A stretch of 64,000 bases of DNA from a virus: the IMG/VR virus record IMGVR_UViG_3300045988_108377, positions 1 through 64,000 of that record; one strand, given 5' to 3'. Below, one piece after another: positions 1 to 64,000 of this stretch. A program made the position numbers and the translations under genes. The notes under the pieces were generated by a model. That model was not told where the DNA came from. It was given only the letters and a program-made list of their open reading frames with translations, and searched no databases. The stretch's first letter is position 1, and each line of letters begins with the position of its first letter.

Positions 1-322
1 TGTTCTGCGCATAAAGAAGAACTCTTGCAACAAGAGGAAGCTCGTTAAACTTCTCAGAGCGAATAAAGGTATCACCCTTTTTAAATTTATCAACTTCACT
101 TTCAAACTCCAGTTTCATTCTGTCCAAGAATGTCTCTGCTAACTTATAAGACTCATCAAACACACTCTTAGGAGACCAAGACTTATATCCGTCCTTGTAC
201 TCTACCAGGTAGCCATCTTCCTCAACGGTTGCTGGCTTAATTTTTCTACCAAGCACTTTCTGTGCTTCTGTCATGGTCATAGGCTCTGCCATAATGACCT
301 TTGTTCCAATATACTTTTTCAT
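1..322 (-). CDS. hypothetical phage protein (first 107 codons; 3' end runs off the left window edge)
   Basis: Absent from the ORF track because it is truncated. ATG at 320-322 (minus), frame open to position 1: MKKYIGTKVIMAEPMTMTEAQKVLGRKIKPATVEEDGYLVEYKDGYKSWSPKSVFDESYKLAETFLDRMKLEFESEVDKF... Co-oriented and closely spaced with the next ORF. Confidence 0.5.
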   Translation of the reverse strand, partial: MKKYIGTKVIMAEPMTMTEAQKVLGRKIKPATVEEDGYLVEYKDGYKSWSPKSVFDESYKLAETFLDRMKLEFESEVDKFKKGDTFIRSEKFNELPLVARVLLYAQN

Positions 323-357
323 ATTACTTATATTTATATCCCATAATGAATGGTTAG

Positions 358-999
358 TTACTTAATTCCGTATGCACCTGGCAGCTTCTTGATAATGTCG
401 CCACCGTAAGAATCTTTAGTTAATTCAACAAACTCACGAACAGAGGTCTTATCATCGAGAGACAAACCTTTATCTGATACGAAAGACTCTCTACCCATTC
501 GACAAGAACCTGTCAGAACGTGATGATAAGCAAACAAGTCTCTGTTGTCATACTTAGAGTCGTAGTCAGGGAACTTCTTCTTGAAGGCTTCTATTCTCTC
601 TTCCTCCGTACTATCATCATATAGCTTTTCCTGAAGAGAAGTGAAGGCATCTCTAAGAGTATCACCGTGAGCAAACTTGTTATTCTCTTTAACAATATAA
701 CAAGGGATTGTTTGTAAATCTTTTTGCAAAATGAACCCTTGCGCTACGTTTGCTCGTACAGATATGATTATAGTAGGTGTATTGTCTATAATATAAATCA
801 TACTGCCGCTTACCTCCTTAATGCCATAGCCATATCCATAGCCATAGCCATCGCCATCGCCATTGCCATTGCCATCGCCAGAGCCATAGCCATAGCCATC
901 GCTATCGCTATCGCCATAGCCATCGCCATCGCCATCGCCATAGCTATAGCCTGCATCAATAGCTAAGAACTTCTTAATCTTATTCTCTAACGTCTCCAT
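358..999 (-). CDS. hypothetical protein with N-terminal Gly-Asp/Gly-Tyr dipeptide-repeat region
   Basis: ATG at 997-999, 213 aa. Residues ~20-60 are GDGDGDGYGDSDSDGYGYGSGDGNGNGDGDGYGYGYGYG, encoded by a hexanucleotide array. The C-terminal ~150 aa have ordinary composition. No family recognised. Confidence 0.6.
   Translation of the reverse strand: METLENKIKKFLAIDAGYSYGDGDGDGYGDSDSDGYGYGSGDGNGNGDGDGYGYGYGYGIKEVSGSMIYIIDNTPTIIISVRANVAQGFILQKDLQTIPCYIVKENNKFAHGDTLRDAFTSLQEKLYDDSTEEERIEAFKKKFPDYDSKYDNRDLFAYHHVLTGSCRMGRESFVSDKGLSLDDKTSVREFVELTKDSYGGDIIKKLPGAYGIK
823..951. repeat. in-frame hexanucleotide tandem array (GCCATN)n, about 21 units
   Basis: Plus strand reads gccatagccatatccatagccatagccatcgccatcgccattgccattgccatcgcc...gccatcgccatagctatagcc. 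It lies inside CDS 358..999 and encodes (G-D/Y/N/S)n. Confidence 0.9.
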
Positions 1000-1283
1000 A
1001 CGCTAACCTCCTCGATTGATTTGATAGCCCTGTCAGTGCAAGGGATAATCTCAATAGCATCCAAGATTGTAATGCTATCAACCGTTACTGTGAATTTGCA
1101 GCTTGCTGGATTTGATGTACCGTCTTTTGCCAACTGAGACAATGACGCTGCACCGCTCCAATACCAGATACGGCGTGCATTCTTCAATGTTACCTCACTG
1201 CCATTCTGAGCTACAAGTTCTCCAAACTCAACTCCGCTTCTGTTTCCACGGATGATTACTTTCTTTCCGATGTTTGTATTCAT
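987..1283 (-). CDS. hypothetical protein
   Basis: ATG at 1281-1283, 98 aa, 13-nt overlap with the downstream ORF. Contains RRIWYWSGAASLSQLAKDG. No family assigned. Confidence 0.6.
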   Translation of the reverse strand: MNTNIGKKVIIRGNRSGVEFGELVAQNGSEVTLKNARRIWYWSGAASLSQLAKDGTSNPASCKFTVTVDSITILDAIEIIPCTDRAIKSIEEVSVWRR

Positions 1284-1340
1284 TTCAATTAAAGTTTTAA
1301 TTAAATTTATTACTATTTTTATCCTTTTCAGAGTGGGTTA

Positions 1341-1553
1341 TTAAAGTTCATCAAACTCTTTCCGAAATCTCTGTTCTGTTTCTGATACAAGTTGCGAGAA
1401 TTTAGCGTTGAACTCTTTGTCGCATTTGAGCAAAACATCAAGACACTCTCCAAGTGTTATCTTACCAGCAGTTTCTGGCATTGTTAGCCTTTCCGCTTTT
1501 GGAATTAAACTTTTAGCTAAAAGATTAGCACGTTCTAATTGTTCTTTATTCAT
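1341..1553 (-). CDS. hypothetical protein
   Basis: ATG at 1551-1553, 70 aa, helical/charged. Preceded by the conserved UUCG-hairpin junction at 1568-1585. Confidence 0.55.
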   Translation of the reverse strand: MNKEQLERANLLAKSLIPKAERLTMPETAGKITLGECLDVLLKCDKEFNAKFSQLVSETEQRFRKEFDEL

Positions 1554-1581
1554 TGTTATTCTATTTTATGCCCGAAGGCGG

Positions 1582-2082
1582 TTAATATTTTCTGATTATT
1601 TCAACTTTCCACTCTTTAGAAGAGAGCTTCTTTTTGAAGTTTTTAATTAAGTCTTCAAGCTCTTCGAGAGATTCAAAGGCATTAACCAAATCTCCAACTT
1701 GACTCCATTTACCCCATCTACCTGGGTGTTCGTCTATCTCCTTTTGAGTGAGTGGTCTGACAAACTCCCCTTTGATAGTTTCGTATTCATCTGGAATTTC
1801 AATTCCTCCTAAATATCCTCCTACAGAACTATTGCCACACACATTGTTTATATAAATATACAATTTTGCATAGTAATGTATTGCGCCACCGCAAAGACCA
1901 CGAAAAGAACGAATTTCGATATTCATGAGTCTTTTTTTGTCTTTAGTATAGCTACCCGTAGTTGTATATGTTTTACCAGAGAGATTAAACTGAAATCCTT
2001 CTCCGATATTCTGAGGAATAACCCCAGTTATCTTAGATATATCAAATCCCTTTTCTATTCGTAAATAGCTGTTTGTATTCAT
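1582..2082 (-). CDS. hypothetical protein
   Basis: ATG at 2080-2082 preceded by AAGCGT, 166 aa. No motif recognised. Confidence 0.6.
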   Translation of the reverse strand: MNTNSYLRIEKGFDISKITGVIPQNIGEGFQFNLSGKTYTTTGSYTKDKKRLMNIEIRSFRGLCGGAIHYYAKLYIYINNVCGNSSVGGYLGGIEIPDEYETIKGEFVRPLTQKEIDEHPGRWGKWSQVGDLVNAFESLEELEDLIKNFKKKLSSKEWKVEIIRKY

Positions 2083-2111
2083 ACGCTTTTTCTTCTAATG
2101 CCCGAAGGTGG

Positions 2112-2264
2112 TTAAACTTTACTTTCATAATTTTTACATCCCATATCATCCCCAAATCCCAAAGTTATATGTCCTTTGAGTTTGCAGTCCATATTTCCTG
2201 TGCTATAATAATAACGTTTTAGATACTTGCACCCAAAACAACCTAAACTGTTTCTGTATGCCAT
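2112..2264 (-). CDS. small Cys-rich protein (50 aa), possible zinc-binding
   Basis: Below the ORF-track cutoff. ATG at 2262-2264, TAA at 2112-2114: MAYRNSLGCFGCKYLKRYYYSTGNMDCKLKGHITLGFGDDMGCKNYESKV. It fills the gap between flanking ORFs on the same strand. Confidence 0.45.
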   Translation of the reverse strand: MAYRNSLGCFGCKYLKRYYYSTGNMDCKLKGHITLGFGDDMGCKNYESKV

Positions 2265-2266
2265 AC

Positions 2267-2641
2267 CTACACCTCCATTTCGTGATTAATTCCAAGACCG
2301 AAGAGAATGTGCTGGAGTTGATACACGGTAGTTATACTTTTATCGTGGTCTCCCCAATGGAAATACACCTCTTTCTCTGAACGTATATTCAAAGTAGGGT
2401 AGCCTTTACGTTTAAAGCAATAATCTCTGCTATAAGGACGTTTGAATTTCTTCCATCCATTCTTCTCGAGAATCTCTGGAGTAATCCTTATTGGCCTTAT
2501 CTCATCAATACCAACAAAGCAGTACACAAATCCTTCTTTATGGCAAGACAAGTCAAAGTGACTTCCGTCTCTTGGCTCTTTGACAACCATCACTTTGTTG
2601 TCATACTCAACAATATTACCAACTATATATTTCTGTGTCAT
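2267..2641 (-). CDS. hypothetical protein, paralog of 2646..3173
   Basis: 124 aa. Shares PEILEKNGWKK and C-terminal LQHILFGLGI with the neighbour's PAILEKNGWNK and LQHLLYALHI. Confidence 0.65.
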   Translation of the reverse strand: MTQKYIVGNIVEYDNKVMVVKEPRDGSHFDLSCHKEGFVYCFVGIDEIRPIRITPEILEKNGWKKFKRPYSRDYCFKRKGYPTLNIRSEKEVYFHWGDHDKSITTVYQLQHILFGLGINHEMEV

Positions 2642-2645
2642 ATCA

Positions 2646-3173
2646 TTATATTTTTAAGTTACTATCTATATGCAAGGCATATAATAAATGTTGGAGTTCG
2701 TGAACATAGGTAAACTCAAAACTAAAATAGTGATTACATTCATTTATATAGTTCCAATCTCTAAGATTTTCACATTGACTGATTTGTAAGTCACCATAAG
2801 TCATTCTATCAAGCTCATCCCATTTGTCATCTAATTCCTTGGAAAACTGATAGCCACGCTCTTCGCTGCCAGCGTAAAACCAGCTTATGGATTTATTCCA
2901 TCCATTCTTCTCCAAAATTGCGGGCACAAGATTAATAGGAACAATATCCTTAACCCAAGCACAGCAGTCACTTAAGAGATAGCCTTTATCTCCAAATTCC
3001 GCACCTTCGATATTCTCTAAGCAGACAACACCTTTCAGAACTGTTCCATCGTCTAACTTCAAAGTTCTTGATGGGTCTGATGATGTTACTCTGTAAACGA
3101 CATCTTTTGCAGTACCTAAAGGTACTCCGTTTGTCATCACCAAATCTCCTGGAATGTATTCTAACTTATCCAT
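2646..3173 (-). CDS. hypothetical protein, paralog of 2267..2641
   Basis: 175 aa, ATG at 3171-3173 preceded by TAAAGCGT. Shares the ILEKNGW and LQHLL motifs with the downstream ORF. Confidence 0.65.
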   Translation of the reverse strand: MDKLEYIPGDLVMTNGVPLGTAKDVVYRVTSSDPSRTLKLDDGTVLKGVVCLENIEGAEFGDKGYLLSDCCAWVKDIVPINLVPAILEKNGWNKSISWFYAGSEERGYQFSKELDDKWDELDRMTYGDLQISQCENLRDWNYINECNHYFSFEFTYVHELQHLLYALHIDSNLKI

Positions 3174-3178
3174 ACGCT

Positions 3179-3721
3179 TTAATCTTTGCTATTAATGAAA
3201 TCCTCATACTCTCCAATCGTGATTTCCACAAAGTCTGGATTTTGCTTTTCAGCTCTGATGCTACCATCAAAGTAAACGAAAATGCGGTCTTTATGACGTA
3301 AAAGTTGTGTGATGGAAAATCGTCTGGTGTTCGGAACTTCTATATTCAGTTCCTTCAATACCTTGAAATGATGGGTAAAGGACTTATATGATGTAAGTAC
3401 TGCGGCTATTGCCTTACCTTGCTTACATCGCTTATTAGGCGCAATAGCTACATAATAGCCATCTTCCAGCTTTTCACCATCTACCTTCTTCCATACCTTC
3501 TTATCAAGTTTTTCGTATCGCTCGGAAGAAACCCATATAGCAGTAACCTCATACATCCTATTTATGGTGCGGTTAGGCTGATAACCGTGATATTTTTCAA
3601 CCTCAAAGCCTACAGCTTCTTCTACTCGTTTCATGTAGGCTTGATACTCTTCAAATTCAGCATCGAGAATACTCTTAATGTATTCATAAGCCTTTGTCCC
3701 TTGTTTTGCTTCGTACAACAT
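3179..3721 (-). CDS. hypothetical protein
   Basis: 180 aa, ATG at 3719-3721 preceded by GTAAAGCGT. No motif recognised. Confidence 0.6.
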   Translation of the reverse strand: MLYEAKQGTKAYEYIKSILDAEFEEYQAYMKRVEEAVGFEVEKYHGYQPNRTINRMYEVTAIWVSSERYEKLDKKVWKKVDGEKLEDGYYVAIAPNKRCKQGKAIAAVLTSYKSFTHHFKVLKELNIEVPNTRRFSITQLLRHKDRIFVYFDGSIRAEKQNPDFVEITIGEYEDFINSKD

Positions 3722-3726
3722 ACGCT

Positions 3727-3933
3727 TTACTTTTTATAGTTGCTATTCTCCTTATACCCACCACTTACAAGCCATTGACCAAATTGTTCAAGACTTTCTA
3801 TGTTATATATAAGACTCCATTTGTCACCTATATCATCAGTTGTATAAGCAATAAAAGTCTTATGTGTGAGCACATTCCAACAGATTTCCAATCTGTGTAA
3901 AATGGTTTTTATAAAATTATATCTTGCTGCCAT
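3727..3933 (-). CDS. hypothetical protein
   Basis: 68 aa, ATG at 3931-3933 preceded by GTAAAGCGT, the same junction as its neighbours. Confidence 0.5.
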   Translation of the reverse strand: MAARYNFIKTILHRLEICWNVLTHKTFIAYTTDDIGDKWSLIYNIESLEQFGQWLVSGGYKENSNYKK

Positions 3934-3946
3934 ACGCTTTACTTTT

Positions 3947-4297
3947 CTAAAGATGTATATATTCGTTCACTTCACCCAAAACCTTTGTAAGCAGTCTTTT
4001 TAGGATTTTCAATTCATCATTTGAATATGTAGCTATTGGATAACCATCAAGAGTAGTATCACCAGAGTTACGGCTTATCTTTAATGAATATTTGTCCTCT
4101 TTCATTTTTCTTTTTTGAACCTTAACTTCTTTAAAGATTACACCCTTTCCGTCAGAACGGTTAAACTTACAACATCTATGCTTGCACATGCACGTATAAC
4201 CTCCTTCTTGTATATCAAAGAAACAACCTTCGCAATTATTACGTTCCACAGCTTCAAGAGTAATGGTTACTCTTTCTCCAACTTTAAGTTCTTTCAT
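3947..4297 (-). CDS. hypothetical Cys-rich protein
   Basis: 116 aa, ATG at 4295-4297. Cys cluster NNCEGCFFDIQEGGYTCMCKHRCC. Confidence 0.55.
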   Translation of the reverse strand: MKELKVGERVTITLEAVERNNCEGCFFDIQEGGYTCMCKHRCCKFNRSDGKGVIFKEVKVQKRKMKEDKYSLKISRNSGDTTLDGYPIATYSNDELKILKRLLTKVLGEVNEYIHL

Positions 4298-4431
4298 TTT
4301 CTTCCTCTCTTTCTATTTAAAAGTTTCTGCCCATACTCCTTTGGAGAAGTCGTATTAACGACAACCTTTTGCATTGATTCTCTTGGCAACCTTTGATAAA
4401 GGTAATAACCATCTTTATCACGATACATCAT
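4294..4431 (-). CDS. small basic protein (45 aa)
   Basis: Below the track cutoff: MMYRDKDGYYLYQRLPRESMQKVVVNTTSPKEYGQKLLNRKRGRK. ATGA overlaps at both ends (4428-4431 and 4294-4297) indicate translational coupling. Confidence 0.5.
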   Translation of the reverse strand: MMYRDKDGYYLYQRLPRESMQKVVVNTTSPKEYGQKLLNRKRGRK

Positions 4432-4655
4432 TGCTTAAATCCTTTCTTTTTAGGAACATACTCATCTAACTCATCGTCAAACTCATAGCAGTCTGGGCAG
4501 TAGTGCTTATCGCCTATCTCTTTCCATTCGCTCTCCATTGCTTGCTCTTTTGCAGTTCCTTCGTCCAACCAAGCCACAATGCCATTAAACTCATCAATGA
4601 ATGTCTTTCCGCATCTATCACATATTACAGAATACATAGTAACTGGCTTAATCAT
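4428..4655 (-). CDS. zinc-ribbon protein (CxxC...CxxC)
   Basis: The track ORF 4428..4688 begins with TTG. I prefer the ATG at 4653-4655, which is preceded by GGAAGGAGGTAATC. MIKPVTMYSVICDRCGK...HYCPDCYEF. Confidence 0.6.
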   Translation of the reverse strand: MIKPVTMYSVICDRCGKTFIDEFNGIVAWLDEGTAKEQAMESEWKEIGDKHYCPDCYEFDDELDEYVPKKKGFKQ

Positions 4656-5001
4656 GATTACCTCCTTCCTTTGGGAACAAATTGTCAATATAAAGCCATC
4701 CCTTAAAATTTCTTTTAAAATCTTTAGGACTCATATCATCACATACCCATCCTTCTGGATTACGGAAATATACACATAATTTTGTACTTCCATTTTTGAA
4801 CTTAACCAAACATGTAACGCAACATTCTCCTTGCTTAATGTTTGGCTTTTCGCTAACAGGATGCCACAAATCCTTTAAAGCTCGATTATATCCACGTCTA
4901 AAACCATACTCGAAGAAGCATCTATCATTATCAGATAAACTATCGTAGTATTCTTTATCGTCAAGTCGTGCAGCAACTTCTATATTCTTATCGTCTATCA
5001 T
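4648..5001 (-). CDS. hypothetical protein
   Basis: The 5' part of track ORF 4648..5103 is AT-rich and overlaps another better ORF. I prefer the ATG at 4999-5001 (MIDDKNIEVAARLDD...). Confidence 0.55.
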   Translation of the reverse strand: MIDDKNIEVAARLDDKEYYDSLSDNDRCFFEYGFRRGYNRALKDLWHPVSEKPNIKQGECCVTCLVKFKNGSTKLCVYFRNPEGWVCDDMSPKDFKRNFKGWLYIDNLFPKEGGNHD

Positions 5002-5029
5002 AACTATTGTTGTATTAAAAATATAAATA

Positions 5030-5161
5030 TTAACGTTCAAGAAAACTAAGTAAAACAGCATGTTCTTTATATGCGAAAGAATCAGTTCTTCCCATTCTCT
5101 CAAAGCGTTTTATTTGCCTTTTACAATGCTCTATAAGTTCTTTTTTAAAAGCTTCGTCCAT
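5030..5161 (-). CDS. small protein (43 aa)
   Basis: Below the track cutoff. ATG at 5159-5161, 3 nt after the stop of the upstream gene: MDEAFKKELIEHCKRQIKRFERMGRTDSFAYKEHAVLLSFLER. TAA at 5030-5032. Confidence 0.45.
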   Translation of the reverse strand: MDEAFKKELIEHCKRQIKRFERMGRTDSFAYKEHAVLLSFLER

Positions 5162-5164
5162 ATC

Positions 5165-6148
5165 TTAAACCTCCACATCTTTAGTTGTACCAATTAGCTT
5201 TGCTGTCTCCTCATTGTAAGGAATACAATGATGATAACCACTTATACAGCCAATAGTAACATATTTACCATGCCGGTCAATATGACTGAAAATATTAGCA
5301 GTCCATATAGCATCGTCAGACAGTCTTGTTATCACTCTATCAAATGGCTTTGGAGTCCACTTTGGCTTCAAATCTACAACGGCTTTCTTCTCAGCATCCC
5401 ACGCTTTACCATCCTTTGAGAGATCTTCAAAAAGAATTATTTGTTGAGTCTCTGTAATAGGCTGTATATGCTTGTCTTCAAATGATAACCAATCTCCAAA
5501 TTTCAAGATGCTCATATCATTTAACACATAGTATTCCAGCTTCTTAGATGAATAGTCTATGCTTTTGACTATACCATAAGCAAGATACCCCATGCCCGAG
5601 ATGCAAACTATATCTCCATCCTTGAACTCTGACTGCTTTTCAATCTCCAAAGTTTCAAGATTGAGCTTGCCACCCAATTTTTCCTCGATGGTATTGATGT
5701 AAGTCTGAGCAACTTCTTTGTTATCTTCAATATGATAGTTTTGTGTATTCTGCGTACCCAAACAAGATATATGTCTCTTTTTACTTACACTAATCCAGTG
5801 TTTACCTTCAAATGTAGTATAATCATCTTTTGAAAAACCCTTAAAGATTATATGGCTGTCGCTATCATTGCTTACCAAGACATCGCCTTTCTTCCAGGCG
5901 AACTTAGACCAATCTCGCATTTCCTTTGATGGAAAAACGACACATTCTCCATCATCATACAATTTTCCATTTTTATCAAGATACCCTTCTCCAACATTCA
6001 TAAAACCAAACTTTGAATTATAGAAGGATATTTTGAAACTTTTATCATCTGCTTCTTCTAACGTGCATTTACCACAAGCGGAAGAATACAACTTAGTTCC
6101 TTGCGGTTTATCCTTTAGTATCTCTGCTATGTTAATCTTTGCTTCCAT
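5165..6148 (-). CDS. hypothetical protein with N-terminal KPQGTKL motif
   Basis: The track start at 6175 is TTG. The ATG at 6146-6148 follows the upstream stop by 2 nt. MEAKINIAEILKDKPQGTKLYS... resembles the N-terminus of 45988..46170. Confidence 0.6.
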   Translation of the reverse strand: MEAKINIAEILKDKPQGTKLYSSACGKCTLEEADDKSFKISFYNSKFGFMNVGEGYLDKNGKLYDDGECVVFPSKEMRDWSKFAWKKGDVLVSNDSDSHIIFKGFSKDDYTTFEGKHWISVSKKRHISCLGTQNTQNYHIEDNKEVAQTYINTIEEKLGGKLNLETLEIEKQSEFKDGDIVCISGMGYLAYGIVKSIDYSSKKLEYYVLNDMSILKFGDWLSFEDKHIQPITETQQIILFEDLSKDGKAWDAEKKAVVDLKPKWTPKPFDRVITRLSDDAIWTANIFSHIDRHGKYVTIGCISGYHHCIPYNEETAKLIGTTKDVEV

Positions 6149-6150
6149 AA

Positions 6151-6441
6151 CTAAACCAATTTTTGCGTTAAACAATACTGGTAGTAACTCCTACTACCAA
6201 CGTTTTTTGATATTTTTGGAGGTTCACCATCATAAGGAGTGACTTTCAAGTCATCAATGAAATCTGCATTCTCAGTTGACATCTCGGTATCATGCTCATT
6301 CATATATACTTTCTGTGCTGTTGTAACATGGCTTCCTGCTCTTAATTTACCGAGTGAACGCCAAACCTGCTTGCGATGGATAAACAGTCCATACAAAGGA
6401 ATTGTCTTTATTTCTACTTTTGTTCCCATAACCTTAACCAT
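6151..6441 (-). CDS. hypothetical protein
   Basis: 96 aa, ATG at 6439-6441, abuts the upstream ORF. Confidence 0.5.
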   Translation of the reverse strand: MVKVMGTKVEIKTIPLYGLFIHRKQVWRSLGKLRAGSHVTTAQKVYMNEHDTEMSTENADFIDDLKVTPYDGEPPKISKNVGSRSYYQYCLTQKLV

Positions 6442-6642
6442 TTAAAGATGATAATAACTACTTGATACCTTTGCACTCCAATCGAAGCAGCCCACGGCAT
6501 CCGGCTTTAAGAAGCGTTTCTCTAACTTCTCCAAAGCAACTTTATACTTCTGCTCCATGTGCTTGCAATGAAGTCTCTGAGCTAATTTAAGTTGCTCGAC
6601 AATGCCCTTGCGTGCAACTCTATATTGTTTTTCCGACATCAT
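6442..6642 (-). CDS. hypothetical protein
   Basis: 66 aa, ATG at 6640-6642, helical/basic. Confidence 0.5.
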   Translation of the reverse strand: MMSEKQYRVARKGIVEQLKLAQRLHCKHMEQKYKVALEKLEKRFLKPDAVGCFDWSAKVSSSYYHL

Positions 6643-6657
6643 AACTTTTATTGGAAT

Positions 6658-7056
6658 TTAATTATACCTATAATTGATGTAGGCTGATTCCGAACCGAAT
6701 ATTCGTTCCGTCTCATTCATTCCGGAATCCCTTATCTCGTCAATGACGACACTTCTGCAGGGCGCACATTCCTTCTTGATTAACTTACTTATATTTTCAA
6801 ATCTATAAGAAAGGTCGTTCTGATCGTAATCGTAAACATTGACCTTTTCGCAATAATATTCATTGTTCTTTACACCTACGACTATCTCTATAATCTTTGT
6901 TGCCATTTCGTATGTGTAAATAAAGCTATAAGCATTCTCCTCAATGGCCATTTCGAATGCGCCTTTAGCTATATCATTGATTAATTCCCTTCTATTTACT
7001 TTATAATCTTCTATAATCTTGAATTTAAAAGTGAATGTTATATTTATTATTTGCAC
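6658..7056 (-). CDS. hypothetical protein (start uncertain)
   Basis: First ORF behind cassette A. The position that is ATG in all other cassettes is ATA here (7012-7014). The track start is a GTG inside the conserved GCAAATAATAA leader. The next in-frame ATG is 36 codons in. Confidence 0.45.
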   Translation of the reverse strand: MQIINITFTFKFKIIEDYKVNRRELINDIAKGAFEMAIEENAYSFIYTYEMATKIIEIVVGVKNNEYYCEKVNVYDYDQNDLSYRFENISKLIKKECAPCRSVVIDEIRDSGMNETERIFGSESAYINYRYN

Positions 7057-7122
7057 TACAAAGATACAAACAATTTGTCAAATATGCAAGTTTTTAGGTG
7101 TATTTCTTATCAAAAATACACA
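7015..7122 (-). promoter_or_regulatory. promoter-leader cassette, copy A
   Basis: Minus sense: ...TTTGATAAGAAATACACCTAAAAACTTGCATATTTGACAAATTGTTTGTATCTTTGTAGTGCAAATAATAAATATAACATTCACTTTTAAATTCAAGATTAT. The -7 box TATCTTTG is at 7059-7066. Near-identical to 10 other copies. Confidence 0.75.
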
Positions 7123-7255
7123 AAATATTTTCAAATAAGCAATTCATATACGTACTTTTGATAGGAATACCTTATTATATACAAAAAACATCTTTATCAG
7201 AAAATGTTTTTCTACATTTGCAGTATCATTTATTCACATAAAAAAACTAACAATT

Positions 7256-7420
7256 ATGACATCAGGGAAATTATTTAATGGTTGCTTGATAGTGCTGGGA
7301 ATATTCGTTGCCATCGTGTTTGGACTTGGCTACGCATTCTCTGGTAGCGAATCTTCCACTACAGAAGAACTCTTTCGTATGAATGCCAGGGTTCAGTTCA
7401 AAAAGACGGAACAATTATAG
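7256..7420 (+). CDS. small membrane protein (54 aa), divergent from the early genes
   Basis: Below the track cutoff: MTSGKLFNGCLIVLGIFVAIVFGLGYAFSGSESSTTEELFRMNARVQFKKTEQL. One TM helix. A plus-strand TACATTTG (-7 consensus) lies at 7213-7220. Confidence 0.35.
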   Translation: MTSGKLFNGCLIVLGIFVAIVFGLGYAFSGSESSTTEELFRMNARVQFKKTEQL

Positions 7421-7562
7421 TTGCTAACAAATACACTACTCGGTCATTTCAATTCCATAAAGGTACGATAAGAACGAAACTTACACATTTTACCCAAATG
7501 ATGGCGAGGTTTACAACAAGATATTGTCAGGCTTGTTACATCTTGACACAAACTAAAATTGC

Positions 7563-8297
7563 CTATTCTTCCGTTTCCTTGGCTATTCTTTCCTTGGCAA
7601 TCTTGAAAAACTTCTCGTTATTTTCGATACCGATGTACTTTCTGCCTAATCTATTGGCAGCTATTGCCGTTGTACCCGAACCTATGAAAGGGTCTATCAC
7701 CACTTCACCTTCCTTGCTTGAGAGGCTGATTATTCTATTGAAAATCTCCAAAGGCTTTTGGGTAGGGTGATACTTTGCTTTAAGATATGAACTTTTAATT
7801 ACCCGGCTATACATGGAGCTGTCTTCAAGTTTATTGAGGGCAGTTCCATTTTCATATATTCTCACAATGAACTCCACATTTTGAGCAAAGCGTTGCTTCG
7901 ATATGATGCATACCGGCTTTTCCCAAATCAATATGGCAAACTTGTATTTATGCGCCATCGCCCACTCGTAATAGTCTGCTATCTGTTCCTCCGAGCAAAA
8001 GATATATGCATTCATCTTCACCATGACACGAGGAACGAGGTCAAGCCATGCGTAGATGTCAGAACGTTGTAATCCATTCTTGATACGACACATTCCGCTA
8101 TTGTCTGTGTAATCGTATAGGGTAGACTTACACATATTATTCTTAACTTTCTTCGTTTCGCTATGAATGCCCTTTGTAAACCTATAAGGAGGGTCTGCAA
8201 TGAGTAAATGGCAGCAATAAGCTGGCAATTCGTCTAAAATCGCCTTGTTGTCTCCAAAAATGAGCTTGTTTTCTGTTATTTTATTGATGTACCTCAT
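7563..8297 (-). CDS. DNA amino-methyltransferase (N6-adenine or N4-cytosine), beta class
   Basis: 244 aa. Motif IV LLIADPPY lies N-terminal to motif I VIDPFIGSGTT, the beta-class order. DPPY favours m6A. Confidence 0.85.
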   Translation of the reverse strand: MRYINKITENKLIFGDNKAILDELPAYCCHLLIADPPYRFTKGIHSETKKVKNNMCKSTLYDYTDNSGMCRIKNGLQRSDIYAWLDLVPRVMVKMNAYIFCSEEQIADYYEWAMAHKYKFAILIWEKPVCIISKQRFAQNVEFIVRIYENGTALNKLEDSSMYSRVIKSSYLKAKYHPTQKPLEIFNRIISLSSKEGEVVIDPFIGSGTTAIAANRLGRKYIGIENNEKFFKIAKERIAKETEE

Positions 8298-8303
8298 GAT
8301 TTT

Positions 8304-8537
8304 CTACAATTTTACTTTGATAGCCATTCTTTTGATGATATAATACACTGCTCTTTCCTTTAATGCGTATTTTTCCATGAGAAAACTTACGATATAGCCT
8401 ACTTTCAGCTTCTGGGCCTTCATTTGCTTGTATTCCTCGTAAATTTCGATGTTTCTAACCTCTGCAGGGTCAATTTTATTGTCCACAAGGGCTTGCAAAA
8501 GGGTTCTGTTGGCTTTAATTAGCTCGAATTTTGTCAT
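8304..8537 (-). CDS. small putative DNA-binding regulator
   Basis: The track start at 8573 lies in the GCAAATAATAA leader. The real ATG is at 8535-8537 after ...AAATTCAAATT. The C-terminal VSFLMEKYALKERAVYYIIKR resembles an HTH. Confidence 0.5.
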   Translation of the reverse strand: MTKFELIKANRTLLQALVDNKIDPAEVRNIEIYEEYKQMKAQKLKVGYIVSFLMEKYALKERAVYYIIKRMAIKVKL

Positions 8538-8653
8538 AATTTGAATTTTTAAGTTGTTTTTTATTATTTGCATGTAAGAAAAGCGTATTTTTGTCTTTTC
8601 TCAGTGCAAAAATACGAAAATATCTCGATTTTATGCTGATTTCCGTCTAAATT

Positions 8654-8685
8654 CTTGCTATATTTGATTAATTTTACTACATTTG
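8654..8685 (+). promoter_or_regulatory. candidate plus-strand promoter for the moron gene
   Basis: TACATTTG at 8678-8685 with CTTG at 8654-8657 (20-nt spacer). A second TATATTTG lies at 8659-8666. Both fit the Bacteroides -33 TTTG / -7 TAnnTTTG consensus. Confidence 0.35.
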
Positions 8686-8889
8686 TCGTGTGAAACATTA
8701 AATTCTACAAATTATGAACAAGATTTCAGTTTTATGACTTGCAATTCTTAGCACATGCGTTTTACAATGTTTATGCAGTTTCATGTTATGACCTTGTAAC
8801 GTAAGGGAGATGCCGGTTCGGCAAGTGGAACAATAAGTGCTCCTTGTCTATCCATGGTGGATAAGTTTAAACGTATAAATATAAGTATT

Positions 8890-9462
8890 ATGAAAAAGGT
8901 ATTTTTATTATTTGCATTGCTTTCTGTTTTTGCAGTTGCATCAGCTCAAAAAATCAATTACGACCGAACAAAAAACAATTTGCGTCTTATTGCAACAGAT
9001 GGTGTTATCTGCCGTAACATGAAAGACAAGATAGTCTTAAAGGTTGCGTTGGAAGCAATTGTAGCTGAGAGTGAAAGGGATTCCACATTATATTTTGCTC
9101 CGTCTCTCACTTGCGCAACACAATGCGAGGTGGCTAAAGGTGCCAAGATGTTAATTAAGTTGTTTGACGATTCTGTATTGGAGTTCACTGCTACTATCGG
9201 TAGCAAACAAATGGTTAGTGATGTTCATAACGTAAACGGACTTGTTTATTCCGACTATACCTGCAGACCTTCTTTCAGAATGTCTAAAAATGAATTAGAA
9301 CAAATTATCTCTAAGGGTGTCAAAAAAATCAGAATAGAAATGACTCCAGAAAACTACGAGAGCGAGTTTAAAAAAGATAAGATAGGAAAAGCCCTCGGAG
9401 AACGTTTGCCTTTGTTGGAGAAAACAATATCAACAAAGAAATCGTTTTCTGACGGTTTCTAA
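8890..9462 (+). CDS. secreted protein of unknown function (moron)
   Basis: I prefer the ATG at 8890. The signal peptide MKKVFLLFALLSVFAVASA/QK has no lipobox Cys. It is the only sizeable plus-strand gene in the left 56 kb and has its own promoter candidates and terminator. Confidence 0.7.
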   Translation: MKKVFLLFALLSVFAVASAQKINYDRTKNNLRLIATDGVICRNMKDKIVLKVALEAIVAESERDSTLYFAPSLTCATQCEVAKGAKMLIKLFDDSVLEFTATIGSKQMVSDVHNVNGLVYSDYTCRPSFRMSKNELEQIISKGVKKIRIEMTPENYESEFKKDKIGKALGERLPLLEKTISTKKSFSDGF

Positions 9463-9464
9463 AA

Positions 9465-9505
9465 ATAAAGGCAGAGACTATATTTATTTCGGTCTCTGCC
9501 TTTAT
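9465..9505. terminator. bidirectional intrinsic terminator between convergent genes
   Basis: Perfect 14-bp stem ATAAAGGCAGAGAC (9465-9478) / GTCTCTGCCTTTAT (9492-9505) with a 13-nt loop. T-rich on both exits. Confidence 0.8.
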
Positions 9506-9618
9506 TGTGTTGTGTTTCGGCCCAGGCAACTATATTTGCTTAAATCAACCCAGACTCTTTCATTTTGTCTCTCCAACGCCAATAATATTTAGTTTAGTTC
9601 TTCTTTTCGTTATATCTT

Positions 9619-12600
9619 CTATACATTATCTATATTCTGTATTGTTTCCACTCGGTTCTGGGTATCTGTTATCTCTTCCACAGAAACCACAGGTCTGATG
9701 GTCTGTACAGCTTCCGTAAATGAGTCCGTCATATCCTGAGTGTTCTGAACTACACTAAAGTTCCTGGAACTTGCTATAGGTACGCCCGAGCCTATAGCAT
9801 TCATGGCCGCAAGCATTGGCTCAAACATTTTTGTCGCCTTCGCAGTCATAACATACTCCCCATTGCTCAACTGAGCGTTTATGGAATCAGACGTACCCGT
9901 TCCAGGCCCTACAACCTTACCACCTTCGGCAAACTTAGCGGATTTTACCGTACTGATGGCTGTCGCCACATTTGCCAACACTGTTGCAACCGTGGTGGCT
10001 ATAGCTGCAAGGTTTGCCGGATAAGGAAGTGAAGATGCTGAGGCTATACCGGCAGAAAGAGCCTTACCGGTGTCAATCGCAATCTGGGCAAGGGTTATTA
10101 TCTTGCTCATCTTAGCGAAAGCAGAATTACTCTCGCCCAACGTGTCAAGCATGCTAATCATGCTTGCGCCAATAGACTGAAAAGCCTTCTTCTTGGCTTC
10201 CTCGTTCTTGATTTCTCCTTGGTTTATCTGAGCGTTCACATCAGAAAGGTTCTTCTTCGCTTCCGTATTCTGAGTCTCTACATCAAGTCGTGTCATTCCG
10301 ACATCAGCAAGTCTTTGCGTATACTCGTCCTCACTTTCACCTTCTTGCTGTTGGAACTGCTGCAAGTAGTCAAGCTTTTCTTGTGCTGCCTGTCTCTGAA
10401 TCTCCAACTGGTCTTGCTCATTCTGCGTCTGGACCTCGAGGCCTAAAGTGTTTAGATTCTGCTGCAATTCCGTTTGTTGCTCACCTTCCATCTGTAGCTC
10501 GGCAAGTTTATTGGCGAAAACTTGTTGGCGATCTGCCTCTTGCTGTTTGGCATATTCTAAATCAGCTTGAGCCTTCTGTTGTCTTGCCCTTGCCTCGATG
10601 TCAACACGTTCTTGCTCATATTGTGCGGTAATGTTTGTTAAGGCTTCTTGCATGGTCTGGTAAGCAGCGACTTTTGAATTATAGAACTCTTGGTCTTTGG
10701 ATAGCGTATCGGCATCCGCACCATTTGCTTTGTCTGAATCCAGCTTGGCCTTTGCAGCGTCCATTTCTTTCTTAGCATTGTCACGCTTCTCTGTTGCATC
10801 AAGGGTGCCCGTCTTTGAATCATTTTTTAAATTGTTGAGGCTAAGTTTTGTTTCCTCTTCAATCTTCTGTTTCTTCAACGCCAGTTCCTCTGCACTGCCT
10901 TTCTGAACAACAGAAAGACGAGAGTCTATGTATTTCTGCTGACGAGCTATCTCTTGCTTGATGTTCTCATCAGAGAGTTTTTCAAGTTCCTGGTTCTTCT
11001 TGATTTCCTTATACTTGATAGTCTCGTTGATAGCATCCCTTGCTGTAGCAGTGAGGTTACGTTCCGTTGCAAGACGAGATTTTAGCTTGTTTATCTCGTC
11101 ATTATACTGCGTTTCAATCTGTATTCTACGCTTCTCGATGGTATCTTCCATCGTAGCGAGCATGGCATCATGTGCAGCCTTCAACACCTCTTGCTCCTTC
11201 TTTGCTTGCTGCTCTTGTTCTCTTGCTGCCTTATCTTTTGCCGACTTTTGCTTCTTCAATGCTTTATCGTCAACAGATGCAGGTGGAGTAGAGGAATTAT
11301 CATTTTCCTTGTCAGGCTTTTGCGGCTTTGGCTTTTGTGGAGCTTGTTTCTTTTTTGACTGCACCTTTGTTTTGGTAGTCGTTACTTGGTTTGAATTTCC
11401 TTGGCTCTTGATTTTCGAGATAGTTCCACTAACTCTTGCATTATGTTCCTTGTTGTATTTCTTGTCAGCAGAGTTAATTGCATTTGCAGCTTCCTTTGTG
11501 TTGTTCTTGATGATGTTGCTCATGTTGGCAAACTTATTTGCAACACCTTTTCCGAAGTCAGAAACAGACTTTGCGAGATTTGCGAAGTCATTCTTGATGT
11601 TTCCCCAGTTAAGAGTGAATACATCTGCAAGGATCGAGCCTGCATTCTTTGCCACATTTCCCAACATCTTGAAGTAGCTGACAATAGTAGTGATAGCAAA
11701 CTTACCTATTTCCATCATACTCTTGAATACGGCACCCACAATGGCTACGGTTACGGCAAATGCTCTTGCTGCCCGACCTGTAATATCTAGTCTAGCCGCG
11801 AATAGCTTGAATACGTTTATGACCAAATAAAATACGTTCACTAAAGCTGTCCATACTTTCGTGAATGTACCTTTGACCCAATTTGCAAAAGGTGCGAGAT
11901 AACCGGTACCATGAGCAAACGCATCATACAAAGACATCAAAGCATCGAAAGCAAGACTCAGTATTGCGGTAACGATAAAACCTTTGAATGCCGTTTTGCA
12001 AGTCATAACAAAGCCCCTTGCCGCAATTCCTGCAACAGCCATACCCTTTTTCCATGCGTTACCAGATGTAATAGCTTGTACCTGATTCCATTTGGCGACC
12101 TCAGTTGCTTGTAATTTCTGAGTGTTGGCAGTTTGTATTACCAACTGCTGTTTCTTTGCTGCAAGCTGGGTTTCTATCAGCTTCTGTTGCTCAGCAGACA
12201 TCTTGTTGGCCGCAGTCTTGTTATTCTCCAACTGAGCCGTAAGTGTTGCCGTTTCCCTTCGCAAAGTCTGCTCTTTTGCCTGACTGGTCCTGACTGCCAT
12301 TGATGCACTCTGGGCACTACTATAAGCAGACGTAGTTATCTCTGTATATGCTGTTCGAGCTGATGATACGAGCTTTGCAAAGGATATGCCTGCTATAACG
12401 TCCATTATAACTTTTCCAACGGTGGAAAGATTCATTGTAATCCAAAGAATGCCCTTTCGTATAGACTCTGTAAAAGTAACAAGTGGGTTGTCTGTTGTCT
12501 TGCCAAGTGTTATCTGCAAGTTTTCCCATGCTGATTGAACACCATATAAAGAATTTGACAACTCACTATATGACTGCTTGAACATTCTTTCCGTTGTTCC

Positions 12601-13926
12601 CTGTGAGTTATTGAGAATATCCAGCTTAGTTTTAAGTCCATCAATATTATTGAGCAATGCCATTGCTTGCGGTGCTACTCTTCGACCGAAGATGTCGCCA
12701 AGCAACTCTGCCGAATTAGCGGCTTTCATAACACCACTATCACGCAACTTCTCCAATGTCTTTGTCAAACCTTCTGAGCGCAAAGATGATTCGGAAATGT
12801 CAACCCCCAACTGCTTAAAAGCCTTCTGTTGCTTTGCTGTAGGAGATGCAAGTCCCATCAACACCATACGAATAGCTGTACCTGCGTCTGATCCCTTGAT
12901 ACCGACATCGGCAAGAACACCGAGAGAAGCATTAACTTCCTCGATTGACTGGCCGAGGGAGTGACCGAATGGTGCAGCGTTCTTCTCTGCTTCGGCAAGC
13001 ATACTGATGTTAGTAGCAGAATGCGCTGCAGTAGAAGAGAGAACATCGTTAACTCTTCCCATATCCTTAACCTCCAATCCGAATCCGTTCATTACGTTCG
13101 TGGTGATGTCGGCAGCTTCCGCAAGACCTATGGTATTAGCCTGTGCCAATTGCAAGGTAGGACCGAGTGCTTCCGTTGCTTGCTGGGCACTCAGTCCGTT
13201 TCTCGTAAGGTTCTCCAAAGAGTTAGCAGCCTCCGTTGCAGTGTAACGAGTGGTTGAACCCCATTTAAGGGCTTCTTGCTCCATCATCTGAAACTCTGCT
13301 TGTGTGGCATTGGTAACGGCTTGCACTCTCGCCATACCGTCCTCAAAGTTTCTTGTCGTCTCAATAACTTTTTTGCCGAATGCTACAATACCGCCACCAG
13401 TAGCCATCATTGCCATCTGTTTTACAAGGTCGGCTGCCTTTCCCTTTAAGTTGTTCAATCCTTGAACGGCTTGCGAAGGATTGCCCATGTTCTTGTAAAA
13501 GGCTGATGTCTCTGCTGAGGCTGAGGCTATCTCAGTCTTCAACGATGCAATGTGTGCCTTCAACTGAGTGCCAGAAGATGATTCTCTCTCGGCACGACTC
13601 ATATTCTGATATTGTGTCGTAGCTTGGGCAAGTTCGGCTTTCAACTGCTTGATAGAGCCTTCTTGTGCCTTTACCATAGTGATTTGTCTCTGCACCTGAT
13701 TAGTCAAGTCTTGTGCTGCTGTTTGGTTCGCCTTAACCTCGGTTCTACTATAAGCCATTGCAGCTTGGTATTGTTCCTGTGTGATTTTACCATCCTTCAA
13801 CTCTTGTTTCAACTGCTTCTGCTTTTCTTTAGCAGCATCAATGGCTTGCCCATACTGAGCAAGACCTTGAACTGCTGAAACGACATTCACTTGAATATCT
13901 ATGATTTTAACTCTTGTATCTGCCAT
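9619..13926 (-). CDS. tail tape measure protein
   Basis: 1435 aa, the longest ORF. The N-terminal third resembles the TP901-type TMP core (RNFEDGMARVQAVTNAT..., AANSLENLTRNGLSAQQA...). It also has hydrophobic G/A-rich segments and a very long K/E/Q coiled coil. Confidence 0.85.
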   Translation of the reverse strand: MADTRVKIIDIQVNVVSAVQGLAQYGQAIDAAKEKQKQLKQELKDGKITQEQYQAAMAYSRTEVKANQTAAQDLTNQVQRQITMVKAQEGSIKQLKAELAQATTQYQNMSRAERESSSGTQLKAHIASLKTEIASASAETSAFYKNMGNPSQAVQGLNNLKGKAADLVKQMAMMATGGGIVAFGKKVIETTRNFEDGMARVQAVTNATQAEFQMMEQEALKWGSTTRYTATEAANSLENLTRNGLSAQQATEALGPTLQLAQANTIGLAEAADITTNVMNGFGLEVKDMGRVNDVLSSTAAHSATNISMLAEAEKNAAPFGHSLGQSIEEVNASLGVLADVGIKGSDAGTAIRMVLMGLASPTAKQQKAFKQLGVDISESSLRSEGLTKTLEKLRDSGVMKAANSAELLGDIFGRRVAPQAMALLNNIDGLKTKLDILNNSQGTTERMFKQSYSELSNSLYGVQSAWENLQITLGKTTDNPLVTFTESIRKGILWITMNLSTVGKVIMDVIAGISFAKLVSSARTAYTEITTSAYSSAQSASMAVRTSQAKEQTLRRETATLTAQLENNKTAANKMSAEQQKLIETQLAAKKQQLVIQTANTQKLQATEVAKWNQVQAITSGNAWKKGMAVAGIAARGFVMTCKTAFKGFIVTAILSLAFDALMSLYDAFAHGTGYLAPFANWVKGTFTKVWTALVNVFYLVINVFKLFAARLDITGRAARAFAVTVAIVGAVFKSMMEIGKFAITTIVSYFKMLGNVAKNAGSILADVFTLNWGNIKNDFANLAKSVSDFGKGVANKFANMSNIIKNNTKEAANAINSADKKYNKEHNARVSGTISKIKSQGNSNQVTTTKTKVQSKKKQAPQKPKPQKPDKENDNSSTPPASVDDKALKKQKSAKDKAAREQEQQAKKEQEVLKAAHDAMLATMEDTIEKRRIQIETQYNDEINKLKSRLATERNLTATARDAINETIKYKEIKKNQELEKLSDENIKQEIARQQKYIDSRLSVVQKGSAEELALKKQKIEEETKLSLNNLKNDSKTGTLDATEKRDNAKKEMDAAKAKLDSDKANGADADTLSKDQEFYNSKVAAYQTMQEALTNITAQYEQERVDIEARARQQKAQADLEYAKQQEADRQQVFANKLAELQMEGEQQTELQQNLNTLGLEVQTQNEQDQLEIQRQAAQEKLDYLQQFQQQEGESEDEYTQRLADVGMTRLDVETQNTEAKKNLSDVNAQINQGEIKNEEAKKKAFQSIGASMISMLDTLGESNSAFAKMSKIITLAQIAIDTGKALSAGIASASSLPYPANLAAIATTVATVLANVATAISTVKSAKFAEGGKVVGPGTGTSDSINAQLSNGEYVMTAKATKMFEPMLAAMNAIGSGVPIASSRNFSVVQNTQDMTDSFTEAVQTIRPVVSVEEITDTQNRVETIQNIDNV

Positions 13927-13928
13927 AA

Positions 13929-16628
13929 TTATTGAATTTTAAATTCGTAATCATTATAATCTCCTTCTTCGTAATGGTCAAGCCATACTTCTTTGATTTC
14001 CCAATTTGTGTTACTTGTAGGATTTGGTGTTTGAAAAGCACCACCATTTAAGTTCACTTTCGAATGCTGCACATATTGCCCTTCTGTATCATTACTTATA
14101 ATGAACCCTATTGTTATTGTTCTGTCCTCTTTTGATGTCGTGGTGATATTATAATGCAAGGACTTCGCAAACTGGGAGTCAAAAGATAATGTTATTTTTA
14201 CGGGTGGCTTGTATGTAGGAAGCTTAACAAGCTCGCATTTACATAAGCCCTTGCTGTTTCTCTGTATACTGATGATGGCGAAATAATTATTGTACTTCTC
14301 CAAATATACCGGTTTGGCATAGTCAATGTCCATTATGTCAAATTCGTTCAATGCAAGATTCTCTGTTATCACGAAAGGATGCTCTACTATCTCTTGTAAA
14401 TAACGATAAGACGGGTTCATTAATATATCCTTAAAAGGGTTCAATACCGACATTCTTGTGTACTTTTCCACTCCATAATTTTCTTCCCAGGATTTGATTC
14501 TATCCTCTTTCATTGTATCAAAGAACGGAATACGATGTATGTACCCCAAGGCAGGTTTTGACTCCACATACTTCCCCTTGTTTTTATTGACAATCTCGCC
14601 TCTGTCGTTTACGGAATAATTTACATTCGACAAATCGTAGCTCCTTGCTTTTATTGTGCAATCTGTCGCCAAAGGATATTTTCGATTTAATATATACGGA
14701 GGATAAAATGGTGCTTGATGTACGGTTTGCTCTTTGTCCATTGTTGTGTCCTGGCATTTTATACTACCAACACCGTCTTCGTAAACATCATCTTCCTCTT
14801 TTAAGTCGGCTTCCGTTCTGTCCAAATCATCCCATTTACTCATGTAATAGTTTTTTTGTTTAAAGCTATCCAAATGTGGGGTGATTTCTGAATTCGTAAT
14901 GTCTGTTGTCAGTATTTTATTGGACCAATCATACACATTTCCTGCGGAAAGGTTATTCTTAATCTCCACATATTTCTTCGCTCTAATGGCTCCTTTGTTG
15001 TCTACATACGGAAAGCTTCCAAGGATATAGAATATACTCTTCATCAATTCCAAGCAGTCTATATCTGGAAGATTTGTATAAGTGTCGATTCTGTGTGGCC
15101 ATGTCCCATCATCTGTATCGTTAACCTTTGGGGTCATCACAAGTGGCTCCTCAAATACTATGTTCTTGATTTCTGTGTAATTGTCTCCAATGGAGAACCA
15201 ATATTCGGAATATTCACCCGTAGAGACATCATCCGACTGGAAAGAGCCAGTTTCATATCCCTCAACCTCCATGAAATTGAAGTTGAGTCTGTAGTGTGTA
15301 TTAAAATTTTCATCGTATTGTTTTTCGATACTTGTAGCTGCGAATGAGCTTACCTCAAATCTCTCAATATGCTCATCACTCCATCCTACATTTACTTTTT
15401 TCCAGCTATAAACATGCAGTTTCAGATTATCATACAAATCTTGGGTTAGTTTGGTGGACGACTTTATGTCTATGTAAAATTTTCCTTCGAACTTAATAGG
15501 ACAACCTGACCTTGCCCTTATTCCAACACAAGTATATTTTGGTTTTACCCATTCTGATGCTGTGCTTGCGGAATATTTAATCAATGCCTCCTTTGACGAT
15601 GGAAAGTCCCAAAAGATTTTGTTTCCTTCGTCATCCCTATAGGAATAAGAGATATAATATATATCGTCTTTAAAGGATGTATACTCAAAAGTTGATGGAG
15701 ATACTAAGATTGGTTTCTCAAATAATAATATGTTTGGAGTCCCCAATATACCCTTATAGGCATTGAAATTTTTCTTGGTTATATGTATACCATTGAAAAC
15801 AAGGTTCAGTGACATGTTGTTTATCTGCCTTTCAGTCAGGTCTATTCCTGTAAGTGGAAGTACACCGTATGTTATAATATTTTCTTCCTCCATCAACCAT
15901 TCCGAGATTGGGTGTGTCTGCAATTTTTCAATTCCAGATGCAGAACTCCCCAGCTCAAAATCTGTCTGATAAATTTCGTTTATCTTTTCAATTATATAGC
16001 GCAAAGGCATGACGGGTTTAGGAGTTCCTTGGGAAAAAACTGTAGTATATCCATTCTTAAAAGGATAATCTGTATAGTTTGGGTCAGATGGATAAACACC
16101 GTAATAAGGACGTAATATTTTTCTTCCATTATCGAATTGGAAAACGTCACTTCCACCCGTTTGATAATCTAAACACCACTCTACCACACCATCGCTACTC
16201 AACTCGTCATCTTCATATCCTACGTTTATCAATTCTTTTCGCAATTCGTTCAAACTGCAACTATCATCCTTTAACCTTTGCAATCCATCCAAAACATCAA
16301 ATGTGAAGACGCAACTATAGCTATCGTTCGCCATCTGTTTTAAGTACAGATTTCCGTTCTTAAAAAGAGGAATACCATTCTGTACATATTCTGCCTTAAC
16401 CTTTTTGCCAAGCATCTCACTATTATGACGCACGTCTTCTGCGAAATCAAAAACTTCTCTGTTGTGTCTTGTCATTGGGATTTTGAACGTATACGAATAA
16501 GAACAACTCACCTTATCAAGTGAGTTGAACAGATTGCTGACCCACTTCAAAGTTATACCACTTGGAGTAGTGAGGTCTACAGACAGCCTTACTCCGTTCT
16601 TGTCATAGACATATAACTCTTCTACCAT
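13929..16628 (-). CDS. large virion (tail/baseplate or host-recognition) protein, family not recognised
   Basis: 899 aa. Its stop is 2 nt before the TMP start, and it overlaps the upstream ORF by 7 nt. Size and position argue for a structural role only. Confidence 0.5.
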   Translation of the reverse strand: MVEELYVYDKNGVRLSVDLTTPSGITLKWVSNLFNSLDKVSCSYSYTFKIPMTRHNREVFDFAEDVRHNSEMLGKKVKAEYVQNGIPLFKNGNLYLKQMANDSYSCVFTFDVLDGLQRLKDDSCSLNELRKELINVGYEDDELSSDGVVEWCLDYQTGGSDVFQFDNGRKILRPYYGVYPSDPNYTDYPFKNGYTTVFSQGTPKPVMPLRYIIEKINEIYQTDFELGSSASGIEKLQTHPISEWLMEEENIITYGVLPLTGIDLTERQINNMSLNLVFNGIHITKKNFNAYKGILGTPNILLFEKPILVSPSTFEYTSFKDDIYYISYSYRDDEGNKIFWDFPSSKEALIKYSASTASEWVKPKYTCVGIRARSGCPIKFEGKFYIDIKSSTKLTQDLYDNLKLHVYSWKKVNVGWSDEHIERFEVSSFAATSIEKQYDENFNTHYRLNFNFMEVEGYETGSFQSDDVSTGEYSEYWFSIGDNYTEIKNIVFEEPLVMTPKVNDTDDGTWPHRIDTYTNLPDIDCLELMKSIFYILGSFPYVDNKGAIRAKKYVEIKNNLSAGNVYDWSNKILTTDITNSEITPHLDSFKQKNYYMSKWDDLDRTEADLKEEDDVYEDGVGSIKCQDTTMDKEQTVHQAPFYPPYILNRKYPLATDCTIKARSYDLSNVNYSVNDRGEIVNKNKGKYVESKPALGYIHRIPFFDTMKEDRIKSWEENYGVEKYTRMSVLNPFKDILMNPSYRYLQEIVEHPFVITENLALNEFDIMDIDYAKPVYLEKYNNYFAIISIQRNSKGLCKCELVKLPTYKPPVKITLSFDSQFAKSLHYNITTTSKEDRTITIGFIISNDTEGQYVQHSKVNLNGGAFQTPNPTSNTNWEIKEVWLDHYEEGDYNDYEFKIQ

Positions 16629-16819
16629 ATTGCAATCTCCGTATAGTTAAACCACTGCTCTTGGATATTTATGTATCCATGTCGCATAGCCACGACAAGA
16701 AGCCTGTCATGATATTTGTCCACCTTGACAATATTCCCTTCCTCACCGGTCTGTATGATGACACAAGGTCTGATACCTTGCTTATTCATCTTTAAATTCT
16801 TGAATGTATCGTAACGCAT
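16622..16819 (-). CDS. hypothetical protein (structural block)
   Basis: 65 aa, ATG at 16817-16819, overlaps the next ORF. Confidence 0.45.
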   Translation of the reverse strand: MRYDTFKNLKMNKQGIRPCVIIQTGEEGNIVKVDKYHDRLLVVAMRHGYINIQEQWFNYTEIAIW

Positions 16820-16822
16820 ACC

Positions 16823-17932
16823 TTATAATGTTTGTGATGCTGTATCTGGCATTGTGAATTGAATTTCATAATCTTGTAGCACTTTCTTTTGAGACACCTT
16901 GTAGGACCCTGCAACCATGTTGATAGGCAACCATACTTCCTCGTTCTTTTGGTTGTAACCTAAGAAGAGGTCTACGTAAGGTGACTTAATGATAGTTTCC
17001 ACCGTACGGAGCATATTCTCGTTAAGACTGATGGCCGCACACTTGTGAGTCTCCGTATTCTTAATGGATGTTGTCCTCTCAATGTTTCCGTAATAGATGC
17101 CGTTGAGTTCCTTCTTTATAGGTTTAGTGTTGCTTCCTAACTTGTTCTTGTGTGTGATTGTTCCTTTTTTGAATAGCCAGTACTGAATGAAACCATATTG
17201 ATCTATCCATCTGATATAGTAACCTTCTGTCTCATCGCTCACGATGACCCTTACTTTCTCTTGTGTGTATTGATACGACTTACCGAACGTATCATCAAAC
17301 ACGAATGGGAAAGTTGAGGCTATCGCTTCTTTGTCTACAGCAATGCTGTAAATGATTTGGTTTTTAGCATCTGCGGATGGCTGTACGTCAAGGATAGCCG
17401 GTTGATTTCCTATATCTACTACTGTTTCCTTTCCTCCGTCAATAGTAGCTTTTAGGTCTTTACTCCCTGACGGCGCAAAGAACGAAATACTGCAAGGGAA
17501 TCTCTTGAACCATTTTGTCTCTCTGTAGAAAGTTATAGTCTTTCTCTCTATGACACTCTGCTCTTGCTTGAACTTTCCCAACACCTCGCCCAAACCGAAA
17601 GGATCTCCCAAGCGTATACAACCCCACATGATTGTTAAGGTTGTTTGACCGATATTCTCCCCATTGTTCAATACGGCTATTGTCGCTTCTTCCACACGAT
17701 GGGTCAAATAATCATCATCGAATAGAAGCTGGAGTATTCTGCTGATATAACACTTGCCCTTGCCCTTATAGAGTGAACATGTTATGTTGAATTCCTTGGC
17801 AGAACTCGCAACACTTACCTCAACGGAATTTATAGAACTTTCTAAATTGAAATCTATGTAGTTCGGATTGAAAGCAAATACATATTTATTAGGGAATGTT
17901 ATGCTGCCACTATTTGTCGTCTTTGTCACCAT
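16823..17932 (-). CDS. putative virion structural protein
   Basis: 369 aa in the late operon between TerL and the tail genes. No motif recognised. Confidence 0.45.
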   Translation of the reverse strand: MVTKTTNSGSITFPNKYVFAFNPNYIDFNLESSINSVEVSVASSAKEFNITCSLYKGKGKCYISRILQLLFDDDYLTHRVEEATIAVLNNGENIGQTTLTIMWGCIRLGDPFGLGEVLGKFKQEQSVIERKTITFYRETKWFKRFPCSISFFAPSGSKDLKATIDGGKETVVDIGNQPAILDVQPSADAKNQIIYSIAVDKEAIASTFPFVFDDTFGKSYQYTQEKVRVIVSDETEGYYIRWIDQYGFIQYWLFKKGTITHKNKLGSNTKPIKKELNGIYYGNIERTTSIKNTETHKCAAISLNENMLRTVETIIKSPYVDLFLGYNQKNEEVWLPINMVAGSYKVSQKKVLQDYEIQFTMPDTASQTL

Positions 17933-18416
17933 AAGCGTAAGAATCGTTAATTTTGTCTATTTCTATTTCCATCACTGCAGATGTCTCTGCGGATAGCTTC
18001 TTTATCTCTTCCTCCAACAGACTATCGTAGATGTCATTGTACCCCTTGTCTCTATAAAGCTTTGTACCCTTTTGCATGATGTTGCGAGTGACAAGGTAAC
18101 TGAAACTCTCTATCGCTTGCCTTTGGCTCTGTCCTTTCCTCGGCTTAACATTGATGCCTTTTGTTCTCACCCAGTTCTTGATGATTTCTCTAAAGTTGGA
18201 TGGCACCTTGCCAGGACCTCGTCCTCGTTGCATGGTCTCCCATTGCTTGCCACCTGAAAGGACTCCTTCCGAATCCTTCACGTCAACTTCCAATGAAGCC
18301 ACTGAACGACCGCTTGCCATTCTTCCCGAAGCTGCCATTCTTTGCGCTATTCCTACCTTGATGTTTCCAAGGTGCAATGTAAGCAGTCTATCAACCTCAG
18401 TTATTACGTCACTCAT
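17910..18416 (-). CDS. putative virion/morphogenesis protein
   Basis: 168 aa, ATG at 18414-18416, 23-nt overlap with the downstream ORF. Confidence 0.45.
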   Translation of the reverse strand: MSDVITEVDRLLTLHLGNIKVGIAQRMAASGRMASGRSVASLEVDVKDSEGVLSGGKQWETMQRGRGPGKVPSNFREIIKNWVRTKGINVKPRKGQSQRQAIESFSYLVTRNIMQKGTKLYRDKGYNDIYDSLLEEEIKKLSAETSAVMEIEIDKINDSYAYGDKDDK

Positions 18417-18478
18417 ATAGAAATATTTTTACTTTTATAGCCAAAAACCCGAGAAAATAAAGAAATAATATTTACAAA

Positions 18479-18973
18479 TTAACTTCCTTCATTTTCATCT
18501 TCATAACGACTTTCTTCTTCACAGATGATAATACCATCCACCTCTTCAAGAGGTAAGTTGAGTACAATTCCCGTGACGTTTTGGTCGAGAAAGTCGTACA
18601 CTACCTGATAAGGCTGTTTCCCCTCAATCAGTTCAAAGCATTTACTGGCATTGAGTGCCTTGATAAACTTGATTGCAAGCCTCTTCATCTGTTCGATGAT
18701 GTTGTCGTTTTCTGTTCCGTCAAAGTCGAAGTCTGTAGGGGCAAGAAAGCCAATCTGTGTCTCGGGGTAATCCTTGACCCTGGCATAGCTGAAATCCAAC
18801 TTTCCCGACGGAGGAAGAACATAAACCACAGATGGCTTGGTGATGGCATCCATGGCCACATTGGCTTGCGACCAATTCATGAAGAGGTATTCTACATCTT
18901 CTCCAATGGACTCTGCTACCTTTCTGACCTTGGCTTCCACTGTCCCATATTTCTTTATTCCTTTCAGTTCCAT
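18479..18973 (-). CDS. putative morphogenesis protein (acidic)
   Basis: I prefer the ATG at 18971-18973 (MELKGIKKYG...), 1 nt after the upstream stop. The track start at 19015 would overlap by 41 nt. Confidence 0.45.
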   Translation of the reverse strand: MELKGIKKYGTVEAKVRKVAESIGEDVEYLFMNWSQANVAMDAITKPSVVYVLPPSGKLDFSYARVKDYPETQIGFLAPTDFDFDGTENDNIIEQMKRLAIKFIKALNASKCFELIEGKQPYQVVYDFLDQNVTGIVLNLPLEEVDGIIICEEESRYEDENEGS

Positions 18974-18974
18974 A

Positions 18975-19541
18975 TTACTTGCCTTTAGAATATATCTGAT
19001 AGAGCCTACGCTCAAACTCGTTCTTCTCGTTGTCGTTTCTCATACACTGATAAATACGTACCCATGCTATATTTCTGACCTCATTTTGGTTGGCTATATG
19101 CATTCTCTGTGCGTACCAATCCAAAACGCCAAACGACCCGAAGTTAAGAGACTCCACTCCTGCTGCTCGCTCCTCTCTTGAGTAAGAGGGCTTGATGGAA
19201 GAGAATATCTTGTTTATCCTCTTAACCTCTTCTGTCACGAAGTTGGAGAAACCAAACACATCGTTCACGTCTTCCGTGAGTAGCAAGTTCGGGTCAATCT
19301 TTAAAAGTATCTTGCAAGTTCCTTCAATTGGATTCTCTGAACTTGCTGCCGTCTGCATATCATCCAACTCCCCATACGTTAGCATACTTAGGTTATCTGG
19401 CACATCTTTACCGCATAGAACTTTTGGGCGAGGTTGCTTACGTAATCTTCCCAACAAGTCCTCTTGCTTTTCCTTGGTGCAGTAAGGGAATAGCTCGATA
19501 AACTTTCCGTATGTACATTGGTCTTTGTCTTTCTTCTTCAT
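18975..19541 (-). CDS. hypothetical protein downstream of TerL
   Basis: The track start at 19589 is the ATG inside an ATGCAAATAATAA leader motif. I prefer the ATG at 19539-19541 (MKKKDKDQCTYGKF...). At 188 aa it is too small for a portal. Confidence 0.5.
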   Translation of the reverse strand: MKKKDKDQCTYGKFIELFPYCTKEKQEDLLGRLRKQPRPKVLCGKDVPDNLSMLTYGELDDMQTAASSENPIEGTCKILLKIDPNLLLTEDVNDVFGFSNFVTEEVKRINKIFSSIKPSYSREERAAGVESLNFGSFGVLDWYAQRMHIANQNEVRNIAWVRIYQCMRNDNEKNEFERRLYQIYSKGK

Positions 19542-19610
19542 GATGTCAAAGTTACATAATTCTGAAAAGTGTTTTGTTATTATTTGCATATCTTTACTGC
19601 AACAGTGATT

Positions 19611-20972
19611 TCAGTCGTTTTTCCTCGTCTGAACCTTCATCGTTGCACCAGCAGATGGCTTTACTCTGCGGAAGAACATCGCCATGATAAGCATATCGAG
19701 ATAGTCTGGAGAGTGGCCGAGGATGATTTTCATCACCTCTTTCTTGATGATGTCGTACTTCTTTAGGTCATTGTCAATATCGGCCATCTTCAAGGCACCA
19801 AGTTCATCCGTGATTCTCTCACGCTGCTCTTGTGTGCAGACAATCTTGATAGCTCTTTTATTGACAAGTTCTGCCAGCTTATAAGCACATTCAGCCTTTA
19901 GGTTGGCATATCTTGGGTCCATAGGTCTTCCATTTCCATGGAACTCCTTGATTCCGTTAAGGTAGCTTTCCAAGAAAGAGCCGACACCATCAGCATCTAC
20001 AACCATCAGAGACCTAGGAATACTATCATTTATCATCATATCCTTTAGCTGGGTCTCTACTTCCTTTCCTGGTGAATAGTCGGTGTCTATCTTGATGTAG
20101 CAGACATTGCCAACCCAAGAACCAGCAATAAACCTGTCATGTCCCTTTCCTGCGATGTCAGCAGAACCGCTATGGGCGCCCTCAGGCTTGATGTGGTCGT
20201 TTGTAAACAAGTCATTGATAGCATCATAATCACAAAGAACAGATGGATCGTCATCATACTCGAAGTTTCCAAAGTAAAGTCGTTGTATGGTTACTTTATC
20301 CGCTTTGAGCAAGTTGTCTATATAGTCTTGGTCTACATACGGATTATCTATAGGCAGGGCTTTAATGAATTTTCTATATGGTGGAAGTGTTCCCTCTTTC
20401 GCAGGTTTTACAAAATCATTGTATATCCAATTCCTTTTTGGATTACAAGTATAAAGTGCCTTAGGTATGGTGTGCCATCTCGTACCATCAGCCCGTACAC
20501 CATTGAGCAAAGAAAAACGACCTTTTAATACCGAAATAGCTTTTTCTGAAATCTGCTGAGCTTCGTCAACAAAGAGGTCTGTAATAGAAAGCGAACCTAA
20601 ACGGTCATACTCTGGGTCTCTTGGGGCATATATCAAATCACGAAACAGAATTTTACTTCCATTAGGGAAATACATTATACTCTTTACCTCGTTGAAACGA
20701 ACACATGAACGTAATTTCATCATGTCTAACATTTCCCACATGGTGACAAGTGTGGTGTCTTTGAGCTGGGTAAGTACCTCTCGGCAAACTAAGCCTACAC
20801 TTCCTGGTAATGTTATTCTTCTCAATATCTGCCAGATACAGCCAAAAGCAGATTTTCCTCCACGAGCTCCACCGCCATACAAAAGCTCTGTAACAGTGTC
20901 GTTCTCGGAGGAAAGAAATTCATAAGCTTGCGCTTGCTTTGGAAACAATCTAACATCTATTGATTTCGGCAT
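19611..20972 (-). CDS. terL: terminase large subunit
   Basis: ATG at 20970-20972 (MPKSIDVRLFPKQ...). Walker A YGGGARGGKS, Walker B LFVDEA, coupling motif TCNP, and C-terminal nuclease-like acidic motifs (SADIAGKGHDRF, VVDADGVG). Confidence 0.85.
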   Translation of the reverse strand: MPKSIDVRLFPKQAQAYEFLSSENDTVTELLYGGGARGGKSAFGCIWQILRRITLPGSVGLVCREVLTQLKDTTLVTMWEMLDMMKLRSCVRFNEVKSIMYFPNGSKILFRDLIYAPRDPEYDRLGSLSITDLFVDEAQQISEKAISVLKGRFSLLNGVRADGTRWHTIPKALYTCNPKRNWIYNDFVKPAKEGTLPPYRKFIKALPIDNPYVDQDYIDNLLKADKVTIQRLYFGNFEYDDDPSVLCDYDAINDLFTNDHIKPEGAHSGSADIAGKGHDRFIAGSWVGNVCYIKIDTDYSPGKEVETQLKDMMINDSIPRSLMVVDADGVGSFLESYLNGIKEFHGNGRPMDPRYANLKAECAYKLAELVNKRAIKIVCTQEQRERITDELGALKMADIDNDLKKYDIIKKEVMKIILGHSPDYLDMLIMAMFFRRVKPSAGATMKVQTRKND

Positions 20973-21018
20973 TCTTTTACTGTTTATGATTGTAAAAATG
21001 TAAAAGAGATAAATTTGT

Positions 21019-21246
21019 CTATCGACTGAATTTTGGTATATTATCTGGGTCAAAAACAAAGCCTTCTTTAGGAAGCAAGTAAAGCCCAAGATAATGAACC
21101 AACTTATCCAATTGTTTGAGGTTTATGTTGCGTGTTCCTTTGATGTAAGCATAAAGGTTCGCAGTGTTAACCCCGATAGCTTCGGCCACTTTATCAACTT
21201 TGAGTTCTCTTTCGTAGATGGTCTTTCTTATTTTTTCTCTGAACAT
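21019..21246 (-). CDS. XRE-type HTH protein
   Basis: 75 aa. KVDKVAEAIGVNTANLYAYIKGTRNINLKQLDKLVHYLGL. Paralogous to 21253..21444 and to both halves of 27663..28052. Confidence 0.65.
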   Translation of the reverse strand: MFREKIRKTIYERELKVDKVAEAIGVNTANLYAYIKGTRNINLKQLDKLVHYLGLYLLPKEGFVFDPDNIPKFSR

Positions 21247-21252
21247 ATTATT

Positions 21253-21444
21253 CTACTTTTGTTCTACAAGTGTTAAACCTAAATAATTACAGATTCTCTC
21301 TACCTCAATATATGGTATTGGTCTCTTTCCATTGATGAATGGAGAGAAGTTGTGCTCGTTGAGTTCTAGCTTTTGGCAAAGGTCTCTGGACCGGACGCCA
21401 AGTTCTTTCATCCTTAGATGGATTCTTTCGTTTATTTCTATCAT
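21253..21444 (-). CDS. XRE-type HTH protein
   Basis: 63 aa. LGVRSRDLCQKLELNEHNFSPFINGKRPIPYIEVERICNYLGL. Confidence 0.65.
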   Translation of the reverse strand: MIEINERIHLRMKELGVRSRDLCQKLELNEHNFSPFINGKRPIPYIEVERICNYLGLTLVEQK

Positions 21445-23108
21445 TTTATTCTGTCTTTATAAATGTTATTTACTAAGTCGAATACTCTTTCTTCTGCCGA
21501 GTCTTTTGCTCCAGTGACGATGCCGGCTTGCTCTCTTTCTTTTTGGATGATGGAGTACATTTTCTCATCGAATGTATTTCTACCAAGCAGATAAGTGCAA
21601 GTAACAACGTTCTTCTGTCCGTTTCTGTGCGCTCTGCATTCACATTGGTCGCAGTCAGCAGCAGTCCATGGGAACTCAAGGAAGAGTATGTTAGACGCAG
21701 CCGTAAGAGTGATTCCGACACCTCCGCTTTTGATGTTTACCACGATAAGGTTGCAGTTCTTGTCGTTTTGAAAAGCATCAATGGCTTTCTGCTTCTGTTC
21801 AGGGCTGTCATCGCCCGTTACCTTTACGACACCCTTGAACTCCTTTTTTATACTCTTTACGAGCGATTTGTGTGCAACAAACACAATAAGTTTGTTTCCT
21901 GCGTCCACTATATCATGGATAGACTTCAGTGCTTCTTGCAGTTTTCCCTCTGCTGTTATCTGTCGAAGTACATTGATTTGGACGATAACATAGCCACGTA
22001 GAGCCTTTTGTATCTCTTCATCATCGGCTTCTTTGTATTTCTGCAGATAGTCAATAAGGTCAAGTTCTGCCTTTTCGTATTCAGATCGATTAGTGATTTC
22101 CAAGACGTTATATTGCCGGATCTTCTCTGGTAGCTCCTTCAAGACAAGAGATTTGTCCCTCCTAAAATAGCACGTTTCCCAAAGTCTGTAGTTCAGCTCT
22201 GAAAGCCTTTCGTAATCAACATCAGGTTGGCAATATCTGTCCTTGAACGCTGCTGTCCCTCCAAAGTCATTTATTCTTCCCATTATCTTGAGCTGCTGGA
22301 TAAGGTCTTTGTTGCCAGTCACTATTGGGGTTCCTGTCAGCATGTATACGTATTCCTTACCTTTGCACATCGCTTCTAGATACTTACTCCAAAGCGTTGA
22401 GGCTTCCTTGCATCTGTGACATTCATCTATAACCACGCTTTTGAATAATCTCATGCGACTATCAACCTCTAGGTTCTTTACCGTTACCCTTTTGGTCTTA
22501 CAGCCAAGGATAAAGAATTTCTTTACGCTCTCGTAATTGGTGATGAAAACCTTGCAGGTTCCTGTATGAATATAGTAATGCCATCTGTCCTTGTTCTTAT
22601 CATCAAGTATCGCAGAATTCTTTCCGGTGAAACGTTTGAACTCCCTCTGCCAAGTTATTTTCATGCTTGCCGGACAAACTACAAGGCAAGGGTAGGAGTT
22701 AGCTATGTCAACGGCTGCTATGGTCTGAAACGTTTTACCGAGTCCCATATCATCGCAGTTGAATGTGCGTTTGTGGACCACCATATACTGAATGCCTTTC
22801 TTTTGGTAGTCGTAAGGCTCGAGCAGAAGATGGTGCGGAAATCGCAACGTAGGCATTCTGTCTGCAATACCTTCTGCCTCTGATGGGTCGCTAAGATGAA
22901 CGACGTCTGAAACAATGAAACGGCTTTTGGCGTAATCACAGAAAGCATCAATAAGAAGCTTGTCTGTCTTTTGAATATGCCAACAGCCTGATTTCATATC
23001 AAACTCTGCACTCGGTATCTTTTTTACAAAGTGAACGAGTAAGGTACTATTACCAAAACGCAGCTCGTAATCTGTTCTGTTTTCCGTTACGTATATCTTA
23101 TTCTCCAT
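21441..23108 (-). CDS. SNF2-family (SF2) helicase/translocase
   Basis: The track start at 23150 is GTG. I prefer the ATG at 23106-23108. Motifs: DYQKKGIQYM, motif I DDMGLGKT, motif II DECH, motif VI QCECRAHRNGQ. Confidence 0.85.
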   Translation of the reverse strand: MENKIYVTENRTDYELRFGNSTLLVHFVKKIPSAEFDMKSGCWHIQKTDKLLIDAFCDYAKSRFIVSDVVHLSDPSEAEGIADRMPTLRFPHHLLLEPYDYQKKGIQYMVVHKRTFNCDDMGLGKTFQTIAAVDIANSYPCLVVCPASMKITWQREFKRFTGKNSAILDDKNKDRWHYYIHTGTCKVFITNYESVKKFFILGCKTKRVTVKNLEVDSRMRLFKSVVIDECHRCKEASTLWSKYLEAMCKGKEYVYMLTGTPIVTGNKDLIQQLKIMGRINDFGGTAAFKDRYCQPDVDYERLSELNYRLWETCYFRRDKSLVLKELPEKIRQYNVLEITNRSEYEKAELDLIDYLQKYKEADDEEIQKALRGYVIVQINVLRQITAEGKLQEALKSIHDIVDAGNKLIVFVAHKSLVKSIKKEFKGVVKVTGDDSPEQKQKAIDAFQNDKNCNLIVVNIKSGGVGITLTAASNILFLEFPWTAADCDQCECRAHRNGQKNVVTCTYLLGRNTFDEKMYSIIQKEREQAGIVTGAKDSAEERVFDLVNNIYKDRIK

Positions 23109-23526
23109 CTTTACTTTGTGGCGCAGACGGTCCAGAAGCTTTCGTGTCACAAATCAAGTTGATAACCTGGGGTAAAGCCTCGCCACCCGATGTAATGTCT
23201 ACGGAAGTTCCGAAGCCTTCGTCCTTTCCTAGCGTCTGCAAGAAATAACGGAGCATCTGGCCGTCTGGTTTCTCAATCCAGCCTACAAGTTTTCCTTTCT
23301 CGATTTTGGGAAGACCTAAGGCGAGTATTCTTGCTTGACCAAGACATTCATCAAACAAACGTTTACGGTGTTCTTGTACAATTTCTTTGAATTCCGGTTC
23401 TCCATTACACCAATTATAAATGGTTTGTCTTGTAACATGAAGTATTTTGGCTGCATCCGACATATTGCCGTGCGCGGTCTCCATTACTTCACGAAATTCA
23501 TCTATTGACGGTTTTAATAGCTTCAT
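23098..23526 (-). CDS. HTH DNA-binding protein, possible terminase small subunit
   Basis: 142 aa with an N-terminal HTH (MSDAAKILHVTRQTIYNWCNG). The TerS call rests only on domain type and position upstream of the packaging genes. Confidence 0.35.
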   Translation of the reverse strand: MKLLKPSIDEFREVMETAHGNMSDAAKILHVTRQTIYNWCNGEPEFKEIVQEHRKRLFDECLGQARILALGLPKIEKGKLVGWIEKPDGQMLRYFLQTLGKDEGFGTSVDITSGGEALPQVINLICDTKASGPSAPQSKDGE

Positions 23527-24002
23527 ACATCAAACATATTTAATTGTTTATAGTGAACTGGTGGTTTTATGCCGTTGATTGCACCAGCATTTATCATGTT
23601 GGCAAACCACCAGTTCCTACACGTATTAAACTCTTGCTTATTTGCTTGCGGCAATTTCCAATCGATATACTCGTTGGTTATATTGATTCTGCGAGCATTT
23701 TCTATTCTTAGAGTACAAAACTCATCGTCGATATTGATGTTGTGCCCCAATGCTGGAGCAAAGGCTACATGAAGGTTATGAGACCAAATCCAATCCTCAC
23801 ATACCCCACACAAATAGTAAAGTCTGGATTCTTCTAGTTTAAGCTCTCTGTTTGGGTTAAGTGGAGTTCCACCCCATATTCTTCTATCGAACTTACCAAT
23901 CAGACATTTTGTGCAATGCTGACTGAGGTCTATATCTCTGACGAGTTTTAACCAAAGGTACCTATAGTTCCTTTTTGGTTTGAAGTACTTAATTGTTACC
24001 AT
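23523..24002 (-). CDS. hypothetical Cys/His-containing protein
   Basis: 159 aa, the first gene behind cassette B. ATG at 24000-24002. Confidence 0.55.
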   Translation of the reverse strand: MVTIKYFKPKRNYRYLWLKLVRDIDLSQHCTKCLIGKFDRRIWGGTPLNPNRELKLEESRLYYLCGVCEDWIWSHNLHVAFAPALGHNINIDDEFCTLRIENARRINITNEYIDWKLPQANKQEFNTCRNWWFANMINAGAINGIKPPVHYKQLNMFDV

Positions 24003-24107
24003 AATTTCGATAATTTAAAGTAAATATTGCATATTATTTGCACAACAAAGATACTAAAAAATTATCAAATATGCAAACTTTTTGACAATTATTTTTATCA
24101 AAAAAGC
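24003..24107 (-). promoter_or_regulatory. promoter-leader cassette, copy B
   Basis: -7 box TATCTTTG at 24046-24053. GTGCAAATAATATGCAATATTTACTTTAAATTATCGAAATTAT precedes the ATG. The upstream TTTGCATATTTGATAAT block is shared with the other copies. Confidence 0.7.
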
Positions 24108-24108
24108 A

Positions 24109-25485
24109 TTAATTACCATTGTCTTCAACCGTTGGAAAACCAAACAATTGACGGACATCATTGTGCCGATGGTAACGTTGGTTGTTCGGTAACTTCATAT
24201 TGAACTCGTAATCAATTGCTGCTATGTATTCTTCGTCACTCAACTCTCTTGTTTTTTCTACTCCGAGTCGCCAATATGAGTCTCTGTCAGAATAGAATAC
24301 CTTAAATCCAAAATCATCAATTAGTTTCTGTACGTCCTCTTTGGAATGGAATTTCTGATAAAACCACTGACCTTCTAGCATTATCGCTGTTAAACCATTC
24401 TCGTCAAGAAAACGAGCCGAGAACATTTCATCTGTTGTATTTCTTTTCTGTGTCATTAAACTAAGGATTGTCTCCTTGCTTCTGCCACAGAAGAAAATCT
24501 TACCTCCAGGCTTACAGAACAACATGAGAATAGCAATAACAGAACGCTCAGCTTCAACACAATTTACTGAATTGATAACACTTTCTGCTATACAATAATC
24601 AAATTTTCCATTCTTCTTGACAAAATTGATAAGTTTGGTAATCATCTCTTGCCCCTTCTCCACGCTGATACCCTTGCGGTTATGATTGAAAAACTCTAAG
24701 CCTATTGCATTCTTATAGCCATATTTCTTCTTGAGCTTGTCGACACACATAGCTTTACCGCAACCAAAATCAAATACAGAAACATCTTTTTGATCTTTAA
24801 GAATCCATTTAGTTGCCACGCGATATAGGGTTGACCACTCCATTCCGGCAGCTCTTGGAGGTTGAGCTAGTCCTTGAACAAAATCTTCTCTGTCTAGATG
24901 GTCATAGCTGTAAACGCCATAATCCTTTGAGAAATAAAAATTGTACTTTTCCAAGTACTTTTTATCCAAAATATAGCCATGCACAGGAATATCAAGGATT
25001 TGGGCAGCTCTAACATAATTGTTTCCAAAAACAACTTGACCGTCACAAATAATAGCACTAAGTGCATCACCATAACGGGTGATAAGCATACACATGTCCT
25101 TGACGTATGATGCTCCGCTGTTTGGTATGTCAAAATCTTTATTGGAAATATCATCGTAGAATTTCCCGACTTCCAGATTTCCCTTATACAAACCTTTTTC
25201 TTTTGGTTCACTTTCTATTCCGTTATGAACTTGATTGAAAAGAATCTCGTCTACGAGCTGTACTCCAGATACGAAATAGGCTGGTACTTCATGAATACCA
25301 ATAGCTGTTGCAGCTTTTGTACGCTGGTGTCCGGCAACAATGGTCTTGTTGTCACGATTCACGATAATCGGCAGAATAAAGCCGAGGTCGTTAAGACTAC
25401 CTTGCAGGTTTACGAAAGCCTCTTGACTTAACTTTCGAGGATTGTAAGCTGCAGGCTTGATGTCTGAAATCTTGATAATCTCCAT
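24109..25485 (-). CDS. ParB/Srx-like N-terminal domain fused to a class I SAM-dependent methyltransferase
   Basis: 458 aa. The N-terminus IKPAAYNPRKL...VAGHQRTKAA is ParB-N-like. The C-terminal half has MTase motif I VFDFGCGKA followed by LEFF and FCKPGGKIFF. No DPPY/NPPY or PCQ DNA-MTase motifs were seen. Confidence 0.7.
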   Translation of the reverse strand: MEIIKISDIKPAAYNPRKLSQEAFVNLQGSLNDLGFILPIIVNRDNKTIVAGHQRTKAATAIGIHEVPAYFVSGVQLVDEILFNQVHNGIESEPKEKGLYKGNLEVGKFYDDISNKDFDIPNSGASYVKDMCMLITRYGDALSAIICDGQVVFGNNYVRAAQILDIPVHGYILDKKYLEKYNFYFSKDYGVYSYDHLDREDFVQGLAQPPRAAGMEWSTLYRVATKWILKDQKDVSVFDFGCGKAMCVDKLKKKYGYKNAIGLEFFNHNRKGISVEKGQEMITKLINFVKKNGKFDYCIAESVINSVNCVEAERSVIAILMLFCKPGGKIFFCGRSKETILSLMTQKRNTTDEMFSARFLDENGLTAIMLEGQWFYQKFHSKEDVQKLIDDFGFKVFYSDRDSYWRLGVEKTRELSDEEYIAAIDYEFNMKLPNNQRYHRHNDVRQLFGFPTVEDNGN

Positions 25486-25487
25486 AA

Positions 25488-26168
25488 TTATTTTTGATTT
25501 AATTTGTTAAACAAAAACTTCACGAAACCAAAGTCAACTCCTATTTCATCAACATAATTCTCATATTGTTCAACAAGCTCGGCATATTCTTTTTTGCTGA
25601 CTGCTACCGAATTTTTGCCAAACATTAGTACGTTAATCTTCTTTGCGCTCTTAGAAAGTTTGTTCTTCTTAACCACCGTATCGTCTTCCGAAGCGTCATA
25701 GAAAAGACCTTCGTCGAATCCAAAGTTAACGAGATTTATTTGGTCATACATCTTTGTAAGGCGGTCAAAGTCATATTCTCCGTATTCTTCGTTGTCCTTA
25801 AAGATGTACTCTTTTTCTTCTTTCTCTGTTAAGTCTTTGGCTACAGATACTTCTACAACTGGATTCTTAACCCACTCTTTCCAGTAGTCAACGACTTGTT
25901 CTTGTTGCGATGGTGAAAGCAACTTCCATTTTTCATTTTCTGACATCGTTAGAATCCAATCCATAGGAGAACTTTTTAATATCTCCTTGAGAATATCAGT
26001 ACGTTGATTCCCACCAAGTACCATGTTATCTTTATTGATGGTAATGTCACGATAGTAAAGCATCTTAGGAAACAAAAGAATGCTCTGCTTTAAACGTGCT
26101 TTCTTGTCTTTGCTAATCTTTCTAGGATTGTTTGGATTGGCGATTAATTCTGTTACATTTATCTTCAT
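25488..26168 (-). CDS. ParB/Srx-like domain protein (paralog 2)
   Basis: 226 aa. LIANPNNPRKI...LGGNQRTDIL. Shares WVKNPVVEVSVAKDLTEKEEKEYIFKDNEEYGEYD with the upstream paralog. Confidence 0.65.
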   Translation of the reverse strand: MKINVTELIANPNNPRKISKDKKARLKQSILLFPKMLYYRDITINKDNMVLGGNQRTDILKEILKSSPMDWILTMSENEKWKLLSPSQQEQVVDYWKEWVKNPVVEVSVAKDLTEKEEKEYIFKDNEEYGEYDFDRLTKMYDQINLVNFGFDEGLFYDASEDDTVVKKNKLSKSAKKINVLMFGKNSVAVSKKEYAELVEQYENYVDEIGVDFGFVKFLFNKLNQK

Positions 26169-26890
26169 TATTCTTCCTCCTCTGAATTTTCGTTATTGTC
26201 AGCTTCGTACTCAATTCCAAGTAGATATGAGAGGAAACCATCACCGCTTCCAAAATTCTGCTCACAATAATTTGTAAGAGCATTATCGAGCATTTTGTAC
26301 TCTTCATCTGTGATGGTTACTTCGATATATCCGCACTTGAATGACTTGGAACGAACAACGGTTGTATCTACTTCTGCATCGTTAATCTTATTCTCGTCGT
26401 AATCATACAGATTCCAAGGCACAGAACCTACATATTCCTCTATATCACTACGGTCATACTCCTTTTTGAGAACTTCCACATCGTCCTCTCCATAATGAAG
26501 GTTGTCTTTGGCAAGAAACTCCTTTTCTTCCTCAGGTGTCATGTCATCTGCTATCTTTGCCGGCACGACAGGATTGTCCTTCCATTTGTTCCAAAAGGAC
26601 TTCAACTCGTTCTGTTTCTCCTCGGGAGCGAGACGATACTTAGACTGGTTTTCCAGATATTCCTCAATCTCAGCATCTTCCATGTTGAGAATATTCAAGA
26701 GAACTTGGAGACGCTGATTGCCACCGAGAGCCACCTTGTCCTTATTTAAGATGATAGGGCGGAGCTCTAACATCTTAGGAAATACAAGAAGGCTCTCAGT
26801 GAGCTTGCCCATCATGAACTCACTGATTGTTCGTGGATTCTCAGGGTTCACTTTCAATTGTGTTACTTTTATTTTCTTTTTCGTTGCCAT
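26168..26890 (-). CDS. ParB/Srx-like domain protein (paralog 1)
   Basis: I prefer the ATG at 26888-26890 (MATKKKIKVTQLKVNPENPRTI...LGGNQRLQVL), 4 nt after the cmoA-like stop. 1-nt overlap with paralog 2. Confidence 0.65.
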   Translation of the reverse strand: MATKKKIKVTQLKVNPENPRTISEFMMGKLTESLLVFPKMLELRPIILNKDKVALGGNQRLQVLLNILNMEDAEIEEYLENQSKYRLAPEEKQNELKSFWNKWKDNPVVPAKIADDMTPEEEKEFLAKDNLHYGEDDVEVLKKEYDRSDIEEYVGSVPWNLYDYDENKINDAEVDTTVVRSKSFKCGYIEVTITDEEYKMLDNALTNYCEQNFGSGDGFLSYLLGIEYEADNNENSEEEE

Positions 26891-26894
26891 ATTA

Positions 26895-27656
26895 TTAATC
26901 TTTAATTGCGATGATTCCACAAAAATTCAGGTGCTTCCAGAAGGTATCAATCTTTCGAAAACCTGCCATCTTTAACATACTGATGTTCATTTCTTCGGTA
27001 AGAGGGCAGAGCACACCTTCCAGGGACTTACGCTTGCCAGCTATCTGTTCTTCCGTATATTGGTTCTCTCGCTTCATGTCGTAATAGATTGAAGAGAAGA
27101 GTTCACCAATCTCGGCTGAGTTGCCGAGTACTTTTTCCACCAAGATGAAGGCACCGCCATCGTTTAGGCTGTTATAAACACTCTCTATGATTCCTTGGCG
27201 ATACTCTATTGGTATAAACTGCAAGGTGAGGCATGAGAGAATGACAGAGCAACCACCACTAAAACTAAGGTAACCAATTGGGTGCTTAGCGAGGTCTAAA
27301 CCCATGACACGAACATAACCTTCTGAAATCTGTTGTTTGTAGTGTTCACGACATTTTGCAAGCATCGGCTCGCTAACATCATAAAGATAGGAGATAACTT
27401 CTTTCGAATGGTTAGCGATAATGCCTTCTGCCGACAGACCATTGGCGCAACCTAAGTCCACGAACCGAGTGTTTGGCTTGATAAAATGCTCTGCAACATT
27501 ATCCACCAACTTTCGCATGACAGAGTAGTCTGGTATGGAGCGTTCCAACATATCCGTAAAAACGTCGGCTACGTTTTGGTCAAAATCCCAACTACCGGAC
27601 AGATTTCTTATGTCGTCTCGTTTCTTTGCTTCTATATTATTGTTTTGCTGTGCCAT
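26895..27656 (-). CDS. cmoA: CmoA-like carboxy-S-adenosyl-L-methionine (Cx-SAM) synthase homolog
   Basis: 253 aa, colinear by eye with E. coli CmoA (phage vs E. coli):
- WDFDQNVADVFTDMLERSIPDYS vs [23 protein letters not shown]
- VDLGCANG vs YDLGCSLG
- LTLQFIPIEYRQ vs FTLQFLEPSERQ
- GGAFILVEK vs GGALVLSEK
- GKRKSLEGV vs QKRSMLENV
- NFCGIIAIK vs NFGSLVALK. Confidence 0.75.
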   Translation of the reverse strand: MAQQNNNIEAKKRDDIRNLSGSWDFDQNVADVFTDMLERSIPDYSVMRKLVDNVAEHFIKPNTRFVDLGCANGLSAEGIIANHSKEVISYLYDVSEPMLAKCREHYKQQISEGYVRVMGLDLAKHPIGYLSFSGGCSVILSCLTLQFIPIEYRQGIIESVYNSLNDGGAFILVEKVLGNSAEIGELFSSIYYDMKRENQYTEEQIAGKRKSLEGVLCPLTEEMNISMLKMAGFRKIDTFWKHLNFCGIIAIKD

Positions 27657-27662
27657 GATTCT

Positions 27663-28052
27663 TTATTTTATTGTTGCAACCTCAAATCCGAAATAGTCAA
27701 TCAAGGCATACAACACCTTTGCCGACATCTTCCTTTTCTCGTTTACTATTGTCGAAAGTGTGCTACCGCTCACGTTTGTTGTCTTGGCGATAGTTACCAT
27801 TTTCTCCTTGCAATCTTTAAGACATGCCTTCACTTTGTCCTCTATTAGATTGGGTGAGAAGGCTGAATCGTCTTTCTTCCAAGTTAGATTCAAGAGTTCC
27901 ATGACTTTCACGAGATTTTCTGTTGTCAAGTTGCGATTTCCTTTCAAAAATGCATTGAAGTTCTGAACGACCAATCCACATTCCTTACACACCATCGTCT
28001 GATTGACACCCCGATAGTGCATTCTTTCCTCTATAATTTCATTTATCTTCAT
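27663..28052 (-). CDS. tandem double XRE-type HTH regulator
   Basis: 129 aa with two HTH units: NQTMVCKECGLVVQNFNAFLKGNRNL...MELLNL and VTIAKTTNVSGSTLSTIVNEKRKM...IDYFGF. It is the first gene of the cmoA/ParB operon. Confidence 0.7.
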   Translation of the reverse strand: MKINEIIEERMHYRGVNQTMVCKECGLVVQNFNAFLKGNRNLTTENLVKVMELLNLTWKKDDSAFSPNLIEDKVKACLKDCKEKMVTIAKTTNVSGSTLSTIVNEKRKMSAKVLYALIDYFGFEVATIK

Positions 28053-28241
28053 AATTTCGTATTCAAGTGTTTGCCATTAATGACGGCACTATTTATTATT
28101 TGCTTTCTTGTTCGTTTTGCAGAAGTTTGCAATTATGTTGCAAAGATAATCAAAAATACAATTATATACAAGTGTTTGATAAGTATTTTTGCAATTAACC
28201 TCAAAAATCTTTCATTTATCGGTATTTTTTGACTATCTTTG
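28053..28241. promoter_or_regulatory. divergent promoter/operator region (variant cassette C plus a plus-strand promoter)
   Basis: Minus-strand -7 TATCTTTG at 28141-28148, overlapped by the palindrome TTTGCAATTATGTTGCAAA (28126-28144). Further TTTGCA half-sites at 28116, 28187 and 28238. Plus-strand -7 TATCTTTG at 28234-28241. A GCAAATAATAAAT leader motif lies at 28091-28103. Confidence 0.6.
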
Positions 28242-28246
28242 CAGTA

Positions 28247-28372
28247 TTAAATATGAACTTTATTTAATTTTGTGTTCCGCCTAACGGCAGTTCATAATTT
28301 TGAATTTAAAGTGAAAATTTATTATTTGCATAAGAACGAGCTCGTCCGTGAGGATAAGCTCTTCTGTTTTTT
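28247..28372 (+). ncRNA. candidate ~125-nt anti-leader sRNA
   Basis: Bounded by a consensus plus-strand -7 box (28234-28241) and an intrinsic terminator (28333-28372). The longest ORF is 4 codons. Bases 28294-28330 (CATAATTTTGAATTTAAAGTGAAAATTTATTATTTGCA) are the antisense of the shared 5' leader, including its start codon. Confidence 0.4.
28333..28372 (+). terminator. intrinsic terminator (plus strand)
   Basis: Stem AGAA(C)GAGCT (28333-28342) / AGCTCTTCT (28357-28365), 9 bp with one bulge, followed by GTTTTTT (28366-28372). The minus-sense exit has no T run. Confidence 0.6.
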
Positions 28373-28446
28373 ATATGGGTATGGGCTCTATAATTTCTTT
28401 CTGTATCTTCTTCTGATAACATCATAAATGACGGTATCACTTATTA

Positions 28447-28620
28447 TCATACAACCTCCTTCTCTTTTACATCAAATGTAACACTTTCTAACTCGCCATT
28501 CTCCAAAGCACCCAAATCATACAAACGTCTTACGGCATTTTCTGCGCCTTCGGATGATGCTGCGTCAATCGAAACCTTGTAGGTGATTTTCTCTACAATC
28601 TCTACTACATACTTTTTCAT
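28447..28620 (-). CDS. small acidic protein (57 aa)
   Basis: Below the track cutoff. ATG at 28618-28620: MKKYVVEIVEKITYKVSIDAASSEGAENAVRRLYDLGALENGELESVTFDVKEKEVV. TGA at 28447-28449. Confidence 0.45.
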   Translation of the reverse strand: MKKYVVEIVEKITYKVSIDAASSEGAENAVRRLYDLGALENGELESVTFDVKEKEVV

Positions 28621-28645
28621 ATCAAATCATTTCTATCTTATAGTT

Positions 28646-28918
28646 TTATTTTACTTTATCGAGATCACATATTAAAACGTTTCCTACAATGATGTCTTGT
28701 CTACCTGCAGACTGGATAATATTTGTTACGAAGATATTCATAGGAAGACCTAATAATTTCCCTTCTTCATTGACTATTACAAGTCTGTTATCTCCGAGCC
28801 TGATAATCTCAATGTAGCCACCAACAAATCCATTAAGTTCTTCTAAGGAAAAGTCTGTGCCATTGGATGGGGTTACTTTTCTTCGCTCTCCATCCGTAGT
28901 GTAAAGTATTGAATCCAT
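28646..28918 (-). CDS. DUF3846-like protein
   Basis: 90 aa. The pattern ...LEELNGFVGGYIEIIRLGDNRLVIVNEEGKLLGLPMN... resembles the DUF3846 family common in phage/ICE accessory regions. This is from memory and needs a profile check. Confidence 0.5.
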   Translation of the reverse strand: MDSILYTTDGERRKVTPSNGTDFSLEELNGFVGGYIEIIRLGDNRLVIVNEEGKLLGLPMNIFVTNIIQSAGRQDIIVGNVLICDLDKVK

Positions 28919-28991
28919 ATTTTTTTATTATGCTATTTATATTTGAGAATCTTTGTTTCAAAAAAACATCCATGCATCATCTCTATACTTG

Positions 28992-29396
28992 TTAGCTTCC
29001 GTAGCCGGTAAACCTTCCAACTGCGGAACTGACGTTCTCGTTATGTACAGAACCTGGCTTTAGAAAATATTTATAATGTGAACTTCTCTCTAAGTTCTCA
29101 TGCCAACCAAATCCGTAGGCATCAAACTCTTTTCCGCACCATTCATGTGCGTAATAATATTCATTAGCGTGTATCTTCCCTTCTTTATGAAAACAGAAAT
29201 TGTAATAACAGTATTCTGCTGCCATGTCGGATTTGTTAGCCTCATAACGAGAAACTACGTCTTCTCGTTTCTTTTTGTATTCAGCCAACTTCTGCTGATA
29301 CTCTTCTTCCGTGTCGCAAAGATAATAATCTGTATCTGTCCAATGGCTTTCCCAATAGGAATTGGAAGACTGATGTATATGATAAATATTCTTCAT
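28992..29396 (-). CDS. hypothetical protein
   Basis: 134 aa, ATG at 29394-29396 in an ATGA overlap with the upstream small ORF. Rich in Tyr/Trp/His. Confidence 0.55.
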   Translation of the reverse strand: MKNIYHIHQSSNSYWESHWTDTDYYLCDTEEEYQQKLAEYKKKREDVVSRYEANKSDMAAEYCYYNFCFHKEGKIHANEYYYAHEWCGKEFDAYGFGWHENLERSSHYKYFLKPGSVHNENVSSAVGRFTGYGS

Positions 29397-29491
29397 TTCT
29401 TCTCTCCCTCCATCATTAAAAGTTTGTGTTCTTCTTCGCTGTCACCAACATGGCCAAAAGACTTGATAAGATTGAAATTTGAATTTCTCAT
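29393..29491 (-). CDS. very small ORF (32 aa)
   Basis: ATG at 29489-29491 after GGGAACAATT: MRNSNFNLIKSFGHVGDSEEEHKLLMMEGEKK. The longer track version 29393..29581 overlaps a better ORF. Confidence 0.3.
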   Translation of the reverse strand: MRNSNFNLIKSFGHVGDSEEEHKLLMMEGEKK

Positions 29492-29504
29492 AATTGTTCC
29501 CTTT

Positions 29505-29669
29505 CTATTTTTTAAGATTAAAATTGTATAATAATGCCAAATGGCTATCGTCCAACTCTCTCCAATCATCAACCGTGTCAAGATAAGCCTTGACTTTTGA
29601 AATTGTAATAGGAACTGATGGGTAGGCAGAACGGAATCTGCGAAGCATGTACTCAGAAAGTGTCTCCAT
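29505..29669 (-). CDS. small protein (54 aa)
   Basis: Below the track cutoff. ATG at 29667-29669, 2 nt after the upstream stop: METLSEYMLRRFRSAYPSVPITISKVKAYLDTVDDWRELDDSHLALLYNFNLKK. Confidence 0.45.
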   Translation of the reverse strand: METLSEYMLRRFRSAYPSVPITISKVKAYLDTVDDWRELDDSHLALLYNFNLKK

Positions 29670-29671
29670 AA

Positions 29672-30103
29672 TTAATCCTCCTGGTCTAATTTATTGTACT
29701 CATTATATTTAATTTCTATATTGTGTAGGAAGTTCTTCATCTCTGACTGTAACTTATCCAGCAAGTCTTTATTGGAAAGAAACACACCCAGAGCAATATA
29801 ATACTTAGCTTTACTATTAGTACTATCTATATCAATACTGGATGCTGCGTCTATTTCTGTTGCGAACTCAACATTTCCATGGAATCCGCATTTGCATTCA
29901 TTATACACGACAGTCAACTCTCTGTTCTCATCGCAAGTTAAGGCAAACTTGACTTTTATCTGATTGCGAGAATCTTGAACGTTCACAAACTTCCAATCAG
30001 GGCACACAGAAACTATATTTTCTACAAGTCCACCGAACTGGTTAAACAAGTTCTTAACCTCGTTCTTGATTTCGTTCTTTCTTAATTCAATAGTTGTATT
30101 CAT
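29672..30103 (-). CDS. hypothetical protein
   Basis: 143 aa, ATG at 30101-30103 after ...TATAAAGATT. It has its own non-cassette promoter (TACTTTTG at 30154-30161, minus). Confidence 0.55.
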   Translation of the reverse strand: MNTTIELRKNEIKNEVKNLFNQFGGLVENIVSVCPDWKFVNVQDSRNQIKVKFALTCDENRELTVVYNECKCGFHGNVEFATEIDAASSIDIDSTNSKAKYYIALGVFLSNKDLLDKLQSEMKNFLHNIEIKYNEYNKLDQED

Positions 30104-30239
30104 AATCTTTATAATTTTAATTGGTTCAACTTGTAAGGTAGGCTCTGAATAGTCAAAAGTACTACCTTTATCTATATGAAAAGGTACGAAAAATATTTGA
30201 TATATGCTTGATTTTAACTATGATTTAAGACAAATCCTG

Positions 30240-30677
30240 TTAATCGAAGTCATGTGTTGCAGAAAACACATGCTCATTATATTTTTTAAATATCTCCTCC
30301 GATGAGAAATCACTCCTTTTTAGATTTAAAGGCATGTTTAGTCTCATAAAGGCCTCATAGCTAAAATATGGGAAACAATCTGATATGTCTTCGCATTCAG
30401 GAAGAGGAACGTTCTTCTCGCAGAAGTCAATGAGCTCCAGCTGTTCCTTGCTACCTTCCTCAAAAGCATCCACTATAAAATACTCAGTGCAAGAGTATTT
30501 GTTAGTATCGTAACGCTTCTCGCTGCCAATCTCCTGCAAATGCTTATTTATTATCTCTGCGCATTTAGCGTTATACAGAGCGAAATACTCTTCCTGCATT
30601 GTTTGTAAGGTGCGATACTCTTTTTTGGTTGCTACTTCCTTTGCAATAGCCAACTCATATTCTCTAATCTTGTTCAT
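30240..30677 (-). CDS. hypothetical protein
   Basis: 145 aa, the first gene behind cassette E. Confidence 0.55.
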   Translation of the reverse strand: MNKIREYELAIAKEVATKKEYRTLQTMQEEYFALYNAKCAEIINKHLQEIGSEKRYDTNKYSCTEYFIVDAFEEGSKEQLELIDFCEKNVPLPECEDISDCFPYFSYEAFMRLNMPLNLKRSDFSSEEIFKKYNEHVFSATHDFD

Positions 30678-30795
30678 AATCTTGAATGTTTAAAGTGAAT
30701 GTTATTTGTTTATTATTTACACTACAAAGATAGGTATTTTTCATCAAATATGCAAGTAAATGACAGATTAATTTTATCAGAAACGAAAGATTTTT
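30678..30795 (-). promoter_or_regulatory. promoter-leader cassette, copy E
   Basis: -7 box TATCTTTG at 30725-30732. The leader GTAAATAATAAACAAATAACATTCACTTTAAACATTCAAGATT is followed by the ATG at 30675-30677. Confidence 0.75.
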
Positions 30796-30800
30796 ATGAA

Positions 30801-30840
30801 CAGAAAATGAGGGAGTACACCTTGATAGATGTGCTCCCTC
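30801..30840 (-). terminator. intrinsic terminator (minus strand)
   Basis: Stem GAGGGAG..CAC / GTG..CTCCCTC (30809-30840) followed in minus sense by ATTTTCTG. Confidence 0.55.
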
Positions 30841-31018
30841 TTACGGAACTTTAATTTGTAAATAATAAAACAATCACTCTTGATTATGGCCGTATGTTCC
30901 GTATAAGAAGGAGCTGGCGAAATCAACTTGAAACAATTCTATTAATCATTTAAAGGACATTCCTTAATGCCCCAATTTTAAATTTACTAAAAACATGATG
31001 CCAGCTCCTTTATGTCTA

Positions 31019-31267
31019 TCAATCTATTCTTACGACAAGACGGCCTTTTGCTAATCTCCTCGTTCCTACATAACCACTATCGTTGCTTTTGATGTTGAAG
31101 ACAATAGTCTTGTCGGTTTCCTTGACAATTCCCAAGATAGTTTCTTTTTTGCCGTAATTCCACATCGTTACGTCACCACTCTCTAATTCTGCAGCTCTTA
31201 CCGCAGGCTTGATGCCAACTCCTTGTAAGTGTAATGTTTCCGTCGCTAAATCGGTTTTGTACACCAT
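31019..31267 (-). CDS. hypothetical protein
   Basis: 82 aa, followed by an unusually structured ~180-nt 3' region. Confidence 0.55.
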   Translation of the reverse strand: MVYKTDLATETLHLQGVGIKPAVRAAELESGDVTMWNYGKKETILGIVKETDKTIVFNIKSNDSGYVGTRRLAKGRLVVRID

Positions 31268-31270
31268 ACC

Positions 31271-31696
31271 TCAGTCCTCCATTATATTGATGTATTCTTG
31301 CTTTGCTTCCTCGTAGACTTTTGCTTTGTGCTTGTTGGAGAGGAATTTCTTTACATTGAACCCGAGTGCCTTTATTCCATCCTCAAAGTTCCATGTGTAA
31401 CCGCATTCATGGTTCCAGAACTCATATTGCAATGCACTCTTCAAGCCATCTTCGGTAGAAAGAAAATCTATCTTTTCTTTCTTGTGCTTTGTCGTGAGAT
31501 TGTCAAACTCTGCCTCGTCTGACTTGCGGATGTAGCATCCACAACCTATTGAAAGAATCTTTTTCAGGTCTTCCTTGTTAGTGGTCAACCCCCATTTCTT
31601 CATCATTTCCTCGAAACTCTGTTGAGTAAATGCTGCTCCTATTGGAAAGCTATTTAACTCTTTGCTTTGCCTTGCCTTTAATTCTGCGTATGTCAT
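31271..31696 (-). CDS. hypothetical protein
   Basis: 141 aa. No motif recognised. Confidence 0.55.
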   Translation of the reverse strand: MTYAELKARQSKELNSFPIGAAFTQQSFEEMMKKWGLTTNKEDLKKILSIGCGCYIRKSDEAEFDNLTTKHKKEKIDFLSTEDGLKSALQYEFWNHECGYTWNFEDGIKALGFNVKKFLSNKHKAKVYEEAKQEYINIMED

Positions 31697-31699
31697 AAT

Positions 31700-32002
31700 T
31701 TAATTCTCCTTTACTCCGTAAATGTTATTCTTCTTGAAACTCTCCTCTTCATCCTTTGATACGAGGGAAATAATAACGGTGTCGTAAGTGTTATATAATG
31801 GAATATCGCCAACTTTCGTTACCTTTATCAAAAGGAATTCTGTGCGATGACGGCAAGTCATTTGAACCTTATAGCCTGCATTGTTGGCTCTTTCCATAAG
31901 GCTTTCGAAAGAACAACTTTGTTTTACAAACGGCTTTTTGTTCCATGAAGTATAAACAACCTTGTTGCTAACCTTTGCTGAATTTGAATTATTTGTTGCC
32001 AT
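31700..32002 (-). CDS. hypothetical protein
   Basis: 100 aa, the first gene behind cassette F. Confidence 0.55.
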   Translation of the reverse strand: MATNNSNSAKVSNKVVYTSWNKKPFVKQSCSFESLMERANNAGYKVQMTCRHRTEFLLIKVTKVGDIPLYNTYDTVIISLVSKDEEESFKKNNIYGVKEN

Positions 32003-32117
32003 AATCTTGAAAGTTTAAAGTATTATTGTTTATTATTTACATTACAAAGATACAAACAACTTATCAAATACGCAAATTTCTTGCAAGATATTTTAGTCAA
32101 AAATGAAAGTTTTTTTG
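32003..32117 (-). promoter_or_regulatory. promoter-leader cassette, copy F
   Basis: -7 box TATCTTTG at 32045-32052. Leader GTAAATAATAAACAATAATACTTTAAACTTTCAAGATT + ATG. Confidence 0.75.
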
Positions 32118-32122
32118 CTTGA

Positions 32123-32150
32123 ATGGAGGTGAGATTTCTCCCACCTCCAT
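32123..32150 (-). terminator. strong hairpin, putative terminator/insulator upstream of cassette F
   Basis: 12-bp stem with one mismatch, ATGGAGGTGAGA / TCCCACCTCCAT, loop TTTC. No clear U tract on either exit. Confidence 0.45.
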
Positions 32151-32178
32151 GTGCAATAAAACAACTCACATTTCATAA

Positions 32179-33801
32179 TTACTTCTGTGTCTTGAGCGTT
32201 TCGATGTATTTTTCCATTTCAGCTGTTTTCTTGGCGCATACATCCATCGCTTTTTGGGTAATCTCTCCAAGATCGTTCGGGAATTGCTTCTCCATTAACA
32301 TGCCGAGCATTCCTGCCAAGTCATGTGAGTAACACACAGACCTCTCTGATAGAATCGCCTTGATAAACTCTCGTTTGATAGAATTGCGGTTCTTCTCGAT
32401 GATAGCAACGTTCTTTTTGAATGAGGTTTCTGTGTTCTCCCATTCCATACCGATTTCTTTCTTGAAGGCCTGTGGAACAAACTTCATGAGGACAGCATGG
32501 AATATCTTTGTCTCGTCTGCTGACAATGGAGTGTTGAGTTTTGAGTACTCGCTCTTGGCTAAAGTCTCACGGTAGCCTTCGGTAATTTCCTGTCTGGCTT
32601 GCTCCTTGTAGCGTTGAATCATTGTCTTGCTCTCGCTAATTTTAGCCTTTTTGTCGATGGCAGTCTTTATCTCTTCTTCTGAGGCTCCTTTTGGTGCCAT
32701 GAAAGAATACTTAATTTCTCCAGAAAGTTTGCCACTGAAACATACCTCATAAACCTTTTCTGTTGTACCATCTGCCAAGTTGCTATCAAAGACCGCCTTT
32801 GCCTTGTCGTAGTTATCCTTGCGAACTCTGTAGTTTTCCTCATCAGAGAACTTTGTCTTGTCTGGCTCTACTAAAGGGTACACGTAGCTTCGCTTGGTAT
32901 AATCCTTCAATTCGATACCGGCATCATGCGCTGCCTTGATGATGTCTTCGCAGCCGTCACCCTTGTAGATACATGGCAGACCGCTCCGCTTTGCCTCACG
33001 GAAGATGAACTCTTGGGTTTTCTTATTGAAACATGATGGGTTCATGCAGCGGTCACGGCCCTCGTTGTATTCCTCAGGCTTGTTCTTTGTGTTGAGAGGA
33101 CAGCCCTCACAGTTCTTGCCACATGAGAAACTTTCGTCGAGCAACGAAAAACGTGCAGTATCAAGATACTTCATCACGCACTCATCAATCCATTCGTGAA
33201 GTACGTCCATAGGAAGAATCTTTCTCGTCCAACGTTCAATACACTCTGGTGTGAACTTCTCCATGTAGAGGGTTTCTTGTTGTCCCTTTGTGAGCTTGCA
33301 AATATCCAGAAGGTGGACAAGGTAAAGCGTTCCATTTCGCATCAGGTCAATATAACCTTGTGTGATGTTAGAGAGATTGATTCGGCTGATAACGTATGAG
33401 GAAGACTTACCAAGCATTTTGGCAATTTCCTTCACCTTCATGGTTTTGTCTTTCGTGAGCTTCGAGAATGCGGCTGCTTCCTCAATAGGGTCTACGTCTT
33501 TTCGTTGTAAGTTCTCGATAATCATGGCTGCAAACGCTTGCTTGTCGTCGAGATCCGTGCGCACGATGGCTTGAATTTCTTCCATTCCTGCGAGCAATGA
33601 TGCTCGGTATCTGCGCTCTCCGCATACGATTTCATATTTCTTACCACTCTCTTTTGGAGCCTTACGGATGGTGATAGGCTGTATCAGACCGTTCTCCTTG
33701 ATGTTATCAGCTAATTCCTTAAGGCTTTCCTGGTCGAAAGTCTTACGTGGGTTCAACGAACTTGGGCAAATGTCTGCCAACGAAATAGTCTTTACTTGCA
33801 T
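32179..33801 (-). CDS. parB: ParB family protein (canonical GERR type) with a long C-terminal extension
   Basis: 540 aa. LADICPSSLNPRKTFDQESLKELADNIKENGLIQPITIR...IVCGERRYRASLLAG, then an HTH-like KVKEIAKMLGKSSSYVISR. No ParA gene is adjacent. Confidence 0.75.
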   Translation of the reverse strand: MQVKTISLADICPSSLNPRKTFDQESLKELADNIKENGLIQPITIRKAPKESGKKYEIVCGERRYRASLLAGMEEIQAIVRTDLDDKQAFAAMIIENLQRKDVDPIEEAAAFSKLTKDKTMKVKEIAKMLGKSSSYVISRINLSNITQGYIDLMRNGTLYLVHLLDICKLTKGQQETLYMEKFTPECIERWTRKILPMDVLHEWIDECVMKYLDTARFSLLDESFSCGKNCEGCPLNTKNKPEEYNEGRDRCMNPSCFNKKTQEFIFREAKRSGLPCIYKGDGCEDIIKAAHDAGIELKDYTKRSYVYPLVEPDKTKFSDEENYRVRKDNYDKAKAVFDSNLADGTTEKVYEVCFSGKLSGEIKYSFMAPKGASEEEIKTAIDKKAKISESKTMIQRYKEQARQEITEGYRETLAKSEYSKLNTPLSADETKIFHAVLMKFVPQAFKKEIGMEWENTETSFKKNVAIIEKNRNSIKREFIKAILSERSVCYSHDLAGMLGMLMEKQFPNDLGEITQKAMDVCAKKTAEMEKYIETLKTQK

Positions 33802-33915
33802 AATCTTTTGAATTTAAAAGTGAATGTTTATTTATTATTTGCACTACAAAGATACAAAGTATTTATCAAATACGCAAACTTTTTGGCATTTATTTTATAC
33901 TATATGAATGTTTTT
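33802..33915 (-). promoter_or_regulatory. promoter-leader cassette, copy G
   Basis: -7 box TATCTTTG at 33847-33854. Leader GTGCAAATAATAAATAAACATTCACTTTTAAATTCAAAAGATT + ATG. Confidence 0.75.
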
Positions 33916-33962
33916 TTGTCTCTGATTTATAGTTATATATTTGTATTAGTTAAAGTCTTTCT

Positions 33963-34589
33963 TTAGTCTATCCAGCTCAGAACTTTCTTTTGAGCTTCGT
34001 CTTTCCATGAGTTGAATACATAGTCGTTGATGAAATTCTCGTAGGAAAATACCGTACACGTATCATCAAACTCGGAGACAAAATCTATATCCTTCTCGTT
34101 ATATTCCATTGGCATGATTATCCCCTTGAATTTCTCACCATCTACCAGTACAGATTTCAATCTGTCATAGAAAGAAAAGGTCTGCTCCTTTCCAAAGAGT
34201 GAAACCGTTTTTAGAAAACGTAGCAATGTGTTTACGTTCAGTCCGACACCACATATAACAACCCGGTCTATATCCAAAGCTGATGGTTTCTTGCAGTGCC
34301 ATATACAAGCGTTCTTCAACTGCTCTACGTCAATCTGTATTTCTGTATGTTTGGCATTCTCGGATGGTAACACAGAATCGACATTAGGGTATTTTCCGTC
34401 TTGTTCAGTTCCTTCTAAAAGAATTGTCTTTCCTGCTAAACGAACGCTACCTTCGTTATAGATAATCAGCAAGTGCCCATCACAAGCGTAGCAACGTTCT
34501 TCCTCAAAGTGTATGCCGTTCATGATTGGTTTCAACTCGTTTTTAGCACAGATATTGTCATACATAGACTTAATAATCTTTTTATCCAT
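33963..34589 (-). CDS. DNA polymerase III beta-clamp-like domain protein (tentative)
   Basis: 208 aa. ...ELKPIMNGIHFEEERCYACDGHLLIIY... and ...DGKYPNVDSVLP... resemble DnaN signatures (P.L.GV..., TDGHRL, G.FPDY..VIP). Weak by-eye call. Confidence 0.4.
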   Translation of the reverse strand: MDKKIIKSMYDNICAKNELKPIMNGIHFEEERCYACDGHLLIIYNEGSVRLAGKTILLEGTEQDGKYPNVDSVLPSENAKHTEIQIDVEQLKNACIWHCKKPSALDIDRVVICGVGLNVNTLLRFLKTVSLFGKEQTFSFYDRLKSVLVDGEKFKGIIMPMEYNEKDIDFVSEFDDTCTVFSYENFINDYVFNSWKDEAQKKVLSWID

Positions 34590-34594
34590 ATCTA

Positions 34595-34846
34595 CTAAAT
34601 TTTTTGTTTATAACAATGAATCGCTTTAATACTATCCGTGTCAATGAAAGTTCCTCCTTCTTTTTTCTTGACAATGATTGCTTCTAAATCTGGGTCATAA
34701 CTAAACCCTTCGTTACAATAAGGTCTTATCTCTGTTGAATTCCCCATCCCGCCAGTTCCGTTAATGGTAATAACAATTCTATCGTTGAACTTTGCGCACA
34801 ACTTAACTGCGTATTCTATAGCTTGTCTTACTAACTTTGGATTCAT
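34595..34846 (-). CDS. hypothetical protein
   Basis: 83 aa, ATG at 34844-34846. Confidence 0.5.
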   Translation of the reverse strand: MNPKLVRQAIEYAVKLCAKFNDRIVITINGTGGMGNSTEIRPYCNEGFSYDPDLEAIIVKKKEGGTFIDTDSIKAIHCYKQKI

Positions 34847-34858
34847 ATTCTTTAAAAC

Positions 34859-35134
34859 TTAATATGCGTATTGTGTCTGCATGAACACTCTCATTAACTC
34901 ATCTTGCTCTTCAAAGTAGCAATACATGTCATAATTTGATATTGCATCATCTACACCAGAAGCCTCTGAATCTATCAAGGCATATTTCTTTTCAAGCTTT
35001 TCTACTGCCTCCCAAGTCTCCTTGCAAGGATGCTCCTTCAAATCATGCTCAGCCCCCTGTAAGTCTTGGTTCAGCAACTCCATTGCTTTCTGCAACTCAA
35101 TCTTTCTTTTCTTTAAATAACTTAATGGTCTCAT
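34859..35134 (-). CDS. hypothetical protein
   Basis: 91 aa, the first gene behind cassette H. Confidence 0.5.
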   Translation of the reverse strand: MRPLSYLKKRKIELQKAMELLNQDLQGAEHDLKEHPCKETWEAVEKLEKKYALIDSEASGVDDAISNYDMYCYFEEQDELMRVFMQTQYAY

Positions 35135-35246
35135 AATCTGTGAATTTAAAGTGAATGTTTATCTTATTATTTACATTACAAAGTTAAGCATTTTTCATCA
35201 AATACGCAAATATTTGAGCAATTATTTTTATCAGATATGAAAGATT
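35135..35246 (-). promoter_or_regulatory. promoter-leader cassette, copy H
   Basis: -7 box TAACTTTG at 35179-35186. Leader GTAAATAATAAGATAAACATTCACTTTAAATTCACAGATT + ATG. Confidence 0.7.
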
Positions 35247-35372
35247 TTACGACTCTTCTTGCCAGTCTTCACAGCCTTCGTTGCGGTCAACTTCTTTTTG
35301 ATGGTGCTCGCAGTACCATCTATGGTAACCGCAAGCGCTCATGTTGTTACAATAATAGCAAATCTTTTCCAT
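35247..35372 (-). CDS. small Cys-rich protein (41 aa)
   Basis: Below the track cutoff. TAATG overlap with the upstream stop at 35372: MEKICYYCNNMSACGYHRWYCEHHQKEVDRNEGCEDWQEES. Confidence 0.45.
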   Translation of the reverse strand: MEKICYYCNNMSACGYHRWYCEHHQKEVDRNEGCEDWQEES

Positions 35373-35860
35373 TATTTCAAAACAACTAAACGATACCCTT
35401 CTCTCTTTGCCTCAGAACCTAAAATGATATTCATTTCCTTCTGTGACACATAAACAGTTATTCTTCCATACTCATCTACGAACTCATGATAGGTGTCGCA
35501 AAGGGTCTTGGCTATTTGCGAATCCTGGAAGTAGAAGAAAAGAAGATCACCTTTCTTCTCGCAAACAAGCGGCTCATCCCATTCGTTCTCCTTGATGTGA
35601 GCATTTCCGTAGCGAACGAGGAAATCTGCCATGTTGAATGCCGTGGCTCCTTTGCTGATAGCTGCATAAAGGAACATACCTTTTGATTCTTCCTTGTCTT
35701 GTTTGCAGCAGTCTGCCTTTACGATAAGACTACAATTGCCTGCCCAATTAGACCAGCCAACTACATAGTTGTAGAATGTACTACCATCCATCATCTTTTT
35801 GATGTTCTTACAATCTTTCTCACTGAAGTTTCCGAGCTTTTCAAAATACAATTCTTCCAT
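35372..35860 (-). CDS. hypothetical protein
   Basis: 162 aa. No motif recognised. Confidence 0.55.
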   Translation of the reverse strand: MEELYFEKLGNFSEKDCKNIKKMMDGSTFYNYVVGWSNWAGNCSLIVKADCCKQDKEESKGMFLYAAISKGATAFNMADFLVRYGNAHIKENEWDEPLVCEKKGDLLFFYFQDSQIAKTLCDTYHEFVDEYGRITVYVSQKEMNIILGSEAKREGYRLVVLK

Positions 35861-35867
35861 GATTCTA

Positions 35868-36284
35868 TTATTTAAATTCGTGACTATTACAATTATCTAT
35901 ATCATTCATGGATACTCTGAGTAGCTCACAATACCCAGGCTCATCGCCAAAGAGACAGTTGCCACATCTTTTCGTAATTACACCGGCTTCAACTTCCATC
36001 TTAAAGTAATCTCTCCTTGTAATGTGATGTTTACCTGCCTCTTTCAGAACAGTCAAAGCAAACTCTTCGTTCGCTACTTCCAAGGCTTTTAGGGTGTTGA
36101 GGTCAACGTTGCAATTCTCGTCTGCTACACAAAGAGGAATATACCCCTCATGAGGGAAGTTTGTGCGACCGATATTCCAAACGATGTAGCCATAAGGAAA
36201 GTCTGGTACAATCTCAAAGGTATGGATGGTTCCCCATCCGTTGTCATCTACGAATTTTTCCATATCAAGTGATATTGTGTTCAT
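35868..36284 (-). CDS. hypothetical protein
   Basis: 138 aa, the first gene behind cassette I. C-terminal Cys cluster CGNCLFGDEPGYC...C. Confidence 0.55.
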   Translation of the reverse strand: MNTISLDMEKFVDDNGWGTIHTFEIVPDFPYGYIVWNIGRTNFPHEGYIPLCVADENCNVDLNTLKALEVANEEFALTVLKEAGKHHITRRDYFKMEVEAGVITKRCGNCLFGDEPGYCELLRVSMNDIDNCNSHEFK

Positions 36285-36402
36285 AATCTTTAATGTTTAA
36301 AAGTGAATGTTATGTTTATTATTTACAATACAAAGATACAAACAATTTATCAAATATGCAAGTTTTTAGGTGTATTTTTTTATCAAAAATGAAAGTTTTT
36401 TT
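36285..36402 (-). promoter_or_regulatory. promoter-leader cassette, copy I
   Basis: -7 box TATCTTTG at 36331-36338. The upstream half is almost identical to copy A (AAAAACTTGCATATTTGATAAATTGTTTG). Confidence 0.75.
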
Positions 36403-36404
36403 TT

Positions 36405-36435
36405 CAAGAAAAAGGGTGAGCCTTCCGACCCACCC
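36405..36435 (-). terminator. putative intrinsic terminator
   Basis: GGGTG..CACCC stem (36414-36435) followed in minus sense by TTTTTCTTG. Confidence 0.5.
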
Positions 36436-36482
36436 AAAGTTAAATAAAACAATCTTACTTATAGCTAACAATATTCAATTTC

Positions 36483-36617
36483 CTAACAGAAAATCCACAT
36501 AGCCACCAAAGTCAACACCAATCCTGCACAGGAAAGCAATGCGCCTTTTGCTGCTTCCTTTATTTCTTCTTTACCCCAATTCAAGGGATTCATCATATTT
36601 TTTTCTTCTGTCTTCAT
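36483..36617 (-). CDS. small membrane protein (44 aa)
   Basis: Below the track cutoff. ATG at 36615-36617 preceded by AGGAGGAACCGGT: MKTEEKNMMNPLNWGKEEIKEAAKGALLSCAGLVLTLVAMWIFC. Confidence 0.4.
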   Translation of the reverse strand: MKTEEKNMMNPLNWGKEEIKEAAKGALLSCAGLVLTLVAMWIFC

Positions 36618-36628
36618 ACCGGTTCCTC

Positions 36629-37006
36629 CTATATTTCAAGCCCCTTAATCTTTTCCATGAAACGGGCATTGTCTTTTTCAGCCCATTTGTTTTCAACACG
36701 ATAGATGATTTTACCAATATCTGTGCCGTTCCCTCCGTTATCCCATGTGGTATAACGATACTCCAAACTTACTATAAAATCAACGGAATCTTCTTTTTCG
36801 TTGACAACCGACTTGACAATACCTTCTATATGAATATTCTTAAATATCATAGGCTGCATAAAGAAGTTGCTGCCTGTAATCTTGATGTATTCCTCGTTTC
36901 TGTAATCTTTAGCTACTCCGAGGGTAAACTGGCAATTAACACCAAGTCTAAGCATTTTAGACTGAACATCATTTACGATAGCGTTTAAAATATTCTGATA
37001 CTTCAT
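36629..37006 (-). CDS. hypothetical protein
   Basis: I prefer the ATG at 37004-37006 (MKYQNILNAIV...), preceded by a leader-only copy (GCAAATAATAAATCATTTTTAAATTCAAAGATT). Confidence 0.55.
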   Translation of the reverse strand: MKYQNILNAIVNDVQSKMLRLGVNCQFTLGVAKDYRNEEYIKITGSNFFMQPMIFKNIHIEGIVKSVVNEKEDSVDFIVSLEYRYTTWDNGGNGTDIGKIIYRVENKWAEKDNARFMEKIKGLEI

Positions 37007-37053
37007 AATCTTTGAATTTAAAAATGATTTATTATTTGCTTTTTTCTCTTGTT

Positions 37054-37215
37054 TTAGATTTCTACCATCATGCCGTTCTCGTATTTGCAAACAACGAAAG
37101 CGTCTGTATTGTTTACCTTGTTACACTTTGCAGCAAGTTTATTAATTTTTGCTTTGTCAGCTAAGCCTTTTACAGGCTTACTGCTTCCTTTTTTTACTAC
37201 ATAAAACATTTCCAT
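37054..37215 (-). CDS. small basic protein (53 aa)
   Basis: Below the track cutoff. The first gene behind cassette K: MEMFYVVKKGSSKPVKGLADKAKINKLAAKCNKVNNTDAFVVCKYENGMMVEI. Confidence 0.45.
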   Translation of the reverse strand: MEMFYVVKKGSSKPVKGLADKAKINKLAAKCNKVNNTDAFVVCKYENGMMVEI

Positions 37216-37328
37216 AATCTTGAAAGTTTAAAGTATTATTGTTTATTATTTACAATACAAAGATACAAACAATTTATCAAATACGCAAGTTTTTAAGCAA
37301 TTATTTTATCAAAATTTGAAGTTTTTAC
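37216..37328 (-). promoter_or_regulatory. promoter-leader cassette, copy K
   Basis: -7 box TATCTTTG at 37258-37265. The leader is identical to copy F over GTAAATAATAAACAATAATACTTTAAACTTTCAAGATT. Confidence 0.75.
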
Positions 37329-37330
37329 AT

Positions 37331-37368
37331 AAGAAAATACCCTCGTCCAATCATTTTGGCGAGGGTAT
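37331..37368 (-). terminator. intrinsic terminator ending the lysis/metK-mtnN-luxS operon
   Basis: Perfect 9-bp stem ATACCCTCG (37337-37345) / CGAGGGTAT (37360-37368) followed in minus sense by TTTTCTT. Confidence 0.7.
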
Positions 37369-37397
37369 ATTACAAAACCTTAAAACTATGGAACATT

Positions 37398-38141
37398 TTA
37401 TTTCAGGCTTTGCCTTCGATACTTACTGAATACCCAACGAGCTAAAACGCTCGCCAGTATGACAAGTGCAATCCCTAAAAAGGTGAGAGCGATGTAAAGT
37501 GTCTGCTTGGATTCGGACACGGATTGTTTCTTGTCGGTTGAACGTTTTGTTTCTTTTCTCTTGTTCGTGGTCGCAGACGATGAGCTTTCGGAATTTGTAT
37601 TGTTTTCCTCTTTCTCGTTGGCAACCACTGTTGAAGCTTTATTTGTCATTTCCTTTTGCGCAGACGATGTTGAGGCTCCACGCTTCTCTATCTTCGTCTG
37701 CCTGATGGTCTTACTTACCTTTGGCTTGGCATCCTTGGCAGTATCGCTTGTGTCGTAGATGGTTGTTTCAGTAATAGTGACGGTCTCACTATTCTCTGAA
37801 GACTCATTCTTTTGCTCTGTGGTCGTGCTGACGGAATCGGTTGCGGACTTAGCCTTGTCTGACGATGTGGTGGAGTTAGTTTGCTCCGACGTATCTATTT
37901 GGGTCTGTTCCGTCTCGTTCTCGTTGACCTGCTCTGAGGACATTTGCTTGCTACTTCCACAAGATACAAGAATGATGATTGTGAACCATGCTATGCAGGA
38001 AAGCACAAATACGGATAGCACACCATGGTAACCTCCAAGAAAGCTCATAATGTTATGCGTTCCGAAACGTGATGCTCCGGACTCCTGGCTACTTCGCTCC
38101 ATACGTAGGGCTTTGAATAACTTGTTTATGACTTTTTCCAT
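37398..38141 (-). CDS. membrane-anchored Ser/Thr/Glu/Asn-rich low-complexity protein
   Basis: 247 aa. Hydrophobic segment 40-60 ends in ILVSCGSS (possible lipobox). A ~150-aa S/T/E/N/K-rich region and a C-terminal TM (LYIALTFLGIALVILASVLA) follow. It is the last gene of the operon, after luxS. Confidence 0.6.
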   Translation of the reverse strand: MEKVINKLFKALRMERSSQESGASRFGTHNIMSFLGGYHGVLSVFVLSCIAWFTIIILVSCGSSKQMSSEQVNENETEQTQIDTSEQTNSTTSSDKAKSATDSVSTTTEQKNESSENSETVTITETTIYDTSDTAKDAKPKVSKTIRQTKIEKRGASTSSAQKEMTNKASTVVANEKEENNTNSESSSSATTNKRKETKRSTDKKQSVSESKQTLYIALTFLGIALVILASVLARWVFSKYRRQSLK

Positions 38142-38152
38142 GATGATGTAAT

Positions 38153-38629
38153 TTAATATGGGTAACTCAAATTCTCTGCCTTGATGTCAGACAGAAAGTC
38201 CACAAACTCGTTTGCTGTTGACTTCGCTTGCTTTAGATCGTGTAAGGAATAGTTGCCACATTCCTTTGGTGAACTGCCTGGTATCACACCTTCATAGTCA
38301 GCAATGACTATGAACATATCCCTAATAAGGTCTATCACTTGCAAACTATCGTAGTCGCCATTGAGAATGAGGTAGAAACCTGTGAGGCATCCCATAGGTC
38401 CGAAATAAACGACCTTATCCTTCCATTTGCTGTCGTTGCGTAGGATTGTCGCTCCGATGTGTTCGATGGTGTGAGCGCACTCTGGAGTTAACATGTCGTA
38501 GTTCGGCTTCTTGATACGAATATCAATAGTTGTGATGGTCTCACCCATGGAAGTAACATCTTTGCGAGAAACATAGATTCCACGGTCTAACTTCGTGTGG
38601 TCCACTTTAAAACTTGCAATTTTACTCAT
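38153..38629 (-). CDS. luxS: S-ribosylhomocysteine lyase (LuxS)
   Basis: 158 aa. SFKVDHT, metal-site HTIEH, PMGCLTGFY and CGNYSLH all match E. coli LuxS (SFTVDHT, HTLEH, PMGCRTGFY, CGTYQMH). ATGA overlap with mtnN. Confidence 0.9.
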   Translation of the reverse strand: MSKIASFKVDHTKLDRGIYVSRKDVTSMGETITTIDIRIKKPNYDMLTPECAHTIEHIGATILRNDSKWKDKVVYFGPMGCLTGFYLILNGDYDSLQVIDLIRDMFIVIADYEGVIPGSSPKECGNYSLHDLKQAKSTANEFVDFLSDIKAENLSYPY

Positions 38630-39318
38630 ACCAATTCCTCCAAGATTTTCTTTGTTTTGTCAAACGACCATTTTGCTACGTATTTCCAAAAATTCTCATA
38701 TTGCTCTTCTTCACAATTATCACTTATGATTCTGATGGCCACGAACGGAACCTTATAGCGGTAGCAGGTCTGTGCGATACTGCAACTCTCCATGTCTACA
38801 ACGGAAGCCAATGGATATGTTGCTTTAAGTTTAGCCTTTATTACCGGGTCGACAATGAACTGGTCGCCACTGATAACACCAGCTATTCTTATGTTGTGTC
38901 CGAGTATTTTTCCAATACGAGCACATAAGTCACCTTCGGTGTTGATGCCAACCTCCAAAGGTGTGAATGTGCTTGGCATTCCTTGTACTTGTCCCTTGAC
39001 AAGTTCTTTTCCACAGAACACATCATGATAATGATACCATACACCCATGATAGTCTCACCCGAATGTAATTCTTCGTCCAGTGAGCCTGCTACTCCGGTA
39101 GATAGTATAAAGTCTGGTTCGTAGAGGGTAATCATTTCAGCAGCTCCCAAAGCAGAGTTGACCTTGCCTATTCCGCACTGCTGTATGACCACTTCATTCT
39201 TGCCGACATTACCGATCAAATAGTCAAATACTCTGCCATGTTCGGCTTGTCCTTCTGAAATGAATCCTTTTAGCAGCTCCATTTCCTTAGACATAGCTAC
39301 TAATATTCCTATCTTCAT
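38626..39318 (-). CDS. mtnN: 5'-methylthioadenosine/S-adenosylhomocysteine nucleosidase
   Basis: 230 aa. MKIGILVAMSKEMELL, CGIGKVNSALGA, STGVAGSL, VSGDQF, VDMESCSIAQ and FVAIRIISD are colinear with E. coli MtnN/Pfs. ATGA overlap with metK. Confidence 0.9.
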   Translation of the reverse strand: MKIGILVAMSKEMELLKGFISEGQAEHGRVFDYLIGNVGKNEVVIQQCGIGKVNSALGAAEMITLYEPDFILSTGVAGSLDEELHSGETIMGVWYHYHDVFCGKELVKGQVQGMPSTFTPLEVGINTEGDLCARIGKILGHNIRIAGVISGDQFIVDPVIKAKLKATYPLASVVDMESCSIAQTCYRYKVPFVAIRIISDNCEEEQYENFWKYVAKWSFDKTKKILEELV

Positions 39319-40592
39319 AAGCCAAAAGCCTCTTTGATGTAATCAACAGAATCAAGCTTTTCCCATGTAAAAAGCTCAACTTCAATACTATGACCTTCGA
39401 TTTTCTTGCGTTTCTTGCAAGGAATTCTGCCCATGTGCCCATAAGCAGCAGTTTCTTCATAGATAGGCTGATTAAGTTTCAACTTCTCAACGATTGCTCT
39501 TGGACGCATGTCGAAATTAGAAGCAATCCATTCTGTAACACCTTCGTCAGTCATTTCTACGTGTGAAGTACCATAGGTGTCAACACAGATACTTACTGGC
39601 TCTGCCATACCGATAGCGTAGGAAATCTGAATGAGCATCTTATCGGAAACACCTGCAGCAACCATATTCTTCGCGATATAGCGAGCCATATAGGCTGCTG
39701 AACGGTCTACCTTACTGCTATCTTTACCTGAGAAGGCACCTCCTCCATGCGCTCCAGCACCTCCGTATGTATCTACGATAATCTTACGACCTGTGAGACC
39801 TGTATCTCCATGAGGACCACCAATTACGAACTTGCCAGTCGGATTCACAAGCAACTTGAATCCCTTGTCAAACATCTTGACAACATTGTCGTCAGCAATC
39901 TGTTCCTTAACTTCTTGAAGAACGTAGTTCTCAACATCGTATGCTATCTGTTTCTGCATTTCTGCATCGGCTTCATCTTGCGACATCGTTTTCGATGGCT
40001 TGATAAAGTCCTCGTGCTGAGTTGAGACAACAATGGTGTCAATGCCGAAAGGTTTGCTGTCTTTGTATTCGACGGTTACTTGACTCTTCGAATCCGGACG
40101 CAAATATTTCATGCCACGCCCATTCTTTCTAATGAAAGCAAGTTCCTTGACAATCTTTGTGGCGATGTAGTGGGAGAGAGGCATGAATGTTTCAGTCTCG
40201 TTGGTTGCGTAACCGAACATCATACCCTGGTCGCCGGCACCTTGCTCATCTTTTGACTGCCGGATAACACCCCTGTCGATGTCTGCGCTCTGCTCATGCA
40301 AAAGATTGATGATACTACAACTCTCGAAGTCAAAGTTGTCACCATATTCCGTGTAGCCAATGCGCTTGATGGTCTTACGTACAACCTTAGACACATCTAC
40401 ATGAGCGGTTGATTTTACCTCACCAGCGAGAACTACCTGGTTGGTAGTAACCAAAGTTTCGCAAGCTACATGAGCATCAGCATCCTTTGCTATATAAGCG
40501 TCAAGAATAGCATCGGAAATCTGGTCTGCAACCTTGTCAGGGTGTCCTTCTGATACGGATTCTGATGTAAAAAGTTTCTTTTCTTCTATCAT
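39315..40592 (-). CDS. metK: S-adenosylmethionine synthetase
   Basis: 425 aa. FTSESVSEGHPDKVADQISDAILDA, GAGDQGMMFGYA, GGPHGDTGLTGRKIIVDTYGG and GGGAFSGKD. Long Bacteroidetes-like form. Confidence 0.95.
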   Translation of the reverse strand: MIEEKKLFTSESVSEGHPDKVADQISDAILDAYIAKDADAHVACETLVTTNQVVLAGEVKSTAHVDVSKVVRKTIKRIGYTEYGDNFDFESCSIINLLHEQSADIDRGVIRQSKDEQGAGDQGMMFGYATNETETFMPLSHYIATKIVKELAFIRKNGRGMKYLRPDSKSQVTVEYKDSKPFGIDTIVVSTQHEDFIKPSKTMSQDEADAEMQKQIAYDVENYVLQEVKEQIADDNVVKMFDKGFKLLVNPTGKFVIGGPHGDTGLTGRKIIVDTYGGAGAHGGGAFSGKDSSKVDRSAAYMARYIAKNMVAAGVSDKMLIQISYAIGMAEPVSICVDTYGTSHVEMTDEGVTEWIASNFDMRPRAIVEKLKLNQPIYEETAAYGHMGRIPCKKRKKIEGHSIEVELFTWEKLDSVDYIKEAFGL

Positions 40593-40605
40593 AATATACT
40601 GATTT

Positions 40606-41169
40606 TTATGCGATTACTTTTCCGTTGTCGGCAATAAGCTTTCCATATTGAATGTTCTTGACTCGTCTAAGCCATCCGTTGAGATTAACCTCTTGCGACG
40701 GGTCATTTTTCACTATTTGATGAAAATAAGCTATGCGTTTTACTTTTAAAGCGTCAAAAAGCACCCACTGACCTTTCCTGTAATTGTTGATGGCTGAAAT
40801 CGTAGCAGGTCCCATGACTCCATCTTGCTTTGTGCCGACGCAACTTTGAATATATCTCACGGCTCGGCTTACTCCGCTGTTGTAGGCAAAGTCTACCAAT
40901 AGGTTTGCTACGCTCTGGTTCTTTATATGGTCACCCCAACAAGCATCCCAATAATTGAGTTTAAAGACTCTGTTGTAGTCGTCTTCCGTCAATAGCTTGA
41001 TGTCCTCAGCTGTAATAGCTCTATCGCCATTCTTGTCATAACCAACCTTTTTCCACGTTGCAAGTGTAATGCCGTATTTTGTCGGTCCACCTCTATCAGA
41101 CCTATGGTTGGTGTACTTGTTAGACTCAAAGCTAAGAACAAACTTTGATAATTGTCTTGAATCTGCCAT
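40606..41169 (-). CDS. endolysin, GH108-type N-terminal domain with PG_binding_3-like C-terminus
   Basis: 187 aa. FESNKYTNHRSDRGGPTKYGIT matches the GH108 signature (FEGGY...D.GG.T..GIT). It follows a holin-like gene with a TAATG overlap. Confidence 0.8.
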   Translation of the reverse strand: MADSRQLSKFVLSFESNKYTNHRSDRGGPTKYGITLATWKKVGYDKNGDRAITAEDIKLLTEDDYNRVFKLNYWDACWGDHIKNQSVANLLVDFAYNSGVSRAVRYIQSCVGTKQDGVMGPATISAINNYRKGQWVLFDALKVKRIAYFHQIVKNDPSQEVNLNGWLRRVKNIQYGKLIADNGKVIA

Positions 41170-41453
41170 TATTCATCTGTTTTAAATTCTTGTTTACGTT
41201 CTCCTCGTTCTCCAATGGTCTTTGTCAGACCTGCAGAGACAAATAGGGTAGAGATACTGCCAACGTATGCACTGATACCCATGAGGTCTGTCTTGATCGT
41301 CCCATAAGTGATAACTTCCCAAATAAGGATAAATACTACAGACAGCAACATCAGGCAACCTATAAGCGTAACAGATACCAAGAAGAATGCCTTACTTGAA
41401 TGTCCGCTGTTTACCTTTATGAGTTTAGTGAAATAATCCGCTATCTTTTTCAT
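41169..41453 (-). CDS. holin-like protein (two TM segments)
   Basis: 94 aa. TM1 AFFLVSVTLIGCLMLLSVVFILIW, TM2 LMGISAYVGSISTLFVSAGL, charged C-terminus. Immediately upstream of the endolysin. Confidence 0.6.
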   Translation of the reverse strand: MKKIADYFTKLIKVNSGHSSKAFFLVSVTLIGCLMLLSVVFILIWEVITYGTIKTDLMGISAYVGSISTLFVSAGLTKTIGERGERKQEFKTDE

Positions 41454-41911
41454 ATCTCTTCATTTTCTCCATCGGTTCGGTCTATGTATTGGTTGTTTTC
41501 CATTTCAACCCTCCTGATAAGCTCTTCTCGCTTTCTGGGAGGCTTTCTTTTGGGGCAGCCGTTTACTTCACACTTATTCCAATCTAACTCTGCATTGAGC
41601 ATCTGCAAATCGTGGTTCTTACTTTCGAGTCCGCTAATCGTATCTCGTAAGATGTTAATCTTGTCGTATAAAGAATCTATCTTGCCATCCTTAACCTTGA
41701 TTTCTTCTTCCTTATTCCGTACATCTTCATCACGTTTCTCGCAAAGTTTCCTCCAACCATCGGCTGAGGTGGCTATAGCCTTACCTTCCTCTTGTGAAGC
41801 CTCGGCTGCTGCTTTACGTTTACGAATACTAAAAAATAATGCACCACTCAATATTGGAATAACGCCTGTATTTATGATGGTTATGATTTCTACAATGCTC
41901 GATATTGACAT
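41450..41911 (-). CDS. lysis-associated membrane protein (N-terminal TM plus coiled coil; holin/antiholin or spanin-like)
   Basis: 153 aa. N-terminal TM IITIINTGVIPILSGALFFSI, then a coiled coil. ATGA overlap with the holin-like gene. Confidence 0.45.
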   Translation of the reverse strand: MSISSIVEIITIINTGVIPILSGALFFSIRKRKAAAEASQEEGKAIATSADGWRKLCEKRDEDVRNKEEEIKVKDGKIDSLYDKINILRDTISGLESKNHDLQMLNAELDWNKCEVNGCPKRKPPRKREELIRRVEMENNQYIDRTDGENEEI

Positions 41912-41927
41912 ATTCTTCTTTTTGCCA

Positions 41928-41957
41928 CAAAGTTACTTTTATTCTATGCTAAAGTAA
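41928..41957 (-). promoter_or_regulatory. promoter of the lysis/metK-mtnN-luxS operon
   Basis: -7 box TAACTTTG at 41928-41935, 16 nt upstream of the ATG at 41911. A TTTG-containing T-rich stretch lies about 22 nt upstream. It sits directly after the dut terminator. Confidence 0.5.
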
Positions 41958-42004
41958 CAAAAAAGGGGACTAACTTACTGCATCATGCCTTGCAGTGTTA
42001 GTCC
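41958..42004 (-). terminator. strong intrinsic terminator after dut
   Basis: Composite stem GGGACTAAC-TT-ACTGCA / TGCAGT-GTTAGTCCC (41966-42004) followed in minus sense by CTTTTTTGTT. Confidence 0.8.
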
Positions 42005-42029
42005 CTTTATTAAAAATGAAAAAGTAGCC

Positions 42030-42572
42030 TTACCTTGTACCTGTATGCCCGATTCCTCCACCTCTGTTAGGATAGTTTTCGTCATAGTCTTTCGCTTCTA
42101 TCATTTTACTGCTATAAGTTTTGTAAAATGTCAGCTGTGCTATACGAGTACCTTTCTTGATTGTAAACTCTCCGTCGTCATTCTTGACAACTACGTTCAG
42201 TTGGTCTTGATAGCCTGGGTCTATCTTGCCTGATATTACATCAGCATTAAAACGATGCTTCCCGTTGAACTTCTTCCAATACGTTATGAGGCCGAAGAGC
42301 TTTCTTTTTTCCTTCCATACTCCGTAACCTTCAAACCCCTTTGCTGCAAATCCACTACGTGATTCTATTTTACATTCTACTCCGTATGGGAGCTGCACAC
42401 CGAAACCTAATTGCACCATTGCCCTTGAATGAGCTGGAATTATGGTGTCATATGGCGCATATACATCGAATCCTATCGAGTATTTATCAGCTTTCTTTGG
42501 ATTGATAAAATCTCCAAGAGGAATGATTTTAATGGTTCCTCTTGGATGTCTCTTCTTATTTGTTTTCTTCAT
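42030..42572 (-). CDS. dut: dUTPase (dUTP diphosphatase family)
   Basis: 180 aa. Motifs IGFDVYA, ESRSGFA, GKIDPGYQD, RIAQL and C-terminal RGGGIGHTG match dUTPase motifs 1-5. There is an insertion between motifs 2 and 3. Confidence 0.8.
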   Translation of the reverse strand: MKKTNKKRHPRGTIKIIPLGDFINPKKADKYSIGFDVYAPYDTIIPAHSRAMVQLGFGVQLPYGVECKIESRSGFAAKGFEGYGVWKEKRKLFGLITYWKKFNGKHRFNADVISGKIDPGYQDQLNVVVKNDDGEFTIKKGTRIAQLTFYKTYSSKMIEAKDYDENYPNRGGGIGHTGTR

Positions 42573-42975
42573 TTTGTTGTTTTCTTTTCAAAGTATCTTT
42601 GTAACTTTCTAACACTTCCAAAAGTCTGTTTAGAGAGTAAGAGGCAAAGGACTTTTCCCATCCTTTTACGCTATAGTATTTGACGTTGTAACCAGATAGA
42701 CTTAACAACTCTTTGTTTGTCTTGTGCAGTTCTTCTGTCGCCTTTGTTCTGATGGTAAGGACTACGCAGAAAATTGCCGATAACAAATCGTTTGTCAACT
42801 TGTCTTCATCAAGTTTCAACGAACCGTTGTACGCATCTATCTTGTTGTTCCATGTTGTAATTCTCGTGATGGTATCGTTATTAACTTTGATAGGTTCCTT
42901 TGCTCCAAATACGAACTGCTGGTCTTTACCTACCAACTTAACTACGGCTTGCTCGTAATCATATTCCTTTTCCAT
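42556..42975 (-). CDS. hypothetical protein
   Basis: I prefer the ATG at 42973-42975 (MEKEYDYEQAVVKL...) directly behind cassette L. The track start at 43065 lies in the cassette. Confidence 0.55.
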   Translation of the reverse strand: MEKEYDYEQAVVKLVGKDQQFVFGAKEPIKVNNDTITRITTWNNKIDAYNGSLKLDEDKLTNDLLSAIFCVVLTIRTKATEELHKTNKELLSLSGYNVKYYSVKGWEKSFASYSLNRLLEVLESYKDTLKRKQQNEENK

Positions 42976-43084
42976 AATCTTTGTATTTTTAAAGTGAATG
43001 TTATGTTTATTATTTACATTACAAAGATACAAACAACTTATCAAATACGCAAATGTTTTGAGCAATTATTTTTGTAAATTTGCA
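42976..43084 (-). promoter_or_regulatory. promoter-leader cassette, copy L
   Basis: -7 box TATCTTTG at 43022-43029. Leader GTAAATAATAAACATAACATTCACTTTAAAAATACAAAGATT + ATG. It abuts the stop of 43085..43918. Confidence 0.75.
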
Positions 43085-43918
43085 TTATTTTTTCGTCACT
43101 TTAAACTTGTTTTCTAATCTTTCCACTCCCATTGTTTCCAACTCGCAGCTCTTAACTTCCTTGTCGAAATGGCCTAACCGTAAGGCATCAAGGCAATATT
43201 GGTTCCGGAAGCCATCATCTGACAATTTCTCGTTTATAGCTTTGTATGCTTGTTCTGATGCGTAGTTTCGTGTCGGGTGTAAATTGTTCTTCTTGTAATG
43301 AACCTTTGAGTCTGCAAAGGCATACATGGCACCTACAGCCACATTTAATGTCGCCTCCTTATAGCTTTTGCTAAAGTCTATATGATACTCGTCCTTGTAA
43401 ATCTGAATGTGTGCCTTGAATACCTCATCGTATAAGTTTATCATGGCTCTTGCCGTCTCTATCTGAGCTATAATGTCGCAGTCCTTTAAACCTTTTCGCT
43501 CATAGTAAAACTTAAATGTAAGCGTCAAGTCAAACAATAGTTTCTCCAGACCTTCGTATGCCTTGTTACATGAATCACTAACCAATCCTCTTGCCCTCGT
43601 CTCCATGTGTTTCGCAAGATAGTCATTGTATTTATCAAAATCTTTTTTGATGGCTTCCAACCATTTCTTGTTTTGAAACTTGATAAGGTTTCGCTCGTCG
43701 TACCAGTCGTATACCTTTAGAAACTCCTGTTCTGCAATATATCGGTAGACTAATACGATAGTAAAGAATAAGTCTCGGCAATTCTTCCTGGCAAACTCCT
43801 TTGTCTTCGGGTCAAGCAACTTTTTAATGTTCATGACCACTGTCTTTTCAATGTAATGCGGATTGCCTTTGTTAGTCTTATTTGCAAAAGCTTTACTAAT
43901 ATTTTCTTTCGTCTCCAT
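43085..43918 (-). CDS. hypothetical protein
   Basis: 277 aa, helical. No motif recognised. Confidence 0.6.
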   Translation of the reverse strand: METKENISKAFANKTNKGNPHYIEKTVVMNIKKLLDPKTKEFARKNCRDLFFTIVLVYRYIAEQEFLKVYDWYDERNLIKFQNKKWLEAIKKDFDKYNDYLAKHMETRARGLVSDSCNKAYEGLEKLLFDLTLTFKFYYERKGLKDCDIIAQIETARAMINLYDEVFKAHIQIYKDEYHIDFSKSYKEATLNVAVGAMYAFADSKVHYKKNNLHPTRNYASEQAYKAINEKLSDDGFRNQYCLDALRLGHFDKEVKSCELETMGVERLENKFKVTKK

Positions 43919-43932
43919 TTTGCTTGAATTAA

Positions 43933-44079
43933 TTATTCAATACCGTGATATGATTTTCTACTCCACATTCTTATCGCCGTCTCAAGTCTTGTGTCGTTAC
44001 CAGCAAGCCTGTCAATCCAGACGCGAGAGAGGCGATTGGCGGGGGTATGGGCGAGCTTCTTTGCTAATCGTGCTTTCAT
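43933..44079 (-). CDS. small basic protein (48 aa)
   Basis: Below the track cutoff. ATG at 44077-44079: MKARLAKKLAHTPANRLSRVWIDRLAGNDTRLETAIRMWSRKSYHGIE. Locally GC-rich. Confidence 0.4.
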   Translation of the reverse strand: MKARLAKKLAHTPANRLSRVWIDRLAGNDTRLETAIRMWSRKSYHGIE

Positions 44080-44083
44080 AAAG

Positions 44084-44473
44084 CTATTCGTCTTTTAAGT
44101 TCAACTTCTCCTGCCAAACTTGTTCATGGATATTGCCTATAATAACAGAATCGAAACAACGCAACGTTTCTCCTAATGATTTAACGCAATGAAGTTTTGC
44201 GCCATCCTCCTTCAGATAAAAGCCACCTGCGTCTTCATCCCATTCGACAACACCAACACACGGTCCGACATTCACCACGTCACCTTCATAAATTTCCTTG
44301 CCGTTCTTGTCTTTCAGCCCGGTATATTGCCCTACGGAATCTATATTTACACGAACCATAGCAAAATTCTTGTAGGCAATAAAGACTTTCCCATCACTAA
44401 ACTGCCTAAGGTCACCATTGTACCATTTATTGTTATCTAGTGACTTTCCACGAAATACTATCTTATGTTTCAT
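44084..44473 (-). CDS. YopX-family protein
   Basis: 129 aa. FRGKSLDNNKWYNG..., GQYTGLKDKNGKEIYEGDVV and IIGNIHEQ match the YopX pattern. Confidence 0.75.
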   Translation of the reverse strand: MKHKIVFRGKSLDNNKWYNGDLRQFSDGKVFIAYKNFAMVRVNIDSVGQYTGLKDKNGKEIYEGDVVNVGPCVGVVEWDEDAGGFYLKEDGAKLHCVKSLGETLRCFDSVIIGNIHEQVWQEKLNLKDE

Positions 44474-44508
44474 ACTAATCTAATGTCATAATCTATGCTT
44501 TATAATTC

Positions 44509-45159
44509 TTATTTATAGATGCGGATAAGACTAGGAATGCAGCAATCGTAATTTTTATATCCTGGTTCTACGTAGCTGACTTCGGGATTTTTATCACGCA
44601 TAGCATTTATTTCATCCAGGGAGTAAGGACCTACGCAGAAGCGGATGAAACCTATGTAAAGGAGAGAACCTTCGTTGTCGTAGCCAGCAAGACGGCCCAA
44701 AGAGGTTCCTTTCGCCTTACCTGCCGTAATCAGGACTTCACGACCTTGATAGAGAAGATAAATCTCCTTAACCGTCAGTCCGGAAAGATTCTCAAACACG
44801 GAATCAGCAGATGCATGCGTATTCTTCTGCTCCATCCTCTCCTCGATAGGTTCAACCTCCATTTTAACATGTAATTCAGATTCCTCACGCTCTCTCCTGC
44901 TTTTTAGAACGAAAAGCTTTGCCTTTCTCCAACTATCTGCCCAGCCAAGGAGCAAGAGGCCTACAAAGAAACCAGCCATCACTACGATGGTTGCCTCTAA
45001 GCAGCAATCGTATATCTCTTGCGATAGAACGCAGGGATGCGTATAGATATTCTTCAGCTTACCGAAGCCATAGATAAGGACAACGGCAAGGATGGGTACC
45101 AAAATCGCCAACAAGTTAACACCGATAACCTGGGCGTAATACTTCAATTTACTTTTCAT
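44509..45159 (-). CDS. membrane protein (two N-terminal TM segments)
   Basis: 216 aa. VNLLAILVPILAVVLIYGF and VVMAGFFVGLLLLGW, followed by a soluble C-terminal domain. Confidence 0.55.
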   Translation of the reverse strand: MKSKLKYYAQVIGVNLLAILVPILAVVLIYGFGKLKNIYTHPCVLSQEIYDCCLEATIVVMAGFFVGLLLLGWADSWRKAKLFVLKSRREREESELHVKMEVEPIEERMEQKNTHASADSVFENLSGLTVKEIYLLYQGREVLITAGKAKGTSLGRLAGYDNEGSLLYIGFIRFCVGPYSLDEINAMRDKNPEVSYVEPGYKNYDCCIPSLIRIYK

Positions 45160-45217
45160 AATCTTATTTTTTATCTTTTTGTTTTTCTGCCTAAATCTAA
45201 GTTCATAATTTTATTAT

Positions 45218-45328
45218 TTAAAATACGTCTTTAATATCGCACCCGGCTACTGCCTTATATTCTGCCTTGAGGAAAGCAATCTCATCTTTCAGACGTTTGA
45301 TTTCTGCGGTAGGCTGATGACGTTCCAT
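45218..45328 (-). CDS. small ORF (36 aa); coding-like frame continues upstream to the TAA of 45431..45949
   Basis: ATG at 45326-45328: MERHQPTAEIKRLKDEIAFLKAEYKAVAGCDIKDVF. The same frame is open and protein-like for 34 more codons back to 45430, in frame with the upstream gene's stop. It has no ATG/GTG/TTG start there. Confidence 0.3.
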   Translation of the reverse strand: MERHQPTAEIKRLKDEIAFLKAEYKAVAGCDIKDVF

Positions 45329-45430
45329 ATTCAGCTTCCAGTTGCGGTAGGCATAATAGTACTTATCACATAGCTTCAGCTCCTCATCGGTGTACTTTTG
45401 CTTATGCAGGCATGGCGCTCGTTTTACCTC

Positions 45431-45949
45431 TTATAGCTTACCATTCTCCGTAAGTATGATCAGTCCAGCATAATCAGGAAGGAGAGGAAGTAATTTCCCA
45501 CTAAGGTACCATGGTACGCAATAGTAGAAATAGTTCGGGCGGCGATGCTCTCTACGGAACACCTCCTGACTCTTGTAGTAGATATTCCAAGCCTTGCCAG
45601 CCTTCTCAATATGATAGTTAGGGTATGACTCATACTTCGACAAGGCTTTCTCGTCTATTTCTCTACGTACGAAAGTAAGAGGGTGCCACTCTCCTGTCTT
45701 CAGTAGTTCATGCTTCTGCCACTTGTGGGTGAAATCGTTCTTGAAATCGGCGAAGGAGATTTTGCATTCTATCTCATACCAATATCCGCTTCGGGTCTTG
45801 ATGAGCTGGTCGCTCTCCCAACCGAACACGTAAAGGTTTTCTACGATATACTTAGGGTTCGATTTCCAGCCGCGCAAATGCTGCTGAAGAAGCTGCTCTG
45901 TTATCTGTTCCTTTGTAAGAAGCGATGTTTGTTTACGCTTTATTCCCAT
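45431..45949 (-). CDS. PD-(D/E)XK nuclease superfamily protein (MmcB-like)
   Basis: 172 aa. ...VFGWESDQLI...YWYEIECKISFADF... gives a D...E.K catalytic pattern. Tentative family call. Confidence 0.5.
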   Translation of the reverse strand: MGIKRKQTSLLTKEQITEQLLQQHLRGWKSNPKYIVENLYVFGWESDQLIKTRSGYWYEIECKISFADFKNDFTHKWQKHELLKTGEWHPLTFVRREIDEKALSKYESYPNYHIEKAGKAWNIYYKSQEVFRREHRRPNYFYYCVPWYLSGKLLPLLPDYAGLIILTENGKL

Positions 45950-45987
45950 ATTATTTTTCCTTTCTCTTCTTGATGATGGTACCCTTT

Positions 45988-46170
45988 TCAGGGCTGTCGA
46001 TTGTACAGAAGGATTGCTCTGCCATGTTTCTGATAATATTCTTCACGCTCTTTCTTTTCGGTACAATTTAGATTTTTAAGAAAGACATCTGTACCTCTAA
46101 CCAAATCATGCAATTTTGTTCCTTGTGGCTTTCCTCTAAGGATAGCCGGAATTTCTGTTGTTTCATTCAT
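45988..46170 (-). CDS. small protein with KPQGTKL motif
   Basis: 60 aa, the first gene behind cassette M. IPAILRGKPQGTKLHDL resembles the N-terminus of 5165..6148. Confidence 0.5.
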   Translation of the reverse strand: MNETTEIPAILRGKPQGTKLHDLVRGTDVFLKNLNCTEKKEREEYYQKHGRAILLYNRQP

Positions 46171-46262
46171 AACTTGCTGAATTTAAGTGATTTATTATTA
46201 TTTGCACTGCACAAAGATAAGAAAAAGTTATCAAATACGCAAATTATTTTGCAATATTTTTA
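46171..46262 (-). promoter_or_regulatory. promoter-leader cassette, copy M (overlaps the 3' end of the upstream CDS)
   Basis: -7 box TATCTTTG at 46212-46219. It shares the subtype sequence GATAACTTTTTCTTATCTTTG with the switch-region copy at 56285-56320. Confidence 0.7.
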
Positions 46263-47023
46263 ATCGCATTTGATATTTTTCCTATAAAGCCATTTTTCTT
46301 AGTCTCCATAAGTTTCTTGATATATTGCAATCTGCCTTCATCGAAAGCTTTTTGTAAATCTTCTCCACTCATGGCCTTTTCCTTCATTTCGGATTTCTCC
46401 TTTTCTTCACGTTCCTTTCTGTCTACTTCCTCTTTGACGCAATAGTCATGGTCTCTATCTTTCAAAAATTCTTTGAATGCCACCAAAATCTTCTGAGGGT
46501 CTACAGAACCGTAGAAGATACCATATTGCCCTGCTCTAAGACGAGCACAGAACAGAATGAACTCTACCATCGTAAGTGTAGGAAACATGGTGAGTATCTG
46601 TTCGCCTACGGCTCTGAGCTGGTTAGGTGTGATTTTATTCTTGGCTCCCACAAAATCTGATACCACCAGCAAGTGCGCATTCATAAACGAGATTGCTGCT
46701 CCCTCGTTGATTGTTCCGTCAGAAGCATAAGTCGACGGATAAGCCTCATTTAAGATACAGAGTGTAGGTGACTTAATCAGCTCGCATTGGTCAACGGAAC
46801 GGCAAGCGCCACAGATAACATCCTGCAAATCTGTATTAAAGGAAGTCAAAAGGGTCGTAGCCTGGTAATTGTCTCTCAGGCTTTTGGCTTTCTGGCTTAC
46901 CTGCTTTGATCCATTGTTCTCGTTGCTCGTCAAGTTTCTTGACGTTAGCCATGATAGCTGCTCTCTGACGTTCGCTATCAAGTCTGTTTCTTTCTTGTTC
47001 TGTCGTGCAATTTGATTTTCCAT
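46244..47023 (-). CDS. hypothetical replication-module protein (start uncertain)
   Basis: 259 aa from the ATG at 47021-47023. Its first 62 codons overlap the 3' end of the initiator gene in another frame. Confidence 0.5.
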   Translation of the reverse strand: MENQIARQNKKETDLIANVREQLSWLTSRNLTSNENNGSKQVSQKAKSLRDNYQATTLLTSFNTDLQDVICGACRSVDQCELIKSPTLCILNEAYPSTYASDGTINEGAAISFMNAHLLVVSDFVGAKNKITPNQLRAVGEQILTMFPTLTMVEFILFCARLRAGQYGIFYGSVDPQKILVAFKEFLKDRDHDYCVKEEVDRKEREEKEKSEMKEKAMSGEDLQKAFDEGRLQYIKKLMETKKNGFIGKISNAIKNIAK

Positions 47024-48032
47024 TTCTGTTGTTTTTTATATCTTGAACTATTTCGTTATATTTCGATGTTATGTTGCTGATAGAAAAATTATCTATAATC
47101 CACTTCGTCTGTATCATACTTAGCAGTTCCTTGAATGCCGATAGCAGACTATCATCGTCAACACTCAAAGGTTTGGTCCTTTTTGTTCGGGAGTATTTGA
47201 TTTTCTTGAGCAGTTCTGAAAGCATCTTCATGTCTTTCTTTGAAAAATAATACGCCTCGCCATATTTGCTTTTATAGAAATCATCAAATGTTAGTCGTGC
47301 TCTGTAAGTCAAAGTATATTCTTCTTCCGAATTCTTCTTTGTAGGTTTCTTCTCTTCTGCTGGTGTTTCAGGAGTAAGAACGAAGTTGCTTTCCTCGCGC
47401 GTGCGTAACCCCATTTCTTTTTCTTTTTCTTTATTTGTTTCTTTTATAGGGGGTATGGGGGAAAGTTTTTCTTTCTTTGTTTCTTGTTCTGTTTCTTTGT
47501 TCTGTTTCTGAGGTGTCCTCTGAGGTGTCTCGGGGGTATTGTTAACATCTTGGTTATCAGTATACTTACGTGTCCTTTGAGGTGTCTCGTAGAATTGTGG
47601 TGTCCTTTGAGGTGTCCTTTGAGGTGTCTCGGGGGTATTGTTAACATCTTGGTTATCAGTATACTTACGTGTCCTTTGAGGTGTCCTCTGAGGTGTCTCT
47701 GTAAGTAAATATGATTGATAATCTGCAATACGAATGATAGAAGCTGCCTTTGTGGTTCTCACAGAAATTTTGCCACTTTGCTCTAAGTCGTTGAGGAAAG
47801 AGCATACTTTAGTTTTGCCCCATCCCCAACGTTTAGCCAATACACGTACTGATGTTGCTAATTCTCCTTGTTCTAAGTCAATGTTAATACCATTCAAGCG
47901 TAATGACTTACTTGCGTTTTCTGCAAGATTAATCAAGTCTATCCACGCATGAAATTTATCGTACTTATCATCTAAAAACAATTTTGACTCCAAGCATGAA
48001 TACTCGATTTTAATATAATCAGATTGCTTCAT
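46836..48032 (-). CDS. replication initiator / replisome organizer-like protein with internal iterons
   Basis: 398 aa with an N-terminal winged-helix-like region (...VLAKRWGWGKTKVCSFLNDLEQSGKISV). The central linker is made of TPQRTPQRTRKYTDNQDVNNTPE repeats encoded by DNA iterons. Lys/Glu-rich C-terminus. Confidence 0.6.
   Translation of the reverse strand: MKQSDYIKIEYSCLESKLFLDDKYDKFHAWIDLINLAENASKSLRLNGINIDLEQGELATSVRVLAKRWGWGKTKVCSFLNDLEQSGKISVRTTKAASIIRIADYQSYLLTETPQRTPQRTRKYTDNQDVNNTPETPQRTPQRTPQFYETPQRTRKYTDNQDVNNTPETPQRTPQKQNKETEQETKKEKLSPIPPIKETNKEKEKEMGLRTREESNFVLTPETPAEEKKPTKKNSEEEYTLTYRARLTFDDFYKSKYGEAYYFSKKDMKMLSELLKKIKYSRTKRTKPLSVDDDSLLSAFKELLSMIQTKWIIDNFSISNITSKYNEIVQDIKNNRNGKSNCTTEQERNRLDSERQRAAIMANVKKLDEQREQWIKAGKPESQKPERQLPGYDPFDFL
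47509..47700. repeat. iteron cluster, candidate phage origin of replication
   Basis: Seven copies of TGAGGTGTC(C/T) start at 47509, 47521, 47578, 47608, 47620, 47677 and 47689. They sit within two 66-bp direct repeats 99 bp apart (47521-47586 and 47620-47685). A T-rich tract at 47415-47508 flanks the cluster. Confidence 0.6.
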
Positions 48033-48043
48033 GGCTCATAAAT

Positions 48044-48502
48044 TTACCTGCTGAGGTATCGGGTGATAATAGCCTTGAATTCCTCAACACTACGACACAC
48101 TACATACTTGTTCCCGTATTTCTCACACGCTGCTTGCCATGCTTTTTGATCAGGTGTTTGGTAAGTAGCATTATGGTCGAAAGTCTTAGGACGCTTCATT
48201 TCAATATAGAGCGCACCATAACCGTGATTAGGTATTGCCAAGCAAATGTCGGCAACACCCCTCACAACACCCTCACGCTTTGCTCTGCCGCCCATTCTGC
48301 CAATTCTGATGCCTTCATTAGCTATGTGGAAGAGCATGCCTTCCTCGGCAAGTTTCGGGTACTGCAACTTGAACCATCTAAAGCATGATTGCTGTATCTC
48401 CGATTCAGTCTGTGTAACCGTTCTTGTTGATGGTGTCTTGATAAACTTTTCTCCTTTTGCTATTGCTGATAGTAACTGCTTGTTATATGAATTGTTAGCC
48501 AT
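48044..48502 (-). CDS. VRR-NUC domain nuclease
   Basis: 152 aa. ...QSCFRWFKLQYPK...GVADICLAIPNHGYGALYIEMKRPK (D...E.K) is typical of VRR-NUC. Confidence 0.7.
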   Translation of the reverse strand: MANNSYNKQLLSAIAKGEKFIKTPSTRTVTQTESEIQQSCFRWFKLQYPKLAEEGMLFHIANEGIRIGRMGGRAKREGVVRGVADICLAIPNHGYGALYIEMKRPKTFDHNATYQTPDQKAWQAACEKYGNKYVVCRSVEEFKAIITRYLSR

Positions 48503-48526
48503 GTTAAGTTAAATAGAATATTTTAA

Positions 48527-49798
48527 TTAATAATACGCATTTGTCAAGTATTTCCATTGACCTTCTATATACCCAATGTAGGCATACTCTCCTGGCTTAT
48601 TTTCGACAAGATGAAAGTTCTCAACTTCACCAAATCTCTCTACGTTTCCGCAGAGGTCTACGACCCAACCTTGTTTGCTTGGATATGGGCGAATAATTCG
48701 ACCGACCATTTGATAGTACAGAGATAACGACATTGTAGGACGAGCCAAGACGATTGTATCAAGTTCGGGGTAGTCGAAGCCGGTTGTCAGAATACCAACA
48801 TTTGCCAATACTTTAATTTTTCCGCTCTTGAAATCTCCGATTGTTTTCTCTCTGTCTTTCTTCTTGGTCTCGCCAGTGAGATAAGCACTATTTGGGATAG
48901 CCTTACATAAGGCTATACTCTCTTCCACAAACTTTGTGAACACCAAGATACCCTTTCGTTGTATGCCGTTCTTTGGATGAAGTAAGCGATTAACGATTTC
49001 AGCCAATCTCTCGGTGAGGTTACATCGCTCAAACTCATCACTTAACGATTGCTCGTCATAATCTCGACCTGTGCTGTTTATTTTAACTCGGCTAACATCT
49101 ACTAACTTTAGTTGCGAAAAGTACGTTAGACGAGCTAAAAATCCCTTTGTCAGCAATTCTTGTATGCTAACTTGGTAGATAACATCGTTGAACATTCTCG
49201 GTCTTGTGCGAGTAAGGAACTTTTCGATGCACTTGTTGGCGAGAATAACACCAGGCTTTGGCTCGTATTCATTCTTAAAATAATCGCTTTCCTTGTACGA
49301 CCCATTTGGCAAGAACTTACCTTTTGCAATGATGCCTTGCTGTGTATAGAGACGATATGGGGTAGCGGTGAAACCCAACACCTTACGTTTTACATGGGTC
49401 AGAAAATCCTTGTACATTCCACCTGTAGCATTGATAACATGGCATTCATCTACGATGATCGCCTTGAACTTATCGAACTCTTCCTTGTGATTGATGATAC
49501 TACCGATAGTTGCAAACGTTATTCTGTCTATGTTCTTGCTTTTGAGGCTCGCAGAATAGATGGCGCAGTCGGTCACTCCATAGCTTAGTAGCTTGGAGAA
49601 GTTCTGCTCCAATATCTCTTTCGATGGCTGCAATACCAACACATTTCCATCCAACTGCCGTGCGATGTCAGCAAGGATAATGCTCTTACCTCCGCCTGTA
49701 GGAACAACGATAATAGAGTTCTTCTTTTCTTTGGATTTGAAGAACCTTACTGCAGCGTCTGATGCTTCTTTCTGGTATGGTCTTAGTTCATATTTCAT
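48527..49798 (-). CDS. DEAD/DEAH-box SF2 helicase
   Basis: 423 aa. RPYQKEA, Walker A VPTGGGKS, DECH, TATP, and C-terminal helicase motifs (TGFDYPELDTIV, QMVGRIIR). Confidence 0.85.
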   Translation of the reverse strand: MKYELRPYQKEASDAAVRFFKSKEKKNSIIVVPTGGGKSIILADIARQLDGNVLVLQPSKEILEQNFSKLLSYGVTDCAIYSASLKSKNIDRITFATIGSIINHKEEFDKFKAIIVDECHVINATGGMYKDFLTHVKRKVLGFTATPYRLYTQQGIIAKGKFLPNGSYKESDYFKNEYEPKPGVILANKCIEKFLTRTRPRMFNDVIYQVSIQELLTKGFLARLTYFSQLKLVDVSRVKINSTGRDYDEQSLSDEFERCNLTERLAEIVNRLLHPKNGIQRKGILVFTKFVEESIALCKAIPNSAYLTGETKKKDREKTIGDFKSGKIKVLANVGILTTGFDYPELDTIVLARPTMSLSLYYQMVGRIIRPYPSKQGWVVDLCGNVERFGEVENFHLVENKPGEYAYIGYIEGQWKYLTNAYY

Positions 49799-49799
49799 A

Positions 49800-49937
49800 T
49801 TACTTCATTTTTGTTTCCTCTTCTATATCAATACCATTAGCGATAACTTTTATGATTACTACGGCAACGCAGAAGAGTAGGAGTAACATGATACAAGCTA
49901 ATATACCGATTATTCCATAGATAATGATTTCGTTCAT
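49800..49937 (-). CDS. mini membrane peptide (45 aa), paralog of 49934..50077
   Basis: Below the track cutoff: MNEIIIYGIIGILACIMLLLLFCVAVVIIKVIANGIDIEEETKMK. ATGA overlap upstream. The stop is 1 nt before the helicase ATG. Confidence 0.45.
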   Translation of the reverse strand: MNEIIIYGIIGILACIMLLLLFCVAVVIIKVIANGIDIEEETKMK

Positions 49938-50077
49938 ATTTTATCTTTTTTATATGGATATGGTGGCATATCTTTGCGATATACGATGATTAACACTATC
50001 ATAAAGATAGACACTACAACACTAAATGCTATCAATGCCAATATCAAATATCCGATTATGATAATGATTTCATTCAT
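49934..50077 (-). CDS. mini membrane peptide (47 aa)
   Basis: Below the track cutoff: MNEIIIIIGYLILALIAFSVVVSIFMIVLIIVYRKDMPPYPYKKDKI. Confidence 0.45.
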   Translation of the reverse strand: MNEIIIIIGYLILALIAFSVVVSIFMIVLIIVYRKDMPPYPYKKDKI

Positions 50078-50177
50078 ATCTATCGTTTCTTGAATAGTAA
50101 AGCAGTATTGCAAATAGTGCTAATACAAGCACTACTGCAATACTAATTAGAGTTAAGTAGAAGTACCAAAACCACAT
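50070..50177 (-). CDS. mini membrane peptide (35 aa)
   Basis: Below the track cutoff: MWFWYFYLTLISIAVVLVLALFAILLYYSRNDRYE. 8-nt overlap with the next peptide. Starts 6 nt after the upstream stop. Confidence 0.4.
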   Translation of the reverse strand: MWFWYFYLTLISIAVVLVLALFAILLYYSRNDRYE

Positions 50178-50183
50178 TTCTGT

Positions 50184-50678
50184 TTATTTGGCTTCTTCTT
50201 TGTCATCATTCTTCTCTTCGTTTTTGTCGGAAGGTGCATGATGTTCGAAGACATCATGGAGTTTGGTTTCATTCAAACCTACCACATCATAATCTATCAT
50301 GGTCTTGCCCATCACCTCATCAATATAACGGAGGGCACGGACGAGAGACTTAGCCTGAACAAGATAATTCACGTTGCTGCGCTTCTCACGTTCTGTCTTT
50401 TCGTCAATGGTAAAGAACTGGAGTTTAGCCTTATACCACTTGTCGTCATCATCTACATCACTGAAGAAGACTTCCTTAAAATTGGCTTGACCAAGGTTGC
50501 TTACCTTTAGTTCGCCACTTACGTAAACAGACATTTCTTCTATGATAGCATTCTCGGCTTCTGTAAAGCTCAATGCGTCAATCAAATACTGCTCTGTTAC
50601 GACTTTCTCACAACCATCTTCCATGGTCTTTTGGTAACGCACCTTGGTAGCGTACCATATTCCTGATCTTGCTCTCAT
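50184..50678 (-). CDS. DUF4494-like protein
   Basis: 164 aa. WYATKVRYQKTMEDGCEKVVTEQYLIDALSFTEAENAIIEEM matches my recollection of the DUF4494 pattern. Needs a profile check. Confidence 0.55.
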   Translation of the reverse strand: MRARSGIWYATKVRYQKTMEDGCEKVVTEQYLIDALSFTEAENAIIEEMSVYVSGELKVSNLGQANFKEVFFSDVDDDDKWYKAKLQFFTIDEKTEREKRSNVNYLVQAKSLVRALRYIDEVMGKTMIDYDVVGLNETKLHDVFEHHAPSDKNEEKNDDKEEAK

Positions 50679-50819
50679 TTTTAATCTGTATTATAAAGTT
50701 CTACAATGTAAGTTACTGAATTATTACCACCACCTTTTGCTATAGAAGCACAAATGCAAATGGATTTTTCCCTACCCCCCTAATCTGTCTATATATGAGG
50801 TCTAATTGATGTTCTGCTA

Positions 50820-51161
50820 TCATTTTTCAAAAATCTCTAACACAAAAGGCCGCAAGTCAAATCCTCCCACACCATGTGAATAAAAGGCGGTAAGTGTGCC
50901 GACCTTACTTTTTGTTGTGGGAGGAATCACTATATCCTTGAAAAGTGTAGGGTAAAATACTAGTCTACGTTTCATTGTTCCAAAAATCTTTGAATGCTTC
51001 TTTTTTCCTTCGGTAGGTTCTATTACGTTGACCTGATAACCGCATGAAGTACATTGGTAGTTATACTCCATAGCGCTTTCGTCACACTCTCTTTCGTGAG
51101 ATTCCGCTAAAACCATTTCTTTACCGCAATTAGGGCAAATTTGTTTCTTGTTCTGTTTCAT
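50820..51161 (-). CDS. zinc-ribbon protein
   Basis: 113 aa. CPNCGK...CTSCG. Confidence 0.55.
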   Translation of the reverse strand: MKQNKKQICPNCGKEMVLAESHERECDESAMEYNYQCTSCGYQVNVIEPTEGKKKHSKIFGTMKRRLVFYPTLFKDIVIPPTTKSKVGTLTAFYSHGVGGFDLRPFVLEIFEK

Positions 51162-51286
51162 ATATTACCATTACATGAGGGTATCTCTGATGTTGAGATT
51201 GTAGATGTGACAGTCCTGATACCAAACAAGGGCATTTTTTGCCAAGATTGCTCATGCTTTCTTTGTAGGCTACACCAACTAACAAC

Positions 51287-52648
51287 TTATGTACCACACC
51301 AAATATCCTTTAACCGTTCAACTTCTTGTTTAAGTCCATTCTTTGCTATCTCATTGATTTTTTCTTTTAACAGCTGAGGCTCAAGCCGGTGAATTTCTTC
51401 ACTCAATTCCTCAAGAGTCATTTGCGGTTTCATTATGTAGTCTTTGAGTTTCGCTTTCTCTGTCCTATCAAGGAGTTTGCCGACAATATCATCTTTCAGA
51501 TAGTATTTATCTCCAGCTTCATTTTGAAGAATATCGTCAATAACGATTCCTCTATCTTTCGGTTGAGGAATATCCGACTTCTTGGTTGGCGGTTCAAAAG
51601 GATCGTCGTCAAAATCAAACAAGTTCGTCTTACCGGTGTCTTTTACTCTGATGTTCGTCCAATAGATACGCTTGCGCTGCTGGGCAGATACCAAAGCAGA
51701 ATTGATGTGAACACCACGAATACCGATAGCATGAGACAGACAACGCTCCCATTTGTCAAGCATTTCTACGTTTTCGAGGAAGAAGAGTATATTTTGGTTA
51801 TACTTGCGTAATTCTGTGAGAACACGCATATACTCCCAAAATAGATACGACTGGCCTTCAAACTCAAAACCTTGTGCTTTTAGTTCCAAGTACCGGTCAA
51901 GAGTGTAAATCTCCTCTCCATGACTTGTTGCTGCGCCTTTCAGCTTACCGCTCATAGAAAAGCCCTGGCATGGTGAACCACCGATAAGAATGTCAGGAAT
52001 ACCATATTGCCGTACCATTTCGTCCACATTTAACTCTGTGACACTACCTATCTGAATAGTATTCGGGAAATTGTGCATTGTGTTTGCGATAGCATGCTTG
52101 TCTATCTCTGACGCAAGGTAGGTAGACACATTGGCACCAATACCATTGAGAGCCATCTGACCGCCGGATATTCCGTCAAACAACGACAATACTTTCATGT
52201 CTTTCTTTATCTCTTCGGGGATAAACTGAAAGATGTGCTTGATAGTCTCTATGTTCCATCCGTTACCAATACCATGGTACTGCTGTGTTTCGGAAGAAAC
52301 AAACTCATAGTCGTGTGGAATTGTCTGCAACTTCGCACATTCTGATGGTGTCAGTCTACGTATGAAAGAAACAAAGGTGTGGCCGTTTATTTTAATCTCA
52401 TAGCCTTGCTTGTCCTCCGGCATACGTTTCCTTATCTCTTCAAGCTGTCTTTTCCGAATGTTTCTGATGGCTTGTGATGCTATTTCTTCTTCATTACGCA
52501 TATTCTCAAATATTTGTAAAATGGCGGCTTTGTCACCACGTTTTCCTATACTTACGATGTGCTCAGTAGATAACGATCGGCACTTTTCTTTTCCACCTTT
52601 TATTATAAGGTGTGCTTGCGTACTAGGATAAATGACCGCTTGCCTCAT
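51287..52648 (-). CDS. DNA (cytosine-5)-methyltransferase, circularly permuted, Dnmt3-like motifs
   Basis: 453 aa. Motif IX RRLTPSECAKLQTIPHDY and motif X GIGNGWNIETIKHIF (residues ~97-135) come before motif I VLSLFDGISGG, motif IV GGSPCQGFS, motif VI FLENV and motif VIII QQRKRIYWTN. A ~110-aa C-terminal tail follows. Confidence 0.8.
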   Translation of the reverse strand: MRQAVIYPSTQAHLIIKGGKEKCRSLSTEHIVSIGKRGDKAAILQIFENMRNEEEIASQAIRNIRKRQLEEIRKRMPEDKQGYEIKINGHTFVSFIRRLTPSECAKLQTIPHDYEFVSSETQQYHGIGNGWNIETIKHIFQFIPEEIKKDMKVLSLFDGISGGQMALNGIGANVSTYLASEIDKHAIANTMHNFPNTIQIGSVTELNVDEMVRQYGIPDILIGGSPCQGFSMSGKLKGAATSHGEEIYTLDRYLELKAQGFEFEGQSYLFWEYMRVLTELRKYNQNILFFLENVEMLDKWERCLSHAIGIRGVHINSALVSAQQRKRIYWTNIRVKDTGKTNLFDFDDDPFEPPTKKSDIPQPKDRGIVIDDILQNEAGDKYYLKDDIVGKLLDRTEKAKLKDYIMKPQMTLEELSEEIHRLEPQLLKEKINEIAKNGLKQEVERLKDIWCGT

Positions 52649-53037
52649 AAATTCTTGAACTCTAAAATGAACTCGTTGTAACCCTTATCTTCTGGCAGAG
52701 GAAGGATAACACCATACTCTGCAGTAGCATCTGCTTGGACTTGACGCATAAAGTGTGTCATAGCCCTTGTGCTGATGTCGCTAATTCCATGCTTGTATGG
52801 TGGTATGAACCTATCTACGTAATAGTCATGCCAATCAATCCTTGACTGCCCAGACCAGTATTCGAGTTGAGTCATCCACATCCAAAAGAGCTTTCTTTGC
52901 GATGACGTGGTTATGTAGCCGACCTCCGTCACGTAGATATTGTACGTTCCTATAGGAAGGCCGGCGACAACCTCCTTGAGGGACTTGTCTGTCTTCATCC
53001 CCCAAGAAGATTTTCTGAGTTCAATTTTCTCCACCAT
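52645..53037 (-). CDS. NinB/Orf-like recombination mediator (tentative)
   Basis: 130 aa. TSSQRKLFWMWMTQL and DISTRAMTHFMRQVQADATAEYGV loosely parallel lambda NinB's DQNRKLWACLGDV and STSRMRVGEFAELLELIQAFGTERGV. Confidence 0.35.
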   Translation of the reverse strand: MVEKIELRKSSWGMKTDKSLKEVVAGLPIGTYNIYVTEVGYITTSSQRKLFWMWMTQLEYWSGQSRIDWHDYYVDRFIPPYKHGISDISTRAMTHFMRQVQADATAEYGVILPLPEDKGYNEFILEFKNL

Positions 53038-53049
53038 GATTAAGGTATG

Positions 53050-53478
53050 CTAAAAGGGGAGATCATCATCTTGTGCTGCAGCTGTTGCTGCTTCAGGCTG
53101 AATAGTAGCAGCCTGATTGCTGGAAGGTATCTCCACAGGCTTCAAGTCGCCAAGATATGTCTTGTTCATAGCCTCTACTTCTTCCGGACTATGACAGTTG
53201 ACATACTCCTTGCTGACCGCACGTTTCAGATAATGGCTGTTGCCGTATTGGTCTACGTTCATTTTTTCGTAAACTTCAACACCTAACCCGAAGATACGGG
53301 ATTCGTATTGCTGCCCGTCTGTACGTGTCTTTGTTGATACCTTAACGAAAATATCATTATCCTCAATAGGTATAACGATACATTTCTTTTTTACGCCACT
53401 CTTTCCGGTGACTCCCATGATACCTACGTTCTTCAACTTAGCGAGGTTCACGGAACCGATTAATTTTACGTTACTCAT
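53050..53478 (-). CDS. ssb: single-stranded DNA-binding protein (phage type) with acidic DDDLPF tail
   Basis: The track start at 53493 is TTG. I prefer the ATG at 53476-53478. The C-terminus ...AAAQDDDLPF matches the canonical SSB tip (DDDIPF). It sits in the recombination module. Confidence 0.6.
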   Translation of the reverse strand: MSNVKLIGSVNLAKLKNVGIMGVTGKSGVKKKCIVIPIEDNDIFVKVSTKTRTDGQQYESRIFGLGVEVYEKMNVDQYGNSHYLKRAVSKEYVNCHSPEEVEAMNKTYLGDLKPVEIPSSNQAATIQPEAATAAAQDDDLPF

Positions 53479-54379
53479 TTCTGTTTTCTCCAAAAATTCT
53501 TGTTGTACTTCTGTCTATATTCTCTATGTTGTTATTGATGAAGTCTATGAAACTTTCACAGTTCTGTCTAAGAATTTCCACACTCTGCTTCATGTCAAAC
53601 GTGTAGACCTCTCTGTTCTGTACTCCGCTTATCAGAAGATTACGAGAGTTTCCACCTGTCAGCCTGTAAGCCGTAAATTCTACGTCTTGCACCTCAGCCA
53701 TCATACCTGACGTAATCATGCAGTAAGGATATGCAAAACGCTGGTTGTAATGGGCATAATCTCCAAAGGTATAGTTCTTGCAAGTCTTCAAGTCTAAAAT
53801 AGACTTCATTCGGAAATAGTCCAGGAACCCATGCAGTTCTACGATGATGCCGTTCGATAATTCCAAGTTTGCTGACGTATAGAATTGGCAGATGCAGTCG
53901 TGAAAATACTCTGCTACAGACTTGCAAAAATCAATGTCAAAGAAAAATTCGAAATCTTCAAGGCTTGCATATATGAAAGCTTTCCCGATTTTCGATAGCA
54001 ACTCTTGTGATTGTTTGGCTATTTTCTTTTGTTCCTCTTCTGTTTCCGGCTTGGCTTTCGCAAATGCAATTTCCAAGAAGTCTTCCATGCAGCGAATGGT
54101 CTTAATGAAAACACCATTACTTGGTTCAGCCTTCTTCTTGATTATGCAGTCGATGATTTCATTGAAACAAGTACCCTTTGCTTGTGATTCCGTCGTAGGA
54201 GTCTTGACGTTATTGATACGGTCTATCAACTCTTGATACTTCATTTCGTGAAACTCCTCAGTTGTGTACTGAGGGGTTTCACTCTTGCCGTAGTACTTTT
54301 CCCAAATAGCATCGCTGTTGCAAAGGTTGCAAAATTGGTCGAGCAATGTAGGGGAGAAGAAATAACTAGGCTGCCTCAT
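53471..54379 (-). CDS. putative PD-(D/E)XK-type recombination nuclease
   Basis: 302 aa between the ATPase and the SSB. Candidate catalytic pattern GFLDYF...ILDLKTCK. Weak call. Confidence 0.4.
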   Translation of the reverse strand: MRQPSYFFSPTLLDQFCNLCNSDAIWEKYYGKSETPQYTTEEFHEMKYQELIDRINNVKTPTTESQAKGTCFNEIIDCIIKKKAEPSNGVFIKTIRCMEDFLEIAFAKAKPETEEEQKKIAKQSQELLSKIGKAFIYASLEDFEFFFDIDFCKSVAEYFHDCICQFYTSANLELSNGIIVELHGFLDYFRMKSILDLKTCKNYTFGDYAHYNQRFAYPYCMITSGMMAEVQDVEFTAYRLTGGNSRNLLISGVQNREVYTFDMKQSVEILRQNCESFIDFINNNIENIDRSTTRIFGENRNE

Positions 54380-55307
54380 ACTTCTTTGTATTTTTGTTGA
54401 ACTTCAAGCCAAGCTCCTTGCATCTGTCTGTGATGAGCGACTTCGCATGAGCGTTGGAATCCCATATCTGCTTCTTGTCTTTCATTGACAATACGTAAGA
54501 GTTTGCCTGCTCAGCATCGCTGATACAAGCCACCTCGCCCTCAATCTCTGAAATCAGCTCATCGTATTCCTTACGAGTGTTTGACTCTTGCTTCAAGTAG
54601 CTGTCGTAATTCTCAAAGATATTCGACATAAAATCATTATGGCCGATAATCTTGCCTTGGGCATCGATAATTACTGGAATCTCTTGCATAGGTGGCAAAT
54701 TGCAAGTATTCTTTGCGTAGAACTTTTCTTGTGGTGTCCATGAGATAGTTCTCTTGTTGCCAATAGCTTGCATGTAGCCTACCAAATCCAGCTCTTTGAT
54801 GAGGTCGCCTGCAGATGAACCACCAATCTCGGGACGAACAATGCGAATGTCTCCATCCTTTTCTTCACGCTCATGGGCAACGAAGATTACGTGTTTGCCC
54901 ATCATCGAAACTCGCTTTAAAAAGTTGATGAACATAATCTTTCTTGCTCCGAATCCCTGCAAGGTTAAAGAACCGTCACGCTTGCCAAGACGATTGTCTT
55001 GCTGAATGATGTATGTGCTCATGTAGTCAAGCATCTTTCCTGCTGTATCAATAACGATAGTCATGAAATCGTTTGATTGTGTTTCCAACTCTTGTAAGGC
55101 CTGTAACACCTCGTTCCAATTCTGTACTTGAAGCGTTGGACATTGAAATGCTCCATTTACTCGTTGGATGCCTCCGTCAAAGTCAAAAAGTACCGGATTC
55201 GGGGTGCTAAGTGCAAGGGTGCTCTTGCCCAAGCCAGGTTGACCATACACCAATGCCTTAATTGTGGAGTTATAAGCCAACTCCGAAGGCTTCTTAAACA
55301 TGCTCAT
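54366..55307 (-). CDS. RecA-fold ATPase (AAA_24 / Sak4-like)
   Basis: 313 aa. Walker A VYGQPGLGKST and Walker B TIVIDTAG. Behind a leader-only cassette copy (GCAAATAATAAATTTCAAAACGACAATTAAATTACAAGATT). Confidence 0.6.
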   Translation of the reverse strand: MSMFKKPSELAYNSTIKALVYGQPGLGKSTLALSTPNPVLFDFDGGIQRVNGAFQCPTLQVQNWNEVLQALQELETQSNDFMTIVIDTAGKMLDYMSTYIIQQDNRLGKRDGSLTLQGFGARKIMFINFLKRVSMMGKHVIFVAHEREEKDGDIRIVRPEIGGSSAGDLIKELDLVGYMQAIGNKRTISWTPQEKFYAKNTCNLPPMQEIPVIIDAQGKIIGHNDFMSNIFENYDSYLKQESNTRKEYDELISEIEGEVACISDAEQANSYVLSMKDKKQIWDSNAHAKSLITDRCKELGLKFNKNTKKYEAA

Positions 55308-55430
55308 AATCTTGTAATTTAATTGTCGTTTTGAAATTTATTATTTGCAATCTTTTTTGGCGAATAAAATCGCCCTTAAATCTCGTAAGAGATAGCTTTC
55401 CGATGGCTCAAACTTGACGTTTTTGTCGTT

Positions 55431-55685
55431 TTAAGCTAATTTAACCCTTCGTGGGTTTGGCTTCACGTTCTCAAAAATATCACTTGCATTGAACTGCCAT
55501 TTAGTGTTTGGTGCTCCTGCTGGTTTTTTATATCTGACTTTCTCTTCCAACATCAGCCGTTCAAGCCTCTTCTTGCCTCCAACGACCTTCTGGGCGATTT
55601 TCCATGAAAGGTTGATTCCATTCATCTGTGTCAGTATTTGAAGATATTTTTGAGCCATGATTGCTGTTTTCAAATCTTCCATCAT
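55431..55685 (-). CDS. small DNA-binding protein, excisionase/HTH_17-like (tentative)
   Basis: 84 aa. ...VRYKKPAGAPNTKWQFNASDIFENV resembles the C-terminal wing of MerR/excisionase-type HTH proteins. Confidence 0.35.
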   Translation of the reverse strand: MMEDLKTAIMAQKYLQILTQMNGINLSWKIAQKVVGGKKRLERLMLEEKVRYKKPAGAPNTKWQFNASDIFENVKPNPRRVKLA

Positions 55686-55689
55686 CTAA

Positions 55690-55923
55690 TCATTTTAAGA
55701 TAGCTTTCAAGCCAAGCTCTCTGATGTTTTCTAAATCGAACACGGAACCTACGAATTTGGCGACCATATAAAGAACCAACTCTTGTTGGGAGGATATTCC
55801 TAACTTCTTGTATATGTGTTTCTTATGTGTCCGTATAGTCCAAATCGGTTTGCTCAATCTTTCTGCCACCTCCTTGTCTATAAACCCATGGCAGTAAAGT
55901 TCAGCTACTTTATGTTCTACCAT
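55690..55923 (-). CDS. LuxR/GerE-type HTH transcriptional regulator (DNA-binding domain only)
   Basis: 77 aa. DKEVAERLSKPIWTIRTHKKHIYKKLGISSQQELV fits the GerE HTH pattern. No receiver or autoinducer domain. Confidence 0.6.
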   Translation of the reverse strand: MVEHKVAELYCHGFIDKEVAERLSKPIWTIRTHKKHIYKKLGISSQQELVLYMVAKFVGSVFDLENIRELGLKAILK

Positions 55924-55939
55924 GCTTAACTCGATAGCT

Positions 55940-56143
55940 TTAGCTGACCCGAAGAATAGTGATGCTACAATCCTTCTTATTAACTATCTTTTTGACATCC
56001 CATTTTTCACGCATCAATTCTCTTTTCAGACGGCTGATAACCGTTGTAATGGAGCTGTAGCGTTCCATCGGGAATGTCAGTCGGTCTCCGATTCTCAATT
56101 CTCGGAGTTCCGCTGTGATTGGTTTTTTGATAAGCTCTTCCAT
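55940..56143 (-). CDS. first early gene of the switch region (Cro-like role possible)
   Basis: 67 aa, transcribed divergently from the repressor from the cassette-type promoter at 56297-56304, through a ~150-nt leader. Confidence 0.45.
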   Translation of the reverse strand: MEELIKKPITAELRELRIGDRLTFPMERYSSITTVISRLKRELMREKWDVKKIVNKKDCSITILRVS

Positions 56144-56426
56144 TTCTCTATTTTTTGTTAAACTTTGCCCCCTAAAGGGGGCCGACTTGTAATAATCTAG
56201 CCTAAATCATCTTTTTGTTACTTTTAGGTACGTTAAAAATTTGCATAAGAACGAATAATTTTGTAATTTTGTTGTTGTTGTTATTATTTGACATTGCAAA
56301 GATAAGAAAAAGTTATCATTTGTGCAAGTTTTTAAGGAGAAAATTTTATATTTTTGATAAAAAAGTTGTAAAACGGAACGCTGATAAGTGGTTCTTGTTG
56401 GTATTCACATTATTATATATAGAATT
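56144..56426. promoter_or_regulatory. divergent genetic-switch region (variant cassette P and the repressor promoter)
   Basis: Minus-strand -7 TATCTTTG at 56297-56304 with leader CAAATAATAACAACAACAAC... and the GC hairpin GCCCCC-TAAA-GGGGGC (56167-56182). Plus-strand -7 TATTTTTG at 56349-56356, followed by a leader ending AGAATT + ATG at 56427. Confidence 0.6.
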
Positions 56427-56888
56427 ATGAACGAAGGAACTAATAAGTATAACGTGCGTGAGATAATCGCTAACGTGCTGCAAGCGGTTGGAATGAACGG
56501 ACCTGGATTTGCCAAAGCCATAGGTCTTCCATATACCGTGGTTTATAATTTGCAAAGTGGTAGGACGAAGAAGTTCAGACCAGCTATAGCTAACCCAATG
56601 GTCAAGGCTTTCCCACGACTTAATTTGGAATACCTATATACTGGTGACGGTGAAGTACTAAAAGATGAGGTTCCTTCTGAAACAGAACGTGTCTCTAAAT
56701 TTGCCGGTTCATTGGATAATGTTGTGGAACTTCAAAAGAAGATTTTCGATAAACTAGATGAACTTAGCAAAAAGGAAAAAGAACTGAACGAAATGGAAAG
56801 AAGACTCAACTTAAAAGAACTTGAACTAATAAAACGAGAAAGTGAGTGTCAATTACGGGAAAGTAAGCTTGGTATTCAAAAAGTATAG
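56427..56888 (+). CDS. CI-like repressor (N-terminal HTH, C-terminal coiled coil)
   Basis: I prefer the ATG at 56427. MNEGTNKYNVREIIANVLQAVGMNGPGFAKAIGLPYTVVYNLQSGRTKK...LNLEYLYTGDGEV. The LEYLxTGxG signature is typical of phage repressors. On the plus strand next to the integrase. Confidence 0.65.
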   Translation: MNEGTNKYNVREIIANVLQAVGMNGPGFAKAIGLPYTVVYNLQSGRTKKFRPAIANPMVKAFPRLNLEYLYTGDGEVLKDEVPSETERVSKFAGSLDNVVELQKKIFDKLDELSKKEKELNEMERRLNLKELELIKRESECQLRESKLGIQKV

Positions 56889-56934
56889 TCTGATATATCA
56901 CATTGAGTTTTTTATTGCCTTTTACGAACCGATT

Positions 56935-57160
56935 TGTTGTCGGAGTAAATCTTAAAGATGAGTAACTAACAGAAAACAAGAGTATTATATATAGATGAAG
57001 AAGAATACGATAGTTCACTTTGGTTTTATTTCAAAAAGCTTTGTGGTTAGTTAAAACTTTGATATATAACTTGTTATATAAATATGGGTCATTCAAAAGT
57101 AGATACGAAACTGTTGTCGGAATACTTGCGAATGGCTCGTAACAAACCGAAAAGTTGTCG
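56935..57160. promoter_or_regulatory. direct repeats and a palindrome upstream of int (candidate arm sites/attP or int regulatory region)
   Basis: TGTTGTCGGAGTA (56935-56947), TGTTGTCGGAATA (57112-57124) and GTTGTCG (57154-57160). Perfect palindrome TATATAAC-TT-GTTATATA (57063-57080). Confidence 0.3.
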
Positions 57161-57163
57161 CAA

Positions 57164-58393
57164 ATGAATCTGAGAGTTGTCATACTTCCTGCTAAGGTCT
57201 TGACGGACGGAAGTCATAAAGTTAGAATTGCAATTTCACACAGAGGTAACACAAGATACTTTGTTACCAGATTTACCGTGCCATCGGAGAAAAACTTGGT
57301 TAATGGCAATGTCGTTGGAATACCGAATGCCGCATACATCAACAACCAAATCAGACTGAAACTAAATAAAATCTATAATGCCTTCGACTCCCTGGAGGAA
57401 TCTGATTATTATACGTGTTCTCAGTTGGTAACTATGATTGAGGAAAAGATTTCCGGCACCAAACCAATGACGCTTCATCAGCTTGGAGTGGAATATATCA
57501 AAGTGAGGCGTTCTGTGGTAGCTGATGGTACAGTCTATATATACGAGCGAGGAATGGCAGAAATTGACTCGTTCTTTGGCACAGACTTTATCCTTCCTAA
57601 ACTTAAGGTTACTGATGTAAGTGCTTTCAAGGAATACTTGTCGAAAAAGCTTAATCCAACGACAACCAACTTAAGATTGCGTGTTCTAAACATGATTGTT
57701 ACCTATGCTGTTAGGCACAATTATGTCAAGTATGATGTATCTCCGTTTACCGATGTGCCATTGCCTCACGGAAACGTTAGAAACTGCGCAATATCAATCG
57801 AACAATTACGTGTTGTAAGAGATATGGAGTTCTCAAATTCTCGTCTTGATGTTTGCCTTTCTTTTGTTAGAGACATCTTTATGCTTTCGTTCTATCTGTG
57901 TGGTATGAACTTAGCGGATATTCTCTCTATGGATTTACGTAAAGACTCTGTTTCGTTTGTCAGACAGAAGACTAAGAACAGAAAAACTGACGGGGTTAAG
58001 ACTGAATTTACGATTCAGCCCGAGGCGAGAAAAATCCTTGATAGATTACTTGACAAAGACGGAAATATTGTATTCAAAGGAAAGAAAATGAGATACGACC
58101 CTATATCATGTTTGTTCTCCCGTAACTTTTCTGAGATTGCAGTAAGATGCGGAATTGAAACTCAATTCATATTCTATTCGGCCCGCAAGACTTTTGCACA
58201 AATCGCAAATGAGCTTATGGTAAAAGACTCCATCATAGAATATTGTATAGGTGACACTGTTACTTCTAGTAAAAAGATAATTGGCTACTATATTTCTGTT
58301 AACCAACGTATGGCAGACAAGGCAATACGAAAAATTTTTGATGCCGTTGCCTCTGACAAAAGTATAGAAGAACTTGTTGAGGATGCCATATAA
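57164..58393 (+). CDS. int: tyrosine recombinase/integrase (Bacteroides phage type)
   Basis: I prefer the ATG at 57164, since the track start at 57155 is TTG. It has an N-terminal arm-binding-like domain (MNLRVVILPAKVLTDGSHKVRIAISHRGNTRYF) and a SAM-like core (LHQLGVEYIK...). The C-terminal catalytic region includes ARKTFAQ and a terminal GYY. Confidence 0.8.
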   Translation: MNLRVVILPAKVLTDGSHKVRIAISHRGNTRYFVTRFTVPSEKNLVNGNVVGIPNAAYINNQIRLKLNKIYNAFDSLEESDYYTCSQLVTMIEEKISGTKPMTLHQLGVEYIKVRRSVVADGTVYIYERGMAEIDSFFGTDFILPKLKVTDVSAFKEYLSKKLNPTTTNLRLRVLNMIVTYAVRHNYVKYDVSPFTDVPLPHGNVRNCAISIEQLRVVRDMEFSNSRLDVCLSFVRDIFMLSFYLCGMNLADILSMDLRKDSVSFVRQKTKNRKTDGVKTEFTIQPEARKILDRLLDKDGNIVFKGKKMRYDPISCLFSRNFSEIAVRCGIETQFIFYSARKTFAQIANELMVKDSIIEYCIGDTVTSSKKIIGYYISVNQRMADKAIRKIFDAVASDKSIEELVEDAI

Positions 58394-58412
58394 CGGCATC
58401 CTCTTTGTATTT
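58381..58412 (+). terminator. intrinsic terminator of int
   Basis: Perfect 7-bp stem GGATGCC (58381-58387) / GGCATCC (58395-58401) spans the stop codon and is followed by TCTTTGTATTT. Confidence 0.55.
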
Positions 58413-58419
58413 ACCATGA

Positions 58420-58644
58420 TTATTTCTCAATTTCAAATAGATATTGGGTATCGCCACCATCAAGAGTGAGGATAACCGAAGGCTTGCCGAGCATTGGCTG
58501 CTTATGAAAACCATACAAGTACCAATGATTCCGTTTCAACTTACCTTCTATCACATTCAGATTCTTTATAGGAGCCTCAATATAATCTTTGTCTTGTCGA
58601 ATATCCAATCGGTGAATCTACATTAATACGTCAAATGCTTTCAT
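58420..58644 (-). pseudogene. small ORF interrupted by an in-frame TAG (possible pseudogene)
   Basis: ATG at 58642-58644, 15 nt after the radC stop, then 7 codons, then TAG at 58618-58620. The same frame continues for 66 codons, which includes track ORF 58420..58608 with its TTG start. Confidence 0.3.
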
Positions 58645-58659
58645 TATTTATTTTTTGTA

Positions 58660-59343
58660 TTAAAGTTTTCCTTTGTCATGATATGAATAATAGGTATTTA
58701 CCTTACTACTGATGATAACGTGATCCGAAAAGAAAAGGTTCATTACTTGACAAGCCTTTTGTATCTTCATAGTCAGTATATCGTCATTCTTGCTGGGCGT
58801 AGTGTTACAGCTTGGATGGTTGTGAACGAGTGCTATAATGGTAGCGTTACACATTATAGCCTCCTTGCATATCAGTCTTATATCTACAGTAGTTTCTGTA
58901 TTGCCTCCAACAGAAATGCGTACTCTTTTGATTAGTTTGAAATTTTGGTCCATACATAAAACCCATGATTCTTCGTGGTCCAAGTCAAGGGTAAACGGAC
59001 GCATATAGTTGTATATAAATAAAGAACTTCCTAAGTCTGTAATATCTTCCGCTTCCTCTTTCATCAGCCTTCTTCCTATTTCAAAGGCAGCGAGCAGAGC
59101 TGCAGCCTTCTTTTCGCCAATACCTTTTACCTTTACAAGTTCATCAAATGTTTTCTTTTTCGCCAATTTGCGTAAGCTATGACTACCATCGAATAAATCA
59201 CGGACAGGTTGGTTTGCCTCATTCATAATATCAATGCCGAGAACGGCTGCTATCAAATTCTCGTTGCTTACGTATTCCGTTCCATATCGCTCTATCATGG
59301 TTGCGGTAGTATCATACCAACACTTCTTGCTATTGTCTCTCAT
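58660..59343 (-). CDS. radC: RadC-like JAB/MPN domain protein
   Basis: 227 aa with an HhH-like KVKGIGEKKAAALLAAFEIGRR and the JAB motif HNHPSCNTTPSKNDDILT. Confidence 0.85.
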   Translation of the reverse strand: MRDNSKKCWYDTTATMIERYGTEYVSNENLIAAVLGIDIMNEANQPVRDLFDGSHSLRKLAKKKTFDELVKVKGIGEKKAAALLAAFEIGRRLMKEEAEDITDLGSSLFIYNYMRPFTLDLDHEESWVLCMDQNFKLIKRVRISVGGNTETTVDIRLICKEAIMCNATIIALVHNHPSCNTTPSKNDDILTMKIQKACQVMNLFFSDHVIISSKVNTYYSYHDKGKL

Positions 59344-59348
59344 GGTTT

Positions 59349-59786
59349 CTATTTAGATGTTTCAATATTGCAACCTTCTTGATAATATCTCAAGATTCTT
59401 TCCATACACTTGTTAATAAACTCTGCTTGTACTCTCATCCATTCTGTAATGGTGAATGTGTGACCAATAACCTTTGTTATTTCCTGGTCTAACGTTGGAT
59501 TCCAACAATCTTCGTGTTTGTAGCATTCCTCAGCAAGAAACTTTGCCTTAGTGGCTATATCATTAACACTTTCGGTTAAATCTTCTGTTATCCCATAAAC
59601 TTCCCAAAGATTTCTCATTTCACTAAAAGAAGTTCGAAGTTTCAAGAAAGGAGTTTCTAAGTCGTTATTTCTTAGCCAACAACTCATCTTGTCATAGCCT
59701 GTACATAATCTTTTGTAAGACGTTATATTGCACTCGATTATAAAATCATTGATTCTATCAAAAAACATTTGCTTTGTAGCTTCCAT
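59349..59786 (-). CDS. hypothetical protein
   Basis: 145 aa. No motif recognised. Confidence 0.55.
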   Translation of the reverse strand: MEATKQMFFDRINDFIIECNITSYKRLCTGYDKMSCWLRNNDLETPFLKLRTSFSEMRNLWEVYGITEDLTESVNDIATKAKFLAEECYKHEDCWNPTLDQEITKVIGHTFTITEWMRVQAEFINKCMERILRYYQEGCNIETSK

Positions 59787-59853
59787 AACTAAGAAATGTG
59801 TTTAATAATTTTTTGTTTTTCCTTTTTGTTTAGAAAGGGAGATTTCTCCCTAT

Positions 59854-60273
59854 CTATTTGTTGTACTTATTCATTCCCTCAATCAAATAGCTTAGTTCAT
59901 CATCCGATAACTCTAGCTTTGCATCAAACTTAGTGTTGATGATAAACTTCTTATCGAATTGGTTCTCCAATGTCTTATAGATATCGTCTACGCACATTTC
60001 ATTCTCAACAATAAGCTTCTTTCCGAACTCTTCCATTTCAATCTTATGGGTAGCGTTCAACTTCTCCATCTCTGCTTTATGAGCAGCTTCCATTTCAGAA
60101 ACCTGCTTTTTCAAAGCCTGTATTTGGGAATTGAATTGGCAAGCCATCTCTATAGGAAAATCATTCTTGATATTCTCACACATCTGGTCGATGTCGTGAT
60201 TGTTGAAGAACTCACTGAAGTACGTGTCACCTTTCAATGACTGCAAAGTCTTAATTTCTGTTTGCTTATCCAT
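59854..60273 (-). CDS. hypothetical coiled-coil protein
   Basis: 139 aa, the first gene behind cassette O. Confidence 0.55.
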   Translation of the reverse strand: MDKQTEIKTLQSLKGDTYFSEFFNNHDIDQMCENIKNDFPIEMACQFNSQIQALKKQVSEMEAAHKAEMEKLNATHKIEMEEFGKKLIVENEMCVDDIYKTLENQFDKKFIINTKFDAKLELSDDELSYLIEGMNKYNK

Positions 60274-60392
60274 AATTTTGAATGTTTAAGATGAATATTA
60301 TTTGTTTATTATTTACACTACAAAGGTATGTATTTTTCATCAAATACGCAAGTTAATAACAGATTATTTTTATCAGAAACGAAAGATTTTTT
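60274..60392 (-). promoter_or_regulatory. promoter-leader cassette, copy O
   Basis: -7 box TACCTTTG at 60321-60328. The leader GTAAATAATAAACAAATAATATTCATCTTAAACATTCAAAATT + ATG is the same subtype as copy E. Confidence 0.75.
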
Positions 60393-60394
60393 AT

Positions 60395-60432
60395 AAGAAA
60401 AATCCGTATTATCTTCGCAGACAACACGGATT
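60395..60432 (-). terminator. intrinsic terminator (minus strand)
   Basis: Stem AATCCGT (60401-60407) / ACGGATT (60426-60432), 18-nt loop, followed in minus sense by TTTTCTTAT. Confidence 0.6.
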
Positions 60433-60496
60433 GTATTCACATTTAAATTCTTCTTATTATAAACGAATAATACCTATTGAATGGTATCATAAATTA
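60396..60496 (-). ncRNA. candidate ~100-nt sRNA carrying an anti-leader seed
   Basis: A stand-alone unit between two terminators with its own -7 box (60502-60509). The longest ORF is 15 codons. Predicted 5' hairpin ATACC/GGTAT, then an unpaired stretch containing GAATTTAAATGTGAAT, then the terminator. GAATTTAAATGTGAAT is the complement of plus 60435-60450 and is 15/16 complementary to the leader ATTCACTTTTAAATTC. Confidence 0.4.
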
Positions 60497-60501
60497 TGAT
60501 G

Positions 60502-60540
60502 CAAAGATATAGATATATTTTCTTGCGTGATTAAAAATGG
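60502..60540 (-). promoter_or_regulatory. promoter of the candidate sRNA
   Basis: -7 box TATCTTTG (plus caaagata, 60502-60509) with T-rich TTTTTA 20 nt upstream. The palindrome ATCATAA-A-TTATGAT (60486-60500) sits at the predicted start site. Confidence 0.45.
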
Positions 60541-60566
60541 GCTAAAATCTACTGCATATTAATTTG

Positions 60567-60600
60567 CAGAAAAGGAGAATGGAACAATCTCCATCCTCCT
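60567..60600 (-). terminator. intrinsic terminator after 60668..61171
   Basis: 11-bp stem with one mismatch, AGGAGAATGGA (60573-60583) / TCCATCCTCCT (60590-60600), followed in minus sense by TTTTCTG. Confidence 0.55.
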
Positions 60601-60667
60601 AAAAGAACCTTCTTTTTACCCCGAAACAATTTGGTCTTTTAATTTAGAAATGTGTTTTTAAACCTTA

Positions 60668-61171
60668 TTATACATCAAAATACTCCCTTACATCGAACAC
60701 TCTATCCTTATCTTCCAATTTGTCTAAAGCCAGCATGTGAATATCGCTAAACAACTCATCATTTGGCATGTCTTCCAAAGTCTTACCGGCTATTACAGCC
60801 ACAGACTTTGCGCTATCGGAATAAATCATGTTCATGGTGACGAACAATGCCCACTTGTTGTAATAAGGCTTATCCTCCAATCGTAAACCAAGGCTCTCCA
60901 TTACCTTCTCCCACTCGGTGGAATCCCAACCACCCTTAGGATTCATATTTCCGACAATAGTCATGGCTTCCTTCTTTGTCAAGTAGTTGTCCCATTCTAT
61001 GGAGTACAGCTTGTTGACGTACTCACAAGCTAACTCTGGCTTCATAGCAGCCATATCCTGCATCATACACTTCATCGTCTCACCGAAGGCGTGCATATAC
61101 TTTGGTTCATTTGAAGTAACCATCGTATTATACAGACCATTGAAAACATTCATCAATTCTTTCTGTTCCAT
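60668..61171 (-). CDS. hypothetical protein
   Basis: 167 aa. No motif recognised. Confidence 0.55.
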   Translation of the reverse strand: MEQKELMNVFNGLYNTMVTSNEPKYMHAFGETMKCMMQDMAAMKPELACEYVNKLYSIEWDNYLTKKEAMTIVGNMNPKGGWDSTEWEKVMESLGLRLEDKPYYNKWALFVTMNMIYSDSAKSVAVIAGKTLEDMPNDELFSDIHMLALDKLEDKDRVFDVREYFDV

Positions 61172-61197
61172 ATTTAAATTAATTTTTAATGTTCATA

Positions 61198-61635
61198 CTA
61201 TTGTTCTTCTAAGAGCAAGTCTTTCAGCTCCAAGAAATCGTTCTCATTGAGGGTGATAGCCTTTTTGCTACCGAAAACTATATTTGTCAAGATGTTGTCT
61301 GGTAACGTGAGAGACACGTTTCCTTTTCCTACCACGCCTTTTACTATTCCAAGATCAAAGGAAGTATCTTCCATCGCCATAAACATCTTCATAACATCTT
61401 CAAAGATTGTCTTAGCATTGATATTTCCGTTCTCGTCAGTGAGGAACAATGCTACATTGTCAATCCCATCACTTATTTTACCTTCGTACTTGTTGATGAT
61501 ATTGTGGCAACCCCGTTTCAGATATACAGATGGTATTGCCAACGATGCATTGTCCTTTATCATATCATCAATACGCTCCTCCAACCACAAGTCGATGCTG
61601 GCGAGGAACTTTTCTTTGAGTGTAGATATATTCAT
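61198..61635 (-). CDS. hypothetical protein
   Basis: 145 aa, 4-nt overlap with the upstream ORF. Confidence 0.55.
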   Translation of the reverse strand: MNISTLKEKFLASIDLWLEERIDDMIKDNASLAIPSVYLKRGCHNIINKYEGKISDGIDNVALFLTDENGNINAKTIFEDVMKMFMAMEDTSFDLGIVKGVVGKGNVSLTLPDNILTNIVFGSKKAITLNENDFLELKDLLLEEQ

Positions 61636-62129
61636 TTCTGTGATTCTTTCTGTCTTTGTTTAACAATCTCCATAAACTCTTGCCAAGTCTTGTCACTGTA
61701 TTTCGTTATGTACTCGTTCATGAGGGCTCTTTCGCTCTCATCTGCTTGTAACGCACTCTTCTTTAGCCTCTTTATCAGAGTAAGGTGTTTATCTAATGCG
61801 TCCTTACCATCCTTCGTCTGTTCCACTAAAGGGCGCATAACACGCAAGTATTCACGTTGTAAAATGTTGGCAACCTCATTGTAGCTATCTACGAACTCCT
61901 GATTTTTGTTCAAATAGCTTTTCTGTGAGTCTGTCAAGCCGTCCATAATTTTATCTATCTCATCCCACGTAGGAGTTTTAGACTGCTGAGGCTGCATCGT
62001 GAAGCCACCTCGTTTTTGCATTTCTGCTACCTTTTTGGCATACTCGTTGTTGAGTTCTGCCATCTGGTCTATGGCGGAAGGATTCTGCTGTCCGCAACCG
62101 CCAAGGATAGGGTCTTGCATAAAGTTCAT
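61632..62129 (-). CDS. hypothetical protein
   Basis: 165 aa, helical. Confidence 0.55.
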   Translation of the reverse strand: MNFMQDPILGGCGQQNPSAIDQMAELNNEYAKKVAEMQKRGGFTMQPQQSKTPTWDEIDKIMDGLTDSQKSYLNKNQEFVDSYNEVANILQREYLRVMRPLVEQTKDGKDALDKHLTLIKRLKKSALQADESERALMNEYITKYSDKTWQEFMEIVKQRQKESQK

Positions 62130-62252
62130 AATAATATCTTTTTAAGTTGGCGAATATAGAGTAGGGAGGTGTGGGCTCACCCATAAGGATATTGCCCATT
62201 CACCAACCCTATTTCTTTTTTTTGTCTTTAGCCTTTGCAGGCTTTACCTTTA

Positions 62253-63062
62253 CTACGCTCCTGTCGTTGCTGTGGTTGCTGTTCGTTGGCAGTTGCAACC
62301 GAAAGGGCTTGCGCCCTCCAGGACTGTAACTGTCGGTGTCGAAGGCAAGCCAACAACTCCATAGAGACAGCGGCAAGTCTTACGGTCTGTGTAGTTGATG
62401 CTACGATCGTAGTGGTTTTCGATGTCGCACATCAAGAGTTTGTCCTGATATGGACGGATAGCCTCCATCACAGCGACCTTCTTGTCAAGCTCGTTGAATT
62501 TGGCTGAGTACTTTTCGTTGAGTGCATCGTATGCATCCCTCTGATTCTTGTAAAGGCTGAAACCTTGCTCTACCATCGCATCCTTTATGCGACCATCGCC
62601 TTCCGTCTGAGACTTGTAAAGGTCAAACTCTGCCTGCATACTTCTGTGGTTCTCAGCGTTAATTGCATCTACATAGCCCTTCCACAAACTGAATTTCTCG
62701 TTAACATCAGTCTCTCGATGATTGTACATTTGTCTCTCTGTGCCAAGCTTAAGATTGAACATTTCTTTGGTGAGAGACAGCTCGTCCGCACATTCCTTTT
62801 CCAACACCTCGTAAGCTGTAGGAGTGGTGTTGCTTGCTGTTAAGCCACCGTAAGTGTTGATGTTTACGTTGTCTGGCATTCCATTACCGAAAGAGCCAAA
62901 CAGACCACGACCGCCACCATTGAGCCAAGCACCTACACCGAGAGCTGTACCAGCTATACCCAAGCCGAGGGCGGTACCGGCGACACCCTTAGAAGCATAG
63001 TCGTGCTTCTTGCCATCTTCGTAGATTTTCTTCTCTACTACTTTTGCATCTGTCATTTCCAT
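62253..63062 (-). CDS. hypothetical protein with Gly-zipper-like segment and Cys-rich C-terminus
   Basis: 269 aa. GVAGTALGLGIAGTALGVGAWLNGGGRGLFGSFGNG, then a helical region, then C-terminal CRCLYGVVGL...GCNCQ. A -7 box TACCTTTG lies at 63121-63128 upstream. Confidence 0.55.
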   Translation of the reverse strand: MEMTDAKVVEKKIYEDGKKHDYASKGVAGTALGLGIAGTALGVGAWLNGGGRGLFGSFGNGMPDNVNINTYGGLTASNTTPTAYEVLEKECADELSLTKEMFNLKLGTERQMYNHRETDVNEKFSLWKGYVDAINAENHRSMQAEFDLYKSQTEGDGRIKDAMVEQGFSLYKNQRDAYDALNEKYSAKFNELDKKVAVMEAIRPYQDKLLMCDIENHYDRSINYTDRKTCRCLYGVVGLPSTPTVTVLEGASPFGCNCQRTATTATTGA

Positions 63063-63344
63063 AAAACAAATCTTTTTAGTTATCCTTAAAGTTATCTAAC
63101 ACTATTGTAACGTTACGATGCAAAGGTACAGCGAATTAATAAGAACAAATATAACTCTATCACACTTTCTTTTAGTGGTTGATTATCAGTGTTTTAAGGT
63201 GATAGTAGGTAATGTCATTTTGAGCTAATATATATTTTTAATAAAATATTGTATATAATTTCCTCGAAATATTGTATTTTAAAAACCTACGAAATCGGGG
63301 GAATTAAAATCCTTTCCAATGTTTGCAAGATTGGACAGGATTGA

Positions 63345-63377
63345 AAACAAAAAGAGAGGCAATCACTTACCTCTCTT
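63345..63377 (-). terminator. intrinsic terminator after 63382..63588
   Basis: Perfect 8-bp stem AAGAGAGG (63352-63359) / CCTCTCTT (63370-63377) followed in minus sense by TTTTTGTTTTC. Confidence 0.75.
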
Positions 63378-63381
63378 TAGC

Positions 63382-63588
63382 TTATAAGAAACAATTAAAA
63401 TACAAATACAGTCCAACTCCGAACCACATTGTCAATATCATAGTTAACATCGTTACCCAAGCCAGGAAGAACTTATCGACCTTCTCGTACTCATGCGTAA
63501 TGTATAGGTATGCAATGAACGTGCAATTAATGACGACTATCATTGCTACTATAATCAAAGTCTGAAACACAAAGTCCATAATACTCAT
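63382..63588 (-). CDS. small membrane protein (two TM)
   Basis: 68 aa. FVFQTLIIVAMIVVINCTFIAYLYI and FLAWVTMLTMILTMWFGVGLYLYF. Confidence 0.55.
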   Translation of the reverse strand: MSIMDFVFQTLIIVAMIVVINCTFIAYLYITHEYEKVDKFFLAWVTMLTMILTMWFGVGLYLYFNCFL

Positions 63589-63625
63589 ACATACTCGCTT
63601 ATCCGTAATGCGTAAGGCTTATACG

Positions 63626-63967
63626 TTATGATTTTCTCTTACTCTTTATGAAGTGCAGAATATCCCACTTCTTCCAATATCGGGTGTGCCCATGCTTTTT
63701 GCACTCGCCATTCGGAATAACACCCTTTGCAACCATACGATTGAGTGTAGCATCGGAAACGTGAAGCTTCTCTTTTACCTCCTCTGTGCTCATCATCGGG
63801 TTGAGCATATCTGGAATGATGTCACACAGTCTATCCAGGTCATCGTCACTCATACCGCAAGCGGTGACCTTCTCGCCATTTTTCTGCTGCTCGTCAGCCT
63901 TAAAGCAAGCATCGCTCAGCGACTTCAAAGCCGTGCCGAGCAACTTATAATTTAGTATCTTTCCCAT
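63626..63967 (-). CDS. AlpA/excisionase-type HTH protein
   Basis: The track start at 63973 is GTG. I prefer the ATG at 63965-63967. EEVKEKLHVSDATLNRMVAKGVIPNG...RYWKKWDILHFI fits HTH_17. Confidence 0.6.
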   Translation of the reverse strand: MGKILNYKLLGTALKSLSDACFKADEQQKNGEKVTACGMSDDDLDRLCDIIPDMLNPMMSTEEVKEKLHVSDATLNRMVAKGVIPNGECKKHGHTRYWKKWDILHFIKSKRKS

Positions 63968-64000
63968 AATCACGCACAGATTTTTCGTCCTAACTTGGTT

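Follow-up and report, generated by a model that had tools for sequence, protein, structure and literature searches.

At least 11 gene blocks of a temperate Prevotella/Bacteroidales phage, siphovirus-like in type, are headed by one and the same unit of ~120 bp (Table 1) in the window, that is, the whole stretch of 64,000 nucleotides analysed (positions 1 to 64,000 of virus record IMGVR_UViG_3300045988_108377). The reading favoured here, with a probability of roughly 0.6, is that these repeats would serve as complete expression cassettes for the primary RNA polymerase and the ribosome of the host, doubling as recombination joints.

When the window was searched by nhmmer with the profile of the cassettes themselves, 11 of 11 were recovered with E values from 1.2e-27 to 6.1e-18, and an additional partial copy was detected within the variant at 56141-56368. 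The pattern TTGCRTATTTGAYRA-N8-TANCTTTGT occurred 11 times in the window with 0 mismatches (0 expected) and had no match in 100 dinucleotide-preserving shuffles, and the motif GYAAATAATAA was present 18 times against 0.19 expected, on the minus strand in 17 of the 18 cases. Every full copy runs in the direction of the genes and terminates exactly at the start codon, in agreement with a preliminary description of this DNA, which had listed 11 copies on the minus strand with their start codons, including an ATA for the copy at 7014. That description had also called the copies near-identical, which is overstated for pairwise identities of 66-91%, and had given them ~110 bp, slightly short for a unit that is itself confirmed and has a conserved stretch of ~120-125 nt. 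The subtype with the spacer GATGAAAAATACC includes cassette 3, which shares 91% identity with cassette 11, and the leader variant AACAATAATACTTTAAACTTTC is common to cassettes 4 and 8. The canonical start position of cassette 1 is ATA (7014-7012), and an in-frame translation was made; this cassette heads the last small-gene block, after the tape-measure region.

Table 1. Cassettes and associated features in the window.
Feature	Coordinates	Strand	Remarks
Cassette 1	7012..7123	(-)	nhmmer E 1.2e-23; core pattern 7058-7089
Cassette 2	24000..24119	(-)	nhmmer E 5.8e-21
Cassette 3	30675..30797	(-)	nhmmer profile, repeat family D7
Cassette 4	32000..32119	(-)	nhmmer profile, pairwise identity
Cassette 5	33799..33920	(-)	nhmmer profile; heads 540-aa ParB/KorB-like gene 32179-33801
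Cassette 6	35132..35253	(-)	nhmmer profile, core pattern
Cassette 7	36282..36406	(-)	top match to family profile, nhmmer E 1.2e-27
Cassette 8	37213..37330	(-)	nhmmer profile, core pattern
Cassette 9	42973..43095	(-)	nhmmer profile; downstream border of 3.1-kb module
Cassette 10	46168..46287	(-)	most divergent, nhmmer E 6.1e-18; upstream border of 3.1-kb module
Cassette 11	60271..60394	(-)	nhmmer profile, core pattern
Terminator-like hairpin	30809..30840	(-)	upstream of cassette 3; tail ATTTTCTG
GC-rich hairpin	32123..32150	(-)	upstream of cassette 4; without T-run
Intrinsic-terminator-like hairpin	36414..36435	(-)	with TTTTTCTT; upstream of cassette 7
Terminator-like hairpin	37337..37368	(-)	with TTTCTTAT; upstream of cassette 8
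Terminator-like hairpin	60401..60432	(-)	with TTTCTTAT; upstream of cassette 11
Variant	28050..28200	(-)	TATCTTTG box, GCAAATAATAA at 28093-28103, small hairpin, ATG 28052
Variant	56141..56368	(-)	nhmmer E 2.6e-7 for promoter part 56273-56348
Leader-only copy	8535..8571	(-)	GCAAATAATAA, 23 nt, ATG 8537
Leader-only copy	19539..19587	(-)	motif; canonical ATG immediately followed by TAA
Leader-only relic	28293..28329	(-)	directly after hairpin 28338-28361
Leader-only copy	37004..37039	(-)	within cassette 8 operon; conserved in five relatives
Leader-only copy	55305..55348	(-)	after hairpin 55359-55375; heads replication block (AAA_24 gene)
Six-gene accessory module	43096..46167	(-)	bracketed by cassettes 10 and 9; relative without module
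Lysogeny genes	56427..58393	(+)	153-aa regulator (phrog_8) and tyrosine integrase

From 5' to 3', each cassette consists of site A, site B, the -7 box, site C and the leader. Site A, rich in A/T, lies ~33 bp 5' of the -33 region and repeats it; site B is the -33 TTG(C) element plus spacer; and site C, the invariant GYAAATAATAA, follows the -7 box by ~5 nt and coincides with the predicted start of transcription. The TTG, the 20-nt spacer and the -7 box TAnCTTTG of the Bacteroidota sigma-A consensus were present in 11 of 11 copies and agree with the promoter motifs obtained by dRNA-seq in Segatella copri, which upholds the earlier assignment of the cassettes to sigma-A. The same promoter core also heads host genes in Bacteroidales genomes, with different leaders (mnmA, ribosomal protein L25, queH and outer-membrane proteins). 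Promoter activity is predicted from these matches, and the host polymerase would start at site C of each cassette, after which the leader, with its A residues in place, would drive Shine-Dalgarno-independent initiation.

The leader is 35-43 nt long, with 50% A, 33% T and 5% G. Across the cassette family, the spacing between CTTTGT and the ATG is most often 43-45 nt. As previously noted, conservation extends beyond the promoter, through this fixed-length leader up to the ATG. The proposal that the leader is a shared target of a regulator or of post-transcriptional control is weakened: leader minimum free energies range from 0 to -1.5 kcal/mol, RNAalifold predicted 0 pairs in the cassette leaders, an Rfam search with the leader gave no match, and the conserved ATG-proximal blocks fall on ordinary Bacteroidia initiation determinants. 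An A is found at -14, -13 and -12 in 82, 91 and 100% of the cassettes, at -6 and -5 in 73 and 100%, and at -3 in 91%, and internal AUG is absent from 10 of the 11 leaders. In Bacteroidia, A residues at such positions enhance initiation that does not depend on a Shine-Dalgarno sequence (Baez et al. 2019, PMC6847099). Therefore, most of the extra conservation needs no special regulator. The composition and A placement of the leader suggest a role in translation.

The five hairpins reported upstream of cassettes are all real, and four of them have a T-rich tail, but they precede 5 of the 11 copies and not most of them. Such terminator-like hairpins may insulate about half of the cassettes from upstream transcription. 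A search upstream of cassette 2 revealed no hairpin; this cassette begins right at the stop codon of a ParB-like gene (24109-25485) and heads a packaging block annotated as a 159-aa ORF, small terminase, helicase and large terminase. In all, the cassettes would head at least 11 transcription units, comprising accessory, replication-proximal, packaging and distal blocks. The gene-shuffling behaviour resembles that of the PeSL of T4-like phages, as had been proposed, but the hairpin is neither constant nor conserved in the unit, so the array is PeSL-like in behaviour and is no PeSL. The cassettes are a Bacteroidota counterpart of the promoter cassettes of T4-like phages and no new kind of element. 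Analogous hairpin-promoter-leader cassettes (4-5) are present in Bacteroides phage B124-14, from which a promoter with strong constitutive activity in Bacteroides has been derived.

The relatives comprise IMG/VR contigs as well as prophages from Prevotella and rumen Bacteroidales; 78 stretches of IMG/VR and 35 of genomes contain the core pattern, among the latter a Prevotella lacticifex chromosome. The collected loci contained 223 cassette matches, and 106 cassette matches lie in 55 loci without nucleotide similarity of at least 200 nt to the window; as the promoter core was the bait with which the loci were collected, site B is in part bound to be conserved across the family. In close relatives, orthologous cassettes are 76-90% identical compared to 77-91% for the flanking genes, whereas in distant relatives the cassettes are still recognisable where no nucleotide similarity is left at the level of genes. 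The result in close relatives counts against the favoured reading as well as against the earlier one, which had expected cassettes to be better conserved than their flanks.

The suggestion that the cassettes act as recombination joints gained support from two clean cassette-bounded indels (3.1 kb and 1.37 kb), in which two bracketing cassettes stand where the relative has one hybrid cassette, and from the replacement of genes downstream, those following the cassettes at 30677 and 32002 being unrelated in relatives. The 3.1-kb module between cassettes 10 and 9 is absent from UViG 3300045988_151849, and the alignment of locus L065 has a single hybrid cassette in place of the cassette-3.1 kb-cassette arrangement of the window. 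Locus L018 has one cassette compared to cassette-1,365 nt-cassette in L005, L015 and L035, with flanks 94-95% identical. Internal alignment ends fell within cassettes, which make up ~2% of the window, in 33 of 147 cases, and some paralogous cassettes resemble each other more closely than orthologous cassettes do (91% vs 78-82%, and 87% vs 81-82%). As the cassettes share 110-125 bp in one orientation, homologous recombination could occur between them; it would delete, insert and exchange the bracketed gene blocks and partly homogenise the copies, their likeness being maintained by this recombination plus selection for strong transcription and translation signals.

Leader-only copies had been reported before five genes. 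Those starting at 8537, 19541, 37006 and 55307 are indeed preceded by GCAAATAATAA, whereas upstream of 45159 there is just a loose resemblance. Gene start 19541 lies 13 nt beyond the canonical ATG of its copy, and no recognisable promoter was found for the copy at 37004-37039. The relic at 28293-28329, not in the earlier list, leads into an ATG with a stop after three further codons, and is conserved in relatives.

Some properties of the start-site motif would not obviously be required for promoter or ribosome function, namely its invariance in distant phages, on a par with that of the -33 and -7 boxes, its one-strandedness, its copies at ~-65 and its lone copies behind hairpins. In the collected loci, the C-type 13-mer was found 174 times on the cassette strand and 0 times on the opposite strand, at +35/+36 from site B (n=99), at -31 from site B (n=49) or isolated (n=26). 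Site C keeps a fixed spacing to the -7 box, the motif is additionally found ~65 bp upstream in one clade and also alone behind hairpins, and nearly all isolated copies lie 14-50 nt upstream of start codons.

Moreover, at least 11 consensus promoters in a temperate phage must be silenced in the lysogen, for which the expression-cassette reading gives no mechanism. A tentative alternative, which we consider possible but rather unlikely, is that the conserved blocks superfluous for the polymerase are operator- or stoperator-like, as candidate binding sites of a phage regulator. The motif would be asymmetric, of 13-17 nt and of the type TTGCAnATnnGATAAA / GYAAATAA[T/G]A[T]AA, placed at ~-65, overlapping the -33 element and spacer, at +1 and isolated, with the 153-aa CI-like protein (56427-56888) or the ParB/KorB-like protein encoded after cassette 5 as candidate regulator. 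All cassette promoters would be shut off in the lysogen by such binding, which could also stop read-through at isolated sites; the cassettes could at the same time be promoters and recombination joints. The strand ratio and placement of the 13-mer are consistent with such sites, but the ~-65 copies come largely from one clade, maybe from few independent events, and the isolated copies fit a leader or translation role equally. Sites A, B and C are phased 33-34 bp apart, although in the clade of the window site C (GYAAATAATAAA) has drifted from site B. The start-site motif is absent from ~90 kb of host-context DNA compared to 2.8 per 10 kb of phage-context DNA, and in distant phages its information content equals that of the -33 and -7 boxes; the site B sequence, however, is also found in host promoters, where the phage regulator is absent. 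A temperate phage with a putative repressor gene would suit this model, and a precedent exists in the mycobacteriophage stoperators, asymmetric sites scattered over the genome in one orientation.

Lower still in probability is a signal at the RNA level, in which the 5'-terminal GCAAAUAA... of the mRNA would be the functional element. It might load ribosomal protein bS1 or the 30S subunit, stabilise the 5' end, be processed so that an identical 5' end arises again behind hairpins, or recruit an antitermination factor with which transcription passes the hairpins. Strict strand bias, the fixed position relative to the -7 box and leader-only copies upstream of start codons, inside operons and 5-8 nt after hairpins, would all fit, but the ~-65 copies lie upstream of the promoter and would enter RNA through read-through only, and the motif-to-ATG distance ranges over 14-50 nt in isolated copies. 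The unstructured, A-rich leaders and the very similar -7-plus-leader sequences of unrelated Prevotella Lak megaphages, which the -7 box and leader of cassette 9 resemble, also point to RNA; against this, no gene for a NusG/UpxY-like or other antiterminator was found among the proteins scanned. Finally, it is very improbable that the repeats are non-functional DNA, selfish or of recent spread (as duplicated or miniature mobile sequence), and alike by recent common descent only, despite paralogous pairs with 87-91% identity and truncated relics (e.g. 28293-28329), since invariant blocks alternate with freely varying ones in a position-specific pattern that persists in 53 unique copies from phages without remaining gene-level nucleotide similarity, all copies are gene-oriented and end exactly at the start codon, and the invariant blocks match known promoter and initiation determinants.

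Both variants described earlier, at 28053-28200 and 56144-56365, are present. In the former, GCAAATAATAA lies ~35 nt downstream of the TATCTTTG box. In the latter, the promoter part is followed by a ~130-nt leader with a GC hairpin (56167-56183), up to the ATG at 56143. As it is located in the divergent region beside the regulator and integrase genes, the latter encoding a tyrosine integrase with Arm-DNA-bind_5, SAM_5 and Phage_integrase domains, this variant probably serves as early lytic promoter for the switch.

A repeat finder returned a family of 10-12 direct copies, 70-118 nt long, at the positions where near-identical cassettes had been reported, and every copy, read on the minus strand, terminates in a start codon. 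A profile made from the 11 copies recovered all of them (E 1.2e-27 to 6.1e-18) plus a partial copy at 56273-56348 (E 2.6e-7), and the core TTGCRTATTTGAYRA-N8-TANCTTTGT was found 11 times with zero mismatches, compared with 0 occurrences in 100 dinucleotide-preserving shuffles. The 11 copies are real, but their pairwise identity over ~120 nt is 66-91%, so the wording "near-identical" of the preliminary description was too strong. Eight of them are clustered within 16 kb, among small genes that lack Pfam matches; not only early genes but also the packaging block is headed by a cassette. At the first cassette, the start position (7012-7014) reads ATA and not ATG, in an open frame that reaches its next ATG at 6951; translation may begin at a rare start codon or 63 nt further on, or the gene may have been damaged recently.

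When cut at the -33 element, the copies fall into three units of 33-34 bp, named sites A, B and C, where B comprises the -33 element and spacer, and C the start-site motif GYAAATAATAA, ~5 nt past the -7 box. A TTGCAnATnnGATAAA-like 17-mer recurs with this phasing in all three, making the cassette internally a triple repeat. The -7 element TAnnTTTG is present in 11/11 cassettes as TA[T/A/C]CTTTG, and the -33 element reads TTTG in six and CTTG in five, with AAAA before it and a 20-nt spacer in each. The assignment to the Bacteroidota sigma-A type is supported by the -33/-7 geometry (TTG, 20-nt spacer, TAnCTTTG). In Segatella copri, dRNA-seq gave a TAnnTTT-type motif at -7 and AAAnnTTTGG at -33, and the latter has a counterpart of the A residues before the -33 element. 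Judged from this layout, transcription should start at the G or A of GYAAAT. A sigma-70 promoter scan, with 52 sites found versus 50 expected, was uninformative because the host uses another consensus.

The exact core, including its spacer sequence GCATATTTGATAA, is also present in front of ordinary genes on the chromosomes of Paludibacteraceae, Parabacteroides and further Bacteroidales (genome loci L105, L107, L110, L090, L106, L082 and L083), among them mnmA, queH and the genes for ribosomal protein L25 and for outer-membrane or secreted proteins. It is more frequent there than a rough chance estimate, which suggests either an extended Bacteroidales promoter consensus or the capture of phage promoters by the host. 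Past CTTTGT, the host leaders are unrelated to the cassette leader. Copying of the whole cassette from host promoters was rejected, as the host genes in the small sample covered (~90 kb of host-context DNA) have the promoter core only.

Counted from the inferred start site, the leader is 35-43 nt long and is composed of 50% A, 33% T, 12% C and 5% G, with no internal AUG in 10 of 11 leaders. A is found at -14/-13/-12 in 82/91/100% of copies, at -6/-5 in 73/100% and at -3 in 91%, and no G was found between -20 and -8 in any of the 11, nor any Shine-Dalgarno-like core. The minimum free energy is 0 to -1.5 kcal/mol, RNAalifold predicts 0 pairs for a conserved structure and Rfam gave 0 matches in the window; these three results exclude a structured cis-regulatory leader, such as a riboswitch, an attenuator or another Rfam family. 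In Flavobacterium johnsoniae, translation increases with A at these positions and with little structure near the start codon (Baez et al. 2019, PMC6847099). The leaders resemble the Bacteroidia initiation regions described there in the A at -3, -6, -12 and -13, the little structure and the lack of an extra AUG near the start, whereas what is a statistical tendency in the host is a near-fixed sequence common to many genes in the cassettes. The leader had been proposed as a special target for a regulator; the evidence does not need this, although the behaviour of the start-site motif leaves a regulator reading standing.

A near-match to the -7 box and leader of the window, TATCTTTGTAATGTAAATAATAAACATA...AAAGATTATG, with a different -33 region, is carried by the unrelated Lak megaphages of Prevotella. 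The loci concerned, L115 and L116, belong to Prevotella phage Lak-B1 (~424.2 kb and 191.0 kb), and a further locus, L117, from the cattle-associated Microviridae MG945266, has the promoter part of the cassette.

Hairpins had been described before most full copies. The five listed are real, GC-rich and followed by a T-rich tail in four cases, but they precede only 5 of the 11 copies; they lie outside the repeated unit and have a different sequence each time. No hairpin precedes cassettes 24002, 42975 and 46170 (named by start codon), which begin within the preceding gene or at its stop codon. In the family as a whole, 36% of 194 cassettes have a very stable hairpin (40 nt with -15 kcal/mol or lower, no more than 80 nt upstream of site A) versus 6% of random windows; therefore, hairpins are enriched but optional, and their sequence is not conserved. 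A terminator scan over 28-47.5 kb gave 15 against 12.6 expected, that is, no overall enrichment, and recovered the terminator-like hairpin of cassette 36284. Upstream of cassette 35134, a 131-nt segment (35254-35371) that is missing from five relatives holds a hairpin at 35306-35338 and a possible Cys-rich ORF of 31 codons (MSACGYHRWYCEHHQKEVDRNEGCEDWQEES).

Positions and sequences of the features discussed in the text
Feature	Position	Strand	Sequence or remark
Cassette start codons	7014, 24002, 30677, 32002, 33801, 35134, 36284, 37215, 42975, 46170, 60273	-	n = 11
Site A			CTTTCATTTTTGATAAAAA...
Site B			(C/T)TTGC(A/G)TATTTGAT(A/G)A, 8-nt variable stretch, TA(T/A/C)CTTTG
Site C			(N)TG(C/T)AAATAATAAA..., running on into the leader
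GC-rich hairpin	30809-30840		directly upstream of a cassette
GC-rich hairpin	32123-32150		directly upstream of a cassette
GC-rich hairpin	36414-36435		directly upstream of a cassette
GC-rich hairpin	37337-37368		directly upstream of a cassette
GC-rich hairpin	60401-60432		directly upstream of a cassette
Isolated start-site motif	8571
Isolated start-site motif	19587
Isolated start-site motif	28103
Isolated start-site motif	28329
Isolated start-site motif	37039
Isolated start-site motif	55348
Tape-measure protein	9619-13926
Candidate repressor	56427-56888		153 aa, weak phrog_8 match
Tyrosine integrase	57164-58393	+	adjoins the 153-aa phrog_8-type regulator

Among 119 unique copies, gathered through the promoter core only, the spacing between CTTTGT and the first ATG that opens an ORF shows a sharp peak at 43-45 nt. 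In 55 loci (417 kb) without nucleotide similarity of at least 200 nt to the window, 106 cassette matches were found, 53 of them unique and full-length. In these 53 distant copies, the start-site GCAAATAAGATAA varies no more than the -33 and -7 boxes do, and (C)ACTT(A/C)AAA and A(G/C)ATTATG are also kept. The proposal that cassettes outlast their flanking genes failed in close relatives, where cassettes are 76-90% identical and genes 77-91%, and was true in distant relatives only (83-85% versus 68-77% for the flanks). The differences from close relatives concentrate in the 8-nt spacer stretch, the linker between sites A and B and the middle of the leader; this unevenness makes the cassette a mosaic of constrained and free blocks and not a uniformly conserved unit.

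The role of the cassettes as recombination joints, also put forward in the preliminary description, was upheld by two clean two-cassette indels that leave one chimeric cassette, and by gene replacement downstream. In the first, a relative (L065, UViG 3300045988_151849) has one cassette whose upstream half corresponds to cassette 46170 of the window and its downstream half to 42975; in the window, these two bracket a 3.1-kb module of six genes. In the second, another relative (L018, UViG 3300045988_131339) has one cassette where L005, L015 and L035 have two around 1,365 nt, with flanks 94-95% identical; this segment corresponds to the window module between cassettes 32002 and 30677. One-sided events were also seen: relatives have unrelated sequence in place of the genes that directly follow cassettes 30677 and 32002, and an extra or different gene behind cassette 7014. 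At cassette 24002, six relatives have an extra 150-aa gene before the packaging genes; a two-cassette deletion was ruled out at this place, since these relatives have one cassette plus the extra gene, and the event is one-sided. Of the 147 alignment ends not at a locus edge, 33 fell in cassettes, which make up ~2% of the window; as the loci are centred on cassettes and many are related, individual events were counted. Cassettes 30677 and 60273 are 91% identical, compared with 78-82% for their orthologues, and cassettes 32002 and 37215 are 87% identical (orthologues 81-82%) and have in common a leader deletion lacking in the orthologues. That paralogues are closer than orthologues in these alignments suggests occasional gene conversion.

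The window belongs to a temperate, siphovirus-like phage or prophage. Nearly all of its genes lie on the minus strand, and besides the tape-measure protein and integrase the recognised products comprise the large and small terminase subunits, two helicases, a DnaD-like initiator, an AAA_24 protein, a dUTPase, a DNA methyltransferase, a RadC-like protein and two ParB-like proteins, one of them with ParB HTH and KorB-like domains. No T4-like core genes were found among the annotated genes of the window. A vRNAP_dom assignment for gene 31700-32002 was set aside (E 0.0019, 19 bits against a 27-bit cut-off). With the promoter core as bait, 78 stretches of IMG/VR contigs, many of them multi-copy, and 35 stretches in genomes were collected; the latter include clusters in the Prevotella lacticifex chromosome and in MAG contigs of Prevotella and Bacteroidales from rumen and gut. 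The chromosome of P. lacticifex JCM 34664 harbours a prophage with these cassettes (loci L079, L087 and L091). Long stretches of the window are matched at 85-92% identity by several IMG/VR contigs. In the GenBank phage collection, coverage of the 30-47 kb stretch exceeds 1% for no record, and a close relative among isolated phages was ruled out, all relatives being uncultured IMG/VR contigs or prophages.

The start-site motif GYAAATAATAA occurs 18 times in the window, where 0.19 would be expected, and 17 of these copies are on the minus strand. In the fetched loci, 99 copies of the C-type 13-mer are placed at +35/+36 from site B, 49 at -31 (one clade) and 26 are isolated; all 174 are on the cassette strand, with 0 on the opposite one. 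The isolated copies are intergenic, mostly 14-50 nt upstream of start codons, and several are only 5-8 nt behind a GC hairpin. In phage-context loci, the motif reaches a density of 2.8 per 10 kb, and in a small sample of host-context DNA (~90 kb) it was absent. In one clade of relatives, site A is nearly an exact copy of site C (loci L039, L044, L058, L068, L073, L074, L094 and others). The leader-only copy at 19541-19587 has its canonical ATG directly followed by TAA, a start-stop mini-ORF, and the real gene starts 13 nt downstream.

A copy upstream of the promoter cannot be leader and a promoterless copy cannot act in initiation, so that a DNA operator and a 5'-end or processing signal both stay in play. 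That GYAAATAA[T/G]A[T]AA is a dedicated phage signal of one or the other kind, beyond being a good leader start, is rather unlikely. As the phage is temperate, 11 or more consensus promoters must somehow be silenced, and a single repressor may silence this dozen in the lysogen through stoperator-like sites. In Cluster A mycobacteriophages (L5, TipsytheTRex; PMC9283540), the immunity repressor binds stoperators and blocks initiation and elongation. Common to both systems are a short asymmetric motif with many copies in a temperate genome, in one orientation relative to transcription, and sites at the early promoter and in short intergenic spaces. In contrast, repressor binding is proven there and hypothetical here, most copies here are embedded in promoters and are not downstream roadblocks, and the putative repressor is CI-type-like (phrog_8) and not an HTH plus stoperator-domain protein. 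Alternatively, the motif may be a 5'-end-dependent loading or processing signal for translation in a host unable to use Shine-Dalgarno pairing. The start-associated sequences of Cluster K mycobacteriophages (SAS/ESAS, PMC3203893), 13-bp sites that include a Shine-Dalgarno core and are 3-7 bp away from the start codon, are likewise conserved, in one orientation and placed right before the starts of many non-structural genes of different families, and a role in translation initiation is a proposal in both cases. Here, however, ~40 nt are conserved, Shine-Dalgarno is lacking and the conserved stretch is usually fused to a promoter. By resemblance, Cluster A stoperators and Cluster K start-associated sequences are the nearest analogues of such a one-orientation short motif. 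If it is a dedicated signal, it would be common to Prevotella phages as unlike as the siphovirus-like family and the Lak megaphages; as an operator, it would give an experimental handle on the silencing of temperate Bacteroidota phages, and as a 5'-end translation signal, on mRNA choice by Shine-Dalgarno-blind ribosomes.

The array had been called PeSL-like, after the cassettes of T4-like myoviruses (Arbiol et al. 2010, PMC2839356; Comeau et al. 2014, PMC4122927). This stands for the promoter, the gene context and the chimeric-cassette indels. Both systems combine a strong host-sigma-type promoter, here predicted to be strong from its fit in sequence, with a translation start region; an AT-rich upstream region, promoter and start region make up a ~100-bp intergenic unit; many repeats occur in regions rich in small genes without known homologs; and from one relative to the next, bracketed genes are inserted, deleted or replaced, and a single chimeric cassette stays behind. 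Excised mini-circles that form during infection are a further trait of PeSL. The likeness does not extend to the stem-loop, which is integral in PeSL and here is outside the unit and unconserved, nor to the context, which is a hyperplastic region of lytic T4-like myoviruses there and a temperate siphovirus-like phage here. Moreover, the promoters are of the Bacteroidota -33/-7 and not of the sigma-70 -35/-10 type, and have no Shine-Dalgarno behind them. The cassettes are therefore a PeSL analogue and not a PeSL member.

A direct precedent in Bacteroidales phages is provided by B. fragilis phage B124-14, in which a hairpin and its T-run are followed by -33/-7 elements and by a conserved, A-rich leader of ~45 nt that closes with ATTATG; there are 4-5 copies of this ~110-nt unit and 7 of the core, all co-oriented with genes. 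Its leader is unlike (CAGTGTCAAAAGGAAACAA...), without the GYAAATAA motif, the copies are fewer and no integrase or repressor is annotated in its record. The B124-14-derived promoter P_BfP1E6 of Bacteroides toolkits is, according to papers that cite its source, strong and constitutive, and it is the standard promoter of this kind for Bacteroides.

The reading of the cassettes as host-type promoter plus leader units that act as recombination linkers holds in outline, and they are the Bacteroidota, temperate-phage variant of an already known type of element. Modular shuffling by cassettes, which had been documented for lytic T4-like phages that infect Proteobacteria and cyanobacteria, is thereby extended to temperate phages of gut and rumen Bacteroidota, hosts with another promoter grammar and no Shine-Dalgarno. 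The cassettes are also ready-made, naturally selected expression parts for the genetically hard Prevotella, comparable to the B124-14 promoter in Bacteroides, and a cheap sequence marker for the phage family and its accessory-gene cargo in metagenomes.

Some further features of the window were recorded. The virion block from large terminase to tape-measure (9619-19589) is unusually short; neither portal nor major capsid protein was recognised in it by the searches run, and it contains an 899-aa ORF (13929-16628) without PHROG match. Gene 358-999 (minus strand) encodes a product of 213 aa with no family match, in which a 12-nt periodic repeat at 799-966 gives a Gly/Asp/Tyr-rich low-complexity stretch, GDGDGDGYGDSDSDGYGYG..., near the N-terminus. 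The divergent region 55900-58400, with a variant cassette and its ~130-nt hairpin-containing leader on the minus strand and the 153-aa regulator followed by the integrase on the plus strand, looks like a lysogeny switch, and the gene for a 77-aa regulator (55690-55923) lies just downstream on its lytic side. Within the DnaD-like gene (46836-48032), TGAGGTGTC occurs seven times at 47509-47697 (plus), on one strand and nowhere else in the window; the copies sit in a 99-nt tandem duplication (78 nt at 99% identity), and the protein repeat reads ETPQRTPQRT... This array looks like iterons and, by analogy with lambda O, may mark a replication origin inside the initiator gene.

Follow-up and report, generated by a model that had tools for sequence, protein, structure and literature searches.

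We favour, with modest confidence, reading a five-gene cluster in a phage of Bacteroidales from the gut or rumen as a variant phage carboxy-SAM (Cx-SAM) DNA-modification system, in which a ParB-fused class I methyltransferase (MTase) replaces CmoX. In the system published in December 2025, phage CmoA supplies CmoX, a C5-MTase homolog that makes 5-carboxymethylcytosine (5cxmC), and ParBc proteins occur on the same contigs (PMC12783734). Because of that publication, the idea of CmoA-based DNA modification in phages is no longer new; the new part appears to be the partner, the ParB-MTase fusion in CmoX's place. Comparative genomics indicates that the fusion is most likely CmoA's client, since it stands in for CmoX in many phage lineages. 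We infer both that its substrate is DNA and that its cofactor is Cx-SAM. A sequence-only reading had proposed that the operon makes Cx-SAM for DNA carboxymethylation; the CmoA-family synthase is upheld by its sequence, and the fusion as client is supported by gene association.

Organization of the cluster and its surroundings

The window, a 64,000-nt stretch of phage DNA, contains five closely packed minus-strand ORFs that encode a double-HTH protein, a CmoA homolog, two small ParB-like paralogs and a ParB-N/class I MTase fusion (Table 1). The spacings in gene order are 6 nt, 4 nt (from the ATG at 26890), a 1-nt overlap and 2 nt; if ParB-like paralog 1 starts instead at the GTG at 26920, as in the ORF listing, the 4-nt gap becomes a 26-nt overlap with cmoA. 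These ORFs and spacings agree with the sequence-only reading, which had also pointed out metK, mtnN and luxS (found at 38153-40592) and the lack of CmoB-like or tRNA genes nearby; a profile search found no cmoB homolog in the window, and no tRNA genes occur in its 64,000 nt. The description of the cluster as one operon stands in part. The packing supports it, and all seven close IMG/VR relatives keep the five-gene operon, but the genes do not form an obligate unit, as cmoA shifts position or is missing among clade II fusions, the clade to which the window's fusion belongs.

Table 1. Genes of the cluster and related features in the window
Feature	Position	Strand	Evidence and remarks
DPPY-type N6/N4 DNA MTase, ordinary amino-MTase	7563..8297	-	PF01555, E 7.6e-29; DPPY at aa 35
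TerL	19611-21089		Terminase_3
SNF2 helicase	21441-23150		
Small-terminase-like HTH protein	23098..23526	-	phrog_2538 and phrog_4044 (terminase small subunit), HTH_8
Cys-rich 159-aa protein, two CxxC pairs	23523..24002	-	45-99% conserved, all backbone relatives
ParB-N/middle domain/class I MTase fusion, 458 aa, clade II	24109..25485	-	ParB_N, Methyltransf_23, phrog_5475
ParB-like paralog 2, GGNQR; ParB/Srx N-domain and unique C-terminal part	25488..26168	-	PHROG ParB-type matches
ParB-like paralog 1, GGNQR	26168..26890	-	PHROG ParB-type matches; start uncertain (ATG 26890 or GTG 26920)
CmoA-family Cx-SAM synthase (predicted function)	26895..27656	-	TIGR00740, E 9e-48, 163 bits
Double-HTH protein (Xre/Cro-type), first cluster gene	27663..28052	-	HTH_26 aa 7-57, HTH_3 aa 88-124
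luxS	38153-38629	-	Pfam LuxS
mtnN	38626-39318	-	PNP_UDP_1
metK	39315-40592	-	Three S-AdoMet synthetase domains
Circularly permuted C5-cytosine DNA MTase, not CmoX	51287..52648	-	PF00145, E 2.5e-36

The double-HTH protein is 60-92% conserved in close relatives, and a comparable HTH gene occupies the same place, ahead of the ParB genes, at two other loci (L013 and L020). At a further locus (L022), cmoA sits within a luxS/mtnN cluster. Throughout the clade II backbone, the fusion gene is always followed by the gene for the Cys-rich protein, which matches no Pfam, NCBIfam or PHROG profile. The packaging module begins with the small-terminase-like gene and continues with the SNF2 helicase and TerL genes.

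The two small ParB-like proteins (226/250 aa) share ~35% identity, and paralog 1 is kept upstream of the fusion across the whole backbone. Their predicted fold is ParB/Noc/KorB-like; the best Foldseek matches of the AF2 model of paralog 2 (pLDDT 75) are CTP-bound ParB, Noc and KorB, with an rmsd of ~2.5 Å over ~130 residues. PHROG matches and the model bear out the earlier description of two paralogous ParB-N-like proteins carrying GGNQR.

The permuted C5-MTase was considered as a possible CmoX and rejected on the published criteria. It has GGSPCQ instead of SPPC, and its Asn129 ('IGNGW') aligns with Arg350 of SpCmoX ('VGRMV'); the CmoX structure 8YF3 is missing from its PDB matches. Neither a CmoX nor a CmoY ligase was found in the window, which may not span the whole phage genome.

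The CmoA homolog and its partner genes

CmoA converts SAM and prephenate to Cx-SAM, phenylpyruvate and H2O. The homolog in the window aligns with residues 21-252 of E. coli CmoA (4GEK, E 3e-38) and is colinear with it over the full length, as had been seen by eye, and it matches phrog_4752 with 237 bits. The published ligand residues Y39, D62, G64, D89, F137, E164 and R199 (E. coli numbering) are all retained. The Arg in the segment GKRKSLEGV, which had been proposed to contact the Cx-SAM carboxylate, aligns with Arg199, the salt-bridge partner of that carboxylate in E. coli CmoA (PMC3663124). The TIGR00740 score is higher than that of the experimentally verified phage SpCmoA (115.6 bits), to which the homolog is 32% identical; the CmoA encoded in a canonical cmoA-cmoY-cmoX cluster (L023) is closer, at 54% identity. 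Judged by sequence, the ORF very probably encodes a real Cx-SAM synthase. The statement in the sequence-only reading that CmoA serves only tRNA cmo5U is outdated, as phage CmoA and CmoX together produce 5cxmC in DNA (PMC12783734), and the further homologs TglE and MccS belong to natural-product pathways (PMC10491745).

We surveyed the 160 loci with the closest cmoA relatives (the best 80 from IMG/VR and 80 from GTDB genomes), using windows of ±10 kb and a simple ORF caller. The co-occurrence of cmoA-like genes with ParB-MTase fusions, suggested earlier as worth a database search, is found at 86 loci, a CmoX-type enzyme at 40, and both together at none. The fusion was present at 48 of the IMG/VR loci and a CmoX-type C5-MTase at 26 (five truncated, one with neither); the corresponding counts for GTDB are 38 and 14 (13 truncated, 15 with neither). 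After dereplication at 90% CmoA identity, 33 loci have only the fusion, 33 only CmoX, none both and 15 neither (Fisher p = 2e-11). Where neither partner occurs, another MTase-fold gene usually adjoins cmoA; at the single such IMG/VR locus it is another class I MTase gene.

This association is not confined to one gene arrangement. At least six distinct gene orders occur among the fusion-cmoA loci, and the fusion ORF overlaps cmoA at two of them (L127, by 4 nt, and L143); CmoX genes likewise adjoin or overlap cmoA. In a neighbour-joining tree of CmoA, built without support values, fusion-linked sequences fall in at least five places, interspersed with CmoX-linked ones, with at least five switches of partner type. 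Immediately upstream of the transferase gene, a small ParB-N gene is present at 79 of the 86 fusion loci (one or two such genes) and at 22 of the 40 CmoX loci. CmoY accompanied CmoX exclusively, and a ~160-aa gene was restricted to loci with clade I fusions. Because the fusion alternates with CmoX beside cmoA, with repeated switches and a small ParB gene common to both, it is the strongest candidate for an alternative transferase that depends on Cx-SAM, probably with DNA as its substrate.

The two fusion clades differ in their linkage to cmoA. All eight clade I representatives are cmoA-linked, but in clade II cmoA lies within 10 kb in only 7 of 36 representative lineages, the chief point against the favoured reading. 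Complete genomes with the fusion and without cmoA include Bacteroides phage BS-TP3, Yersinia vB_YpM_39 and Brochothrix BtpYZU02. The clade II cmoA is an accessory gene, variable in position or missing and more divergent than its neighbours. The fusion functions without a phage cmoA, since two near-identical prophages (L016 and L017) differ only in having cmoA or a DUF6633 gene.

Proposed function of the fusion and alternatives

The fusion is assigned to phrog_5475 over its full length (255 bits) and is otherwise rare, with 7 full-length matches among 50,697 GenBank phages. It consists of a ParB-N domain (~aa 1-90, 25216-25485; ParB_N match at aa 2-70), a middle domain and an MTase domain (~aa 215-458, 24112-24843; Methyltransf_23 matches weakly at aa 230-396). 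ParB-fused DNA MTases have an N-terminus homologous to its ParB part (phrog_498, E 7e-20; PADLOC MTase_II), in which GHQR stands in place of the canonical CTP-binding GERRxR of ParB. As previously described, motif I is FDFGCGKA and no DPPY, NPPY or PCQ motif is present. In the AF2 model (pLDDT 84), the MTase domain resembles generic class I MTases (Trm9, METTL6, GNMT, RNMT and UbiG); similarity to CmoB, to CmoX or to any DNA MTase was not detected. The domain is almost confined to this fusion architecture, with the pattern DFGxG ... E ... VxNSV ... Q ... EF. The basic residue that the sequence-only reading had suggested looking for, as a binder of the cofactor carboxylate, is not identifiable; none stands out as conserved in both fusion clades (R335 is Gln in clade I), and cmoA-linked and unlinked fusions are not distinguished by any residue. 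These results and the generic fold count against the favoured reading.

In the proposed mechanism, the CmoA homolog would turn SAM and host prephenate into Cx-SAM, a step strongly supported by sequence. Phage metK, mtnN and luxS would provide SAM and remove SAH, as would fit a high turnover of SAM or Cx-SAM. The gene association suggests that the fusion then transfers the carboxymethyl group from Cx-SAM. CmoB takes both SAM and Cx-SAM, a precedent for dual use by the fusion, which may therefore also accept plain SAM, so that cmoA-less phages of the clade would methylate or use host-made Cx-SAM. Domain content and genomic position point to phage DNA as the substrate, to which the ParB/Srx N-domain, probably with the small ParB-like paralogs, would bring the enzyme. 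As the genes lie just upstream of the terminase genes, the DNA could be marked before packaging and shielded from host nucleases. Cytosine C5 is an unlikely target atom because the fusion lacks the catalytic Cys (PCQ) motif.

Alternatively, the fusion could be an ordinary SAM-dependent MTase of the ParB/packaging backbone, with cmoA an independent accessory gene in a permissive spot that drains host SAM, or whose Cx-SAM competitively inhibits SAM-dependent defences (type I/III R-M, BREX, SAM-AMP signalling). We consider this unlikely, though the most probable of the alternatives. The mobility and divergence of the clade II cmoA and its absence beside most clade II fusions fit this explanation, and SAM depletion was raised as a possibility in the CmoX paper (PMC12783734). 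However, a stand-alone cmoA predicts no steady partner, and among 75 untruncated IMG/VR loci a single one has neither fusion nor CmoX; the very rare fusion occurs far above chance in CmoX-less cmoA phages, and a phage metK makes SAM, counter to depletion. Somewhat less probable is the use of Cx-SAM by the fusion on RNA, on a protein (a packaging or ParB-like partner) or on a nucleotide, for example (d)CTP, that its ParB/Srx domain binds. The closest structural relatives of the MTase domain work on tRNA, mRNA caps and small molecules, ParB/Srx domains bind CTP (the Foldseek matches are CTP-bound), and a cytidine nucleotide is carboxymethylated in McC-type pathways (PMC10491745). Against this, the fusion is mutually exclusive with the proven DNA enzyme CmoX and shares the small-ParB accessory gene with it, its ParB part is related to that of DNA MTases, and it has GHQR where CTP binding would call for GERRxR.

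Two further explanations leave the fusion out. Phage CmoA could feed host CmoB and raise tRNA cmo5U34 in favour of phage codons, the ParB genes being unrelated; such a role is the classical one for CmoA, and phage homologs are labelled 'tRNA methyltransferase' in PHROG and RefSeq. It is quite improbable, given that cmoB and tRNA genes are absent from the window, that experiments tie the phage cmoA clade to DNA modification in S-B43 (PMC12783734), and that the tight, mutually exclusive CmoX/fusion linkage would go unexplained. The least probable explanation assigns Cx-SAM use and 5cxmC formation to the permuted C5-MTase, even though the CmoX signature is absent from it. This enzyme and CmoX are members of one superfamily, and acceptance of Cx-SAM can be achieved in engineered and some natural C5-MTases (PMC12783734; PMC12015181). 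Yet the permuted enzyme has Asn at the position of Arg350, where the R350N variant of SpCmoX is inactive (PMC12783734), it has GSPCQ rather than SPPC, and its gene is 24 kb away from cmoA, which true CmoX genes adjoin or overlap.

Comparison with known systems

The preferred reading, a ParB-fused MTase in place of CmoX, has partial counterparts in several systems. As in the bacterial CmoA/CmoB cmo5U34 pathway, there is a CmoA fold with Arg199 and most cofactor ligands, and a candidate Cx-SAM consumer of class I MTase fold. Unlike that pathway, the window lacks cmoB and tRNA genes, and the setting is a phage one with ParB domains beside terminase genes; the K91/Y200/R315 triad of CmoB (Methyltransf_9) cannot be mapped onto the fusion. 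In the TglE/TglF and MccS/MccB(CTD) pairs, the gene for a CmoA homolog also adjoins that for a Cx-SAM-consuming MTase-fold enzyme, and position beside cmoA therefore marks Cx-SAM clients; these pairs act on peptides or peptidyl-nucleotides in bacterial biosynthetic clusters without phage ParB modules. The engineered carboxymethyltransferase M.MpeI N374K owes Cx-SAM acceptance to its MTase pocket, but it is a C5-MTase, and nothing in the fusion could be identified as equivalent to its key determinant, a basic residue in place of the motif X Asn.

ParB (ParBc)-fused phage DNA MTases (phrog_498; N6_N4 or C5) share the homologous ParB/Srx N-domain, the position just upstream of terminase genes and often a small ParB-like gene ahead; in contrast, the catalytic domain of the fusion is neither N6_N4 (DPPY) nor C5 (PCQ). 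The CmoA-CmoX-CmoY system of Synechococcus phage S-B43, which carries out 5cxmC/5-glycyl-cxmC DNA hypermodification (PMC12783734, PDB 8YF3), has in common with the cluster a phage CmoA, an adjoining transferase gene, an associated small ParB-N gene and presumed marking of phage DNA. It differs in that the window has no CmoX or CmoY, its sole C5-MTase is distant and has Asn for Arg350, and the adjoining gene encodes a generic class I MTase fused to ParB, an enzyme whose chemistry cannot be C5-cytosine attack because it has no catalytic Cys. Replacement, in related phages, of the only known DNA-carboxymethylating enzyme suggests a second phage route to the chemical marking of DNA.

The cmoA gene cluster and its genome

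Five closely spaced minus-strand genes form the cluster at 24109-28052. ORF calls reproduced the coordinates given in the sequence-only reading, and profile searches bore out its domain assignments. Successive genes are separated by 6 nt, by 4 nt (or, with the upstream GTG as start, an overlap of 26 nt), by a 1-nt overlap and by 2 nt. On the 3' side of the fusion of a ParB-N domain to a class I methyltransferase lie a 159-aa Cys-rich ORF, a small-terminase-like HTH protein, an SNF2 helicase and TerL. The Cys-rich protein has no match in any family library searched, and invariably comes next after the fusion in the backbone of clade II, the branch of the fusion family that includes the window's protein.

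Positions of the cluster genes and of other window features discussed here
Feature	Position	Strand	Basis or trait
Double-HTH protein	27663-28052	minus	ORF and profile search
CmoA-like protein	26895-27656	minus	ORF and profile search
Small ParB-like paralog, GGNQR	26168-26890 (ATG) or to 26920 (GTG)	minus	ORF and profile search
Small ParB-like paralog, GGNQR	25488-26168	minus	ORF and profile search
458-aa ParB-N/class I methyltransferase fusion	24109-25485	minus	motif I FDFGCGKA; without DPPY/NPPY/PCQ
159-aa Cys-rich protein	23523-24002	minus	two CxxC pairs
540-aa ParB	32179-33801	minus	canonical ParB_N and HTH_ParB
luxS-mtnN-metK cluster	38153-40592	minus	
C5-methyltransferase	51287-52648	minus	GGSPCQ

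The window is a temperate siphovirus-type genome that encodes an integrase, a tape measure, and Sak4-like and DnaD-like proteins. No near-identical DNA was found among GenBank phages, and the phage lacks close relatives in culture. Its most likely host is a gut or rumen bacterium of the Bacteroidales, as the nearest genomic relatives of its cmoA belong to Bacteroidaceae, Bacteroidales and Prevotella. The 64-kb window has zero tRNA genes, and promoter and terminator scans gave results not above shuffled expectation, the sigma-70 consensus being inappropriate for Bacteroidota. Other genes encode a DPPY-type N6/N4 methyltransferase, a C5-methyltransferase and a separate canonical ParB. The latter is a fourth ParB-family protein, distinct from the three GxxQR-type ParB-like proteins of the cluster, and may have a partition or segregation role for the prophage. 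The metK, mtnN and luxS genes recognized earlier are indeed carried, and together account for the making of SAM and the recycling of SAH. A related prophage (L022:9043-12631) has its cmoA inside such a cluster, flanked by luxS and mtnN and accompanied by a DUF1848 gene.

The CmoA-like protein matches TIGR00740 (E 9e-48, 163 bits) as well as NF011995 and phrog_4752. It aligns colinearly and full-length, over residues 21-252, with E. coli CmoA (4GEK; phmmer E 3e-38) and H. influenzae CmoA (1IM8; phmmer E 1e-33). The TIGR00740 equivalog cut-off of 193.3 is not reached; this cut-off is too strict for phage members, since the biochemically verified SpCmoA of Synechococcus phage S-B43 scores merely 115.6 bits. 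Byrne et al. listed the ligands of carboxy-SAM (Cx-SAM) in CmoA and described a salt bridge from Arg199 to its carboxylate (PMC3663124). When aligned to this list, window residues R209, Y44, D67, G69, D93, F147 and E174 correspond to E. coli Arg199, Y39, D62, G64, D89, F137 and E164, all of which are kept; retention of the carboxylate-contacting Arg, proposed in the sequence-only reading, is thus confirmed. Three ligand positions are changed (S66A, N90V and N132C), and N90V and N132C are common to other phage CmoAs, including the 54%-identical one of a canonical cmoA-cmoY-cmoX cluster (L023). On these sequence grounds, the protein is very likely a Cx-SAM synthase that converts SAM and prephenate to Cx-SAM.

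The segment 26895-28052 was also compared with seven close and otherwise near-identical IMG/VR relatives (L006-L012), to which cmoA is 71-83% and the HTH gene 60-92% identical, versus 94-99% for the fusion. This pattern suggests mosaic replacement or rapid evolution of the cmoA/HTH segment.

The ParB-methyltransferase fusion and its relatives

The fusion is a full-length member of phrog_5475 (residues 4-448 match positions 6-452 of 458, E 2e-75). Its N-terminus matches PF02195 ParB_N (E 8e-9), the N-terminal region of phrog_498 (E 7e-20) and the N-terminus of PADLOC MTase_II, a model of ParB-fused type II methyltransferases that is matched by the ParB-N part only. The catalytic part has a weak match to Methyltransf_23 and to nothing else in Pfam. 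A motif check upheld the motif I sequence and the missing DNA methyltransferase signatures reported before: neither the N6_N4 motif (D/N/S)PP(Y/F/W) nor the C5 motifs PCQ/ENV are present in the fusion. An exhaustive search of 1.84 billion proteins with the methyltransferase domain alone returned 319 representative clusters, nearly all of them ~460-aa proteins in which the domain starts near residue 190; the domain is therefore almost exclusive to the ParB fusion. Its neighbours, by Foldseek with an AF2 model (pLDDT 84) and by profile comparison with the PDB, are generic class I methyltransferases such as Trm9, METTL6, GNMT, cap-N7 RNMT and UbiG. No DNA methyltransferase, CmoB or CmoX occurs among the top 50 Foldseek matches or the profile-versus-PDB matches.

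A CmoB-like (Methyltransf_9) nature of the fusion was rejected for lack of support in Pfam, NCBIfam, Foldseek or profile-versus-PDB searches, and equivalents of the carboxylate-binding K91/Y200/R315 of CmoB could not be assigned in the fusion. The invariant features of the fusion family are D-F-G-x-G, the motif II Glu, V-x-N-S-V after beta4, a Gln and an E-F pair. A conservation comparison of cmoA-linked and unlinked fusions identified no carboxylate-binding residue and nothing convincing that separates the two groups; only E362 stands out, in 15/15 linked versus 8/29 unlinked fusions, and clade I does not conserve R335. The small paralogs are modelled with a ParB/Noc/KorB-like N-domain (Foldseek: 7bnr, 6sdk, 7ol9, 7bm8, 8qa9) and an extra C-terminal part without a match. 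ParB/Noc/KorB CTP clamps have a CTP-binding GERRxR motif, whereas the fusion has GHQR and the paralogs GGNQR. The clamps also have an HTH parS-binding domain, and no HTH_ParB occurs in the fusion or its paralogs, unlike the 540-aa ParB.

Loci with the fusion share a backbone in which two ParB genes, the fusion and a 150-aa gene precede a terS-like gene, SNF2 and TerL, and cmoA is variable among relatives. In L013 and L016 it is found ~3 kb upstream; L014 and L015 have no cmoA within 7 kb; and in L017, a prophage otherwise near-identical to L016, a DUF6633 gene takes its place. Of the 80 IMG/VR loci that carry the nearest relatives of the fusion, only 11 contain cmoA at a distance of up to 10 kb. 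The fusion is also present, without cmoA, in Bacteroides phage BS-TP3, Yersinia vB_YpM_39 and Brochothrix BtpYZU02, whose genomes are complete. Seen from the fusion, a functional tie to cmoA would thus seem to be lacking. Clade I fusions (500-530 aa) are cmoA-linked in 8/8 representatives; those of clade II (450-480 aa) are linked in 7/36, in at least four sub-lineages. An obligate operon-level system of all five genes was ruled out for clade II, in which cmoA relocates or is missing.

The SNF2 helicase of two of these loci (L016:9354-12032 and L017:9352-12030) is 892 aa long, as against 569 aa, and has a faint Hom_end match; it probably contains an intein. Clade II fusions accompanied by a small ParB gene also occur on ~48-kb plasmid records in 71/5,426 complete E. 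coli genomes. The records are presumably phage-plasmids, with terminase and portal genes next to the fusion. At the locus viewed (L264, NZ_CP070025.1 21219-23215), no cmoA is near the fusion; related complete Yersinia phage genomes entirely lack cmoA.

Partners of cmoA across phages and genomes

Seen from cmoA, the opposite picture emerges. We surveyed the 80 closest cmoA relatives in each of two collections, IMG/VR and GTDB, with a simple ORF caller and +-10 kb flanks. The IMG/VR loci comprised 48 with the fusion, 26 with a CmoX-type C5-methyltransferase, 5 truncated and 1 with neither, and the GTDB genomes 38, 14, 13 and 15, respectively; no locus in either collection had both transferases. 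The five truncated IMG/VR loci have a contig end less than 1.3 kb from cmoA. CmoX-type genes in IMG/VR mostly encode GSPPC and G-R-x-VPP and directly abut cmoA. The GTDB loci were drawn from many phyla, with the proviso that MAG binning may misassign phage contigs. Co-occurrence of cmoA with a ParB-methyltransferase fusion, for which a survey had been suggested from the sequence alone, is thus recurrent (86/160 loci) and never combined with CmoX. Among the closest relatives of the window's cmoA, this uncharacterised transferase is a commoner partner than CmoX. Overall, CmoX-type systems are probably more abundant than in this sample; 4,257 cmoA genes were reported in CmoX contigs (PMC12783734).

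Mutual exclusion persists after dereplication at 90% CmoA identity (33 fusion-only, 33 CmoX-only, 0 both, 15 neither; Fisher p = 2e-11) and at 70% (p = 2e-5), where two mixed clusters represent partner switching between close cmoAs. Fusion and cmoA are paired in six or more different gene orders, and the two ORFs overlap in L143 and, by 4 nt, in L127. In a neighbour-joining tree of CmoA, built without support values, fusion-linked cmoAs are dispersed among the CmoX-linked ones, at five or more positions. The fusion is otherwise very rare, with 7 full-length matches in 50,697 GenBank phages. Neither chance nor a common insertion hot spot can account for these counts.

A small ParB-N gene lies directly upstream of the transferase in 79/86 fusion-type and 22/40 CmoX-type loci. 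The two types therefore share the order small ParB, transferase, CmoA, with the catalytic transferase alone exchanged. CmoY-like ligases were found in 7/40 CmoX-type versus 0/86 fusion-type loci, and a ~160-aa gene in 67/86 fusion-type loci (with clade I fusions only) versus 0/40 CmoX-type loci. The latter gene is found between fusion and cmoA (L113:6205-6690, L020:9531-9998, L145:5214-5705 and 60+ other loci) and encodes a conserved 'IILLDLNYTLV ... ITARP ... ESNP', whose HAD-like character is a judgement by eye alone. Neither Pfam nor the PDB gave a match to it, and the window lacks a homolog.

Where neither partner is present, another methyltransferase-fold gene usually adjoins cmoA, which makes cmoA adjacency a good marker of Cx-SAM consumers. 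Adjacency to cmoA homologs likewise marks CmoB, TglF and MccB (PMC10491745). On bacterial MAG contigs (L190:3530-6198, with homologs in L192 and L237), the gene after cmoA encodes a PEMT/ICMT-like membrane methyltransferase and, in L190 and L192, the one after that a chorismate mutase-DAHP synthase fusion that would supply prephenate. Such clusters may perform lipid or small-molecule carboxymethylation with their own prephenate supply.

Proposed function and comparison with CmoA-CmoX-CmoY

The earlier proposal that the operon makes Cx-SAM for DNA modification stands in outline, supported by comparative genomics; its general form had already been published (PMC12783734). Synthesis of Cx-SAM by CmoA would be the first and a strongly supported step. 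Gene association suggests that the fusion then consumes Cx-SAM, which we consider likely in general and hold with somewhat less assurance for clade II. Phage DNA is the putative target, because the ParB domains are homologous to those of ParB-fused DNA methyltransferases, the fusion is equivalent to CmoX in its loci, and it is positioned just ahead of the packaging genes. Whatever atom is targeted, a Cys-dependent C5 mechanism could not reach it. The carriage of metK, mtnN and luxS would fit a high SAM/SAH flux.

Sporadic cmoA in clade II could reflect a fusion that uses both SAM and Cx-SAM, like CmoB, which accepts both (PMC10491745). Alternatively, the host might supply Cx-SAM: E. coli CmoA suffices for SpCmoX, the S-B43 transferase, in vivo (PMC12783734), and a cmoA-less clade II fusion is carried in E. 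coli. For Bacteroides hosts, the genome scan patterns recover the phage-type cmoA clade only.

A ParB-fused class I methyltransferase as a Cx-SAM client appears to be new, being absent from the searchable literature, and has strong comparative-genomic support. More speculatively, the fusion could be another natural enzyme, of different descent from CmoX, that modifies DNA with Cx-SAM; it would place carboxymethyl groups off cytosine C5 in phages of many phyla and, in clade II, would be switched from methyl to carboxymethyl transfer by gain of cmoA. We put forward this extended reading tentatively, as possible rather than probable. A ring or exocyclic purine nitrogen would be an example of such a site, and the modified base would then be one that has yet to be described in DNA. 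Phages and prophages that carry the fusion come from Bacteroidota, Verrucomicrobiota, Planctomycetota, Chloroflexota, Actinomycetota and further groups. If the proposal is true, it would represent a second type of natural DNA carboxymethylation, with new modification chemistry and a new anti-restriction strategy. It would also give a function to the widespread 'ParB-like / methyltransferase domain' pair before terminase genes, including that of the ~48-kb E. coli phage-plasmids, and provide a new enzyme scaffold to install carboxyl handles on DNA.

The statement that the only known job of CmoA is tRNA cmo5U34 synthesis is out of date. Natural DNA carboxymethylation was first reported in late 2025, for a single enzyme family, CmoX, which acts at cytosine C5 (PMC12783734). 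In Synechococcus phage S-B43, CmoA provides Cx-SAM to CmoX (Yang et al., Nat Commun, December 2025, PMC12783734), a C5-methyltransferase homolog with an SPPC motif and Arg350 that forms 5-carboxymethylcytosine in DNA; the R350N variant of SpCmoX is inactive, and CmoY ligates glycine onto the product (PMC12783734). A preliminary search by the same authors gave no candidate N6-adenine or N4-cytosine carboxymethyltransferases associated with CmoA (PMC12783734). Our literature search found no other paper tying together ParB, a methyltransferase and Cx-SAM. A CmoY-like, asparagine-synthase-like gene (L002:6757-7632, gp17 of Erwinia phage Yoloswag) adjoins the cmoA homolog of Erwinia/Dickeya jumbo phages. 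Its product is annotated as hypothetical, and these phages, which are in culture, therefore probably carry Cx-SAM-based DNA hypermodification.

The window's own C5-methyltransferase was rejected as a CmoX, as it has GGSPCQ, not SPPC, and Asn129 at the position of SpCmoX Arg350. Its distance to cmoA is 24 kb, whereas genes for a true CmoX are immediately adjacent to cmoA or overlap it. The protein is circularly permuted in the manner of DRM-type enzymes, motifs IX/X (aa 97-131, 'IGNGW') preceding motif I (aa ~150), and has a ~95-aa N-terminal extension; its top PDB matches are DNMT3A/3B and DRM. Searches of the 64-kb window by tblastn gave no additional match to SpCmoX and none to CmoY, an asparagine-synthetase-like amide ligase. 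Judged by its gene content, the 64 kb is not a CmoX system. What it has in common with the S-B43-type system is a phage-encoded CmoA with a ParBc-domain protein nearby, and ParBc-domain proteins were noted in many CmoX contigs (PMC12783734).
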